A stretch of DNA of 64,000 bases. Source: Dimorphilus gyrociliatus. Taxonomy: Eukaryota > Animalia > Annelida. The stretch spans positions 3,286,001-3,350,000 of the forward strand of contig CAJFCJ010000001.1 in the NCBI GenBank assembly GCA_904063045.1. The letters are read 5' to 3'. The notes beneath the pieces were generated by a model. That model did no database searches. It was given only the letters and a program-made list of their open reading frames with translations, and had not been told where the DNA came from. This document shows positions 1 to 64,000 of this stretch, piece by piece; position 1 is the first letter of the stretch; every line of letters starts with the position of its first letter. The position numbers were made by a program, and so were the translations under genes.

Positions 1-1415
1 CCAGTCAAGTATCGGCACGTCTACTTGAACGAATCGAAGGGAAATGCTGATAAATCTTTAAAAAAGAAAACCTTGTCGGTTGAAGCTAGACTTGTTCTCG
101 ATGACTTAAAACAAGACAATGTGAGAAAATGGAGTTCAGACTACAAAGATCGTAACAGGTAAGAATTCCCTCTCTGTCGGGCTAATTAGCCAATCAAAGA
201 AAACTGAATAGATTATAGATAAATGAACATTAATTAGGCCCTCTATACTATTTAGTTGGTTTTTATTTTACCTGAAAAGTCATCCGGTTCGATTGGTTCA
301 TTTATTAAGTTTAAATTAATAATATGCATAGTATTTCAAGAGAATCAAAGAGAAAGAAGAAAGCAAAATGAACTTGTACACTATATATTATATATATACT
401 GTATATTGCATACTCTTACATTCAATATTTTATAGAAACCAATAAAATAGCAATAGTTTTAAACGTATATTTAGTAAAGTTTGAATCCAGGGCAAGTAGG
501 ATTAACTTGCGATTTTTTTACATTAACAAAACGATCTTATCATTTAAATACATTATTGTCAATCTTTATTATGAGAGATTTATTTTCAATCGGCTCTTTT
601 TTTTTTCTTTTTCGCCAACCTAATCTATTTTCTAATGTATTCTTATCACAAAGAGAATATACTATTTTCTTTTATTAATATGATTGTTATTAGCCGTTTA
701 TAATTTTAATAAGAATGGGTGAAAAGAGCTATAAAATTTCTATTTAAACATATATATTTATAAATAAATACATACAGACGTAAGCCTATATAAGGGGCTC
801 TCTTGTTTTAAGACTAATCGACGTCTATAAGAAAATATGAAGAAATTAATTATCTATCTTTTTAGTCTATAAACAATAATTTATACGAAATGAGAGCTTT
901 TTTCTCCTCTTCGTCTTTATATTGTTTCAGTAATTATTTAGTGACTTTTAATTAATACAGTAAAACAATTGCGTATGAAAAGTTTATTAATAAATAGACA
1001 GACAGGTAGAACAGTTTTACAAATCTATATTCAATTCGTATCTATCGTTCTCTTCAGATCAAACAGAGTGAGACAGGAGGAGGATGGTAAGAGGTTTAAA
1101 AGTAGAGAAATTCGTAATGGAATCGTTGATGGTGCTTGTAACTCTACTTGCGGACTGGATGAACAATCACTTCCTATCAATAACGAATACAACCAACAAC
1201 AATTAGCTTATTCAAACTTAAAAAGAGAAAAATCATTCCAAATTACTCCAATTGGCTATGATTGTCGTTATGTTCAAGAAAAACGGGTAGAAGTGAATGC
1301 AGAAGAACCAACTGGTTATGAAAAACAAGTAGCGATATCCAAATGCAATAAATGGTTAAATAATTACGTAACGGGAAATTCAAAACGAAAGATTAGTCGT
1401 ACTGAGAGACAGTAG
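1..1415 (+). CDS. 3' end of a spliced gene of unknown function (exons <1-158 and 1058-1415)
   Basis: Frame 1 is open from base 1 (PVKYRHVYLNESKG...DYKDRN) to an AG|GTAAG donor at 159. The TTCAG acceptor at 1057 is phase-compatible (AG+A = Arg) and continues into the 969-1415 ORF (SNRVRQEEDG...RTERQ*). No domain recognised. Confidence 0.6.
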
Positions 1416-2402
1416 CAAATATTTGCATAATTATCTCTCTTCATTCATTTATTAAGTAATTAATATATTTTTGCTTTTATAGGTAATATTACTATTTATT
1501 CTACTTTTGAATATCTAGTTCAATAAACTTGATAATACCATCATTACAATCTACTCTTTTCTTTTCTTTTCTTTTTACACAGTCCTACTCTTTTAGCAAT
1601 ATTCTATAAACATTGCAAGTTCTCTTCTCCTTTAATTACTTTATTTCGTTACGTTGAATGTTTGTTCAAACAATTCAAGCCTATAATCTATTCTTGATCA
1701 GAAATATGAAGAATGTCGGGATAGATTGATCTACACTTAATACGAATATACAACACAATTAAAATTCTGTCATACTCTCTGCTTGCTATAATCAATATTA
1801 ACGTTTGAGAGCAATCTGTAAACATATATAGTCTACCTTCACGTATTAATTGAACAATAAGTAAAAACTATTCAAATCGTTTACTTACTCTTATCGATCT
1901 TGTTTGCTTCTTGTACTGTTCCTTTTTTGAATTAATTTAGTCCTATATTTAGCTCATTTTATATACGATTATATATATAATTGTGTGCTTTATCTTATAT
2001 CCTTTCAATAGGCTTATTCTCTAAATAGGACAATTCATTTGACACTCTTATCAGACTACCCTCGCTTCGACAGTTTATTAATCTTAATCACTTTGACTCG
2101 ATTGTTGTAGGGATCGCTGTCTCTTTTTGTTCTTTTTCAGCTCCAAGTAATATTTGTAGCTATTTATAAAAATAAACAGGGAATACTGACTCTCTAATAT
2201 TTAATTGAAGTCATATTTCTATTTCCTTTTTTTTGCAGTTCATTACCCCCCTCCCGCCGCCTTCCTCTCCCCTCCCCCATCCCGTACTATTAGTTAACAC
2301 GTGATAAGATAATAGGTTAAAATTACTGCCCATTACGTTATAGTATAATTACTTCTATGAAAATTACATGTGTATTGTCTCTTCTCTGTCTGTTCAATAA
2401 AC

Positions 2403-5400
2403 ATGACAAATATAGAGATGACAACTAAAGAGTTTAGCAATATTTCTATTAAAGATACCAATTCGACGGCGAAAGCTTCAAATGTTTTTAATTTAGCTTC
2501 CGAAGGTCAAATTGATCAATTGAAACATCTCTCCAGACAGGAACTGCACAAACGTGACGAAAATGGTGCCAGTGTTTTACTATACGCTGCAAAAAATATG
2601 CATGTAGAAGTTATAAAAATGCTTATGGAATTGAGTCCTAGTCTGTTCTTTACAAATGATAACAGAGGGCAAAATGCGCTTCACTACGCCGCAAAGAATA
2701 CAAAACTTAATGATATAGACAGAATTCTATCGTTCATTAACATCTGTACGAAATTCGATGAAAATTGCCTAAAAGTTCAAGATGAGATCGGTCTAACTCC
2801 ACTACATGTGGCAGTAAGTAGAAACAATGAAGAATTTGTTAAAAGCTTAATGAAGTATAAAAGTTACTTGAACATTGAGGCTGTCGATAATTTCGGATCG
2901 ACTGCTCTTATTGAAAGCGTCAAATGTGGTTGGACAAATATATGCAGGTAAGTGAAAAACTACTCCTATGACAAGCCTATTAGCTTATATACACAATATA
3001 TATAAAGTAGACAAAGATAGATACTACTACCGTATTATTATATATACTGTTTAAAAAAAATACATTTAACCATTCCACTAGATGTCTCTAGCGTTTGTTA
3101 AACTTATAAATACTTTAAGCAATTTAAAACTTTTCATATTCATCTACTTATAGTTATAATGTAATTAATTAATAAATTAATGATAATAAGAACTCTAGGA
3201 CACAGCGATTAATGGCTTTCTCTTTTAAGTATGCTAATAGATAATGATGCAAATGTTGAAGCAAAAGACAACGAAGGTACAACTTCACTGCACGTAGCTC
3301 TTTCTACAAATTGGAATGGCGGTAAATCAAGACTACAAATGTCCTTTCTGAAGCGGTTGTGCGCAGCGTCTAAAAATAAAACTACCTTTGTCAACGTTCG
3401 GAATAGTTTGGGAAAAACTGCGTTACATCTAGCTTTTGAACACTTTCCTTATATTCCATTACCTGCTGTTGTACGCGAATTAATTAAGTACGGAGCAAAT
3501 GTGAACATTCTGTGTAGTCATTTCAAGACGGTTACGTCTGCTTTGCATATTGCCTGTGCTAAGACCCTTAATGATGTAAAAGTTCAAGACGCTTATAAAA
3601 AGGCAGCAGAGGTGTTGATAAAAACTGGAACCTTCGTAAACTTAGAAGATTCTCAAATGAATTCCCCATTGCATCTTGTTGCCGATTCAAAGAACGGAGT
3701 TTTGGCAGAATATCTAATAGATTTAGAAGGTTTTAAATCTCTTAATAGTTTTGTTTTTAGAAGTTTAATATACTGTTTATACATTTATATATATAAACTA
3801 TACAAGTGTTTATTTACTTTTATATAGAAATAGATCTAAAAGTAACTGATGCAGACTTTAGGACTCCTCTTCTAAGAGCATCCGCTTCCGGTCATGACCG
3901 GATGATAGTAAAAATTCTCTCTAAGAGTGTCCAATTCCTCAAAGACCGAGACAAATTCGGAAGAAATCCATTGCATTTATCTTGCGAAAATGGCCATTTA
4001 TCAACAACCCAACTCCTTTTCGAATGTTTAAAGAATCATAGCATGGAAATGGAACTAACAAGCGTTGATAAATTCGGAAGAAACTGCCTTCTCACTGCTG
4101 CCAAAAATGGCCATCTAGAAATTGTCAATTTTCTAGCTAAAGTTTCCGGTTAGGAGAATTTCTTTTAATCAATTTATTCAATGTCTTAATTAGAATTCTT
4201 CTTCTATACATTTATCCTAGATCTAAAATTAGATGTAAGTCAACAAGACGAACAGTTAAATACTGCTCTACACCATGCAGCTCTTAACAACCATTTAAAT
4301 ATTTGTAGCGAATATTCAATCTCTTGTTATCATAAGAATGAAGATTTTGATACTCCATTGCATATAGCTTGCGCAAAAGGTCATTTGGAAATTGTAAAGA
4401 CGTTTTTAAATCAATGTCCACTAATTGTGAATGATAGAAATTTTGATGGATGGTCACCTCTACACTTTGCAGCGTCTAATGGCTTTAGCGATATTGTTGA
4501 ACTGTTGATCGACAGCAATGCTGATGTTAATATAAAGGAAAAACTAGGATTAAAAACTCCATTACATATAGCGTGCGAAAAGGGAAGAATAGAGGTTTCT
4601 TGCATTCTTGTGTCAAACAGCTCCGCATTTTCCTTTTATCTATACATTACTTATTATTTCATTTCTTTTATCTCTCTCTCTCTCTCTCTCACACTCTCTT
4701 CTCTTATTCTCAATCTCGTGCTCTGTCTCACCTCTCCTCTCAGCTATGTTCTTTATTATGAATTTTAATAGAGCTAATTTTCTTCGACTATTCCTAATCC
4801 AGGTAGTCGAATGCCTCTTGCAGCGAGGTGCCGAAGCCGATGCAAAAGACTCGAAGGGAGACAATTGTCTAGATTATTGCTATAAAAACAACTACGAGTC
4901 TTGCGCCATTTTGATAGTCAACTCAAAAAATTGGCGCAAGTCGATAAGGTCAATGAAAAATTTAATTGAATATATGCCCAACGTAGCGGAATTAGTATTA
5001 AATCAATGTATAACGATTGAAGTTTATAAGGATGACGATAGTCAGTTGAGAAACAAGAAATTCATAGAGTTTGATTACGAATTAATAAATAAAGATAAAA
5101 AGAAATTAGATCATCCTTTATACGCTATTGCTAAATCGGAAAACGAAACGTTACTAAATCATCCTCTCGTTCTGGCACTACTAAGGAAAAAGTGGTTTCT
5201 TTCGGCTTTCTTCTATTTTACCTTTCTCATTAATTATACGTTATTTCTCTTATGCTATAATGTGGTTTTATTAAAGCAAGAAAGAGGATTTGGAAGTTTC
5301 TGGAAATTGTCTTTGCTGATACTAGCATCTCTTGGTTTCTTCTTTGAAATAATACAAATCATTGTCAACATAATACAGAGAGAGAATTATTTCAAATTTG

Positions 5401-6372
5401 AAAACGCTTTGGACGTGCTAACTTACACGGCGTCACTTTTTGTATATTTTGATCTAATAATATTCGAAATTGGTTCTATAGGAGTTCTATTAGCTTGGAT
5501 AAATTTGATTTTATACTTGAGAAAATTCTCTTCAGTTGGAATTTACGTTGCCATGATAATAGAAATTTTTAAATCATTCGTTAATTTTGTTTTCGTATTT
5601 CTACTTTTTGTTCTGGCCTTCTCATGTACATTTCAAATTGTTTTCCATAGAACTGACCTATTTAAACAATTTTCAACATCAATTCTAAAAGTAGACATTA
5701 TATCATTTTCTTGTTTTATCTCATTTTCCCTCTCCTCTGTCACACTAATACCTATTGTAATGAGAGATACATATAGATTAAATAATTATTATAAGGATAA
5801 CAATAAAATGATATATTATAGACTTCTGTAATGATGATCGGAGAGATGGATTTTGGCGATTTATTCGAAATGGAGTCTCACAGGAATTTCACATCTTATA
5901 TAATATTTGTCATCTTTCTCATTTTAATGGCAATTATTGTAATGAATTTATTAACTGGTTTAGCGGTAGATGACGTTAATGCTCTTAGGAAGAAAGCTGT
6001 AGCTAGAAAATTAAGCTTACAAATCGATTTAGCTTTAGGTATAGAGGAAAGTCTACCAAAGTTTATAAAGAAGAAACAGCAAATAAAGAGCGAAAGATTC
6101 TTTTTCGATCGGAAAGAAACTTGGTATATGAACCATAAATTCTTAATATTCATATAAAATATTAAAAAAGACATTTTCCTTTTTTATTCATTAGGTCTAC
6201 TAAGCTATTCGATGGGCTATCAGGTTTAAAAGGAATAATAAATGCAGGGAAAGAATTATGTAGAAAAGGTTATTTATTGTCTTGTTACTCCTAGCTAATG
6301 GCGAATAGTTTGTATATATTATTAAAGAAAAGAGATGTATCTCTCTTCTTCATAATTTCATTAGGTGCATAG
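2403..6372 (+). CDS. TRPA1: TRPA-family ankyrin-repeat cation channel (~1000 aa; exons ~2403-2948, 3230-3729, 3828-4148, 4220-4593, 4803-5689, 5822-6122, 6195-6268, short terminal exon)
   Basis: Many ankyrin repeats (TPLHVAV, TALHLA, SPLHLVA, NPLHLSC, SPLHFAA, TPLHIAC). These are followed by six TM helices, the pore motif ILK|TSVMMIGEMDF, S6 IIVMNLLTGLAVDD and a TRP-like helix. Splice junctions are phase-compatible GT-AG; the exact 3' end is uncertain. TRPA family is secure, TRPA1 orthology is not. Confidence 0.9.
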
Positions 6373-6768
6373 AGACTTTTTAATTTTTATGAAAGAATTG
6401 AGGGCAAAGAGTAGCACATTATATATATATATATATACTGTATATTTATATATATATATAATTATATAATTGTATATAAAAGTCTTCTGCAGGAAGTTGT
6501 GTGTATTAAAAACTAAAAGACCCAAACACGAAAAGTGAGAACATTTCTATCAGCTAAAAACAAATTTTTTCCGTCCTACTCCAAGCAAAATTCTAATTTG
6601 AACTTCACTGCAGGATGCAAAATATTTCATATTTTATAGTTATTTTCCTTTTTTTTTGCTAGGTTTTCATTTTCTTTAAATTTCCATTTTTTCATATTTT
6701 AAAATAATGTATATATTAATGTTTCTTATCTTCTCTTTTTTCCTTTTTTTCCAATTGTAGTGGACGGA

Positions 6769-9700
6769 TCAGGATGACGAAGCTTCACCTTCTTGATTAT
6801 TAGTAGTAGTACTAGTAGTATTCGGCTTATTTTCCAGAAAATCATTTAAAACATCCCGAAAACTCTCCCAACTTGATTCTGGGATCGTTATAGCTGTTCT
6901 CAAATTTCGTCGAACTTCAGAAATACGCATAAAAGTACCACGCTTGTTCTGACCAACGTCAAAGTAGAACATCTTGTTATCCGCTCTAATTTGACGAGCT
7001 TGGGGAAGATCAGCTTCTTTTCCATTTTTGCTCTCTGCAAAAAACGATTATGTATTAATAATTTATTAATAATGAAATGGTATCAACATTTTTCTAAATT
7101 ATAATTTATACTATAGATGGCAGCATTTTGTGCTTTTTACTTGAATTCCAAATAAAATATTTAGACTGTAAGTAGGCCTGGGAAAAAATTCAAGGACTTT
7201 TTAAGAAGAGCTGTAATAGTAGGCTCAAACGAAGAGGCCAATTTCTGCGTTATTTTCTCTCTTTATGACTATTTTGGGGCGGGGAGTAAAGGGTGAAAAA
7301 GACAGCCAGAGTTAAAAAGCTATTTAAAGAGAACTACATATTAAAAAGACATCAAATAGTAGTCTTATACAAATGATAATCTTTCAGGTCTAAAATACTC
7401 TGATTTCTTTTTATGAAGTTGTTGTAAAATCTAATTTATGTTCATATTTCAAACTCTAGAAAAAGAGAATGAAAGAGAGAGAGAGAGAGAGAGAGACAAA
7501 GACAGAGAAAGAAAAAAGATTGTATATAGTACGACAATTCTTTTCTTATGAAATCATAGACTGTTTATTTCATCTCTCCCAGTAATCATTTATTCGTTGA
7601 CTTCTTATAAACGTGTCCATAAGAAAAGAAGGAAGTAAACAAATATAATCTTAGAAAAGATAATATGTACATTTAAAAATCAATACATTTTGCGTTGCAA
7701 TTTTACATTATATATATACGGTATAAACTTTAGCTAGTTTCTAATATAGGCTTCTATTTTTTATTTAGTAATCTACCCTTTTAAATCCAATTTATTGTTA
7801 TTTTTTTTCACAGTTAGTCAATAAATGTAATTGCTTGAGTGTAGAAACTGGGCTGCTTCTAACAAATAATTCATTAATATATATGCATAGCTATGATAAA
7901 ATATTTTCTCTCTCCTTTCATTTTTTCTTTTTACAAACTTTTATAAAACTACAAAACTACTCTACTTTATTATCTTTCTCTCTGAGAGCCGGCTCTCTCG
8001 CTTACCATAGCTATCTTAATGTTGCTATTGCTTTCGATATACCATACGGATACTTTCACGAATTATATATGAACTAGATACTTGGCTTAACAGTCTCTTT
8101 TCAATTTTTACAGACTTTACCTCTTCTCTATTATAATATTTCTTTTAAGTATGTTTTCTATTATATAAATTAATATTTAACCCGAAAAAACAGGAAATTT
8201 AATCATTCAAACTCCTTAATATTGACACTGATGGTTTGAAGTCAAACTGTGAGGGAAACGATTCGGCTATTTACATAAATGATTTTTTTTTGCTATGAGT
8301 ATGCATGAAAATGAATGAAATTCGTTTATGTATATATAGTATATTCATAGAGTGTTCAGGGAGGGGGCCGCAGTGGAAATAGTGTGAAAAGAGATTATAA
8401 AATTTATCAAGGTGAAATGTTCTAGGAAGAGGAAAGTGAAGGAGGAAGAGACAGCTTTAGCACAGGCTGTGAAACAAAAATCAATACATTCTTCTTAACA
8501 AAATATCCACTACTCTTTTCTTTTCCCTCCTTCCCATTCTCTCTTCCATTCCCCCATTATATACTATGTTACGATACTCGCAATAAAAACATTACAGATC
8601 AGCCATACTATCGACCTAAGTTATTTAAGGAGGCGGCATAGTGAAGAAAGAAATACAAAAGAAGAGAGAAAGAAAAAAAAAGAGATGTTAGTAAATGATA
8701 TATTCTAGATCATTATAGGCCAAATGGACAGAGTTTTCTACAACAAATGAATAATTCGTGACACAGAAGGAAAAAGAGTGTGAAATTTAATTGAATTTTT
8801 TCCTGGTCAGAATAAAAAGATGCTGAAAAACAATTTACTTAAAATTCAATTGGTTTATCATATTAATTATCCATTCCTCCTACTCTATCTATAGTCTCTT
8901 TTGTAATGTTATTCATCCTAATATCATCGAAACAACTGAACTTAACTTAAACAGTAAACAAAAAGAGACTAGTATTACATTTTACATAAGTTTATTTAAC
9001 TATACTATCATCATTTGCATCACCAATTAGAAACAAAGCTATGAGGAGTAAAGAGGATTAACGAACAAAAGTAATCAATGTCTAATTTAATATTAAATAC
9101 TCTTTTTCGCTGAATTACTACGATAATAAGAAATTAGAGTAAACATCACGTAGTAGGAGCATGTTGTATTAATAGCTGCCTAATTAATACTATACTTTTA
9201 GAATTTTTAATGTTGCTATATTTATCCTCCCTATCTTTCAATCTATCTCTCTATTCCTATTTTCATCTCTATCTTAATATCTTACTTACATTTTTAACTA
9301 TAGGCTTAGAGGAAACAATTGTCTTTTTCTTCCTATTTGGTATTTTTTCTCTATTCTTACAATAACATTTGGGTTTTTTCGTCGTCTTAATTTACATATC
9401 CCAATGTGTTATTTCCGTACATTATGGAGAGCAGTTTGAAGAAAATTTTACTCTTTCATAACCTTTTAATAGAATTAAGAAACATAGTATTTTTTTTCTT
9501 TCCCCTAGGCTTACAACATGTACCAGATGTTCTTGACACAATTTGATCCATACGGTACACGAATAACTGGATAAGGAAAAAAATCTCTGGTTTTTTTTTT
9601 AAAAAAACAAAGGATTACTTATTGTAATCGTAAAATTTGTTCTCTTTTTTTGTAATACTATGATTATAACAATTATTAGATAACATTAATAGCTGATTTA

Positions 9701-12700
9701 AACATATTAGTGTCGTCATTAAACTAAACTAACTACTTAAAAAACTATGGTAATTTTTTGCTTCATTAATTATTCCATCTCTCTCAAATGTCATAGCCTT
9801 AAGGAAAATCTCACTCATTAGGTGCACAATATATTCAGAATAGTTTTTAGGGGCTAACCAATTGACGTAATAACCCGTCAGCCGTTGGTATTTTGTTATT
9901 ATTAAATATAAAAGCATTAGAATTGATTGAAAATTGACACCTTTGTTTTATATACGGAGAATTTTACTATATTACTATTTGTTGCATTGATTTGCCTAAA
10001 GAGGGAAATGGAAAAAAACTGAAAAGAAGAGCGTTATATACGAAAAAGAATTTCAATAAGAATATACTTTATATTCCCTTTTATAATCATCTGGTTGCCG
10101 TGATAAAAAGAGAGAAAAACAGTTTTTTCAATCTATTTAAAAGGAATAGAGGGAGAGGGAGGTTAGAGGTTCATTCTCTTACAAAAATGTTCTCCTCTTT
10201 TTTTCTTTCCCTTTCTCTCTTTCTTTTCTCTCTTTCTTTTTATTATCATCTTTTCCCTCAGTACTCGCGTGTTCTCACCATTAACCTTCTATATAAAACC
10301 TTATTTACTAATTAAGTTAATAATACTCCGTAATTGGACCACAATGATCAATTAATTTCTGATTATATAAGTAAAGAAGAAAAGATCAAGTCAGCAATCT
10401 TCCATCTTATTCTTATTTTTTTGTTTCACATATTACTATGACATTTTCAGTGTAGCTCATCATTTTATACATGTCTATATTCATATGAGGTGATGACTAG
10501 CAAAATATTGTATACCCGTATACTTGGTATATAAATTAAAATGACCTACCCATATCATCAGTTCCAAATTCTTTCAGAAGATCAGTCAGACTATCTCGAA
10601 ATTCGACCATACCTTGAGCCGGGATTGCAATTTGAGATCTAAAGTTCGATATAGGAACAGTTTGCGAAACTCTTAGGAATCGACCTCTAGCGTTCTCTTT
10701 TAAATCCAAATAGTACCGGCGATTATCCTTAATCATGGACTCACTTTTAATCTTTACATCTTCCGTTCCACTTGCATTAGCGTTAGCTGGTCCTAAAGAA
10801 CTGTAGATTTCAATAAACTCTGTCAAGTGGTCCCGAAATTCACCGGCCGTAGACATTGGGAGTAAAAGCCTATTCTTTCGGTTTAGTCGAGATGCTTTCT
10901 CTCCAGATAACATCATCTAAATATATAAAATAGTCAATTTATCATTACGTAATCATAAAGAATATGTATTTGGAATTGATATATTCCATGCAAATATAAA
11001 TAAAACTTAACAATCCTTTAGGGCTTTTATAATAAAAAATACTCGAAATTATAACAATACGTTTAACTGAAAATTCATATAGATCTTATGATAAACATTT
11101 CAATATTCGTCTATTATCATTCAATAGGGGTTCGATAAAAAAGAACTGAAAATATCTTACAATTTTACCTTTCCTTAGTCCTTTTACCTTCCATATAATA
11201 TCTATTCAAAATATACAAATATATAGTGTACACTGCTCCTTCAACTACTTTATCCCCATCCTAATTTGAGATCTATTCACGATATACCACTTATCTTTAA
11301 ACCAGTTTACGTATGCCGTGTATATATTTAATTAAACATCTTTCGCTATTAAAGTTTATTAACGCTTTTCTATTTATGTAAAAGATATAAGAATAAAATG
11401 ATAAATTACATTCAAAGAGAAGATTTTTACAATTGGAAACAGTGTTTTTTTGGTTAAGGGATATTTTTTTTGTTAAATATTTACCTAGTTTATACCTATA
11501 AAGTATTAAGTTAGGGCTAATCTTTAGCCAAAGACTTTTTTTATGACTGAAAGTCTTTCTTCGTTTTCGTTTCACAATTCAATTCTTAGCATTATCAATT
11601 CAGTAGTATATGCAGGTAAGAGAAGAGAAAATAGTGATAGGGGAGGAGAGTATGACATAGAGGGAGACAGAGAGAGAGAGACTATTTCCCGAACTTTACC
11701 AACAATAAGTAAGAAGTTGTTAAATATTAACCTTGCTTTAATATTTCAACTTCTTTAATATAGTAACGGAATTTAAACTAGTTCGATAAATGTATAGCAT
11801 ATGTAATTCAATAATTTAATAATCCTACCAAAGACTGCTCATAACAATGAAAAGAGAAAAGACTCATTCTTTTATTCTATTTGCACTTGGTCTATAGCTG
11901 TATAATATCTATGTAATCTTTTATTTCTTCTCTATAGGAAAATAAACTGAAGAAATTATTAAGAAACAAGGTAAATGGTTGTATGAAAACTACTTTCTTA
12001 ACACGATAACACTCGTTAATGAGGTACAAAGACTCGTGATATATAAACTAGGACAAGCATTAGCAATAGTCTACAGTTTGTTAATTATTTTACTACTCAT
12101 GAACGTTGCTTAATTAAAAATTCTAGTGATTTACTGATTGTCAAACAAAAATTTACGTTAAGATAAATAATTGTATACGCTGGTGTGATATTTTTGTTTT
12201 GAGAGAGAGAGAGAGCGAGAGAAAGACAAGGGAAGAGGAATGTGGGTAGATAAAGTAGGAAGAGAAGTAGTAATACTAGCAGGACAAGTGCGTGATGAAA
12301 AAGTAGATTAAATAAAACCTTGTTATTATTAACAAGTCAGTTTATTACAAAACGTTTTTGTTAGCAAGGTGCATTATACAACCCTGGATTTTTTTTTTAT
12401 GGTTTTATGTATATTTCAAAAGGGAGTGGATTCAGAGATTTTTTATATACTCTTTTCGTTTAAAGTGCTAGTGTCATTCGCCCTCGCTTCCTACTTCACC
12501 TATCTCTCTATCTAGATCTTTGCATGCATGCACGTGTATATATACAATATATATATATATATATACAGTATATATATATATATATATATACAGTATATAT
12601 ATATATATATATATACAGTATATATATATATATTTCTTATTCTTGTCTATTGTGTTGTTATCTCTCTCTCCTTCTTTCTTCTTCCGTTCAACCTCCCCTT

Positions 12701-13208
12701 TCTCTATAACAACTCTAATTTGTCTCTTGCTCTTTTTCTTGCCTATAGTCTATCTATCTTTCCCACCCTTTTCCTCCCATTTTTATATCTTACCGTTGAT
12801 CTATCTATCAATCTGGTTAGCGGTTTTACAGATGTCACTACCAGAAAAAACTGGTATATAAAAAATGCGCAAAAAAATGTACACAAACCGTATGATAATA
12901 GCCCTATTAAATTGTATATCACACCCTATCAGATGCCACAGACCTCTGCAATCTTGATGAATCGTCCCCTCTTATTCTGCTTGACATCTAGATAGAATCG
13001 TTTCGATTGTATATGCAGAGTTTTAGTTGCCAGCTCTTGCTCTTCTTCTGTTCCGCCGGCCTCGGCTACAAGTAGAAAGATTTCTTATAAACATGTTTAT
13101 AAAAGCTAACTGTATATATATACAACTTCAATTAAATAACTGTTAAATCAATATCTTACCTTTAGCCCCCAACCCCTGCTCTTCCAAACTCTCTCCGCCA
13201 TCAGACAT
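6769..13208 (-). CDS. PURA: Pur-alpha / PUR-repeat nucleic-acid-binding protein (267 aa; exons 13208-13160, 13065-12944, 10916-10550, 7034-6769)
   Basis: Three PUR repeats: [53 protein letters not shown] and [23 protein letters not shown]. The four exons join in frame (804 nt) with GT-AG sites. Confidence 0.95.
12530..12632. repeat. (TA)n microsatellite punctuated by CAG, in a PURA intron
   Basis: Repeated units of tatatatatatatacag; the source of the spurious YIYI ORFs. Confidence 0.9.
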
Positions 13209-13308
13209 TCTGCAATGCCGATTTTCTAAGCTGGCCTGCTACAGCAAGGTTCATGAATATTTAATCGGAACACAGAATAGCGCGCAAGATCGATAATTTA
13301 GGTTTAAT

Positions 13309-13396
13309 ACTGCCATCTAGCGTTTAGCTTTTAAATATATGTTGTACTGGTACAAAAGTTAAATGGCTTATATCGACTTTTGTCGACATCTGGTGT
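13309..13396 (-). promoter_or_regulatory. Pair of CTCF-like motifs upstream of PURA (CGCTAGATGGCAGT and ACACCAGATGTCGA on the minus strand)
   Basis: Both resemble the CTCF core CCRCYAGRKGGCR. They lie 100-190 bp upstream of the PURA ATG. Matched by eye only. Confidence 0.4.
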
Positions 13397-15295
13397 TGTT
13401 ATAGAGGCGAAGAAAAGAAATTTAATCACGAGTTTCAAGTTTAGTTTATTTATCTTGATTTAATTTATTTTAATCTTTTCATTTTAAGCATAAACTTACC
13501 AAAGACATTCCTCTCCTGCTTTTAGTCTTTATTATATAATTATTCATTAAGATTTTCTATTTAATCTTTCTAATGATAACCCTTTAATTATAAACTTAAA
13601 GGTCTTTTCTAATTACTTTTTTCTCTCATCGTGGCCCTAATTGACTTTGTTTTAATGTAATCAACAATAAAGTGTCTAATCATCCTATTCTAATCTATCT
13701 TAATGACAATTTCTCTTTGTCAAGGTAACGGGATGTTCGTTATTTTGACAACACCTGTCCCCTTTTCGAAGTAACGCGAAAGAAGACATCGGAATTAATT
13801 CGTTATCTTTTCATTTTGTGCACGTTGTTCGATGGTCACTGAAAATTGGGTCAGTCTAAAAGTTGCATCCAGTGGAGGTTGTAAACAATTTTTCTATCAG
13901 TTCCCCTAATTCCAACTATTCGAAAAGGAATAAAATCAAAACATGAAAAAAAGATACCAATCTAAAAATGAAGAAGAATGGATTACGGGTCGTTGGTCCA
14001 ATTAGGTTCTATATATCTACTGCTTTAGAGTTCGTCGTTAATCAAACATGGTTATTCCTTATTTTACTTATGAACATGACAGTACCAAGTAATTCATCTA
14101 GAAAACTTTATCCTCGTAGCTTTAACTTTGATGCTAGAACAAAAAAAAACGTCACAGATAATATAATTTGTAACGCTATCTAAATACATTTGATTCTTGA
14201 AACACTCTGAGTTTTCTTTCTTCTTCTATATCTCATCTAATACAATATAGGGTAGCGTAAAAAGTGAGGATAAAATATATATATAAACTGTCATCTATTG
14301 CAAAAAATGTCCATACATAATAGTATATTTAGACAATTCCTCAAGATTCTCATTGATCTACTACTCCAAGTTATAGAGCAGAGCTGAATAATAAAGATTT
14401 TTTTTCTCTTTTCTACTCTTCTCTGCTCGTTCCTTCTTTTATGAATCGCGCTTTTAAAAAAGAACCAGTAAAAAAAGAAGAGGGCAGTAGGAAGAAGAGA
14501 GGAGAGGAGAGGAGAAGAATGAATAGGATTTTAATTAAAATTATCTAAAAAAAATGGACTAAAGTATGGTTTCTTTCCCCCATCATTTGAATCACTACCA
14601 AGTTTAATAAGTGAAAAGAGGCGGTTAAGTTAGGTTGAGGCGTATTGGTTTGAAGACAATAGAGTGAATATTATCGAAAAGAGGCTTTTTCTTTTTGAAA
14701 ACAAAATTCCTTTTTCTATGCATTCTTCTCCTATTACTATAGACAATAAAGAAAGCTATTCTACAAAAATTCCCCACCTTTCCTTTGTAATACTTCAATA
14801 ATATAACATCAATCGTAATTAGAACCAAATCCTAGTATTTTCTTTAAATTTACGATTCTTATCATTCTAATCTTGCTATTCTCTCTAATTAATATTTGTT
14901 CCATCTTTCGCTTAAAGTATTATATAGTTATCATAAATAATGAAGATGGAGCCAAGAAAGCTGAGGAATATGGAGGAGGCACAGAAAAAATATAAAGGAA
15001 AAAAGAAGATATGGACAAACTGAATAAGTGGAATAGGTCGAAAAATATACTTGAATTTGTTCTTTGTTAATGTCATGTATTTGTTCAACATGACCTGGAT
15101 TATGTCTGGTTGGTTAAACGAATAGGAGAACTTTTTGAATGGAAACATTTCTTCGGGCTTTATTAGAATAGACTCGTAAATTGTATGGCTATAAAGAAAA
15201 TTATTCCTTTACACTGCTATACATTCTTCTGGAAAACAAATTACGACTCACTAGCGACATCTATAATTCGAGCTGCTGTACTATCTATTCTAAGC

Positions 15296-15706
15296 ATGAC
15301 AAGCGAGACGACTGTATTTTTCTTACATGCTGACCAGGACAGAAGTTGGGCAAGAAAAGTTGGAGAAAAACTTAATGAATTATCTATAAATGTCAATTGC
15401 TACTACTCCAACGACGATTTAGATGCATCTCTGGCCCTCTGCCACTCTCATTCTCATTTAAGAAGAGCGAGGAAGGTAATACTTCTCCTGTCTCCAAGCT
15501 TCTTGCAGGTATTTATATTAATATTTCCCTTCTATTTTTTTGTGTATTTATAACCATGCAAAACCCAGGAGGGTAATACTCTATGGAAATTGTCATATAT
15601 CAAAGTCGTCATGGAAATTGGCGCTCATACGCATACGGAATGCAAACGAGATTTTTCCCGCTTCTTAATCAGGCATTGGCGAGAATTTTTTCACAGTAGA
15701 TACTAA
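15296..15706 (+). CDS. Small TIR-domain-only protein (~116 aa; exons 15296-15508 and 15569-15706)
   Basis: MTSETTVFFLHADQDRSWARKVGEKLNE...LRRARKVILLLSPSFLQ matches TIR betaA/alphaA and betaC (VF..H...D..W; ++LLSP.F). A 60-nt GT-AG intron joins in phase 0 to EGNTLWKLSYIKVV...FHSRY*. Confidence 0.65.
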
Positions 15707-18700
15707 TCTGTTACGACCTGCAAGCACATATGTTTAAAATTAACTTTTTTTTTTATGGTAAAAGCGTCTCTTTTTTGTTTTTTTGTTTTGTTTTTCTTAA
15801 TTCTGTACCGTTTCTTTATTTATCTAAAATGAAAAATTAACATTTCTATTTTATTCTTAATGAAAAAATAGTGTTGAAAGTGCCTTTAAAAAAAAAATCT
15901 CCATTACTTTAAAATGCTGTTTCTTGTCCCTTTTCCCATTTCTCTTTTGTTTCATTTAACAATTTTTCATGTTTTGCTTATTTAAACGCAAAAAAAAAGA
16001 CATCACTGATCCAAGAAATATCACTTCTCTCTCATGTTCCTTTTCATCTTTCTGAGCCTAATACACGGTTATACTATTAAAAGATGTCCGTGTTGACGGA
16101 CTTCCAAGGTCCTAATTCCTTTTTCAGGCTTCACCCCTACTACTTTCGTAGCATTTTGTTTATTAGCATTCAATTATCTCATTTTGTTTGGAGGTACTAT
16201 TAAAGATTGCTGGAATGGACAACTCTATTAATTCTTGTGGTAAAGTAAAGCGTTAGAAGGAAACACAGGGAAAGGGAACAGATACATGGTTGGTGAGGCT
16301 AATGCTAATGTAAAGAGTGGTTTATTTTTCATATACGACTATTCCCATTACTATTTTTTCTACAAGAATTTCATTAATGCCAACTACAATCATTCTGACA
16401 ACACTCTTCATAAAAAAGATGTTATTTCCCTAGACTCTGTCCGCTCTTTAAATCCGGAAGTCAATTTCATCTTTACTAAAGTGTATTGGGTTGGATCTTA
16501 GCCTTTAAAGAGAGTTTATCAAAAATTCAAAGTACGTCCCCCTCTCCCCCGATCTGTCTCTTTCTCTCTCTCTCTTTCTCTGCTTATAGCTATCACTTTT
16601 GGTAGGGCGTTTAGTCAGTAGCTCACAGAGGCTGAAATTACAGGAAAAGGAAGTAAGTAATAAATAGGCCTAAATTTACCGATATCCCTACATATATATG
16701 TGAGATACGGCAATATGGGAGAAAGAGCAGAAATCAATAGGCAATGAAAAGTAGCTGATTGATTAAATCTGACACTGACAGCAATTTTACATCTGATTTG
16801 AAAACATCTTAGTTCTATAACTTCCGCTTTCTTTTCATCATTGCTCCTTTTCTCACATTCACCAATAAAGATAAAGAGTGAAAAGACGGGGTAGGGGCTA
16901 AACTCTCTTTTATTCATTGTTAAAAGATGACCTTCAAATAGAGATGCTGCATAGAATTTCTTGATAAGTTTGGGCACATTATGCCATTCGTATTTCTCCA
17001 TTTATTACAACATGGCATTTTCCTGATGGCTTGTTTATAAAAAAAAAAAGTGTTTCTTCTTGTTTTCCTATCATTTTCTTTCTCTTCTAACTTGTTTCTA
17101 TAGATTAATCTCTTTAGACCTTTTTTCTTAGCTATATTAGAACATAAATCAGTCAGCAATTTACTAATGGTTCAACAAACCGTTATAACTATAAATCATT
17201 TTTTTTTTTACAAGTTATCCCCCTCCCTGAGCTTTCTCTTCATCTTGGGGCTTTTCCCTCCGTCTATCTATATGTCTGTCTTTTTTTATTTCCATCTATA
17301 TATATATAAATATATACTGTAGAAATTTATATATATATATATATATATATATGTACTAATTTGTCTATTCTCTTTTCTCACCCTATTCAATCATTCACGT
17401 CAATTATATTTTGCAATCTTCCTACTCTATACAAAAAAGAAACTGGCACAATTTGTAAATGGATGAGCTTATTTAGCTCACCTAAGCGATGATTGTATGA
17501 CCTTCAGAAAAATTATTAGTTGACCTAAAAATGGGATTCTTTTACTTGCTTAGATGATTGATGAATATAAACAAAGAACGCATGATGTTGATCATCCGAT
17601 AGAATAGTTGAGTAGTTGTCTGATTAGGAGTTTATTGTGTAGTAGACTTTTATTCATTTAATCCGGTCGAATGATAATGGGAAGAAAGGGGGGTTAAGGA
17701 AATTATAATTTAGCAGAGGGGAAAAGGTAGAGGGAAAATCTATAAATTAAATTATTGCTACTTAAACGTATGCAAATGGTTTTGTAAAGTTTTTGTTGGT
17801 TTTTCTAGAGTCCCTGGTGCGAATGCGGCCTCCAAGCACTAGCCGATTTATCGACTGAAAATAGGCAATTGCTTCTGGTTATGGTAAAAGAATGTCAACT
17901 GCCAGTCCTACTTTCTCGTATGAGTTTTACGTTTTTCAATTCAATGACGGATGAAAATTGGTGGTCTCTTTTTCTTCAGCATTTTAAATACGGTTCGTGT
18001 TCATTTATCCAATGTTCTTTTTTACTGTAGATTTTTCCATTTAGCTAATTGACTATGATAGAAAAGAATAGGAGAGCGGCTATCGTTTCGTTACATGATA
18101 TTAGTCTCGTTTTAGAGTAAAGCTAAATGATTCAGATTAGGTTAAAGCGGTTTAAAAGCAATCTTAAACTTTAACATTTCTATTTATTGCTTCTATGTCT
18201 TTATTCATCTTTCCTAGTCCTTCTATATCCTCATATTAATATTTACTTAACCTATAACAATAGCTTATAGAAACTATTTAATTCTTTTTTTCTATTGTTC
18301 TTCAATTGTTTGTTTTTTCTTTTTGTTTCGAACAACTGCCCCCTTTTTTTCTTTCATTCCACAAAATAGATGGTTGTTTTATTTTAAAATTGATCACGTA
18401 GCTTGAGCTTTTGGATTAAACGCTTGGGATTCAAGCCACAAAGTAGGATGTGTAACTGTTTTTTTTTCCCTCTTCCTAATGATATTGATTTCTATTGGGA
18501 TGCTTCAAAATTCCGTTTTAATAAATTCTAATTTTGAAAGGAAAAACAATTTCAAAGAAAAGCCTTTTTGTTATTTTACTTTTATTTAAAATCTATTCAT
18601 ATCCTTCCTTCCTCTTTCTTGTTTTCTTCTCTATTCCTTCTCCTTTTCGTATTGTTCAAAGAAATTAACAAAAAGTACGAAATAGCTTGCAGAGCTTTTC

Positions 18701-19489
18701 TTCTATGTTTTTGTGTTTCTCTTTTTATCAAACTATAATTTATTATGATAATTTATTATTTTTAACTGTCGTCTAGTTAAATTGAAATATTTTGCAGTGC
18801 AACTGCAATTCCCAAATTGTACCGAGGGGCGTAGCTTTTGTAAATAACATTATTATTTGATCTGCTTCTTTGTATTTATATTAAAGAAAAGAATACTGTG
18901 TAAGTAGTATATAAACATTAATTTTATTCTATTGTCCTCATCAAACATACTATTCTCCAATCAACAACAAAAATAAAAGTAAAAGAGCTTTAATTTTAAA
19001 CTTCAACCTTATTTTTCACCTTATCCAATTTTCCGGATCATTTCCTGCTTAATCCTTGTCCGAACGTTGACCGATCCCATTGCTCTAGAAAAACAGCTAT
19101 GTCTACAATATTTAGAAATTAGTTTATCCGTCAACAATGTCCAACAAACAAACTAGGAAAAACAAATAAAATACAAAAGGAAAAGGGAATTTAAGATTCA
19201 TTCGCAAAGATTAACGATTTAAAAGAGAAGTAGTGATGATTGAACAACGTTAACGTACAAGAAAAAGTAATTAAGGGAAGGTTTCCTATGTCCTTCCAGG
19301 AAGGGAGCAAAGAAAGAAACAATATTAGCTAATTTAAGATATCGAGTATCGGAATTGTTGATGGTTTGTCGATATGCATCTGCTTTCGAGTTTACTTCTC
19401 AGAAAATTACCCTCTGCTTTCTTATAAACAAACCCTTTTCTTATCTGATGCTGGCTAAACACCAATATTTATTAAAAAGAGCGAGGAAA

Positions 19490-19520
<31 letters not shown>

Positions 19521-20884
19521 TAGTTAGACACGAAAAAGGAAGATGAGAAATTTATGGAAACAGTGAGAATAGAGGCAATTTAAGAAGTAATTATTATTAT
19601 GGTATTTAATATATACAATCTGGATAATTAAAAAGTAATTTTATGGAATAAGAGGGAAGCCCTTTTAAGTAGAAAAAAAGGAGCACCGTAGGCTAACGTC
19701 TCATTAAGAAATTCCTATAAAGCTAATTTGAAGGGAACTAGCAATTTTGTTAATGTTATTCATTAAGAGGTCGATTTAATAGTAGGGGAAAAAAACACAA
19801 CAATAGATTAATGTATTTTTCTTCATCATTTATTAGTAGAGTATCAGACATAGTATTTTATCCATTTTGTTACAATTTGAATCAATTTCACTATTTTTAG
19901 CATCAAATATATTACAGCAAAGATATTTTTCTCTCTACTCATGAAATATTCATTTTTTTATAAGAAAAAGAGAGAAAAGAAAGAGGGAAAGTGAGAAAGA
20001 AAGAGACAGAGAGAGAGAGAGAGAGAGAGACAGGCAGACAGACAGAGACTGAGAGAATAAAAAGATAGAAGAGTAGAAACTGTAGAAAAAGAAATATAAA
20101 TAGGTTAAAGTGGAGAAAAAAGGCAAAAAAAAACATTAATTCGGATTTCATAGTCTTTTAAGCATTTGAAGCGGAAAGAAGTAAATTATTGTAAAATTCT
20201 CAAAAAGCTTTAAAGTTCTTAATAATCGTATAAAATTCTATACTTTATGTCAATATTCGATTATTAGGCTTGCTTTTCTATTTGCATTCAAGAATATTGA
20301 ACTTTTTATATATTGAATATAGAAAACAAAAGGTTAAGTAGTTAAAAATTGAATAATCTTATTAGTAAAAGAGGGAAATTCATTTTCTTTTTTCTCTCTC
20401 TCTCTCTCTCTCTCTCTTTATGTTAATCAGTCTTGCTACTTTCTCTCAATCAAACTTTTCCCCCAATCATGACATATGTTCGAATAAAAATCAAAAAAAA
20501 AACGATTTACATATAGACTGCGCCCTAATAGTCGCTTCCATTCTATACGCATCTCATGGACATGGCATATATGTTTATAAATGAATCATTTATTAAGTAG
20601 TAATTATTCGTATAGAAACGTTCTACTACTAATCTAGTTGGTCAAAATAAAAATTTTAGCTTGTTTTTGTTTCTTCGATTATAAATCATCGTTATTTTAT
20701 TCACGTTCAAACTAAAACTTTCCATACAAACAACTAAAGAATTTATTGCGTAATTAAATTTTGTCTTTAATTGTTTTTCCATTCAATTTGATTTATTTAT
20801 ATTTCTCTCTTTTGAATTGAAATAATTGAATTTTCTTTTTTTTTTCCTTTTATTCATAATTTCTCTTTTTCTCTTTTTGAACAG

Positions 20885-22106
20885 ATTCAACTAAATTTGG
20901 TCAAAATGTTACTGAAAAGAGTTTTACGCTTGATAAATCAAAGAACGGTCTTCTTGTTCATAGTATTAAGTCTACTTGCAATTGGTGCGGTGGCGAGTAC
21001 GTTAAGCATTCGACCTTACCGCAACATCTGCAATTACCCGCTGAAGAATATCAACAGGCAATAAGATACTTAATGCATCAGCCAAAATTTCGTTGGCATT
21101 CATTCTGCTATAATTCCGTCTTTGCTTGTGTGTTCTTTTCTGTACTTTTACTTTTATTTTTCCTTTTGGTACCCATCATTGAGAGCTGCGTCTCAAATAC
21201 GGCAATAATTGAAACATCCCTCTTGCACGCTGGCGTTCTTTGGTCTTGTTTTTTAGCCTTTTATATGGGTGTGTCCGGCCTAACTAAAAGAAAGGTAATA
21301 AAACCAGCTTTGTTCACTATTTTTACTCAATTTACTACTTCCTTTCTATTCCAGTTTAAACGCGACACCTATAGGCATTTGGGTAAAGTTAATTCCATCA
21401 CAATGAAACACGACATTTTAGTTTGTATTGAAAACTTAGGATTGACAGATTGGAACAAATATTACGTTAGTTAAGTCTTACAAGGCTTTAAATAAACTAA
21501 CAAGTTGTGTATATATATCTGTATATATATTCAAAACAGCTGCATTTCTTCTATTATCAATCATCCTACTGCCTGGTAGGTATATCAAAAAGTATATATG
21601 TAATTATAAGGTATATAAATCATTCGCGTATTTAATATTCATAAGCCTTATAAATATTCATGATGAGGCTACATCAATTAATTCTTAATTTATCGTATCG
21701 TTTCGTATCTAAACCCTGCTATATAGTGTTTGTAAATTGAAATAGAGGAGAATGTTATAAAGTATATTTCCCATTATACGAAACCTTTTTAGTTTAGTAT
21801 ATATATTAAGAAATTAAATAATACCTACAGGAGTATTTAGAAGAAACCCTGCTTAGTTCAAAAGAATTAACGGAAATCTCCCAAGATGGTTCTTGTCACG
21901 TAATTCAAATGAGTGAACGGCAACCTATAATGTCAAATACTAAACGTCAATCCGACGCCGAAAGACTGATCTTAAACCACAGCGCTGAATATTTGAATAT
22001 GTTAATTACGAGAAAATTGGAAAAGGTGACGTTAGAAAGACATATCAAGAGCTTCCCTTGTCTTTGCCAGTATATAGAAATTAAGGTGTTTAAAAGGTTT
22101 ATTTAA
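20885..22106 (+). CDS. TMEM268: TMEM268-like membrane protein, 5' exon not located (exons 20885-21294, 21355-21465, 21540-21575, 21831-22106)
   Basis: NGLLVHSIKSTC, LQLPAEEYQQAIRYLMHQPKFR, two hydrophobic helices, LHFFYY..YCL and C-terminal YLNMLITRKL...RH...PCLCQYIE parallel the motif order I recall for vertebrate TMEM268. Phase-0 GT-AG junctions join in frame. Confidence 0.7.
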
Positions 22107-22461
22107 TATACTGTATAATATCTATATATAGACAGTATACATTACACATATTACTTGTTATGCCAACCTAAAAATGAAAAAAACCCGAAATAAACTGAAC
22201 CAAAATGATTATTTAAATAGGTCATATAGTAATAAACATTCGTTACTATCATTCTTATTACATTAATAAAAAATCAAACGTTAAGAACAGAAAGAACTAT
22301 TATTAAATAAGATACACTCGAAAATGTTTTCTTTAATAGATGGCGTTGTGGATGGAAGGTCTGTATTTTCTTAATTCTATTATACCTTAATAAGTTTCGT
22401 GATGGTGTTGATTCGTTGACGCTAAAGTTTGATCATAAAGAAATTAAATAAAGTGAGAGAA

Positions 22462-22492
<31 letters not shown>

Positions 22493-23106
22493 TCGATAGG
22501 CGAAGAAAGAACAGAAATAGAAGAAAAATATAGAGACAATCAAATTTATCAGCTCTTATCTATCTATTCTTATCTAAATATCTAGCGATTACGTAATCCA
22601 AGTTTTTCATTCCATTTTCACTATATAAGCATTACAAAATACAAAATTTAACTTAAGTATTTTGTTAGGTAATTAGACGCCTATTGGCCTTTTTTCTAGA
22701 CAAAACACGTACAAAATCCATCGTGTATGTATTAGTAATAAACGTTAATAAATATTTAAAAAGAGGTTATTATTGATTAAAGTAAAGATTTTACAAAGAG
22801 AAGAGATGATAGAGGTAATAACTGTGCACATAGCTTGAATGAATATTACACTTTATAGTTGAGAATTTTTACTTAAGAATGAACTTCGTAACCTTTTTCT
22901 TGCTTAGGCAACAAAAAAAAAAATACTCTGCTTAAACCTTTGATCCCCTAAGCCTAAATTAAACTTTGGTCAGATAATAACGCGGCCTCAACATTTACAC
23001 GTCGACAACTTGATAGCATTCTACTCCCGGGATATCCTTTGTTCGGAATTTAAGAACCACTTTTATTTCTATTGCTCATATTTATATAATTATTATTATT
23101 TAAATA

Positions 23107-25286
23107 ATGAGATATGTAAAACTGGTTCTCTTTCGAATGCTTCGATTCTTTAGAACAAAAATTGGATTATCTCTACTTGCACTGATAATTATTCTATTAA
23201 CTGTATTTTTATATATAAAGACTGAGAGTGACTTACAAGAGAATGAGTCCAAGTATGAATTTGAAAGAGAAGTACATTTACTTCAAGAGAAAAGGATTAA
23301 AGCCAGTAAAGAAAGACATAAAACAAAATTAGACGAAATGAAATGTTACCTTCCGGTCTTTACTAGGAATATTTTATCCCCTACCAACAAGACTCCTGCA
23401 ATAAATTCTTGTCAAGAATTATTTAAACCTCTTGTTTTTCTGAAAGCATCCTTTCAATCAGGCTCTCAAGAATGTAAGTTGTCCGTTTTTGAGTTTCAAC
23501 CAGCAGATAAATATACTAAAAAGCCTATAATGACCTTGACAAAGAAAAATTATACGGATAGTTTCAAAGAATTGAAAAGTGATATATTCGAAATAGAATG
23601 TGATAAGCAGAATAAAGATGAGAGTAAAAACCACCCAAAGGACACTAGAATGGAAGAAAACGTACCAAAAAGTCATATATTTATTAATGTACAACCAAAA
23701 AACATTAGTACAAAGGCGAAGAATTTCAATATTCTTCTTCTGACATTGGAAAGCCTATCTAGAGATGAATTTGTTAGGAATTTCATTCAAACATTTTCGT
23801 ATTTGAGAAGCAAACGTTTGAAATCACAGCTTCTGTACGGCTATCAAGCATCGGTAGACGTACTTGATACTGTTTTACCTTTGTTGACAGGTAATCAATT
23901 TCTTTCAATATATTTTGTTAAGTACTGTATATACTGTACATTGTATATAGTTTATACTATATATATATATGTATTTCAATCAAACTATTGTATTTAGGAT
24001 ATAGTACCAAAAAGGCCATGGAGTTTGTTGGTAAAAATCAAGCATCTTTGGCAGACAGTCTACCATTTATATGGAATATTTTTGAACAGCAAAATTACGT
24101 CACACTATTTGCGGAAGATAATGAAAAGAAGACGGTTTTTGAAGAAAAATTGAATGGGTAATACTATTTAAATACATACAAGAATTTCTGCGCATATTAT
24201 CCTTTATCTGTTCTAGATTTGAAGAAAGTCCAGTTAATCATTATATGAAACCATTTTGGTCTATTCATGACAATATTGCTAGTGAATGTCGTCATAACCA
24301 TATATTTCAATATATTCAAGATATGTTTGAAATGTATCCTATTGTTCAGCCAAAATTTGCTGCAGCTTTAATTAAGGCTGAAACTAATATGAGAAATGTG
24401 GATGATTCTCTGGTAAATATGTTGAAATCAATTGAAAAACATCTTGATAAAACTCTGATAATAATAACTTCTACAAACTCTAATAAAATGGTTTGTATTA
24501 TTTGATCTTCTTCTATCTTTTATACAGTATATATGTGACATTTATGCTTATTCTAAATATAGCCAATAACTATGGAAGATGAAGTTGGAAAAAGATCACC
24601 TTTATTACTTGTTAAACCTCCAAAAGATTACTTTACAAATCAATCGAGAAGCATCAATAATTTACAAGAAAATTCTGAAGTTCTTGTCTCACCTTACGAT
24701 GTTCACGCAACTTTATACGATATTGCTGAACCTTTTAAGCATAGCACAGACAATTCCGCGGTCAGTCTCTTTCACAAGATTCCATTGAGATCTTGTAAAG
24801 ACATTAAAATATCGGAAGAACATTGTAGTTGTATACGTTATGGAAAGGAAACGGAAAAAGGTTTAAGCAATAAATTCCAACAAATCATAGTTGACGAAAT
24901 AAACGAAAAGCTTAAAGAATACACCGATATTTGCTCAATGCATTCAACAAATAGAGTTATTAAATCAACACAGTTAATCCTTAATAAGGTAGGTTATCAT
25001 ATTCATAAACATAAATAATAAGTATATAATTACTAAAATCGAATTCTGATTAAATCAACAGATGGCGCAAAATCTTGATAGTGAATATCACGAAATAGAA
25101 ATTGAGACTAATCCGCACAAAGCTCAATACAATTCAATAGTGGAGTTTAATAAAAAACTATCAAAGATAAGTTTAATAAATGATATTGTAAGGATAAATT
25201 CAAAAAGAAATCAAGCCAATTGCGTCATTGAAAAAGATCGTAGTCTAAGACCTTTTTGTGTGTGTAAACCAAAGAGAGATCCTTAA
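23107..25286 (+). CDS. DUF229-family type II membrane protein (sulfatase/alkaline-phosphatase-like fold), about 5 exons, ~630 aa
   Basis: N-terminal TM helix (IGLSLLALIIILLTVFLYI). Family motifs NILLLTLESLSRDEF, LPFIWNIFEQQNYVTLFAED, G|FEESPVNHYMKPFW, LENLQENSEVLVSPYDVHATL-like and EEHCSC. Short GT-AG introns. Confidence 0.85.
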
Positions 25287-25649
25287 AGACTGGATTATTT
25301 ATAGACTTGTATTATTTCAACTGAACAAATTATTAATATTGTTAGTGTTCTTTGTGTTAATTTAATTATTATAAAATACAAATTAAACTATTTAAAATGA
25401 GTTATTCATCATACTCTGCTAATCTTCTCTCTTGTTTCCCTCATTTTCTAATCAATTATAGAAGATGCTAAAGAAGAAGAATACATACAAGTATTGAATA
25501 ATTAGCTCATTTCCTTAGCGAATTGATAAAATAGGTTAAAACTGTTTTAAAAACTCTATCAAGTTGGATTCAGAAACTTTGACGTATGTACCACAATGGC
25601 GTCGATTCAATTTATAAATAAGATCTCATGAGAACTGGAACTGTAACAC

Positions 25650-25900
25650 CTAATATTTCAAATGGAGTCTTTGGAACAGAACGTGCTCCTCGCTCCAAAT
25701 AGAGTAGCAAAAGTGAAATAAACTTTCGTCTCCTGTACCCCATAGATGAAGGCAGACTTTGTAATCAACGCTATGTCATATAAGATAATAATACTGCGTG
25801 TGGGAAAATTTTCATTTTATACTTGTCAAACAGAATATATTTATCCTTCATCAGCTCCAAATGCACTTGGATATAGTCGGCAATTTTCAAATCGTTCTAC
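25650..25900 (-). mobile_element. Possible decayed RTE-type LINE reverse-transcriptase C-terminal fragment
   Basis: A frameshifted reading gives RLYPSAFGA/LMKDKYILFDKYKMKIFPHAVLLSY, resembling the AFG.L...W....K++I+...VLS.LLYG segment of RTE RTs. Weak, by eye. Confidence 0.3.
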
Positions 25901-26009
25901 AGATATTACACAACCTTACCACAAAATATCTTCTAGATAAGCGTTTTCAATAGTAATACCTTCTCACTCACCCTCTCAATATAAATCTACGAATTTGTCC
26001 TCTTACTTG

Positions 26010-26263
26010 TAACCCATTGGCTCAGGAAACTGGCTGTAAAAACATGTACAATTGATACAACTGCTACAACAGTTACAACAAAGAACAAATACACAGTTTG
26101 CAATGCTGATTACACTCTCAACAATGTTGATAAATGCATTCAATGTTCTCAATCTGGAACAATTTATTCAGAATGTACGACAAATGAAAAGCAAATAAAT
26201 TGTTTACAATTTGAATGCGGATCTAATGTATTGAAAAATAACGATCTTAAATGTAAATGTTGC
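26010..26263 (+). pseudogene. Orphan decayed fragment of exon 9 of a copy-B-like surface-protein gene
   Basis: Aligns by eye to 41335-41585 (aaactgg.tgtaaaa.catgtaca.ttgatacaact...ctctcaacaatg...tgtttacaattt.gatg.ggatctaa). It has indels and several lost cysteines. Confidence 0.8.
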
Positions 26264-26279
26264 AGTAGACATTATTATA

Positions 26280-26697
26280 GTGTTTCAAGATATATCAAAA
26301 ATGATGCGAAACGGATAATATCATCCCAAAACTGTGTACATTGAGTCACTGGTCCTTTGCCATACGAAAAGGCAAATACCTATCACGAAAGGAAGATATT
26401 TGCTACTGCAATAATCATATATACGGAAACACTTGTTCATAGTGTGAGATGCTTATCGAGTGACGTTTTAAAGAAAGTTGAACAGCGAACGCTTTTAAAA
26501 TTTCAAGAAGAGATAATGGAAACCAACATTTAGTTCCTCTTAATACGTCTTAGTATATGCATTATATACGTTTGGAGAAACAAGTTAGATAAAGGTCAGT
26601 ATAAAGATTTGGCACGATTAAAACAGGTTCCGGAAGATTGGCTAGGATTAAGGTTGAGATCTATTCTCCCATACCTACCCAAATATTATACTATATA
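26280..26697 (+). mobile_element. Possible decayed RTE-type LINE RT C-terminal fragment
   Basis: One frame runs ~135 codons with two stops: RKIFATAIIIYTETLV...KKVEQRTLLKFQ...YVWRNKL...LARLKQVP...RLRS. This resembles the KI+...LLYG.ETW...LE.FQ...I.WRDK...RLRW tail of RTE RTs. Confidence 0.4.
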
Positions 26698-27148
26698 ATC
26701 TGCAACAAACTAGTCTGAAGCTATTTTCTAAGAAGATAAAAGATTTTTCATTTCATTTCTTGTTTAATATGTTTTATTACTGGGTTATACTTCTTCTTCC
26801 ATTAAATCTCATTCAATAAGAAGAATGCAAAATCTGATATATAGAAAAATCAATCGACGAGAACAGATCAAAACTTAGATCAAAGGCCTTCCTTTAAACT
26901 ATCTATTCTATTAATAATTGTTATAGTAACAGGTAGACAGGCCTCTAAAAACTAATCAATAAAGTAAATCACGACAGCCCCGTTCCCCAATAAAGAAAGT
27001 CAACCGCTTTAGAAATTCTTTCTTGGATATTCATACTGTATCGTTTCTAAATTGGATTCTGAATTAGAAAGTTGAAAGATTTGTTTGTTTGTTTATTTTA
27101 TTTACAAAAGAAAACGATCTATTTAGTTGATACTTCGAGGAGATTTCA

Positions 27149-30100
27149 ATGGAGAAAAATCACTTCATTTTTCTCGTTCTCTTGGCAGTGATTTATAACT
27201 ATAGTAAAATATCTTAATATTCATTTTTCACATAGAAATCTATAACTAATTTATTAAAATTATTTAAGACGTTGACTCGGCTACATCTCCAACCAATGAG
27301 ATTTATAATTGTGAAGAAAGACAGAGCGGAGATAAGAGCGTTTTTTGTGGAGTTTGTAAGACTGGTTCAATTCTTACAAAGGATAAAAAAAATTGCCTTA
27401 GTAATATTTTATTAATTTTCTACAACCAATCAAATTGAATAATGATAATTTTTCATTTGTTAGAATGTCCAGATAACTGTGATGAGTCGTACTGTTTAGA
27501 AAGACAATCTTGGACTGATATCAATGACGCAACGAATTGTACAAGTTGTAAGAGTAGCTATTTCCTTAAAGGAGAACTTTGTGAAAGTATACTTTCTAGA
27601 AATGAACTAATTAATTAATTAATTAATTAAAATTATTGTTTATAGAATGTCCCATTGGATGTAAAAATTGTACTACTGAAAATGAATGTGACGAATGTTT
27701 ATCCAATTACGTATTCAAGTCGCCTGTTAAAGATTGTACGGCTTGTCCATCTAATTGTTTAAGGTGTTCTTGGAATATCATAGATAAGAAATCTGAATGC
27801 GAATTTTGTTCTGAAGGATACGTTTTAGATGATAAGAAAACTTGTACTTGTAAGTAATTGAAACGTTTCTTGAAATTTTATTGCTATAAACGATTATGTT
27901 TCAGCGTGTGGCAGCAATTGTCTATCTTGCAGTTTTATTCAAGGAAAAGGCATCGAATGTAATAGATGTCATCCAAATATGTATATAACAACTGGTACCT
28001 CGGTAGAGTGTAAATTATGCTCATCAGCATTACCTGGTTGTAAAAGATGTTCAAACGAGGATACTTGTATTGAGTGTTTATCTTCGAGCTATTCACTCAG
28101 TTCAAGCGGAAAGTGCGAATCTTGTTCACCTATTCATGCAGCATGTATAAGCTGTGACGTTACCAGCGGCTCAAAGAAATGTTCAAAATGTTCAAGTGGT
28201 TATTACGTTAAGGATGATTCTTGTGCATCTTGTTCGAGGAATTGTGATACCTGCAGAGAAACAAACGACAAACTTGAATGTACCAAATGTAAGACAGACT
28301 ATACTGTTATAAAACAAAATAATTGTGATAGATGCCCTGACAATTGTTTGGATTGTGGAATTTCTAACGATAAGCTAGTCTGTAAATCGAACATGTGTTC
28401 TCCAGGATATACATTAAATGACGATAAATCATGTGCTAAATGTCCCAATAATTGCAAAGCTTGTACATGGAGTACTTCGAATTCAAGAACTGAATGTAAT
28501 GGAAACAGTGCTAGTCACTCTTGTGTTGAAAATGAGAATGGGAAATCATGGACAAGAAAGAGTGATGGAACGTGTGTTGGTAAGTTGATAACTCTTAAGT
28601 ATTCTTGATTTATATATAACTATTTTTCCTTACAGCTTGCCCAGATAAATGTTTCAAATGCTACTTTACTGACGAAACTCTGCAACCAATTTGCTATGCT
28701 TCTAAATGTTCTATTAAACACGGTTTTGATGATGCTACAGGTACTTGTTTTGCTTGCCCATCAGGATGTGATTATTGTAAGAGGACACTGAAAGGTGATA
28801 TTTGTCAAAAGTGTAGTGAAAAACATGCACCAAAGTACACAAGTGATAATACAATTGAGTCTTGCGAATGGTGTTCTATTTGGGATTGTGATTATTGTGA
28901 AGTCCTTGACGGTTCTGTCAAATGTAGAAGATCTCCTTGTGCATCGAAAGAAGTTAGTTCCGCTAACAAAAAATTTTCATTTACTAATAATGATTGCTCT
29001 GGTAACTGTCCAATTGATTCGAGCTGCGATTCAGGGAAGATTAATGATGAAAATGAAATTTGCTATTGTCGATCGTGTCCAGCAGGATCGGCTGTAATCC
29101 TAGTTGGTTCAAATGCTGGAGTGTGTAAAAGCTGTGGTCCCGATTGCGAAAAATGCGAATTGAATAGTGTCAAAAACGACGTCGAATGCAAAACTTGTAA
29201 AGGAGTTAAACAATGGCTTACTGTTGAAGTGGGCCCTCAGGCTGTATCAGTTAAGGGATGCTTTGGTATCTTTCTCACATTTTTATGGTTTTTATAAGCT
29301 ATAGTAACCTAATTCTCTTTCATTATAGATTGTTCGGCAGCTCAGCCTCATTGTAAACAATTGGAGTACGCTGGAAATCCACCTATTTGCAGGTGTAAAA
29401 TGAACAATTGCATAGGAGATCAAACTCAAAATTCACCAACAAAAAGACATACTGTTATTCAAGAAACTTCAGGCAGTCAGAGATGCAGAGGTAAAGGAAT
29501 ATCTCCTTATTCATAAATATGATATTTAACAATTAGATTTTCAGGTTGTTCGGATTTGTTTCCCAAAGCTTTGTGGTGTAGAGGAAATTATGCTAGCGAA
29601 TCATTAGAAAGCTGCCAGCAGGGATATCAAAAGCTTTCTGGTACCAATACTTGTAAAGGTATAGTTTTTTTTCATTGCAAATATACAGCACTTTAGATTA
29701 TATAGTCTTTTATATTTCTTAGCTTATCCTGACAATTGCGCAAACTGGGGTGATACACAATCTACTTCTGATGTCAGTAGAGTTGACTGCTTGAAATGCA
29801 TTCCTGGATATTATCTTTTTAACGGCAATTGTATATCTTGTTCTAGCGTTTTCGAGAACTGTCTTGAATGTGCTAGAGAGCCATCCAGTGTAGTATGCAC
29901 TGAGTGCTCTTCAGGGTCTGGTTTTAATTGTAAAACTCCTTGTACATCGTCTCCTATCCCGGATTGTGGTACAATGTGGGCTACTACAAATGCCAATACC
30001 TGTAAATGTAAAACTTGCTCTGGTAGTTCTAATCCCCAGAATCTTCACATCGTTGCTCCATATGTTGCATCTGTCCTCGGAAGTTCCTGTGGAGGAAAAA

Positions 30101-33100
30101 CAATGACAATATCTGGTTGTAACAAATATGGCAGTGGATCTCCAGATATTTGTGTCAAATGTAACGTCGATCATGCTCTATCTCCTTTAAGAGATGCTTG
30201 CTTAGGTACAAGCTTTTTTAAATTAGGATGTAAAGAAGGATATTCATTCGCTTTCGATCCAAGTAGTGTTCTTTGCAGAGTTCCTAAAGACGGTTTTATG
30301 GAGCATTCTGTCAAAAATAATCCTCCCATAAAGGTTGCTGATGATAATCTGGCAAATTCTGGGAGCGGTTGTACAGGCTACCTTTCGATAAATTCTGATA
30401 GCAGTTCAGATGGGAGATGTGGTGGATGTGAAACTGGGAAAGTTATTGATGTTTTATCGGAGAAAAAATATACATGTACAAGTTGTTCTACAACAGGCTT
30501 CCCTAACTGTGAATTTGCAGTAGCATATAAAGGATCTTGTCGATGTGGCAGGTGTAAAACGAGTAATTCTATTGCTTATGTTATGAGACCGGATCAGAGA
30601 GGCTGCGTTGAATGTTTAGGTATTGTTGATTGCTCCGTTTACACCCTACGTTTACTTGATGGCGAATTGAAATGTGCTTGTGCTAGTTGCGGTAATAACA
30701 AACTTGTAAATAGCGACGGTTTCAGCTGTATTGACTGCAGCAGTAAGCTTTGCTCACCTGGAGAGGTAAAAGCTGTTGATTCAAAGTGTGAATGTTCTTG
30801 TAATGACCAACAATTGATGAAAAATAACACTAATGGATGCGTTTCGTGTGGTACAAATTCGGATTTACCAAATTGCAAAAGTGGTCATTACAAATTACTT
30901 GAAAATGATCAATGTGGATGCTCTGAATGCATTTCTGGGCATGTCTTGAAGTCTGATCAATCAGCATGTTTAAGTTGTACAAAAACTACCCCTGGAAATA
31001 TAATACCCAACTGCAAGGTTTGCTTGGAAAGTACGACAGTATCTGGAACAATAGATAAATGTATTTCATGTGATGATGGATATGCTTTAAATCCTGCAGA
31101 TGGAAATTTAGCAGCGACTTGTCTGAGTTGCCAATCTGGATGTCAAAATTGTACTGTTGATAGAAGCAAGTCTCCTCCAACCACAGAGAGGAAATGTACA
31201 GCATGTAAAACAGGCTATACTTTAAATACTCAAGGAACTTGCATTAGGTGTCCCACAGAACCGAAAACTTGTAGCGAGTGTCGAATCGATCCTAAAGATA
31301 GTACTAATACTTTGTGTACACAGTTTGGTTGTGGATCGAATGCCTTAAGAGATTCAGATTTTAAATGTGAATCCTGTAAGATTAGCAACTGTGCAAAATG
31401 CGTCAAAGATGTTAACAACGTTTTCAAATGTCTCGATTGTAATGAAAAATTCTTTATGGATAAAGATGGAACGTGTAAACAATGTATTAGTGGCTGTGAT
31501 TTTTGCGTGAATGGTGAAACGTGTATTCCGAGTGGTTGTATAGAAGGATTCATTAGACATAGAACAGATGGAACTTGCCAGAAATGCACAGGTGATGGTG
31601 TTTCTAGATGCATTTATAAAGATACAACAACCGATGTATTAGTACCAATCATATGTAAAGAAGGTTTTAGATTAAATACACAGCCAACAATCAACGTTTG
31701 TGAAGGCAAGTAGACAAAATAAAATTCATTCAATTGAATTCAATTAATATTTTATACTTTTTAATTTTAGCTTGCAGTGAAAATTGTAAGAAATGTGAAA
31801 TAGCTGGAAAGGATAAATGTGATACAGATGGATGTAAAACTGGATTTTTTTTTGATATCTCTGATCAACTGTGCTACGAAAATAATCCTGAATGCTTAAT
31901 TTCTACTAGGATAAACGGCAAGATTGTTTGCTCATCGTGCAATGAAACAACTTCAGTTTTAGTTGATAATGAATGCAAACCGTGTCCGAATGAATGTAGC
32001 GGTTGTACATCAAATAATAATCAATTTACGTGTTCTTCTTGCAAGGGCGGCTATTATAAAAGAGACGACGGAGTTTGCCTTGAATGCCCTTCTGGTTGTT
32101 CTTCTTGTGCAATAGTTGAGGGAAGAGTGGCTTGTGAAGATTGCTTACAAGGATACAGTCTTCAAGGTGAAAGTTGTACTCAATGTGGAATCAGCGAATG
32201 TGATAAATGTAAGTTCGATTCGGGAAATTTAGCCTCCTGTGAGAAATGCTCTAGCAAATTCTATTTAAATACTGATGATTGCGGATCTTGTCCAGAATTT
32301 TGTGCAGAATGTACCTTTAATCAAAAGTATACCTGTACTAAATGCTATGATAAATATGCAAAGAGTTTGGATGGAAAGTGCATTAAATGTTCATCAAATT
32401 GCGCAATTTGTACTGCAAAACCTGATAAATCGACTAAATGTATAAAATGCATATCAAGTGAATTTTCTTTAGGACTCGATGGCGTATGTAGACCTTGCAA
32501 TAAGGCCATATTCAAAAATTGCTCAATCTGTGAATCTGAAAATGGGAAAGACAGGCCAAAATGTTTATCATGCGCAAAAGGATATACATTAAAAGACGAT
32601 GAATCGGGATGCGTTAAATGTTCCATTTCAGGATGTAATGACTGCAGTCATGGAAGAGTTTGTTTAAAATGTAAGAGAGGAACCTATTTGCATAATTACG
32701 ATAGAGAATGCGCTCGTAAGTAATTAATTTTAACGTTTGAAGAAGTGAAAAGATCAGGTCATAATGTTTTTTAATATTTTTACAGGTAAATGTTACGAAT
32801 GTCAAGGAAATGAAGAAGAGTGCGGGAAAGATATTTCCAAAATACAAAATATTACAAATACAGTAAAACTCATCGATTGCGGTATTGGAGACTGTTGGGT
32901 ACATAGAAGGGAAGAGGGAGACGTAGTTACATTTGAGAGATCTTGTTCGAAGCAAACATGTTCTTCAGGAACAGTTGAAGTCAATTGTAAGTCTGTGGAG
33001 GGAAAGAAAGAATGTTCAAGATGTTGTAAGGGACCAAAATGTAATACGTGGTTCTTGGACGGCTCTGCTGGATCAAATAAACTCAGTATTTCATATGTTC

Positions 33101-33138
33101 TATGTTTAATAAGTATTATACTTTTATCAATTAGTTAA
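27149..33138 (+). CDS. Copy A: intact 1791-aa GPI-type surface protein, CXXC/furin-like repeats plus C-terminal Ly6/uPAR domain (exons 27149-27203, 27269-27400, 27464-27586, 27646-27849, 27905-28579, 28636-29265, 29329-29490, 29545-29658, 29723-31705, 31771-32715, 32786-33138)
   Basis: Signal peptide MEKNHFIFLVLLAVIYNY, then dozens of CxxC-x(2-3)-CxxC units. The last exon is KCYEC...CCKGPKCN (Ly6/uPAR CCxxxxCN), then GSAG and a hydrophobic tail with no cytoplasmic region. Exons sum to 5376 nt with all introns in phase 1. Confidence 0.88.
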
Positions 33139-33659
33139 CTAATTATTACTAGTATGTAATATATCTATATTTTACGCATTTTTCACTTTTCTATTTCCTA
33201 TAAGTTATAAATTTCTTAAAAAAGCATCATGTATGTATATTTATTTATTACAATACATCTGTGAAATACTACATTCCACTTGGACAGTACTTGTATGTCG
33301 ATTGAAATCGGCAACACCTTCTACTTTTCAATCTTGTCATCATAGAGTGTTTCATTAAAAAATCAACTACTTTAGTCATATAGTGGAAAAGACACATCCA
33401 GAGCTGATAACTGATAAGACAAGAAAATCGTTCCTCTAGTAAACAACAATCGTGACATATAAGCGTATTGACAATTTGTTTGTCAAATAGCATAAATGGG
33501 TCAATTAAATAATTTTTACATTGCGTTATACCAAACAACAATTTTTCAAATTTAGTTAGTTGCTAATGATAATGCTAATCAATTCATTGCTATTATTAGA
33601 AATAATCAATAAATCCATAATAGGTTATTCATTTTTAAGCCGTTAGATGTTATAAATGA

Positions 33660-34800
33660 ATTCTTATAAGTGGTGGTTGTGCTACTGGATTTACTCTAGA
33701 TTTTTCTCCAACAAAATATGATTGTACATCATGTACTGCTGCTGGACTAGATCATTGCACTTTTGCTGTATCTTCGGGAGATACATGTATGTGTGGAAGA
33801 TGTACTGCTGATGTAGCAGGAAAAGTATATCATAAACATCCTACACTACCAGGATGCACACAAAATGATGAAATTCCCAATTGTTCTTCTCACACATTGA
33901 AACTTAAAAATGGAGCTTATGTAGTAGCATGGACAGCCTGTTCAGGTGTAAATGTTTTGGCTGAAGATGGATTGTCATGTGTGGCTTGCTCAAAAACTTG
34001 TACTGGAGGTTCAAAAGTAGTTGCTGCTGGTGCATCAACATGTACATGTGATTGTGCTGCTGTTGGTTTCGTAAATACTGCTGGAGATGATTGTATTACT
34101 TGTGCAACAGCTGGAAAAGCAGGATGTTCAGAGGTACACCTAAATGGAGCAACATGGGAGTGCAAAACATGCAATGTCAAACATGTTCTGTACCATCTGG
34201 TGGAAGTGGTCTTGTTTGTTTAACATGTTCAAATAAGTTTTATTTGAATAGTGATGATTGTGGCCAATGTCCGAAGTTCTGTAAAGAATGTTCATACAAT
34301 CAAAAATACGAATGTATAAAGTGTTATGAGAGATATGCAAAGGCATCAAATGGAACATGTGTACCATGTCCATCAAATTGTGAGACATGTATAGCCAATG
34401 CAGATAAGACAACAAGATGTACAAAATGCATATCAAATCATTTTCTTTAAAAACTGATGGAACTTGTGTACCATGTTCAGAAGCTGCTTTTGCAAATTGT
34501 GCAACTGGTGGACCAAACTGTAATTGTAATGAAATGAAAGTCAGTAATGATGCTATTTGAAAGGTTGATTTTTTATTTATGATAAAAATTATGATGCGTC
34601 TCTCAATACAAGCTGATGACTTTTGATGATCGTTGCCAATAGTTTTTGTTATATTATTAATATTGAAAAATGATTGATTTGCTCTTTCCAGAAGAATATT
34701 TTTTTATTATTGGGTCACATAAAGAAATATTGTATATAGTATAATAAATTTCTATGGTGTTCAAGAGAGAAATGTTTTAGTATTTCATTAATTTGAGAGG
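33660..34800 (+). pseudogene. Internally deleted remnant of a copy-D-like gene (part of exon 9 fused to part of exon 10, fused to 3' flank)
   Basis: 33660-34176 matches ~60890-61400, 34173-34518 matches ~62675-63020, and 34520-34800 matches the non-coding flank ~63705-63985. Confidence 0.88.
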
Positions 34801-34879
34801 AGACAATCAATAGATGCTGTAATTTCTCCATCATGAAAATTTTAGTAACAAAATTGGTATCTGTCAAACAACATTGGGA

Positions 34880-35045
34880 TAGGGGTCAACACAAAGCGTT
34901 CACAAGTGAGATATTGAAAGGTAACATTTCGGGTTGAACATTGTGGGCGAGAGGTTTCAATCTAATCAAAAAGATTAGACATAGATAAGAGCTACATTAG
35001 GGTTAGGATAAACCACACAATTTTTGATTTTTTCTGTCGCGTCCA
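34880..35045. mobile_element. MITE family member 1 (opposite orientation to 47747-47947)
   Basis: TAGGGGTCAACACAAAGCGTTCACAAGTGAGATATTGAAA...TAATCAAAAAGATTAGA...TTAGGGTTAGGATAAACCA aligns with the reverse complement of the 47747-47947 element. Confidence 0.7.
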
Positions 35046-35578
35046 GTTGGATTACACAATCCAAAAGTATTTTTGTAATCGAATAAACTGTGGTTACATA
35101 TAGATTTATATAAACTAATATACTGTATATAAGTATATATATCCAAACATTCTTTAAAGTATACAATAAGGTATTTAGGAATGTGAATTCTTTTTGTTAA
35201 AGTGCAGTACTCGCATTTCGTTTGAGAAAATGCTACTTTACTTGAAGATATAGCTCTTTATTGCCAGAAACATATATTATGAACTTTTGCTTTATTTTTT
35301 AACACTGTTTATCAGATGTGATAGTATTTTACTGTTGTTTTTAAAGTATGTATGCTGTATATTGTGGCTCTACATAATTTATGTATAAACCAGATGAAAT
35401 TCTATCTTACCTTTACAACATGTACTTAAGACGTAGAAAAATAAAATAATCGCTATTATCAATGACAGCAATAAAAAATACATCAATTATCCAAAAACAG
35501 AAAAGAAAATGATATTGTTGAATTGAATAAAAACATCTGCTTTAGCTAATTTTATCTATCAATTTTTGATAAAAGACT

Positions 35579-35910
35579 TCAAGTTTTGTTGATTAATATT
35601 GAGAATATAAATGAGAAATATATATATAAACTGATTACAGTTTGTCTCGCTGAACCTGCTTTACCATTTAATACCCAAGTATTACATTTTTCTCCTCTAC
35701 AATATTTTACACACTCTCTCTTTCCTTCTATCATTTTACAATTTTCATTCTCATTTGACGTGGTACAAGTTTCATTGGAACATCCTCTTGTAAATATTAC
35801 TGTTTTTGAAACTTCTGTTCTATAAGCCCAACAATCACCAATACCACAATCAATTATTTTCACTTTGTCTGTCACATTCTTTATATCAGACACATCATTT
35901 CCACAATCTT
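35579..35910 (-). pseudogene. Inverted orphan last exon (Ly6/uPAR domain plus hydrophobic tail) from a paralog not otherwise present in the window
   Basis: DCGNDVSDIKNVTDKVKIIDCGIGDCWAYRTEV...CVKYCRGEKCNTWVLNGKAG + hydrophobic tail*. It lacks the first KCxxC and its tail differs from A, B and D. Confidence 0.8.
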
Positions 35911-36009
35911 AAGCAAGTTTGAATATGAATTCAAAATATCAAGACATTTCAGTGCATGTTTGATGCAGAGAAATGTTTTACTTCTTGTGTTTTTCAATAC
36001 ATTAGCATT

Positions 36010-36420
36010 TTTTTTTCAGGGAAATGTTTTAAGTGTATAGGAAATCAAGCAGACTGTGGAAATGATATTTCTTGAATGAAGAATTCAACTGATAAAGTGA
36101 AAGTTATTGATTGTGGAATTGATGATTCCTGGTCTTGTGTCTGCAACTCTATTGATTGTATTGTGCATTGTTGTATTTTTTGCTCAGATGAGCCTTGTAT
36201 AAAGTTGTAAAGGAATTTATATTGTGTTAAAACTTGTGTCTTTTTTTCATATCTAAGCCGCGTATACTTTGAATTACTGATTAAAAATATATTTAATATC
36301 AATAATAACATCATCTACAACCTTCATGCCTAAAAGTTGATGTAAAATGAGCCACAGAAGACTGTTTGATATTTTAGGAGCCTTAGCTGATTTTGAAAAA
36401 AAAAATGCAAATTGTGCCAT
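36010..36420 (+). pseudogene. Deleted copy of the copy-B last exon plus 3' flank
   Basis: Near-identical to 43012-43605 apart from a ~180-bp internal deletion and an in-frame TGA. Confidence 0.88.
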
Positions 36421-37195
36421 TCGAAAGACTTGATGTAGAGCATGATATTGTATAATGTAAGGGTCATGATAGCAATCTGCTATCAAAGTTTGTTTGAAAG
36501 TTAGGTGTAAAGGACAAAAATTTCAAAAAAATATCAATATATAGAAGAAAGGAGTGCAATTTTCATAGCTATCTCATTTCCAACAATGACTAGACAAGCT
36601 TTAAATATTTCTTATAATAGTAAAAAAGATAAGACTTGAAGAAAGACATATCATTTGAAAAAGACAATCCTTGCCCACCAATCCCAGTAAATTAGAAAAG
36701 CAGTAGAAACAGAATGAGTACAAATTGGTTATAGACTATCCATTTTCTAGTATATATAAACATGATTAAAAGACAAATTATCTTATTATTTATTATCTAC
36801 TTTAAAAATTATAAGCTACTCTTAATCCTTTTGTAAATACAATATATTTGAATACTGTTTATTATTCTAATCTTTGAAAGAAATAGTTAGTTCAATCAAA
36901 CGCTGATTACAATCATAAGTTCAATACCCAAAAAAATTAATATTCTGATCCTAATACAAGACAAGTAAGAAGTATTTAAAAACCACAAAACAAATAATTT
37001 CATGCAAATATTAGTAGTTTAAAATGCAATGAACCAAGATATTATCCTAGAGATAGACCAAAAACAACGACTTAATATAAAAGGATATAAATCAATTGAA
37101 GGACATAATATTTTAGGAGAAAGACACTTCAGTTGAAAACCTAAAATAACTTTTCAGTAATTTCAATACACCCCAGGAAACTAACTAAGATAGGA

Positions 37196-40100
37196 ATGAG
37201 AACAATAGTTATCCTCTTTTTAGCAATTATTCTTCAGGGTAAATGTCTGTTCAATATCACATTCATAAAAAAAGTCACGTTTGCTTTAATCTTACTTTAG
37301 AATCAAGAGGTGCAACTGTTCCAACAACTAATGTTTACAACTGCGATGCTGGACAGACTGGACTTCGACGTGTAACTTGTGGTATGTGTTCTTCGGGAAG
37401 AATACCAACTAAAGATAAGTTAAAATGTTTACGTAAGTCTGTTGTTTTTTCATTTTGTCAATATTTCAAAGATATTGTGTTCTAGTCATTTATTGTTTAA
37501 ATAGAATGTCCAAATTGGTGTATAAAAGGCGAGTGCGTTGAGAAATCTTCTTGGACAAATGAAAATGACGCAACTGATTGTAAAGCTTGCACTGAACACT
37601 ACTATCTTAAAGGGACAGTTTGCGAAGGTAAAGTGATTTTTAAGACAATGAAATAAGTTTTATACAGTATACAGCATTACAGCAAATTGTAGTACTTGAA
37701 AAATTCTATATACTGTATTACAGAATGTTCAATTGGGTGCAAAAATTGTACTGATGCAACTATTTGCAACGCTTGTTATTCAAATTATGTACTGAAAGAT
37801 ACGCCTAAGGAATGTGCCTCTTGCCCATCGAATTGTGTTGCCTGCAATTGGAATACCGCAAACGCAGCAGCCGAATGTTCGACATGTAAAGATGAGTTTG
37901 TTGTCAACGATAAAAAAACTTGTACAGGTCAGTTTCTTTTTTCTTTGACACAATAGATACAGTATATCTTACGGCTTTTCTCATTATAAACATGACGCAT
38001 TTTCAGCTTGTGGATCGTACTGTAAGTCATGCTCATACTCCAAAGATAACGGTGTTAGTTGTAGTAGCTGCTATTCTAATGCCTACAAAGAAACAAATAG
38101 TGCTGTTTCCACTTGCAAATTATGCTCAACAGCAATCTCTGGCTGTAAAAGGTGTACAAATAAAGATACTTGTACTGAGTGCTTATCAAAAGCATATTCT
38201 ATTACATCTTCAAATAAATGTGAAGCGTGTAGCACAGTTTCTGCATCGTGCATAGAATGTGATGCAAGTAGTGGAGTTAACAAATGTAAAAAATGCATGA
38301 GTGGTTATTACTTAAACTCTGGCTCCTGTTCTCTATGTCCACGAAATTGTGATACTTGCGAACAAAGGGACAATATTATTAAATGCACAAAGTGTAAAGT
38401 AGATTATACAATTGTTGATGTAAAGAGCTGTGATAGATGTCCAGATAATTGTCTCCAGTGCCATGTAGTAGTGGACAAATTGGTTTGTAGAACAGGAGGA
38501 TGTGCATCTAAATATGCATTAAATTCGAATAATCTATGTAGTAAATGTCCAGACAATTGCAATGCATGCACCTGGAACTCGGCAAATTCCAGAACTGAAT
38601 GTAACGGAAATGGCGCAAGTCATTCTTGCGTTGAAAATTTTGGAGGAAGATCTTGGGGGAGAAAAAATGATGGAACCTGTGTTTGTAAGTTTGTTTCTAT
38701 CGTTGTTGTCTTCTTTTTTAATGGACATTAAATTTTCATTATGTAATTTTATTAATATAAAATTTTGCAGCTTGCCCAAGTAATTGTCTAAAATGCTACT
38801 TTAAAATTACTTCATCTTCTACTCCAGTATGTTATGCTTCTAAATGTGCTAAAGGATTCGGTTTTGATGATACTACTGGAACATGTTTTCCATGTCAAAC
38901 AGGGTGTGATTATTGTAAAAAAGCATCGACTAGTTCCATATGTCAAAAATGTAGTGAAAAATATGCACCTAAATTCGTTACTGGAACATCAAATATAGAA
39001 ACGTGTATTTCATGTTCCTCATTAAGCAATTGCGATCATTGTGAAGTTATTGGAAATGATGTAAAATGTAGAAGATCACCGTGTGCATCAAAGTCGACTG
39101 GAACAAATAAGAAATTTTCATTTTCAAGTAGTACTTGTGCTACTGCATGTCCAGCAGATAGTTCTTGCCCGTCGGCTGATGTTCATGATGAGAATGAAAT
39201 TTGTTACTGTAGGAACTGTCCATCAGGATCAGTAACAGTTACAGCAGGAGCGAATGCAGGTGTTTGTAAAAGTTGCGGAATCGACTGCGAGGAATGTGTA
39301 TTGTCTGCTAATAAAGAAGATGTTGAGTGTAGGACATGTAAAGGATCGAAACAATGGGTTACAGTGGAAACAGGCTCTCCCGCTGCTATTGTAAGAGGAT
39401 GTTATGGTATGTATTATTAAATCAATGCTAATATTCATTAATAAGTAATTAATCTATATATGAGTTCTTTAATTTAATGCAAAATAAAAATAATAATTTT
39501 ATTTAAAGACTGTTCAATTGCTTCTCCGATGTGTAAACTATTTGAATACACCGGTAGTCCTGCTATTTGCAAATGTAAAACTGGTGAATGCATAGGTGAT
39601 ATATCTCATACCTCACCAAATGATAGACTGACTGTCTTACAATCTCCAACCAATCACCAAGAGTGCAAAGGTTAGTAATAATATAATAATCATCTCAATT
39701 GATTTAAAATAAATGTGTTTAAAGCTTGTCATGAACATGTATCAAACGCTTTATGGTGCGGTGGAACATATGCAATGCCTACTCTTGCCACATGTAAATT
39801 TGGTTATATGAGAGATTGTGGTGGAACGGCTTGCTTGAGTATGTTGAAAAGACTTACTTTATAAATCCATTCTGTTCATATATTTATATTTTATTTTATG
39901 TTATAATACAGAAATAGTGCCAAATTGTGCCTTCGCTTTCCCCATACCTTCCCCAGTTTCTCCTTCAATAGCCACTTGCACACAATGTGCAACCAATGCT
40001 TACTATGATCCAACAACTGGCTTGTGTCCAATATGTAATGCAGACCCTACAAGAGCTTCTTGCACGTCATGTATTTATGATTCAGGAAATGTGCTGTGTA

Positions 40101-43100
40101 CTGGTTGTAATTCACCTAGTAAAAAGGGATACAAATGTGGAACAACTGATTGTGGAACATCAATACCAAACTGTGCTACACCTTGGGCTATGGATGATTC
40201 CGGTTCAACTTGTAAATGCCATCTATGTACTGGTCCTTCGACGGAAACTGTAACACCTCTTGATGCTAATCAATTCTTTGGAACAGGATGTGGTGCACCG
40301 CAATCCGCTGCAATACCCAATTGTGACACTCAGGCTATAGTACCATCTCCATCAGCAACAGATTATTGTCAAATATGCAGTACAGGATATACAACAAAGG
40401 CTGGAAATGCTGCATGTGAAGACATCACTCCATTTACTAGTACATGCCAAACAGGATATATTAGTTCCTGGTGAACTTACTTGTGGGCTTCCTTCTCCAA
40501 ACCATTTTACAGATACAACAACACCCATTAATGTACCTGTTGCTGTGGATCCAGGAAGTAGATCACCCAGTGGATGTCTAGGCTATCTAGCTATTGAAGG
40601 CGTTACAGCTAGTGATGGTCGGTGTGGTGCGTGTCCTACTGGTCAAGAATTGGAAGTTGTTTCACCCTCCCAATATAAATGCACAGCTTGTACAGTTTCG
40701 GGAAGAGATAACTGTGAATTTGTTGTTGCGCATAATGGAGGTTGTAGGTGTGGAAGATGCACTGCTGATGCTTCACCAAACTTTTTTATTATGAAACCTG
40801 ATCACTCTAGTTGTCTGCAGTGCACTCTAATAACAGATTGTACGACTCATACATTACGTTTAGCAAATGGTGGATACCTTTGTGCTTGTGCTGCTTGCGG
40901 TATGGGCAGAATACTAAGCGCTGATGGATTCCATTGTGTGGATTGCAGTTCCTCAACATGTAGTGGTGGAACGATAGCAGTTAATTCAGGAACAACTTGT
41001 TCATGCGAATGTGCAGCTGGATCATTTAAAAAGGCAGATGGTACCGGTTGCGTTCCTTGTACTGCGGCAAATTTTGCCAACTGTCAAACTAATGGGTTTA
41101 AATTGAATTCTGATAATACATGTGGTTGTAGTGGTTGTGCAACAGGTTACGTAATGAAATCAGATAAAAGTGCTTGTCTCAGCTGTACAGCCACTACACC
41201 TGGAGGAATTACTCCCAATTGTAAAACATGTACAGAAAGTTTAGCAACTGCTGGAAGTATTGATAAGTGTACATTGTGTAATGATCACTTTGCACTGAAA
41301 GCCGAAACAGCACCAACTGCTCCTAGTTGTATGGCTTGTGAAACTGGTTGTAAAACATGTACAGTTGATACAACTACTACACCAGCTACAACAAGTAATA
41401 AATGCAGAGTTTGTAATCCAGGCTACGCTCTCAACAATGCTGGCAAATGTATTCAATGTCCACAAACGCCGACAATTTGTTCTGAATGTTTGATAAATCC
41501 TGCAGATGAAACACAAACACTTTGTTTACAATTTGGATGTGGATCTAACGCATTGCGAGATAACGATTTTAAATGTGAAGGCTGTTCAATTGCCAATTGT
41601 CAAAAATGTGTTAAAGATATTGGAAACACATTCAAATGTTTAAAATGTAATGATAAGCATTATATGGATTCAGTTGGATCATGTCAAACTTGTGTGGCAG
41701 ATTGTGATTTCTGCATTGATGGAACCACTTGTTTACCGAATGGATGTAAAGAAGGTTTTATCAGACATAGGACAGAGGGAATTTGCATATCCTGTACAGG
41801 AAGCGGCGTTTCAAGATGTATTTACAGCAATGCCCAATCAGATACTCTAGTACCAAAAGTATGTAAGACAGGTTATATACTGAATATAGGAGTAACACCT
41901 CACGTTTGCCAGAGTAGGTTTCAATATTTTCTCATAGTTTACTGATAAAACATTTCATAACTATTATATTTTTACTTATTCAGAATGTGATTCAAACTGT
42001 AAAAGTTGTCCTACAAATGGAAAAGATAAGTGTGATTCTGGACAATGTAACAGTGGATACATCTATGACTCTACTGATCAAAAGTGTTACCCTAACAAAT
42101 TTGGATGCCTAACTTCAACAAGAAGTAATGGTAAAACAACTTGTCAATCATGTAATACAGCAACTTCAGTACTTTCCAATGGTGAATGTAAAACATGTCC
42201 TACTGGTTGCAGTGGATGTTCATTTGATGCTGCAACAAGCAAATTTACTTGTTCATCTTGTAAAGCACAATACTACAAGACAAATGATAATTTGTGTTCG
42301 CCTTGTCCAACTGGTTGCAGTGCTTGTTCTCTCAATGGAGCATCAGTTGAATGTACAAGTTGTCTCGCCACTTATGGTTTAAAAGGAACTTCATGTGAGT
42401 TATGTGGTATTGGAGAATGTCAAACATGTTCTGCTTCATCTGGAGGAAGCTCCTTGGTCTGCATGTCCTGTTCAAGTAAATTCTATTTGAGTAATGAGGA
42501 TTGTGGTCAATGTCCGAAATTCTGTAAAGAATGTTCATACAATCAAAAATATGAATGTACAAAGTGTTATGACAGATATGCAAAGGCATCGGATGGAACT
42601 TGTGTACCGTGTCCATCAAATTGTGAAATATGTACAGCCAATGCAGATAAGACAACAAGATGTACAAAATGCATATCTAATTCATATTCGTTAAAAACTG
42701 ATGGAACTTGTTCACTATGTTCTGAAGCTGCGTTTGCAAATTGTGCAACTTGTGGACCAACTCCTTCAGGTGGAAAATCGAAATGTGATATGTGTAGTGG
42801 AGGATTTACTCTGCAAGATGATAAACTAGCGTGCGTTTCATGTTTAATTATTGGTTGTGATATGTGTGCACATGGTCGAGTATGTTCGAAATGTAAATCA
42901 GGATTCTATTTACATAATTATGACAGAGAATGTGCAAGTTTGTTTTCTCTCTCTATTCTGAAATTTTTGAGGATTTCTTGATATACAGTATATTACTAAT
43001 GTAATGATATTTTGTTTCAGGAAAATGTTTTGAGTGTAAAGGAAATCAAGCAGACTGCGGAAATGATATATCCAGTACCAAGAATTCAACTAACAAAGTG

Positions 43101-43385
43101 AAGGTAATCGATTGTGGAATTGGTGATTGTTGGGCCTATAGAACAGAAGTTTCAGGAACAATAACATTTGCAAGAGGATGCTCAAATGAAACTTGCACTT
43201 CGTCAAATGAGAATGAAAATTGTAAAACAGTACAGGGGAAGAAAGAATGCGTACAATGCTGTAGAGGAGAAAGATGTAACACTTGGGCATTGGATGGTAA
43301 AGCAGGAGTTGCTGGTCTTGTGTCTTCAACTCTATTGATTGTATTGTGCATTGTTGAATCTTTTGCTCAGATGAGCCTTGTATAA
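37196..43385 (+). CDS. Copy B: same 11-exon surface protein, with one frameshift at ~40455-40460 in exon 9
   Basis: Signal peptide MRTIVILFLAIILQG. The exons I translated are open with phase-1 introns. Exon 9 is split between ORFs 39917-40474 and 40407-41945. The last exon has CCRGERCN and a hydrophobic tail. Confidence 0.85.
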
Positions 43386-44934
43386 AGTTGTAAAGGAATT
43401 TATATTGTGTTAAAACTTGTGTCTTTTTTTCATATCTATGCCGCGTATACTTTGAATTACTGATTAAAAATATATTTAATATTAATAATAACATCATCTA
43501 CAAACTTCACGCCTAGACGTTGATGTAGAATGTGCCACAAAAGACTGTTTGATATTTTAGGAGCCTTAGCTGATTTTGAAAAGAAAGACGTAAAATGCGC
43601 CATTCTTATATCATGTAATAGTCATGATAACAATCCAAGTTTTAATCAAAAAATTAGTATCTTTTGAAAAAGCAATTTCTGTTTTACTACTCCCAATGAA
43701 ATTGAGAACCAATAGAAAACATATTGGAATTTAATATATTATTCAATAATAGATTATTAAATTCCCAAAAATACTTCTTCCTTTACCTACTTACAATCTC
43801 ATTCTAACCAATTTTCTCTGTAAAAATGAATGTTTCTGTCAAGAAGAACATTAGCTACTGCTATTGCTATCCTTTGAAAATAGAGTTTTTGTTGAATTAC
43901 TCCAGATGAAATTCGGAAGCCATAAAAAAACAAATTTGAATGTTTTAAATAGTTTCATATTAGATTATTCAGTTTCTAAAAATATCCTCATTTACATACC
44001 AATAATCATATCCCAATCACCCTGATCTCCATAAAAATAGAGGTACTCTCCTCAAACAAGATTAATAATCTGTTAAATTAAAGATTAAAGTACTATTATG
44101 ATCTGACAGGGTAAATAATATGTTCTTTTATTTAAAATCCTAAATGCAAACAATATTTGGATCGAAAAGCCTTTATTTCATGAAACACAAAAGATTCTAT
44201 TCAAGACATTCCTTAACAAATTAATAAAATTATTATTGTAACAAAACCTAATAAAGTGAACCATCTTTTCAAAAAGTCATTTTGAAACATAGTTTCAGTT
44301 CACTTCTCCTCGGAAAAAAAGACAGTCTTTCCCTTTTAATAGCAATTCTCATTTAAATATATTTAGATATTGAAAGACCAACTGCTTTTAGGACACTTTT
44401 ATCAAATCAGAGATATTCATACAAATTTTTTTTCTGTACTTCTTCATTCACAATTCCAATCCACTCTATTCACTTCAAAGTTTGAACAAAAGATCATATC
44501 AAGCAGAGAATAAAAATATAACACGAGTCTCACTATCTGCAATATCTCATAATCACAATTAGCAAAATTATTCCAACTTCTGGAAAAAGGTGACACAATA
44601 AGTAAATTAAGGAGTGGAACAAAGCTATTTTATACTATAGTATTCCAGATATTGAATTGGAGACTACACCACTACAAAGTTATTTCACATTCACAAAGAA
44701 AGATTTCTTAGTAATTATTACAAGTCCTAAACCTTTTGTGTAAAGCAATGTCTTAAAGGAGTGAGATTTTATGAACTTTAGCTTATCAACGATGCCTTTT
44801 TAGACAAATCCTGACTTTTCTCAACAATACTTTGATTGAATGTTTAACAACAGTGTTTTGCGTATGTGATGCGCAATAAAATCTTATATAGTAAAACTGA
44901 AATAAAAAGAAAACAACATATTATTTCTCACCAG

Positions 44935-47330
44935 ACACTAAAACATTTACTAGACAACAGAAACTTTTTTCGCACCTGTATTAGATACGCGAAATAGTTA
45001 GTAACTAGTTGTCATTTTCCGAACTCAAATTTTTTCTGTACCCTCTTTATTTGCTATTTTAGCAACGTTATACACAAAAAAAGATTTCCCTAATCCTCTT
45101 CTGAATATTTTGGAAGTGTTATTTAAAACTTCCGCAATCTTGAGTTATCCGATTGCTTTTCTCTACCTTTGTCATTTGACATACACAATTACTATCCATA
45201 TAATATCCAGTATTACATTTCAAATATTTCAGAGTATCACCAATTTGTTCAACACAAATGTCACAATCAGTAAGAGAAGCACTTAAATCACAATTAAAAT
45301 CGCTATCTCTTAGAGCACCAGTTACACATCCAAATGGAGACATACTGCTCTTGTCTGATTATCAAGGTCAATGTTGCAAACGTAGCAGATGTGTGGTGAC
45401 TGTGGACATTGAACACAGAGTCCTATATTATTGAGTGCATAACCATATGAAGAAACTATACATTTATTATCAGTTGTAGCTGAATCTCCTTATGCGTCAA
45501 TTGTGCAGGTTGTACATCCTGTACCACATGTTGTGCATTACGGATTAGTTCTTGGGGTTGAAGATGTATGCAATTCATATCCACTGTCACAGTCAGAGAA
45601 AGCTGATATTTGACCAACTGGAAAAGATCTATCTTTCTCTTCATTTACAAAATGTTAAATTCAATTTAATATTGATTTGTTCAGAATGACAGTTGAAATG
45701 TCAGTTTTTATTCATTTAGTATTAGTTACAAATGAATTAAATGATTGGGTTAGCTGGATTGAAATTGTTTAATGGAGAGATCCACTGACTTGAGAGGCTG
45801 GAATGTTTACAGAGAGTCCTATAATAGGATTTAGCTTAAAAGATATCTGATGAAACATGGTTGAATATATGAAACTTGAAACTGAACAATGTGTTGTTAA
45901 TATGAAGAATATGAATACAGTTGTAGATTATTGCTTGTCTGTGCCTATCGGGTCGAATTTGTGTTTGAATGGAACACATTTCTGGGAAACTTATTATGAA
46001 CATTATCTAAATATATTTTCAGATAAAAGAAGCAGAGGCGTTGGGATTAGCGAGTGTGGGCAATTCGAATTGTTCATAAATTCTGTTAAGTTAATGCGCC
46101 CACACAAAAATGCAGAAAAGGAGATTAGCAGTCTGTAATGGTATATGTCAATAAGACAGTTTTCTTGAGCTAATAGTAACTGTGAATGCTCCATAGATCA
46201 AAAGCAAAGAAACATTTTGAAAAAATGTTCATTTAAAATGGTATCATTCAATTGGCAATAATTTTCATTCAATATTTGTAAATTACTGTTTCTTTAGCAA
46301 AAATTAAAAATGTTTAATCTCTGCGAATTCCAAAAAATGAACATAAAGAGAAAATTTTCCCTACAAAGACAAACCTACAAAATGATTACAAAACAAATGA
46401 AGACAAATAAATATAGTATAGAGAATAATTTAATCAGAAATGATAACATTTCTATATACAGTTTTTTTTAAAAAAACTTGATAATAAACGTCATAACTTT
46501 AACATTAATGAATACTACTTTTTTGCATAGTTTAAAGATATTAATACTATACAACAGTATATTGTATATATTGTAGAAGAAAATATTAACATTTCTTGCA
46601 TTACTTAACTTGAAATATTACTCCAAATATATTTAATTCCATTTAGAAATCCAAACAATAAAATATACTTTTTGGGTTTTGGAGGGGAGCGTTTGAAATC
46701 AAAGTGTAAAATATGTCTTTCATCACACTTATCATTTCACAATTGCAGTTTAATCACTGATGCTCTCTGTTTGTATAATAAAATAAAACAAAAAACACTG
46801 GACAATACCACGCTCATCACAAAAGACTATTACAATAAAACAGACTTTCTAACATTATAAATAATAAGTAAAAATATGAATATAAATATTTCAAAATTAT
46901 TTAGTTCATTCTTCAAAATCAGATCAGAAGAAAAATTTTAATTAAACTTTCTTATAAGGAAATGATAACATTTAAATATTTCACAAATATCAAAAATTCT
47001 TTTGCAAAAGTTATATTAATTTCTATTATGGCAACAAATAAATTATTTTCTCTATTCATATGCAAATTTCTCCAATAATAACCTCTTTACAACTCCAAAA
47101 CAAGAACATAGAAACCAAAGAGTATAAATACAGTATAATTCTCATTTCTTCAAACTACACATAATCAGTGCCAGCCAGAAAATATTTCTTTCAAAAAACA
47201 AGTACAGTAAAACATTTTAATGACAAAATAACAAAACTAAAATATTTTCGATTCCAACATAAAGGGCTGATTAAAGAATAATTCATGAAGAACTTTGTCT
47301 TTGTAGCACTCTGTGCTGTGGTCATTCAAT
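44935..47330 (+). repeat. Upstream segment duplicated with ~55925-57622 (shared 5' flank of copies C and D)
   Basis: Colinear matches such as aaacatttactaga...gtaactagttgtc...ttagcaacgtt, aatgcgccca and cataatcagtgccagccagaaaatatttcttt, running into the signal-peptide exon. Confidence 0.8.
45177..45629 (-). pseudogene. Inverted fragment of copy-D-type exon 9, inserted in the upstream region of copy C
   Basis: The reverse complement aligns with ~61495-61950 (FGC..ALRDSDF.C...CDICV.QIGDTLK.LKCN.GYYMDSN). It lies within a ~670-bp insert (45113-45782) that is absent at the homologous site of copy D (aatattttg|cactgacttg, 56074/56075). Confidence 0.88.
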
Positions 47331-47746
47331 ATAAGTTCAACAAATTTTTTCATATGAATATTCATTGTATTATTTTGTATCTTAACTCTGACATCATTTG
47401 TAACTCATTGCAAAACCAATAACAGACTCACAAGCGGCCACAGTGCCAAGCAGTGATGTGTATACTTGCGAAACTGGACAAACAGGAGCGCGAACAACAA
47501 CATGTGGAATGTGCTCTAGTGGAAGAATTCCTTCATTGAATCGACTTAAATGTTTCAGTAAGTTAACAAAATAACACAAAGACAAAAAATGATAGTTATG
47601 TATTTACAAAAACAGAATGCCCAGAATTCTGTTCAAAAGGAAAATGTACACTGAAAATTGATGTATCAGATGAAAATGACGCAACATTATGTTTGCAATG
47701 TAACAAACACTATTTTTTGGATAGTGCAAAATGTTCAGGTATTCAC

Positions 47747-47947
47747 GGATACAACGTCCCCAAATTCATGGTTTAACCCTAACCCTAACCTAGCCCTTGT
47801 CTCTCTCTAACCTTTTTGATTATCCCTAACCCTTAGATGGAACCCCCCTAACAATAAATCAAAAGCTACTTTACTCCTGCTAACCATTTTTCAATCAGAA
47901 ATGTTGTTTTCAAAAATCTCACTTGGGGACGTTTTGTGTCGGCCCTA
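47747..47947. mobile_element. 201-bp MITE (hAT-like) with 8-bp target-site duplication, containing CCCTAA repeats
   Basis: Flanked by GTATTCAC at 47739-47746 and 47948-47955. Imperfect TIRs share AACGTCCCCAA, and the right end reads TAGGG on the minus strand. It is absent from the homologous intron of copy D. Confidence 0.75.
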
Positions 47948-49004
47948 GTATTCACACACTATACTTTCTATCATTTATTCCTTTATATTTGATCTTATTG
48001 AAGAATTCTCAACTGGATGCAGAAACTGTACAAGTGCAACATCATGTCTTGACTGTTACTCCAACTATGCAATGAATGATGCCACTAGACAGTGCACCAT
48101 CTAACTGTGTTAAATGCACTTGGAATTCCGCCACTTCGAATGCTGATTGTGACACTTGTGCTGATAGATATGTCAAAAAAGACACCGGCTGCACATGAAA
48201 ATATTTTCAAAGTATATCATAAACCAAACAGTTATAGCTAAAATTTCTATCAGCTTGTCTATCCTACTGTAAATCTTGTACTTATAACAAAGACACTGGT
48301 GTCAGTTGCAGTTCTTGTGATACAAATGTATACAAGGAAACAACCAAAAATATCAACACTTCTAAATTTTGCTCCACTGCAATTTCCGGTTGCAACAAGT
48401 GTTCTGATAAAGATACATGTACTGAATGCTTGTCTAAAGCCTTCACTGTAACAACACCAAACAAGTGTGAAACATGTAGTTCCATTCATTCTGCATGCAC
48501 TGAATGTGATGCAGGCTGTGGCACCAATGAAAGTAAAACATGTAAGAGTGACTATTATCTAAAAGATGATTCCTGTTCTGTCTGTCCAAGAAACTGTGAC
48601 ACCTGTGAAGAAACAAATAGCATTGTTAAATGAACGAAATGTAAAGTTGACTACACAGTAGTTGATCTGAAGAGTTGTGATAGATGTCCAGATAATTGTC
48701 TTGAATGCGAAGTTTCTGGTAGTAAACTAGTGTGTAAATCTGGCAGATGTGCATCAAAATATGCTCTAACTTGGATAACTTGTGCTCAAAGTGTCCTGAT
48801 AATTGTAATGCATGTTCTTGGAATTCATCAAATACTAGAACAGAATGTCGTGGAACAGATGCCGGTCATTCATTTGTTGAAAATGAAGCTGGTAAGTCAT
48901 GGGGAAGAAAAAGATGGAAAATGTATAGGTTAGTCAAATTACATTCTCAAAAAAAGTACAATTGATTGATATACTCTATGAAATGTAATGAAAAACATTG
49001 TATA

Positions 49005-50450
49005 AAGTGGACAAGATGTATATATGGACACCATAAATTTTGATAGGCCAATTTTTAATTAACGGTTAAAATTATTTGTCCTCTGCAAATTACTATTTTT
49101 TGTCTAAATTTATATAGAAAAAGTGTTAAATTTACTTAATATTGAAAAAAATTTAAGAAAATGATAATATTTTGTGAACATTATTATTAGCAAAAATTTT
49201 TAATAATTTTCATAAGTTTTTTCTTTATTTGGCCGCGCGACATGTTTATTGGAACATTGAGTTGACATCCGGTTTGACATTCAAATAGACGTCTCAAACA
49301 AAAAATTTTTCAACTTTTTTCCTGTTTTAAGTTAAGTTAATTAGTTATTGAATATTCAAAATTACTGTACATAATTTATATTATATTTTTTTAATTATGG
49401 TTTGGAGTCAAGATATAAGAGATTTGGTAATCAAGAAATATAGTGAAATAGGGAAATTAAGGGCAACAGCAATAGTTTTAGGGAATGGCACCATCATCAG
49501 TTAGCAACATCTTGAAGTACAAGCAGCCAGAACAAGACAATAGGGGAGGTCCGAAGAAGCTTGCCGACAGAGAGATAGTGAGGATGAAAAGAATTGTAAA
49601 GAAACTGAAAGATAACAAGCAAAGAGTGACAGCAGCAAAGATATTAAAGGAATTAGAAGTAGATATAAGCATAAGAACAATACAGAGGGAGCTGAAAAGA
49701 CAAAATTTTAAGTATAAAAGATTCAGGCAAAGAACTGATCTCACCTCTAAAGACTGTAAATGCAGAAAAGCATACTGCCTCAAAGTTATTAGCGAAAATC
49801 TAGACTGGTCTAGGGTTATTTTTACTGATGAGGCTAGGTTTTCGCTAAGTGGACCTGACGATTTTAGGACTTGGACCAGTAACAGCGAAAAGGACTTCAG
49901 GGTCACGAAAAATATGGGGAGAGGTGGAGTATTGGTGTGGGGGTTGATAACCTCTGACAGCATATTTGAAGTCTGGAGGATAAGGAGCAAGCTGAATGCT
50001 GAAAACTATAGCTCCTTCATTGTGGAAGATGTTCTGCTTGTCATAGAAGAAATTGAGGCAAAAATGGGCAGGCAGTACATCTTCCAGCAAGACAATGCTG
50101 GCTGTCACACTGCAAGAAAAACGAAAAGGGCCTTTAAAACCAATAACATCAAACCCATAGATTGGCCAGCAAGGAGCCCTGATCTCAGCCCAATAGAGAA
50201 CATGTGGCATCTGACCAAGACAATGGTCTATGATGGTCCACAGTTCGAGACAGAGGATGAACTGTGGGAAAAGATTAAGAAATGCTCCTACGAGGTTATC
50301 AACAGAAATCCACTCTTGTTGCCAAGTTTATATGAGGGAATGGGCCGTAGAATAAGCAAATGTATAGAAAGAGAGGGTGGGCACATACAAAAATAGACCA
50401 AAAATTTAACAATTGAACATTGTTCCAATAAACATGTCGCGGCCAAATAA
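49005..50450 (+). mobile_element. Tc1/mariner element with DD34E transposase (ATG 49397, +1 frameshift at ~49484, stop 50396)
   Basis: HTH N-terminus MVWSQDIRDLVIKKY...LG/MAPSSVSNIL. Catalytic motifs IFTDEARF, FQQDNAGCH and WPARSPDLSPIE, with 34 residues between D2 and E. Inverted repeat 49225-49256 / 50421-50450. Homology to copy D intron 5 breaks at a TA near 49004. Confidence 0.93.
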
Positions 50451-50578
50451 GCAAGTTATAAATTCAATTAACTTGCCTAAGGTGTGGCCAAGCTATAATT
50501 CAATTAACCTTCACAAATGTTGAATCTTGTAACATCTTGTCAATAAAGATAAATATTTCAGCAACTATAAAGTGATGA

Positions 50579-50773
50579 TTGGATATCAGAGGCAAACCTC
50601 AAAGTATAAAAATCCTCATTATTTTCATTCTAAGTGTACCTATCCGGACCCAAGGATCTGGGAAGGTAACCTGGAAACAACCTCAACTGGAGCCATCTAT
50701 CTACTTCTCAACATTGGAAAGCAGTTTGATAATTTGGCAACGTGCTATTACGAACTATCTTCTCTGCTATTGA
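50579..50773 (+). mobile_element. Possible decayed RTE-type LINE fragment
   Basis: SIKILIIFILSVPI..GS...TW.Q.QLE...IIWQRAITNYLL resembles KI+...LSVLLYGSETW...LE...I.WQD+ITN of RTE RT tails. Confidence 0.45.
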
Positions 50774-53700
50774 ACTCTCACATTGCTACTTGCCTAAGTA
50801 TTCTTATTTTAAATAAACCGTTTTAATTTAAACATTTGTTTAAAGGTTCGAGTAGAACCAGTATGTTGTAACTTACAAACGCATAAATTTACCAAACAAG
50901 AGCAGTACAATACAAATAACATAATTGGAGATTGTGTTCCTGCTGTATCTCCTTCCCCTACCCCAATAATTAATTGTTTACAACAATTTAATAGTCCAGC
51001 TGGAGGTGGTACCGTCCATTGCGAAAGATGTGTTGATGGCAAGGAAGTGGTAGGAAACACAACATATGCTTCTGTAGCTGTGTGCAAAAATAATTGCTTA
51101 TTTGGAGGAGCCGCTGCTGGCTGTTTAATAGCTGATGCAGGCAAAATGATGGAAGATGAAACAATAGACACAATTATTACAGTTGATTTTGCAGCTTTAG
51201 CATCAGGCAACTGCAAATGATATTTAGCGGGAGTGGCAGCACCTATCAAGCAAATGAGGCCTGATGTGGTGGTTGTAATGCTGGATTTTCTCTAGATTAT
51301 TCTCCAACAAAATATGACTGTATATCATGCACTGTTGCTGAATTAGATCATAGAACAGAATGAACTTGCATTCCATGTACTGATGTACTGGAAGCAGAGT
51401 TTCAAGATGTGCATATGAGACAGCAACAAGTGACAACCATACCAAAGATTTGCAAAACAGGATATAAATTAAACATTGCTGTTTCACCAGAAGCATGTGA
51501 AAGTAAGAAGATAATTATAAATGTTACATTTTTGTTTCCAGATTATTAAATATGACTTATATATTTTCAGGGTGTGATCCCAATTGTAAAAGCTGCGAAA
51601 CAAATTGAAAAGACAAGTGTTACTCAGGAAAATGTAATTCTGATTATTTCCTTGATTCTAGTGATCAAAGATGTTACAACAATAAAGCTGGTTGTCTTGC
51701 TTCAACTAGAAGTAATGGAAAGATCACTTGTTCATCATGTAATACAGCAACTTCGGTACTTTCCAATGGTGAATGTAAAACATGTCCTACTGGCTGTAGT
51801 GGATGTTCCTTTGATGCTGCAACAAGCAAATTTACTTGTTCAACATGTATAGCACAATATTACAAAACATCTGATAATTTGTGTTTGCCTTGTCCAACTG
51901 GTTGTAGTGTCTATTCCCTCAATGGCTCAGCAGTCGAATGTACAAGTTGTCTTGCAACATATGGCTTTAAAGGAACTTCAGGTGAGTTGTGTGGTATTGA
52001 AGAATGTCAAATGTGTTCTGTTCCACGCGGTGGAAGGGGTCTTGTTTGTTTAACTTGTTCAAATAAGTTTTATTTGAATAGTGATGATTCAGGTCAATGT
52101 CCGAAATTCTGTAAAGAATGTTCATATAATCAAAAATATGAATGTACAGAGTGTTATGATAGATATGCGAAGGCATCAGATGGAACATGTGTACCATGTC
52201 CATCAAATTGTGAAACATGTACAGCCAATGCAGATAAGACAACAAGATGTACAAAATGCATATCAAAGTCATTTTCTTTAAAAACTGATGGAACTTGTGT
52301 CCCATGTTCAGAAGCTGCTTTTGCAAATTGTGCGACTTGTGGACCAACTCCATCAGGTGGAAAAGCAAAATGTGATATGCAGGAATATTTGCAGCATGTT
52401 TCATTATTGTCAATTCTTTTAGTTTTTAGGCTAGAATTACAAGCAGCAAGTGCTTGAAAAACTGACAGCTATCACTGTAACACTTTATAAATTAGATGTA
52501 TGCTCTTTAGTATTCTTACTGAAGAGCATGAACTATACTTTTATATTCTAATAGAAAAGAAGTGAAAATGTTTATTACTTTTTTCGTTTACTCCTTTTTT
52601 TAAATCTTGTATTTCAAGTTATTTTTGTGAATTTTTGGATGAATGGCATTTGATTTCATTTTCTATGTTTAAAAATTATGAGTGCAATAGAGACTTAAAA
52701 GAGATAACTTATTAGTATTGTTTGAATTTTAATGTTAAGTTTAGAAACTAGAGGTCGGTACTAGAAATAGTAATATCACAAGTTAGTTTGGTATATTTTT
52801 TAATGCTATAACAGCTGAACTTTTCTTTTATTTTTACAAAAGGATTATTCATTATAACTTTTTTATGGTTTTCGCAAAAAACATTAAGAAATTGAATTCA
52901 TTGAAAAATTCCTCTCTAAATTATCATATTCAAGCAAATTTTCTACTGATTTCAGTATGATTCAACATTTGCAGTTGCAGTATATTTCTGTTTTAACTTG
53001 CAAAAAATTTGTAGGTGTCGCTTATAGATCTTATTATAGAGCACGAGTTTCTTTCTATTAATAAATGAAAAGGATTACTAGCATTGTGTCCGCCTGAACT
53101 TGTTATATTTGTTTGATCACGTTCTCTTATTAATGTTATAATCTCAAACTAATTGTAACATACTTCCTAAGCGTTTCATAAACTGTATATTTTAATTAAT
53201 TCCTTGATTCTATCCCTACTGACCTTGGTGTAATGCAGTATTTATTGTATTTAATATATTTATAGTACATATATAAAAAATACATTAGTAGAAAGATTTT
53301 TAACCAATCAGACTTACAAATTGATGATAAAACTTCAAATTAACATTTCATGAATAGACATCAAGATAGAGGCAGACAAAGGGTGACAACAAAGATTTCG
53401 TAAAATTTCATAACATTTTCAACTTGCACAAGAAAGGGTTAAGCAAGATTTTCTTTTATTTATAACGTTGCTAAAATAGCTATTAAAATTATACATTGTA
53501 TTAAAGAATTATTATTAATTATTTACAAAAAAACCCAGCTAAGCGTACTTTGATTGAATAATGGAGAAAAGGGAAAATTCTAAAAATCCCTTTTTGTGGT
53601 TTATTCTTTTAGATTATTAGTACTACTTTGCTCAAGATTGAATGTAAAACATTCAAACATGTCCTTTTTTCTAAACATCTTATATTTTAAATAATTGTCT

Positions 53701-54094
53701 GATGCAGTAAACCTCTAATATAAGATTAATTGTTCCACTAAAAAACCTATTGAATTTGATCTATTAAGGACAATGCTTCACTAATCACTTTTCCTAACTA
53801 CTTTCATTAAATTGGCATTCATTGTCAGACTACAATCCTTTTAATTTGTTTATATTAATACCATTAAATTTGTTTTAACATACTAAGGAAAAAAACATAT
53901 GGCGGTACGACATTAAGTATTTGCAAGTGCTATCAAGCAGAGAGACTAAACAACAATATAGAATGGGACTAACGTATGGACCTTAGTGCAGAAACGGACA
54001 AAGACAGTTATTTTTCTGTTATTGGTAACGAATTAATCTGACTAAATAAACTTGTTTTTATTTGTTTATATTGTTACTAAGGTGATGAGAAAAA

Positions 54095-54455
54095 AAAAGT
54101 AGTGTTAGGGAAAACTTGTAATTATTTAAAAGATCAGTTTGCCGCCAAGATATATAAAATTTATTTATGTAAAAAAACATAGAATTGCTATGAAACTTTT
54201 GGATGTTTTAATCTCTGCAAAACACGAAATTGAAGAGAAAATCTTGATGACAAAGACAGATACATTCAAGTTCATTCATTAAAGATACAAAATGATTACA
54301 AAATGAAGACAACTAATTACAATAAAGAGATTAACTTGATAAGAAATGATAACATTTCTATTTAGAATTTTTATAACTAAAACTTGACAATAGATGTTAT
54401 AACTTTACAATCAGTAAATACTGCTCTTTTGTATATTTTAAAGATAGTAATACTA
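54095..54455 (+). repeat. Direct repeat of the copy-D upstream block at ~56610-57015 (related block at ~46310-46550)
   Basis: Shared tgttagggaaaacttgtaat, aatctctgcaaa, aaaatcttgatgac.aagacagatacattc and gaagacaactaattacaataaagagattaacttgataagaaatgataacatttcta. Confidence 0.85.
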
Positions 54456-57400
54456 TTCAACGATATATATGGTATAAAGGTAATAGTTGACAAAATTTCC
54501 CTGGATAGTAGTAAATTTAGACATGCGACTTTTAAACTAATACTTTCTTATACTATAGGAATAGCTGTAATTTTATAAGTGATAATTATACTCTACGAGA
54601 GTTTAATATTTTGTACATGATAAACATTATGATACCCTTATCGATACAAGACGCTGACTTGATTAAACTAATCAGTAGTTTTTATTTTATTACTTTTTGT
54701 TATTCTAACATGTTTAGTTTGCTTCGTAAAACATAATTGTTCTTTCTGCTTCTAATTCTCCAGACAACATGCTTTTTGAGCAAATATGAGGCTAAAAATT
54801 TTCAGAATATGCTTTGAATATCTTGTGTTGCAATTTCAATAACTTAAAAAGTAGGTGTAATATTTATCTTCACTTTTTTTAATTTTTAAACACTGAATAA
54901 ACATCCAAATTGTCAAACAAAGTTTTTACTTAAATTTCAATGTTTTCATATATAAAAACATATTTTCTTTAATTACTTAACATCAAAATAATATAAAATA
55001 TGAATAATAGATCATATGGCTAGAATATATAACTCTTATAATATTTAATTTCTTCGATATGATTTTAACGTTGAAAAGAGATTATGCTGGTATTTATTTG
55101 AATATGAATCGGGGGTAAATAATAACTCAGTTGTCAAAATATAAAAGAATATAACATTTGAAAAAGAATCTTTGGCCTATGGCAACGAAGTAAACTTGAT
55201 CATTTTCTTTAGAAGAAAATGACTTAAATAATAATTGATGTTATTATGACGATAAATTTCTTTTTAAATCTCAGCAAGAAAGACTAAAATGGATTTGCAA
55301 TTGGAGAGATCAACAGCAAAATTTTCACTGTAATTAGAGTTTTAGGATTTTTTATGACAAAGATGCATTTACCGCAATTAACATTAAGGAATTTTTTATG
55401 GTTATTATTAATGATCTCGGTGGGAAGTGCAGTATAACTTAGAAACAAGATGCCTATTTAAAAGCTTGAACTTTGAAGTGTCTAATAAAAAGAAGTATTT
55501 AACGTATAAAAGATATATTTACAAAAAACTGGCAAAATTTAAGATTCATTCGTTACCATAAACAAAAAAAAATACTGTCTCAGTATGATCCACAATTGGG
55601 ATAATCCTGTTCATTCTATTCTGTATTTTTGTTTAGCGAATCTCAAAATAAGTTTTGAACTCTTAAAAGTATTTCTACCTCCTAGCCCTAATAGAGCAGA
55701 AACACTCACGCATTACCATCCTTATGATCTTATATTTTAAATATTTATCATATTTAATCCTTTTTTTTAAATGATACTATTCAATATAAACTGTATTAAA
55801 AACTTATTTCACAAAGAAATTATTTAAACTGCAAATAAAATTCAATCTTTTACATTGAACAAAGGGAAATGGGTGTTAAAGATACTAAACTATTTATTTA
55901 AGATTAAAAATTAAGAACTAACGAGCTGAAAACATTTACTAGAATACAGACAGTTTATCCCAAAAGTTAACTAGTTGTCTTTTTCCAAAATTAGCTTTTT
56001 TCTATACACTGTTTATTTGCTACTTTAGCAACGTTGTAAATAAAAAAGACTTGCCTAATTTTCTAAATATTTTGCACTGACTTGGGAGGTTGAAATATCA
56101 GATATCGAATATATTATAGAGAGTACTAGTAAACGATTTAGCTTATAGTATATCTAAGTAGAGATAGTTGAATACCAAACTTATTACTAACACCACCACA
56201 TTATCTGAATCTATTAGGTGAAAAAGAAAACAGAGGTGGTAGGATAAGAGGGTGTGGGAAATTTGAACTGTTGATAAATTCCATTAGATAATGCGCCCAA
56301 ACAAACCTTCAGAAAAGGATCAACAGTCTTCAATGGTGAAACCTAAAAGGACAGCCTTCTTGAGCAAATAGTAACTATAAATGCTCAGTAGATCAAAAAT
56401 AAACAAACATTTTGAATAGATGTACAATTGAATGCATCATTTAATCTGCGATAATCTTCATTCAATTTTTGTAAATTACTCTTTCTTTAACAAAAATTAT
56501 AACAAGTTCTCTGCCGACAAAGGTTCAAATTTATTTAAAAAATGTAATATACGGTATACTATGTACATAGTTAATCTTATATACTTGGATGTGACTTCGG
56601 TGAAGAGAATAAAAAAGAATACTGTTAGGGAAAACTTGTAATCAGTTAAAACATGAATTTGATGCCAAGATATATAACACTATAATAAACACTTCAATTT
56701 TGCAGTTGTAAATATATATTTATGTAGAAAATCATAAAATTACTAAGACTTTAAAAATATTTGGTGTTTAATCTCTGCAAATTGCAAAAAATGAACACAA
56801 AGAAAAAATCTTGATGACTAAGACAGATACATTCTAGTTCATTCATTAAAGGTACAAAATGATGACAAAACGAAGACAACTAATTACAATAAAGAGATTA
56901 ACTTGATAAGAAATGATAACATTTCTATATAGAACTTTTATAACAAAAACTTAACAATAAATGTTATAACTTAACAATCAGTGCATACTGCTCTTTTGTA
57001 TATTTTAAAGGTATTTATACCATTCAACACTATACTGTATCTTTTAGTTGAAATAAACATAACACTTCTTACATTATTTAACTTGAAATATTACTCGAAA
57101 TATATTTGAATTCCGAAATTAAGACAATAAAATATGCTTTTATGGGAAACATTTGAGAACAAAGTATATGATTTATCATTTACCACACTTATCAATTCAC
57201 TCGCAATATATTAAATAACATAATAAATAAATTTCAATTAAACATTATTATAAGGAAATGATAACATTTTAAGTATTTGGCAGACAAAAATTAATTTGCA
57301 AATGTTATATTAATTTCTATTTTGACAACCAACATTTTATTTTCTCTATTCATATGGAAATTTCTAGCAACAATAATCTCTTTACAAAACTAAAATGGAA

Positions 57401-57576
57401 ACTTAGAAACCAAAGAGTATAAATACCGTATAATTCTCATTTCCCAAACTTCACATAATCAGTGCCAGCCAGAAAATATTTCTTTCGAAAAAAAGGTACA
57501 GTAAAACATTTCAAATGAAAAAACAACAATAAAATATTATCGATTCAAACCTATAGGGCCAATTAAAGTATAATTA

Positions 57577-60500
57577 ATGAAGAACTTTGTCCTCATAGCA
57601 CTTTGTGCTGTGGTCATTCAATGTAAGTTAAAACAACATTCTTTTTATGAATAATCAATTTATATACTTTAAATATGATATCATTATTAAGTCTATGCGA
57701 AATCAAAACAGACTCACAAACGGCTACAGTACCAAGCAGTGATGTGTATAATTGTGAAACTGGACAAACAGGAACACGAACAACAACATGTGGAATGTGC
57801 TCCAGTGGAAGAATTCCTTCATCGAATCGACTTAAATGCTTCAGTAAGTAAACCAAAAAAACACAAAGACACAATATTAAAATGAAATATTTACAAAAAC
57901 AGAATGCCCAGACTTCTGTTCAAAAGGAAAATGTACACTGAAAACTGATGTATCAAATGAAAATGATGCAACTCTATGTTCACAGTGCATTGAACACTAT
58001 TTTCTAGACACTGGAAAATGCTCCGGTATTCTTATACTATTTCCTCTCTATTCATGTTACACTTTCAACCATTCATATTTTTACATTTAATCTTATTTAA
58101 GAATGCTCAACTGGATGCAGAAACTGTACAAGTGCAACATCATGTCTTGACTGTTACTCTAACTATGCTATGAATGATGCCACTAAGCTGTGCGTTCTTT
58201 GCCCATCCAACTGTGTTAAATGCACTTGGAATTCTGCCACTTCAAATGCTGATTGTGACACTTGTGCTGATAGATATGTCAAAAAAGACACCGGCTGCAC
58301 ATGTAAATATTCTCAAAGTATATTATACACCACACATTTATTAATAACATTATTTTCAGCTTGTCTATCCTACTGCAAATCTTGTACTTATAACAAAGAC
58401 ACTGGTGTCAGTTGTAGTTCTTGTGACACAAATGCATACAAGGAAATAACCAATAATATCAACACATGTAAATTATGCTCCACTGCAATTTCTGGTTGTA
58501 ACAAGTGTTCTGACAAAGATACTTGTACTGAATGCATGTCTAAAGCCTATGCTTTAACAACATCAAACAAATGTGAAACATGTAGTTCCATTCATTCAGC
58601 ATGCACTGAATGTGATGCCAGCAGTGGCACAAACAAATGTAAGACCTGTAAAAGTGGCTATTATCTTAAGGATGATTCCTGTTCTGTCTGTCCAAGAAAC
58701 TGTGACACCTGTGAAGAAACAAATAGCATTGTCAAATGCACGAAATGTAAAGTTGACTACACAGTAGTTGATCTGAAGAGTTGTGATAGATGTCCAGATA
58801 ATTGTCTTGAATGTGAAGTTTCTGGTAGTAAACTGGTGTGTAAATCTGGCAGATGTGCATCAAAATATGCTCTAAACTCAGACAACTTGTGCTCAAAGTG
58901 TCCTGATAATTGTAAGGCATGTTCCTGGAGTTCATCAAATTCTAGAACAGAATGTAGTGGAACAGATGCGAGTCATTCATGTGTTGAAAATGAAGGTGGA
59001 AAATCATGGGGAAGAAAAAGTGATGGAAAATGTATAGGTTAGTCAAATTACTTTATCAACAGTTTTCTATGTAATAGATATTCCATGAGATGTAATGAAT
59101 AACTTTGTATATACAGCTTGTCCTGGAAATTGTTTAAAATGTTATTTCAAATCTTCTTCTGCGTCTTCACCAATTTGTTACGCTTCAAAATGTCAAAATG
59201 GATTTGCTTTTGATGATGATACTGGAAATTGCGTTTCTTGTCCTTCTGGATGTGACTACTGTAAAAAGAGAGGTTCTACTATAACATGCTTAAAGTGCAG
59301 TGCAAAATATGCACCTAAATATAATGCAAATAGTGGAGCCATTGATTCTTGTATGTCATGTACAATTTCCAACTGCGACTATTGTGAAGTGATTGGTGAC
59401 AAAGTGGAATGTTTAAGATCTCCTTGTGCCTCTAAAGCAACCAATTCAAATAACAAAAAGTTTTCATTTTCAAGTAAAACTTGTGCTACAAGTTGTCCTA
59501 CTGATTCAATGTGTGCAACCAAAAAAGTTAATGATGAAAATGAAGCCTGTTTTTGTAGATCTTGTCCTGCAGGAAGTGCTGTAATTCTGGCAGGAGCAAA
59601 TGCCGGAGTGTGTAAATCTTGTGGAACAGATTGTGAAGACTGTGGACTATCAACTGACAAGATGGATGTTGAATGTAAGACATGTAAAGGTTCAAAGCAA
59701 TGGGTATCAATAGAAGTATCTAGTAATGTTGTAAAAGGATGTTATGGTATTTATAGCAAATGAATTATTTGTAGAAAAAACTACTACAACATTTTAAAAT
59801 ATTTGACAGACTGCACTGTTGCATCACCACAATGTAAAGTGCTACAACTTTCTGGAAGTACTTGTATATGCAAAGCAGGTGAATGTATGGGCGATATGAG
59901 TATTAGTGGTAAACACTCTGTTCTACAAGAAACTTCTGGAACACAAGGCTGTAAAGGTAATATATTTCCATAAATTAATTCATGGATATCCAAAATATTT
60001 TCATTTTATACAATCTATAGCTTGTGGTGAAGCAATCGCAAATGCTCTCTGGTGTGGAGGTACCCATGCTGCAGCAACACTTGCTAATTGCGAATATGGA
60101 TATATAGAGAAATCTCCTTCATCTGGCACATGCATACGTATAAATATTTCCTTTAATTGAAAACTGCTTTAGTAAGATATGTGTTTCCTTTTCTTAGCAA
60201 TTCCTACCGGCTGTAAGACATATACAGATGTTGCAACTGGGTCACCAGAACATGCAACATGTACTGATTGCGCAAAAGGATATGTGGTTGATACAGCTTC
60301 TTGTACACCATGTCCTCCTGGTTGTTCTGATTGTTCTGCTGTATCTGGTCAACCAACAATATGTACAGCTTGTACAGATCCTACGAAAAATGGTATTGAC
60401 TGTCTAACACCAGTAGCTACCTGTACCTCTCCAGTGCCTCATTGTGATAAAAAATGGGCATCAGTTGCTCACCCAGCAACTGATGGAAATTGTAAATGTA

Positions 60501-63500
60501 TAAGATGTAGTAATACATTTGCAGTTGACACACCTGTGATACATACAAATAATTTAATAGGAGACTGTGCTGCTGGTGTACCCGCTTCTCCTACTCAATT
60601 AACTGATTGTGAACAACAATATAATGAACCAACACCTGCTCTCCATTGCGTAAGATGTGCTAATAATAAAGTACTACAAGGAAATGCATGTGTAGCAGCA
60701 GTAACTGACTGCAAAGACAATTACTCATATTTTTCATCGACTCCTAAATGCCTTATTGCTGCTGCGGGCAAAATGATGGATGCTGGATCAGACACAACAG
60801 TCATTACAGTTGATCCTACAGCACTAGCATCAGGAAATTGCAAAGGTTATATTGCATCAGCGGCATCACCTGCTCCAGCAACTAGTGGCCGATGTGGTGG
60901 GTGTGATACTGGATTTACTCTAGATTTTTCTCCAACTAAATATGATTGTGTAGCATGTACTGCTGCTGGATTGGATCATTGTACATTTGCTGTATCTTCA
61001 GGAGGTACATGTATGTGTGGAAGATGTACTGCTGATGGATCAGGAAAAGTATACCATAAACATCCTACATTAACAGGATGTGTACAAAATAATGAAATTA
61101 CCAATTGTGCTACTCACACATTGAAACTTAAAAATGGAGCTTATGTAGTAGCATGTGCTGCCTGTTCAGGTGCAAATGTTTTGGCTGCAGATGGATTGTC
61201 ATGTGTGGCCTGCTCAAAAACTTGTACTGGAGGAACAAAAGTAGTTGCTGCTGGTGCATCAACATGTACATGTGATTGTTCTGCTGTTGGTTTTGTAAAT
61301 AGTAATGGAGATGATTGCATTGCTTGTGTAATAGCTGGAAAAACAGGATGTTCAGAGGTACAACTAAATGGGGCATCATGTGAATGCAAAACATGCAATG
61401 CCAATTTTGTTATGAAAGCAGATAAATCAGAATGTGTTGCTTGTAACACTGGTCCTGGTGGTGCAACTTCCAACTGTAAAAATTGTAACTTAGCATCTTC
61501 TCCAGTTAATCAAGTATCAGCTTGCTCTGATTGTGACAGTAGATATGCATTACACACATCTTCAACACCTGGAACTAGTCCATCATGTATGGCATGTGGT
61601 ACAGGATGTACAACCTGTACAGTAGATACATCTGGAGTTTCTGCTACAACTGATAACAAATGTACAGTTTGTCAATCTGGTTATGCACTCAATAATGTAG
61701 GACTGTGTATTCAGTGTCCTACATCACCACAGGCCTGTTCGGAATGCAGAATTGATCCTGATGATCAAACAAGAACACTATGTCTATCATTTGGATGTGG
61801 AGCTGCTGCTCTAAGAGATAGTGATTTCACTTGCGATACATGCGCCTCTCTTACTGGTTGTGACATTTGTGTTAAACAAATTGGTGATACTCTGAAATGT
61901 TTGAAATGCAATTCTGGATATTATATGGATAGTAATAGTGTATGTCAGACATGTGTATCTGGATGTGATTTCTGTGTAGATGGAACAACTTGTATCCCCA
62001 ATGGTTGTAAGGACGGATTTATCAGACATAGAACAGAAGGAACTTGCACACCATGTACGGGAAGTGGAGTTTCAAGATGTGCATACGAGACAGCAACTAG
62101 TGATACTCTCATACCAAAGATATGCAAAACAGGATATAAATTAAACACTGCTATTTCACCAGTAGCATGTGAAAGTATGAAGATCATTATAAACATTCCA
62201 TACTTGTTTTGAGATTGTTAAAAACGAATTTTATCTTTTCAGAGTGTGATCCTAATTGTAAAAGCTGCGAAACAAATGGAAAAGACAAGTGTGATTCAGG
62301 ACAATGTAATTCTGGTTATTTCTTTGATTCTAGTGATCAAAAGTGTTACAACAATAAAGCTGGTTGTCTTGCTTCAACTAGAAGTAATGGAAAGATCACT
62401 TGTTCATCATGTAATACAGCAACTTCGGTACTTTCCAATGGTGAATGTAAAACATGTCCTACTGGTTGTAGTGGATGTTCATTTGATGCTCAAACAAGCA
62501 AATTTACTTGTTCATCTTGTATAGCAAAATATTACAAAACATCTGATAATTTGTGTTTGCCTTGTCCAACTGGTTGCAGTGCTTGTTCTCTCAATGGAGC
62601 ATCAGTTGAATGTACAAGTTGTCTTGCAACATATGGTTTGAAAGGAACTGCGTGCGAATTATGTGGTATTGGAGAATGTCAAACATGTTCTGTTCCATCT
62701 GGTGGAAGTGGTTTGGTTTGTTTAACATGCTCAAATAAGTTTTATTTGAATAGTGATGATTGTGGTCAATGTCCGAAATTCTGTAAAGAATGTTCATATA
62801 ATCAAAAATATGAATGTACAAAGTGTTATGATAGATATGCAAAGGCATCAGATGGAACATGTGTACCGTGCCCATCAAACTGTGAAACATGTACAGCCAA
62901 TGCAGATAAGACAACAAGATGTACAAAATGCATATCAAAGTCATTTTCTTTAAAAACTGATGGAACTTGTGTACCATGTTCGGAAGCTGTTTTTGCTAAT
63001 TGTGCAACTTGTGGACCAACTCCTTCAGGTGGAAAAGCGAAATGTGATATGTGTAGTGGAGGATTTACTCTACAAGATGATAAACTAGCCTGTGTTTCAT
63101 GTTCAATTACGGGATGTGGAATGTGTGCACATGGTCGCATATGTTCGAAATGTAAATCAGGATTCTATTTACATAATTATGATAGAGAATGCGCAAGTTT
63201 GTTTTTTATTGATATAGTTTTTGTTGATTTTTGATATGTATCAGTAATGTATTGTTTTTTTTTTCAGGAAAATGTTTCGAATGTAAAGGAAATCAGGCAG
63301 ACTGTGGAAATGATATATCAAGTACCAAGAATTCTACTGATAAAGTGAAGGTAATTGATTGTGGAATTGGTGATTGTTGGGCCTATAGAACAGAAATTTC
63401 GGGAACAATAACATTTGCAAGAGGATGCTCAAATGAAACTTGCACATCCGCTAATGAAAATGAAAATTGTAAAACGGTAAATGGAAAGAAAGAATGTGTA

Positions 63501-63623
63501 CAGTGCTGTAGAGGAGAAAGATGTAATACTTGGGCATTGGATGGTAAAGCAGGCGTAGCAGGATTATTTGCAACATGTTTCATTATTGCTGTATCAAGTA
63601 TCCTTTCCATCTTAATCAATTGA
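57577..63623 (+). CDS. Copy D: intact 1786-aa GPI-type CXXC/furin-like + Ly6/uPAR surface protein (exons 57577-57622, 57712-57843, 57903-58025, 58102-58302, 58360-59037, 59117-59746, 59810-59956, 60021-60137, 60198-62174, 62243-63196, 63268-63623)
   Basis: Signal peptide MKNFVLIALCAVVIQ. All internal exons are multiples of 3 with phase-1 GT-AG introns (5361 nt total). Ends CCRGERCNTWALDGKAGVAGLFATCFIIAVSSILSILIN*. Confidence 0.9.
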
Positions 63624-64000
63624 AGTATTGAACTTTGAAATTGTTATAATATTGTGAAAGTTAAGAATGTTTTAATTAAATATTAATTGAAAATGATGAA
63701 AATTGTAACTGTAATGAAATGAAAGTCAATAATGATGCTTATTGATAGGTTGATTTTTTGTTTATGATAAAAATTATGATTCCTCTCTTAATACAAGCTG
63801 ATGACTTTTGATGATCAAAGCCAATAGTTCTTTTATATTATTAATATTGAAAAAAGAATTATTTGCTCTTTGTAGAAGAATATTTGTTTATTATTGAATC
63901 ACATAAAGAAATATATAGTATAATAGATAACATTTTTCTATCTTGTTTAAGAGAAGAAATATTTCACTATTTCATTAATTTGATATCCAAATAATGATAT

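Follow-up and report, generated by a model that had tools for sequence, protein, structure and literature searches.

The part of the protein that extends from exon 7 to a conserved GRCG motif is the most divergent region of three tandem genes of Dimorphilus gyrociliatus, A, B and D, which were analysed in a stretch of DNA of 64,000 nucleotides (the window). In this central block the protein does evolve fast while its cysteine scaffold is kept, and this behavior recurs in an unlinked pair of paralogues. The term 'hypervariable', under which the block was first described, denotes divergence between paralogues, not within-species variation, and at the depth of the whole family the contrast is graded, with no sharp cassette.

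Gene A (27149–33138; + strand, as are all genes, copies and exons located below) is intact and consists of 11 exons, as read from its open reading frames and splice sites. Exon 1, with its ATG at 27149, encodes a putative signal peptide. The introns checked are all of phase 1 and 54–71 nt long, the one after exon 9b (31706–31770) being of the GC-AG type, and the exon positions are homologous to RNA-confirmed junctions of gene B. The central variable block (29329–30411) is built from exon 7 (29329–29490), exon 8 (29545–29658) and the first part of exon 9, exon 9a (29723–30411), which spans 229 full codons and a split codon and stops directly before GRCG (30412). The better conserved rest of exon 9, exon 9b, occupies 30412–31705. 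Exon 11 (32786–33138), placed by alignment and its invariant cysteines, encodes a domain of 12 cysteines with a CC....CN end, a short polar spacer and then a hydrophobic tail; it looks like a Ly6/uPAR-like domain followed by a GPI-type signal.

Gene D (57577–63623) is also intact, and its central variable block (59810–60886) comprises exon 7 (59810–59956), exon 8 (60021–60137) and an exon 9a of 229 codons (60198–60886), with GRCG from 60887. Gene B (37196–43385) is transcribed and spliced. Its block (39509–40616) is formed by exon 7 (39509–39670), exon 8 (39725–39838) and exon 9a (39912–40616; GRCG from 40617), and spliced contigs from public runs confirmed introns 39671–39724, 39839–39911, 41914–41983 and 42938–43020. 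Exon 9a of B contains a +1 frameshift (40460–40474), with one extra base at ~40460–40463 and a premature TGA at 40472–40474; exon 9 measures 2002 nt, or 1 mod 3. An assembly error was ruled out, as the site is covered by RNA-derived contigs from three runs, belonging to two studies, whose sequence is identical, with no gap or difference. The lengths in the original prediction (229 codons in A, ~235 in B and 229 in D) are correct, as are their coordinates, and the figure for B conceals the one-base frameshift.

Of the five copies at or near the locus, two (C and E) are broken and a third, B, has the frameshift. Copy C (47404–52454) has lost exons 6–8 as well as the initial half of exon 9a, contains in-frame stops and harbors a transposase ORF (49485–50396); the remnant of the second half of its variable block (50909–51244) shares 48% protein identity with D, versus 92% in exon 10. 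Copy E has suffered frameshifts and deletions, and D and E were compared block by block, across the deletions of E. Public gene models of the family are partly wrong, and the model of copy E bridges frameshifts. In exon 9b, modules have been duplicated or deleted in P0008, P0012 and E. A tblastn search of the window with the A, B and D blocks revealed no silent spare copies of the block outside genes A–D, and silent donor cassettes, as used in antigenic variation of the VSG or vlsE type, were rejected accordingly. Trees of exons 9a and 9b recover the same main groups, with branches two to three times longer in 9a, which indicates vertical descent; cassette swapping between lineages was rejected on account of this congruence.

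Family members are very large cysteine-rich proteins of ~1,750–1,900 residues, and the genome keeps ~10 of these 6-kb genes. A search among 1.84 billion representatives returned only 26 matches for the family, and all the named ones are from Dimorphilus gyrociliatus; the range of the family is thus narrow, covering this species and a few related assemblies. The genes use the standard code, have short phase-1 introns of the animal type and are surrounded by animal genes. A scan of 13 members identified no Pfam domain in exon 9, and no description of the family was found in the literature. The proteins are probably membrane-anchored at the surface, a location that we infer. Upstream of A, B and D are exons that have phase-1 donors and are candidates for encoding a signal peptide, and the N-terminus of P0011 is a typical signal peptide. 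At the other end, the alignment of exon 11 displays a hydrophobic tail after a stretch of small residues in all six sequences; the tail extends to the stop codon, with no transmembrane helix and conserved cytoplasmic tail of the VSP type. A signal peptide combined with a hydrophobic C-terminal tail makes a GPI-type anchor a putative candidate.

The divergence of the block stands out against its flanks. In exon 9a, the three pairs among A, B and D are identical at 70/220, 54/214 and 62/216 residues (0.32, 0.25 and 0.29), versus 0.55, 0.51 and 0.59 for the same pairs in exon 6 taken together with the post-GRCG part of exon 9 (Fisher p = 2e-9, 7e-11 and 2e-14). When only non-cysteine residues are counted, identity is 0.18–0.24 in exon 9a and 0.42–0.52 in the flanks. 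Exons 7 and 8, described as more variable in the original prediction, are intermediate (0.48–0.49 and 0.38–0.49), and the flanks, described there as easy to align, are 51–59% identical. The kept cysteine skeleton with replaced intervening residues was likewise confirmed: exon 9a contains 23 cysteines each in A, B and D, of which 20 fall in columns that are cysteine in all three, at 25–32% overall identity, and the anchors P.C...W, CKC..C and C.GY are all present.

The same architecture was visible in a six-sequence alignment of exon 9a, in which A, B and D were joined by three homologues from other assemblies. Here the number of cysteines is 23 in five sequences and 22 in one, the length is 218–238 residues, and 17 columns are cysteine throughout, leaving only four invariant columns of any other residue. 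The alignment of exon 9a has more gapped columns (40/250 vs 19/439). The block is less rich in cysteine (10% of residues vs 14% elsewhere), with longer loops and more proline. At family depth, non-cysteine sites evolve at a rate of 1.40 in exon 9a vs 0.97 in the rest, or ~1.45 times as fast, and a second patch of low identity is found inside exon 9b.

Selection on the block was assessed by pairwise dN/dS using the Nei-Gojobori method with bootstrap. The original prediction invoked diversifying selection and named dN/dS below 1 with saturation as evidence against it; for A, B and D, this is what was found, with pS of 0.65–0.76 and dN/dS of 0.49–0.66. Deep pairs in general (A/B/D, B–F; dN/dS 0.37–0.66) are saturated at silent sites and thus provide little information on selection. 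Between D and E, the block (exon 8 and exon 9a) has a dN/dS of 0.72 (0.52–0.98) vs 0.27 (0.19–0.36) in the flanks, rising to 0.94 in the non-cysteine codons of the block, again with an interval that contains 1; between D and C, the values are 0.75 and 0.19. In the intact D lineage, pN/pS is 0.70 in the block vs 0.21 in exon 10, an estimate from a trio analysis in which 15/121 codons that differ in all three copies were dropped, biasing dN/dS downward. The unlinked pair DgyrCDS14465/14431 gives 0.77 (0.57–1.01) vs 0.34 (0.26–0.47) in the flanks. Across the three young pairs and the intact D lineage, the block dN/dS is three to four times that of the flanks. Of the copies compared, C and E, and possibly also B and P0012, are no longer intact; in pairs that involve them, pseudogene drift accounts for some of the excess replacement. 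The highest value among young pairs, 1.03 (0.60–1.77), belongs to the second part of exon 9a, where non-cysteine codons alone reach 1.25 (0.78–2.21), an interval that includes 1. No dN/dS significantly above 1 was obtained by this method in any pair or any part of the block. The original prediction is partly supported: protein evolution is accelerated on a kept cysteine scaffold, but these values do not demonstrate diversifying selection. The block values fit near-neutral loops, or a mixture of constrained and positively selected sites, equally well.

The explanation we favor, although we put it at about an even chance, is that the block is the least constrained part of a rod-like surface protein composed of disulfide-bonded β-hairpin modules of a furin-like or VSP-like kind. 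Such a protein would begin with a signal peptide and end with a Ly6/uPAR-like domain and a GPI-type tail. Purifying selection would keep the 23 cysteines of the block, the distances that separate them and a few anchor residues, while the loops between them would be replaced at about the synonymous rate. Tandem arrays would turn over by birth and death, with their 3′ parts partly homogenized by gene conversion, and the outcome would be paralogues that have N- and C-terminal parts in common and a private central block each. This private block may confer its own binding specificity on each paralogue or, alternatively, may be a tolerant spacer. Some observations sit uneasily with parts of this explanation. 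A non-cysteine dN/dS near 1 in a region that keeps its structure is also what some positively selected sites would produce; the length and cysteine number of the block are held tighter than those of exon 9b, which is odd for a mere spacer; and between D and E, synonymous divergence is about twice as high in the block (4-fold sites: 20/68 differences vs 40/279 in the flanks, p 0.0065), an excess not raised in the second pair, DgyrCDS14465/14431 (15/80 in the block vs 34/195).

The nearest competitor, to which we assign a somewhat lower probability, well short of even, is diversifying (positive) selection, in which the loops of the block would serve to recognize microbes, mates or gametes, or self, with new variants favored in each paralogue and the disulfide scaffold retained. 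A conserved scaffold with replaced loops is what it would produce, and it gains from the dN/dS ratio to the flanks, which is elevated in all young pairs and in the intact D lineage, from the peak in the second part of exon 9a and from the downward bias of the trio estimate. It also accords with the legend to Extended Data Fig. 5 of the genome paper (PMC7854359), according to which local expanded gene families in this worm are mostly immune-related. Weighing against it are the lack of any estimate significantly above 1, the family-wide site rates of just ~1.45 times those of the rest of exon 9 and the pseudogene status of several of the copies compared.

It is improbable that the contrast is one of mosaic age, with flanks homogenized by gene conversion and a block that escapes and so displays an older divergence. 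The 3′ part of D (61586–63562), 81% identical in DNA to B 41328–43315, has a B–D dS of 0.37–0.44 in exons 10–11 vs ~1.8 in exon 9b, and is gene-converted or much younger than the rest. The doubled silent divergence of the D–E block, the sharp return of identity at GRCG and an exon 9b fragment at 33672 that starts exactly at the GRCG boundary point the same way. However, dN rises 5-fold between D and E where dS rises at most 2-fold, introns 9 and 10 in the 'conserved' flank are no more alike (72–73% identity) than intron 8 in the block (72%), the unlinked pair has no excess at 4-fold sites, and the exon 9a and 9b trees agree. Gene conversion as the sole cause of flank similarity was ruled out by the intron divergence and by a rise in dN that far exceeds that in dS. 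An artefact, whether from misaligned short cysteine repeats, incorrect exon models or the decay of dead copies, suggested by the damage to B, C and E and by the abundance of gapped columns in exon 9a, is very improbable and already largely refuted, given that A and D are intact, that exon 9 reading frames are intact in the L002–L004 homologues, that the cysteines of six sequences can be aligned column for column, that RNA-derived contigs confirm the splice sites and that a pair at other loci exhibits the same pattern.

The least-constrained-rod explanation can be set beside several known systems, with the proviso that homology searches and structure models were run exon by exon. The AlphaFold2 model of A exon 9 (pLDDT 80.5) is composed entirely of β-hairpins and resembles furin-like repeats and EGF arrays as a predicted chain of small disulfide-bonded modules. 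Foldseek matched this model to generic EGF or furin-repeat arrays only (best E 1.7e-5), including NELL EGF arrays, Pfs25/Pvs25, megalin and RSPO2 Fu1-Fu2, the last with a probability of 0.69–0.72 and a TM-score by target of 0.37–0.39; only three matches have E <0.001, and TM-scores by query are ~0.1. Exon 9 differs from these arrays in having no Pfam furin-like or EGF match in 13 members, and the likeness is one of shared building blocks, not of demonstrated homology.

Giardia variant-specific surface proteins (VSPs) are extracellular, as is predicted for the family, and likewise belong to multigene families, are dense in CXXC-type cysteine repeats and combine a variable part with a conserved end near the membrane. 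In A, exon 10 weakly matches Pfam PF03302 (VSP) with E 2.2e-4 and 20.7 bits, under the cut-off of 31.4 bits; no such match exists in exon 9 of 13 members, and protein-atlas neighbours of the block include clusters annotated VSP or Furin-like_2, which serve as a lead only. VSPs end in a transmembrane helix with a cytoplasmic tail that is short and conserved, whereas the family is predicted to end in a Ly6-like domain and a GPI-type tail, and VSP variation is expressed by switching among genes in a protist. Exon 11 shares with Ly6/uPAR (three-finger) GPI proteins a compact domain whose cysteines are all conserved, the CC....CN end and a hydrophobic C-terminal tail. It gave a weak full-length match to Quiver QVR PF17064 in five of six members (best E 0.061, far below the cut-off), a poor structure model (pLDDT 50) and nothing relevant in a PDB profile search. 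The usual number of cysteines in a Ly6 domain is 10, whereas exon 11 has 12, and known Ly6 proteins are small, whereas exon 11 encodes just the C-terminal end of a ~1,800-residue protein.

Ciliate immobilisation antigens (Paramecium, Tetrahymena, Ichthyophthirius) are large, GPI-anchored surface proteins from multigene families; their cysteines recur periodically, and they vary more in the centre than at the conserved ends. The family is like them by general description only: the searches run detected no sequence relation, and its genes differ in using the standard code and short phase-1 introns and in having animal neighbours. Secreted families such as conotoxins and defensins evolve in the same mode as the block, with rapid replacement of the intervening residues among paralogues and no change to the cysteine framework or the length. 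In families of this type dN/dS >1 is established, whereas that of the block is never significantly >1, and they are small peptides, not a block of ~320 residues in a giant protein. The central block is compatible with a recognition surface particular to each paralogue and equally with a stretch of a rod under loose constraint. Extending the former, the family might play in an animal the part that variant surface coats play in protists, with giant GPI-anchored cysteine-repeat rods, a paralogue-specific recognition block diversified by selection for immune or mate/gamete use, and variants supplied by tandem birth and death with flank homogenization, a proposal we regard as speculative and, on balance, unlikely.

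Under either reading of the block, the family is unannotated, its largest exon lacks any Pfam domain, and the Dimorphilus genome retains these genes, yet has otherwise shed much. Should the block be no more than a tolerant spacer, it represents an ordinary case of a lineage-specific repeat protein in which constraint is uneven. If it is a recognition surface, these genes would constitute a receptor-like family not described before, in a spiralian whose genome is among the smallest of any animal, and would offer a compact system in which to study the diversification of binding loops that a disulfide scaffold permits.

The central variable block (exons 7 and 8 plus exon 9a, the part of exon 9 preceding the GRCG motif; 29329–30411 in gene A) is a real, reproducible feature of a large gene present in four copies in the window, all on the plus strand, head to tail. 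These are genes A (27149–33138), B (37196–43385) and D (57577–63623) and copy C (about 47404–52454), which is broken; intact copies have 11 exons each. The DNA of the window is AT-rich, of animal type, and its introns are short. The family introns checked are all phase 1 and 54–108 nt long; judged by reading frame and homology alone, the donor of intron 9 of A (31706–31770) appears to be GC (GCAAGT...AG), whereas the homologous site in B and D has GT. The upstream ORFs at 3231–3827 (ankyrin repeats, E 4.5e-13) and 23107–23997 (DUF229, E 1.7e-9) are neighbouring genes unrelated to the family. Copy C lacks exons 6–8 and the initial half of exon 9a; in their place sits a 303-aa ORF (49485–50396) that encodes a DDE_3 transposase domain of Tc1/mariner type (E 5.5e-13). 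A fifth copy, E (locus L001), lies beyond the window on the public D. gyrociliatus contig CAJFCJ010000077.1 (GCA_904063045.1); carrying frameshifts, deletions and one in-frame stop, it looks like a pseudogene, and its public model, DgyrCDS14787 (975 aa; L001 10001–14203), invents introns across the stop, the frameshifts and two deletions.

The products contain ~12–15% cysteine in CXXC-type repeats. No Pfam match was found in exon 9 among 13 members, and HMMER, run exhaustively against 1.84 billion representatives, returned 26 hits, of which all that are named are D. gyrociliatus proteins, encoded on at least four contigs; literature searches found no paper on this family. An AlphaFold2 model of exon 9 of A, built on a 13-sequence alignment (pLDDT 80.5), consists of beta-hairpin modules, with the variable block at pLDDT 68–88 apart from two loops; its Foldseek matches are weak and exclusively to EGF or furin-repeat arrays. 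Candidate signal-peptide exons lie upstream of A, B and D, and exon 11 encodes a conserved domain with 12 cysteines and CC....CN at its end, followed by a hydrophobic tail; this domain weakly matches the Quiver Ly6/uPAR family, and its structure model is unusable. The product is most likely a GPI-anchored rod on the cell surface.

The original prediction described a block of conserved length and cysteine skeleton with replaced intervening residues, and this observation is confirmed, its coordinates proving exact. Exon 9a spans 229 codons in A and D and about 234 plus one extra base in B, which the predicted ~235 hides. Its identity is 0.32 (A–B), 0.25 (A–D) and 0.29 (B–D), against 0.55, 0.51 and 0.59 in exon 6 and the rest of exon 9 (exon 9b), a contrast (Fisher p 2e-9 to 2e-14) that persists with cysteines left out; exons 7 and 8 are intermediate, and exons 4 and 5 range from 0.42 to 0.72. 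Each of the three genes has 23 cysteines in exon 9a, with 20 columns cysteine in all three. When three homologues from Logan assemblies ERR14224704 and SRR23372229 (loci L002–L004) are added, 17 all-cysteine columns and only four other invariant columns remain, over lengths of 218–238 residues. In the SRR23372229 homologue (L003 3832–5982), intron 8 is absent and exons 8 and 9 form a single open reading frame. At family depth the contrast with the flanks is present, though graded rather than sharp: non-cysteine sites evolve at a rate of 1.40 in exon 9a and 0.97 in exon 9b, which holds a second fast patch and whose last 180 residues are slowest. The block has less cysteine than elsewhere (10% vs 14%) and more proline, which points to longer loops.

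For A, B and D the outcome is the one that the original prediction named as counting against diversifying selection: silent sites are saturated (pS 0.65–0.76) and nominal dN/dS in exon 9a is 0.49–0.66, with dN of 0.82–1.02 vs 0.28–0.56 elsewhere. Younger pairs are more informative. Between D and E, the block (exon 8 and exon 9a, 256 codons) has dS 0.51, dN 0.37 and dN/dS 0.72 (0.52–0.98), rising to 0.94 for non-cysteine codons, and the flanks (764 codons) have dS 0.24, dN 0.07 and dN/dS 0.27. D–C dN/dS is 0.75 in the block vs 0.19 in exon 10, and changes assigned by parsimony to the lineage of intact D (among D, C and E) give pN/pS of 0.70 vs 0.21. Identity dips at the centre likewise in an unlinked pair, DgyrCDS14465 (L005) and DgyrCDS14431 (L006), with dN/dS of 0.77 (0.57–1.01) vs 0.34 in the flanks, reaching 1.03 (0.60–1.77) in the second part of exon 9a and 1.25 (0.78–2.21) there without cysteines. 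The block thus accumulates replacements at 3–5 times the flank rate, near the silent rate, but in none of these pairs (D–E, D–C, DgyrCDS14465/DgyrCDS14431, A/B/D) is dN/dS significantly above 1. Diversifying selection on the block is a serious possibility, though less likely than not.

Gene conversion homogenizing the flanks could also produce such a contrast. The 3' end of exon 9 and exons 10–11 of B (41328–43315) and D (61586–63562) are 81% identical in DNA and 89–96% in protein, and are much younger than the sequence directly upstream (dS 0.37–0.44 vs about 1.8), which indicates conversion of the membrane-proximal part. Between D and E, DNA identity is 88–93% in the flanks and 58–70% from mid exon 8 to 60870, recovering abruptly at GRCG, and a four-fold site is twice as likely to differ in the block (p 0.0065). 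However, introns 9 and 10, within the conserved flank, have diverged as much as intron 8 (72–73% identity), DgyrCDS14465/DgyrCDS14431 shows no four-fold-site excess in the centre, and the exon 9a and 9b trees are congruent, with branches 2–3 times longer in 9a. Conversion thus adds to flank similarity without explaining the contrast. A donor-cassette mechanism is excluded within the window, where no spare block copies were found outside genes A–D.

Loose exon 9b-type fragments do lie between the genes, at 26057–26266, 33672–34390 and 45173–45627 (minus strand). The 33672 fragment, which shares 82% identity with D, opens precisely on the boundary where the variable block gives way to exon 9b. 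The identity jump of E and a deletion in P0012, another family member, begin at this boundary too, so that it may be a recurrent breakpoint. Within exon 9b, P0008, the protein of DgyrCDS14465, has about four tandem copies of a cysteine module of some 45–60 residues (residues about 1000–1290), a region where deletions occur in P0012 and copy E. Module number varies there, not in the variable block.

Contigs from public runs skip exactly the predicted introns of B (39671–39724, 39839–39911, 41914–41983, 42938–43020), so B is transcribed and its exon model is right. At 2002 nt, exon 9 of B has one base in excess; the frame shifts by +1 near 40460–40463 and meets a TGA at 40472–40474, inside the variable block. 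The frameshift is real: two studies supply contigs, from three runs, that read through this site with no gap or mismatch, and one of these contigs is spliced elsewhere. The RNA is nevertheless spliced through to exon 11, and B is either an expressed pseudogene or the source of a truncated product without anchor. At 12 positions in exon 11 (43021–43303), a single spliced contig of RNA origin (run X2, record 16) departs from the B sequence; its probable source is a different transcribed paralogue, such as D.

The description that suits the feature best is a central block with a constrained scaffold and variable loops, carried by a lineage-specific family of probable surface proteins that evolves by tandem birth and death.

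Follow-up and report, generated by a model that had tools for sequence, protein, structure and literature searches.

Large cell-surface proteins with periodically spaced cysteines and a GPI anchor are known from protists, in the form of the immobilisation antigens of ciliates and the Igl proteins of Entamoeba. Among animals, the SpTransformer proteins of sea urchins, the FREPs of snails and the Alr proteins of Hydractinia are families for which polymorphism, induction or allorecognition phenotypes have been shown. VSP-like CXXC surface proteins are themselves found in an animal, the myxozoan Sphaerospora molnari (10.64898/2026.02.11.705288). The annelid Dimorphilus gyrociliatus carries a tandem array comprising, within the window (the whole stretch of 64,000 nucleotides that was analysed), two intact genes (A and D), a third interrupted by one frameshift (B), a heavily damaged fourth (C) and five relics. 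The proteins of A, B and D each begin with a signal peptide and combine about 92 CXXC motifs with a 12-Cys Ly6/uPAR (LU) domain and a GPI-type tail. The array resembles the SpTransformer, FREP and Alr families in its clustered paralogs, pseudogenes, exchange between copies and variable extracellular region, but it is built of unrelated domains. Its best reading is a birth-and-death family of anchored surface-coat rods.

The intact genes lie on the forward strand, and their reading frames are uninterrupted over the full length. Gene A (27149..33138), the oldest-diverged copy, encodes 1791 aa with 247 Cys and 92 CXXC motifs in 11 exons (27149-27203, 27269-27400, 27464-27586, 27646-27849, 27905-28579, 28636-29265, 29329-29490, 29545-29658, 29723-31705, 31771-32715 and 32786-33138). 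Gene D (57577..63623) encodes 1786 aa with 246 Cys and 91 CXXC motifs, likewise in 11 exons (57577-57622, 57712-57843, 57903-58025, 58102-58302, 58360-59037, 59117-59746, 59810-59956, 60021-60137, 60198-62174, 62243-63196 and 63268-63623). Their introns are all of phase 1, 54-102 nt long and bounded by GT-AG, with the sole exception of a GC-AG intron in A at 31706. All ten exon junctions are supported by a spliced relative of 1789 aa from a public sample; database searches with the spliced models were run exon by exon, with the public full-length relatives P0058 and P0057 as stand-ins. Gene B (37196..43385, forward strand) has the same 11 exons, with one frameshift in exon 9, near 40460-40470. 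The four paralogous 11-exon genes of an earlier note on this DNA are thus recovered as the intact A and D and the frameshifted B, but not as C, from which exons 6-8 and 11 are gone.

Frameshift aside, B is under purifying selection: its branch carries 35 synonymous against 8 non-synonymous changes, all Cys outside the variable core are kept and there is no decay. The break sits in a short TA run, in an assembly produced from PacBio P6-C4 data with Quiver, Pilon and HaploMerger2, as given in the genome paper (PMC7854359). These features fit a partly artefactual array, with a consensus error in B and merged haplotypes behind some of the fragments or chimeras, an account that we regard as highly improbable. 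A consensus error has about even odds of explaining the frameshift, but artefact cannot account for the array: the relics are 6-24% removed from every gene and bear stops and cysteine losses of their own, the synonymous difference between B and D is 30% even where they resemble each other, far more than between alleles, and the gene structure is backed by the spliced relative. A cryptic intron removing the frameshift was also considered; 18 GT-AG pairs fit arithmetically, and it was rejected because the relatives are continuous there.

The 91-92 CXXC motifs per protein exceed the counts in all of 1000 shuffles, where the mean was 34 and the highest value 53, and 242 of the 246 Cys of D do not vary among five full-length members. 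What had been described as a ~1,650-aa furin-like stalk stands as a long CXXC array, but its repeat unit, with 6 Cys in about 35 residues, is shorter than the canonical furin-like repeat, which has 8 Cys; regular units span only about 27% of the protein. When applied to the exons, Pfam returned only VSP matches below cut-off, in exon 10, and no furin-like match. The furin-like or growth-factor-receptor Cys-rich proteins PCSK5 and R-spondin share CXXC-based disulfide modules with the worm proteins, but the structural likeness to R-spondin, as to TNFR, is weak (Z < 3), and the worm proteins differ in their 6-Cys units and in having neither a protease nor a TSP domain. With the Giardia VSPs they share a signal peptide, a Cys content of 13.8% (the VSP criterion being 10-13% or more), many CXXC motifs and a conserved membrane-proximal end. 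The Pfam VSP model scores 20.9-21.9 bits in exon 10, below its cut-off of 31.4; it passes in two relatives from other organisms and has no match in the full-length paralog P0058. In contrast to the VSPs, the worm proteins have no transmembrane helix with CRGKA tail and no GGCY motif (VSP features: 10.1101/2022.03.07.483299), and their genes contain introns and encode an LU domain. The S. molnari proteins, too, differ from those of the worm in being transmembrane and without a reported LU domain (10.64898/2026.02.11.705288). A PDB sequence search with exon 10 gave no match, and the ESM Atlas feature search gave only leads scoring 0.90 or lower; ciliate furin-like/VSP clusters are weak look-alikes in the Atlas (0.84-0.90).

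The last exon of each gene (32786..33138 in A, 43021..43385 in B and 63268..63623 in D, all on the forward strand) encodes the LU domain, followed by the GPI-type tail; the LU domain of B is 96% identical to that of D. Prediction supports a three-finger LU fold (AlphaFold2 model, pLDDT 89.7). The VIA matches of this model include CD177 (Z 8.8, rmsd 2.3, 76 aligned), GPIHBP1 (Z 8.7) and TEX101 (Z 8.2); three-finger folds fill the first 38 rows, and unrelated folds reach Z <=3.4. The domain has 12 Cys and a CC-x4-CN end; C36, C53, C67, C76, C79 and C85 are invariant in 40 aligned rows, and C80 and N86 are present in at least 90%. It thereby shares with the GPI-anchored Ly6/uPAR proteins (CD177, TEX101, GPIHBP1, C4.4A and Quiver-like proteins) the fold, the CC-x4-CN end beside a GPI-type tail and the tandem clustering. 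It differs from them in that it stands alone beneath a CXXC array and accounts for <6% of the ~1,790 aa of the protein, and in that the Pfam LU-clan models find no match in exon 11 of D; among 40 relatives they give only weak matches (QVR in 4, UPAR_LY6_2 in 2 and CD59 in 2).

Hydrophobic stretches in A, B and D are confined to the termini, and the tails are 30-34 residues long and without a cytoplasmic part. Sequence pattern and hydropathy (a signal peptide, a small-residue omega region, a hydrophobic C-terminal tail and no internal membrane helix) indicate that the proteins are probably GPI-anchored. Since the LU domain adjoins the putative anchor, it is expected to form the base, with the CXXC array pointing outward. 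The earlier idea of a stalk with a terminal three-finger domain accordingly keeps its LU domain and GPI-type tail in the last exon, placed at the membrane-proximal base and not at the tip. The genes would then encode secreted surface proteins in which a conserved LU base sits beside the lipid anchor and bears a long, probably protease-resistant rod that points outward, made of about 1,650 residues in small beta-hairpin modules held by disulfide bonds. Such a rod may be part of a cell-surface coat or glycocalyx; by a rough estimate it would measure tens of nm, with about 100 nm as the upper limit.

The rod is not uniformly conserved. Comparison of the paralogs bears out the variable core suggested in the earlier note, which extends over residues ~692-910 of D (60198..60855, forward strand) and, in A, from the start of exon 9 to an approximate end (29723..30410, forward strand). 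The core of D is only 26-61% identical to those of its paralogs, though 20 of its 23 Cys are kept. In this central segment of about 220 aa, dN/dS is 0.6-0.9 (with intervals that reach past 1) as against about 0.2 elsewhere. A maximum-likelihood fit gives an omega of 0.64 for the core, significantly below 1, versus 0.16 elsewhere (2dL=131); omega outside the core lies at 0.1-0.25. As a counterpoint to a coat role, these core values are high for a purely passive spacer with fixed cysteines. D and DgyrCDS842 are 98-99% identical in residues 168-603 and 61% in the core, a pattern that would also be expected of a recognition segment. The synonymous difference between D and C is somewhat higher in the core (0.41) than in the flanks (0.19-0.21). 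The core is modelled, with moderate confidence (pLDDT 73, pTM 0.42, 9 rows), as all short beta-strands, in a string of small disulfide beta-hairpin modules with weak likeness only to TNFR, R-spondin and EGF modules. Fold searches with it were negative, with a best E of 0.039 in Foldseek, a best Z of 2.9 in VIA and TM values of at most 0.44 in the Atlas; this is no proof of a new fold.

These contrasts would suit a germline-diversified family for the recognition of microbes, self/non-self or gametes, in which the core is the binding region, held off the membrane by the rod, and diversifying selection acts while conversion homogenises the flanks. We consider this possible but rather unlikely. 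The plain comparison of M2a with M1a favours positive selection (p=1.4e-4), but the signal is not robust: it falls to p=0.065 when multi-nucleotide changes are allowed and to p=0.37 when gap-adjacent codons are also removed. The part of the genome paper that treats expanded families describes most of them as local duplicates implicated in immunity, with the family of this array unnamed there (PMC7854359). Against recognition also stand the maximum-likelihood omega of the core, significantly below 1, the missing cytoplasmic tail, because of which signalling would require a partner, and the paralog DgyrCDS9671, in which a Ser/Thr-rich (mucin-like) spacer of about 115 residues replaces D residues ~520-1068, including the core. 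This swap favours a spacer or coat role. In a surface coat, the middle of the rod would have a fixed cysteine skeleton, with exposed residues and loop lengths free, or mildly selected, to change.

The paralogs have exchanged sequence, as B is a chimera with D-like exons 10-11: its synonymous difference from D drops from 0.62-0.78 over exons 2-9 to 0.30-0.34 over exons 10-11 (0 of 500 permutations in the break test), and a relative, L014, is B-like in exon 9 and equidistant in exons 10-11. Pseudogene C (47285..52379, forward strand) is D-like and retains exons 1-5, the greater part of exon 10 and fragments of exon 9. Its exons 1-5 have a dead donor at 47331, frameshifts and a stop, and the loss of exon 11 deprives it of the LU domain and tail. 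It still has part of the core (50905-51348) and a deletion junction near 51350, and is interrupted by a Tc1/mariner-type transposon (49225..50450, forward strand; inverted repeats 49225-49259 and 50418-50450) with a DDE transposase frame at 49482-50393. The further orphan fragments, of which at least five had been anticipated, number five. The first (26010..26270, forward strand), upstream of the 27149 at which the array was earlier held to begin, is a B-like exon 9 piece (D residues 1163-1234, 76% identical to B). The second (33670..34796, forward strand) is D-like and joins pieces of exons 9 and 10 by an internal deletion, whose junction lies at two similar internal repeats, followed at 34515-34796 by a duplicate of the non-coding 3' flank of D. 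The third (35585..35909, reverse strand) is an inverted exon 11 piece that holds LU domain and tail and is 82% identical to B, D and E, the fourth (36008..36422, forward strand) is an exon 11 start with a stop, fused to a 94% identical copy of the 3' end and flank of B, and the fifth (45177..45628, reverse strand) is inverted and D-like, comes from exon 9 (D residues 1124-1274) and has two stops and one frameshift. Signal peptide, CXXC array, LU domain and tail, which all copies were earlier held to encode or to derive from, are united in A, B and D, but no fragment holds the whole design.

The interspersion of these fragments, of 100-850 bp, among intact genes recalls the programmed variation of trypanosome VSGs, Borrelia vls and chicken immunoglobulins, in which silent fragments donate tracts to expressed genes or only one copy is active at any time. 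In agreement with such a system, paralogs have exchanged sequence in the past, C and D share an identical tract of 122 bp, and in the VSG archive decayed donors do serve. Nevertheless, we judge it very unlikely here, and the silent cassettes proposed earlier are not upheld. The orphans cover D residues 924-1093, 1124-1274, 1163-1234, 1498-1609 and 1670-1785; none of the five overlaps the core, half of which survives in C only. They are 76-94% identical to the nearest gene, share identical tracts of at most 50 bp with any gene, include non-coding 3' flanks and lie in both orientations. Relic branches show relaxed selection (omega 0.28 vs 0.07, p=3e-5), with stops, frameshifts and the loss of 16 of 183 Cys. 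The B-D exchange is old (dS about 0.4) and affects the conserved end, and no motif of >=10 bp recurs in three upstream regions. The broken copies have the look of debris from ordinary duplication rather than of a switching system.

The same design recurs at other loci of the D. gyrociliatus genome: at least four further scaffolds, identified by name or size, hold paralogs, and on other scaffolds, too, fragments and transposons flank members of the family. Family copies have 47-85% protein identity, differ in age and include copies under purifying selection beside decaying pseudogenes, as in birth-and-death evolution; the fast turnover postulated for the locus is supported. We lean modestly towards secreted, GPI-anchored coat rods encoded by an array that ordinary germline events have shaped. 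It would have grown and shrunk as genes were duplicated in tandem, deletions arose between repeats, transposons inserted and similar flanks underwent unequal exchange or gene conversion, with the fragments as decaying by-products of this turnover. The CXXC array with LU-plus-tail module is also found in proteins of 406-2177 aa from other organisms, and in amphioxus the same module carries mucin-like or EGF N-termini. The 12-Cys LU subtype occurs in Ridgeia, Lamellibrachia, Branchiostoma, Styela and Saccoglossus; a tree of LU domains did not resolve their branching, and the rod-plus-LU design may have arisen once or repeatedly. The relatives derive from public sequence sets (SRR28369173, SRR6255866, SRR3401642, SRR27841049, SRR23372229 and JGI contigs); SRR14460572 is a seawater metatranscriptome (PMC8830328). 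LU domains are reported from animals only, and a 2026 survey of 387 invertebrate genomes gives LU-only or receptor kinase architectures for annelids and does not name the CXXC-array fusion (PMC13719153). Our literature search found no paper describing the rod-plus-LU architecture, in keeping with the earlier note, which knew of no described metazoan family of this kind.

The array thus adds an LU architecture unlisted in that survey; the probable reasons are that this LU subtype escapes Pfam and that gene callers break the genes up. Tentatively, it may represent an undescribed and possibly widespread animal family of LU-anchored, VSP-like CXXC rods, with a centre diversified by selection and flanks homogenised by conversion, which would give a free-living worm a variable recognition or evasion surface convergent with the variant coats of protists. 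More generally, an animal appears to build giant CXXC surface proteins in the style of protists, and its genome, among the most compact of annelids, keeps many copies of these 6-kb genes. The fixed cysteine skeleton set against a fast-changing centre offers a testable target for deciding between a coat and a recognition device.

The array genes, whose splice sites were placed by hand from the sequence, share a common plan. Genes A (27149-33138, 1791 aa) and D (57577-63623, 1786 aa) each have 11 exons, with all introns in phase 1 and zero internal stops; intron 9 of A uses a GC donor at 31706, and the GT four bases downstream would destroy the frame. Gene B (37196-43385) has the same exon set and encodes 1803 aa when an X is placed at a break in exon 9, a net one-base shift near 40460-40470 inside a short TA run. 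Pseudogene C (47285-52379) shows a dead first donor site, frameshifts, stops, and a Tc1/mariner element; it also has two large deletions and lacks exon 11. Hence, of the four 11-exon genes described in the earlier note, the intact A and D and the shifted B stand, whereas C no longer has the full set. The earlier note's count of at least five orphan fragments agrees with the five relics located in or near the array, namely f1 (26010-26270), f2 (33670-34796), f3 (35585-35909, minus strand), f4 (36008-36422), and f5 (45177-45628, minus strand), and its observations were mostly right. A JGI public contig of 5,602 nt (L014) contains a frame of 1789 aa without introns, which shares 62% identity with B and 57% with D and reads through all ten modelled junctions; it looks like a spliced transcript from another, closely related member of the family rather than from A, B, or D.

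The AT-rich window (25-40% GC) has short introns and lies in a genome of 73.8 Mb (PMC7854359); its non-coding repeats are also present on other scaffolds. The neighbours are ordinary genes: an ankyrin-repeat gene whose hydrophobic end resembles a channel and which by eye is TRPA-like (945-6154, plus strand), Pur-alpha with a PurA match (6772-10916, minus strand), and a DUF229 gene (23104-25015, plus strand). A 197-codon frame at 20881-21471 (plus strand) has a CxxC motif and two hydrophobic stretches, and a Pfam search with it returned no match.

The encoded proteins are 13.8% cysteine, with 91-92 CXXC motifs versus 34 expected, and show a regular repeat unit of six cysteines per ~35 residues that is clearest towards both protein ends. 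The predicted structure of exon 11 is a high-confidence three-finger domain (pLDDT 89.7) of the Ly6/uPAR (LU) type, best matched by CD177, GPIHBP1, and TEX101 (Z 8.2-8.8), with three-finger folds occupying every place in the match list above the unrelated ones. It is followed by ~30 residues, small ones first and then a hydrophobic run, in the pattern of a GPI signal, and a hydropathy and sequence scan found neither a cytoplasmic part after this tail nor an internal membrane helix. By these sequence features, proteins of the A/D type are predicted to be GPI-attached. Because such an anchor is C-terminal, the LU domain would form the membrane-proximal base and the CXXC array the outward-facing part, which reverses the earlier picture of a terminal three-finger domain borne on a furin-like stalk. 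D residues 693-1092 were modelled as a chain of short beta-hairpins (pLDDT 73, pTM 0.42), and structure searches with this model gave no significant match. The family members would be secreted and GPI-anchored on the cell surface, where they may stand as long, disulfide-stiffened rods.

Within this framework, the core (D residues ~692-910) behaves differently from its surroundings. Its identity among members is 26-61%, as against 40-99% in the flanks, and A, B, D, and a further member (E) keep 20 of its 23 cysteines versus all 221 scored outside it. Between D and its annotated paralog DgyrCDS14434, dN/dS (omega) reaches 0.59-0.64 in the core as against 0.16 in the rest of the protein (2dL=131); counting methods in three comparisons give 0.62-0.93 in the core and mostly 0.16-0.28 in the flanks. 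Synonymous difference in the core equals or somewhat exceeds that of the flanks, and two pseudogene comparisons give an omega of 0.6-1.0 directly downstream of it. A site class with omega >1 is significant under a plain model; it is no longer so once multi-nucleotide changes are allowed and gap-adjacent codons removed. The core therefore changes fast in both amino acids and loop length, a behavior that fits relaxed constraint or diversifying selection alike. The main rival to a coat function, a germline-diversified recognition segment in the core, accords with the raised omega and is, in our judgment, somewhat unlikely; that the core is a variable recognition surface shaped by selection we consider doubtful.

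In the paralog DgyrCDS9671 (on CAJFCJ010000014.1), a Ser/Thr-rich spacer takes the place of D residues ~520-1068, which are missing; the paralog next to it carries a Thr-Pro-Thr repeat at that position. On the same scaffold stretch (L010), a 3.4-kb segment with the 5' half of one family gene is present twice at 97% identity (L010:6977-10324 and L010:18754-22118), the second copy entering the Thr-Pro-Thr repeat where the first has the Ser/Thr spacer. Intron-free genes with GMC oxidoreductase and aldos-2-ulose dehydratase (AUDH) domains and with DUF1963 adjoin DgyrCDS9671 (L010:1099-6741, plus a 1400-codon minus-strand frame near L010:1100-5300) and look like candidates for horizontal transfer.

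Exchange between copies is recorded at the other end of the protein. Synonymous difference between B and D is saturated in exons 2-9 (0.62-0.78) and drops to 0.30-0.34 in exons 10-11. Informative sites shift from grouping D with E to a mixture, a break reached in 0/500 permutations, with the best single break near residue 1121 and an identity step near 1350. L014 is B-like in exon 9 and equidistant from B and D in exons 10-11. Together, these patterns indicate an old event in which sequence of the D lineage replaced or homogenised the membrane-proximal end of B, an exchange that affects the conserved end and not the variable core.

The relics match the nearest gene at 76-94% identity, and their branches carry 62 synonymous and 63 non-synonymous changes versus 56 and 14 on the D branch (p=3e-5); 16 of 183 cysteines are lost. 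Two include sequence from the 3' non-coding flank of D or B, and the junction in f2 joins two similar internal repeats. Fragments and transposons of like kind flank paralogs on other scaffolds. All this is as expected of duplication with subsequent deletion and decay. The B branch (35 synonymous, 8 non-synonymous) shows no decay; the frameshift of B must therefore have arisen very recently or reflect an error in the assembly. The earlier interpretation was accordingly half right: a surface-protein family with a fast-changing core and past exchange is upheld, whereas silent cassettes feeding expressed genes are not, given that 0/5 orphans overlap the core, identical tracts reach at most 50 bp in the orphans (122 bp in C), and the relics have decayed. 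A cassette or switching system is very improbable.

Other debris accompanies the array. Intron 3 of C contains a MITE-like element of ~190 bp (47753-47947), which is bounded by inverted ends of 11 bp and includes telomere-like TAACCC repeats; copies of the element (71-90% identical) occur in three other scaffold stretches with paralogs (L001, L009, and L010). Directly after the Tc1 element of C lies a ~440-bp repeat (50479-50912); in both L001 and L009, copies 83% identical to it are found ~7 kb upstream of the paralogs. Extra copies of the D 5' non-coding flank, 70-85% identical and one inverted (45002-47744, 54072-54467, and 55036-55209), add more duplicated debris, in this case free of coding sequence.

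Database searches with the spliced models, done one exon at a time, give Dimorphilus gyrociliatus DgyrCDS842, DgyrCDS14787, and DgyrCDS14434 as the closest named proteins. The paralogs sit on several scaffolds; DgyrCDS14434 has 11 exons as in D and is 77% identical to it. DgyrCDS14787 (L001:9678-13604), which has a thrombospondin/C1q gene and an LRR-caspase gene as its neighbours, is a deleted D-like copy without exons 1-4 and 11 and with internal deletions. An exon 11 profile matched 43 proteins among 1.84 billion representatives, the named organisms being Dimorphilus, Ridgeia, Lamellibrachia, Branchiostoma, Styela, and Saccoglossus; a tree of the LU domains did not recover a branching order for these domains. 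Complete signal-CXXC-LU-tail proteins of 406, 957, 964, 985, 2165, and 2177 aa, found in transcript-like contigs (38-54% GC), have the membrane-proximal repeats and LU domain in common with D, but not the core. A more distant protein of this kind, of ~2,000 residues, is spread over several frames of a contig from SRR23372229 (L011:1-6411, 34% GC), where the coding sequence is broken or error-ridden. Amphioxus has the same LU subtype with Thr/Ala-rich or EGF N-termini. The occurrence of CXXC arrays in some proteins and of these other N-termini in amphioxus indicates that the LU-plus-tail module serves as a general base for several kinds of N-terminal extension.

A survey from 2026 that covered LU proteins across 387 invertebrate genomes includes no fusion of a CXXC array with an LU domain (PMC13719153), and literature searches for this architecture found none. 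The architecture is new; the type of protein and the dynamics of the gene family are both of known kinds. On balance, we favor the view that these proteins are secreted, GPI-anchored, disulfide-stiffened surface rods that probably form a protective or adhesive coat.
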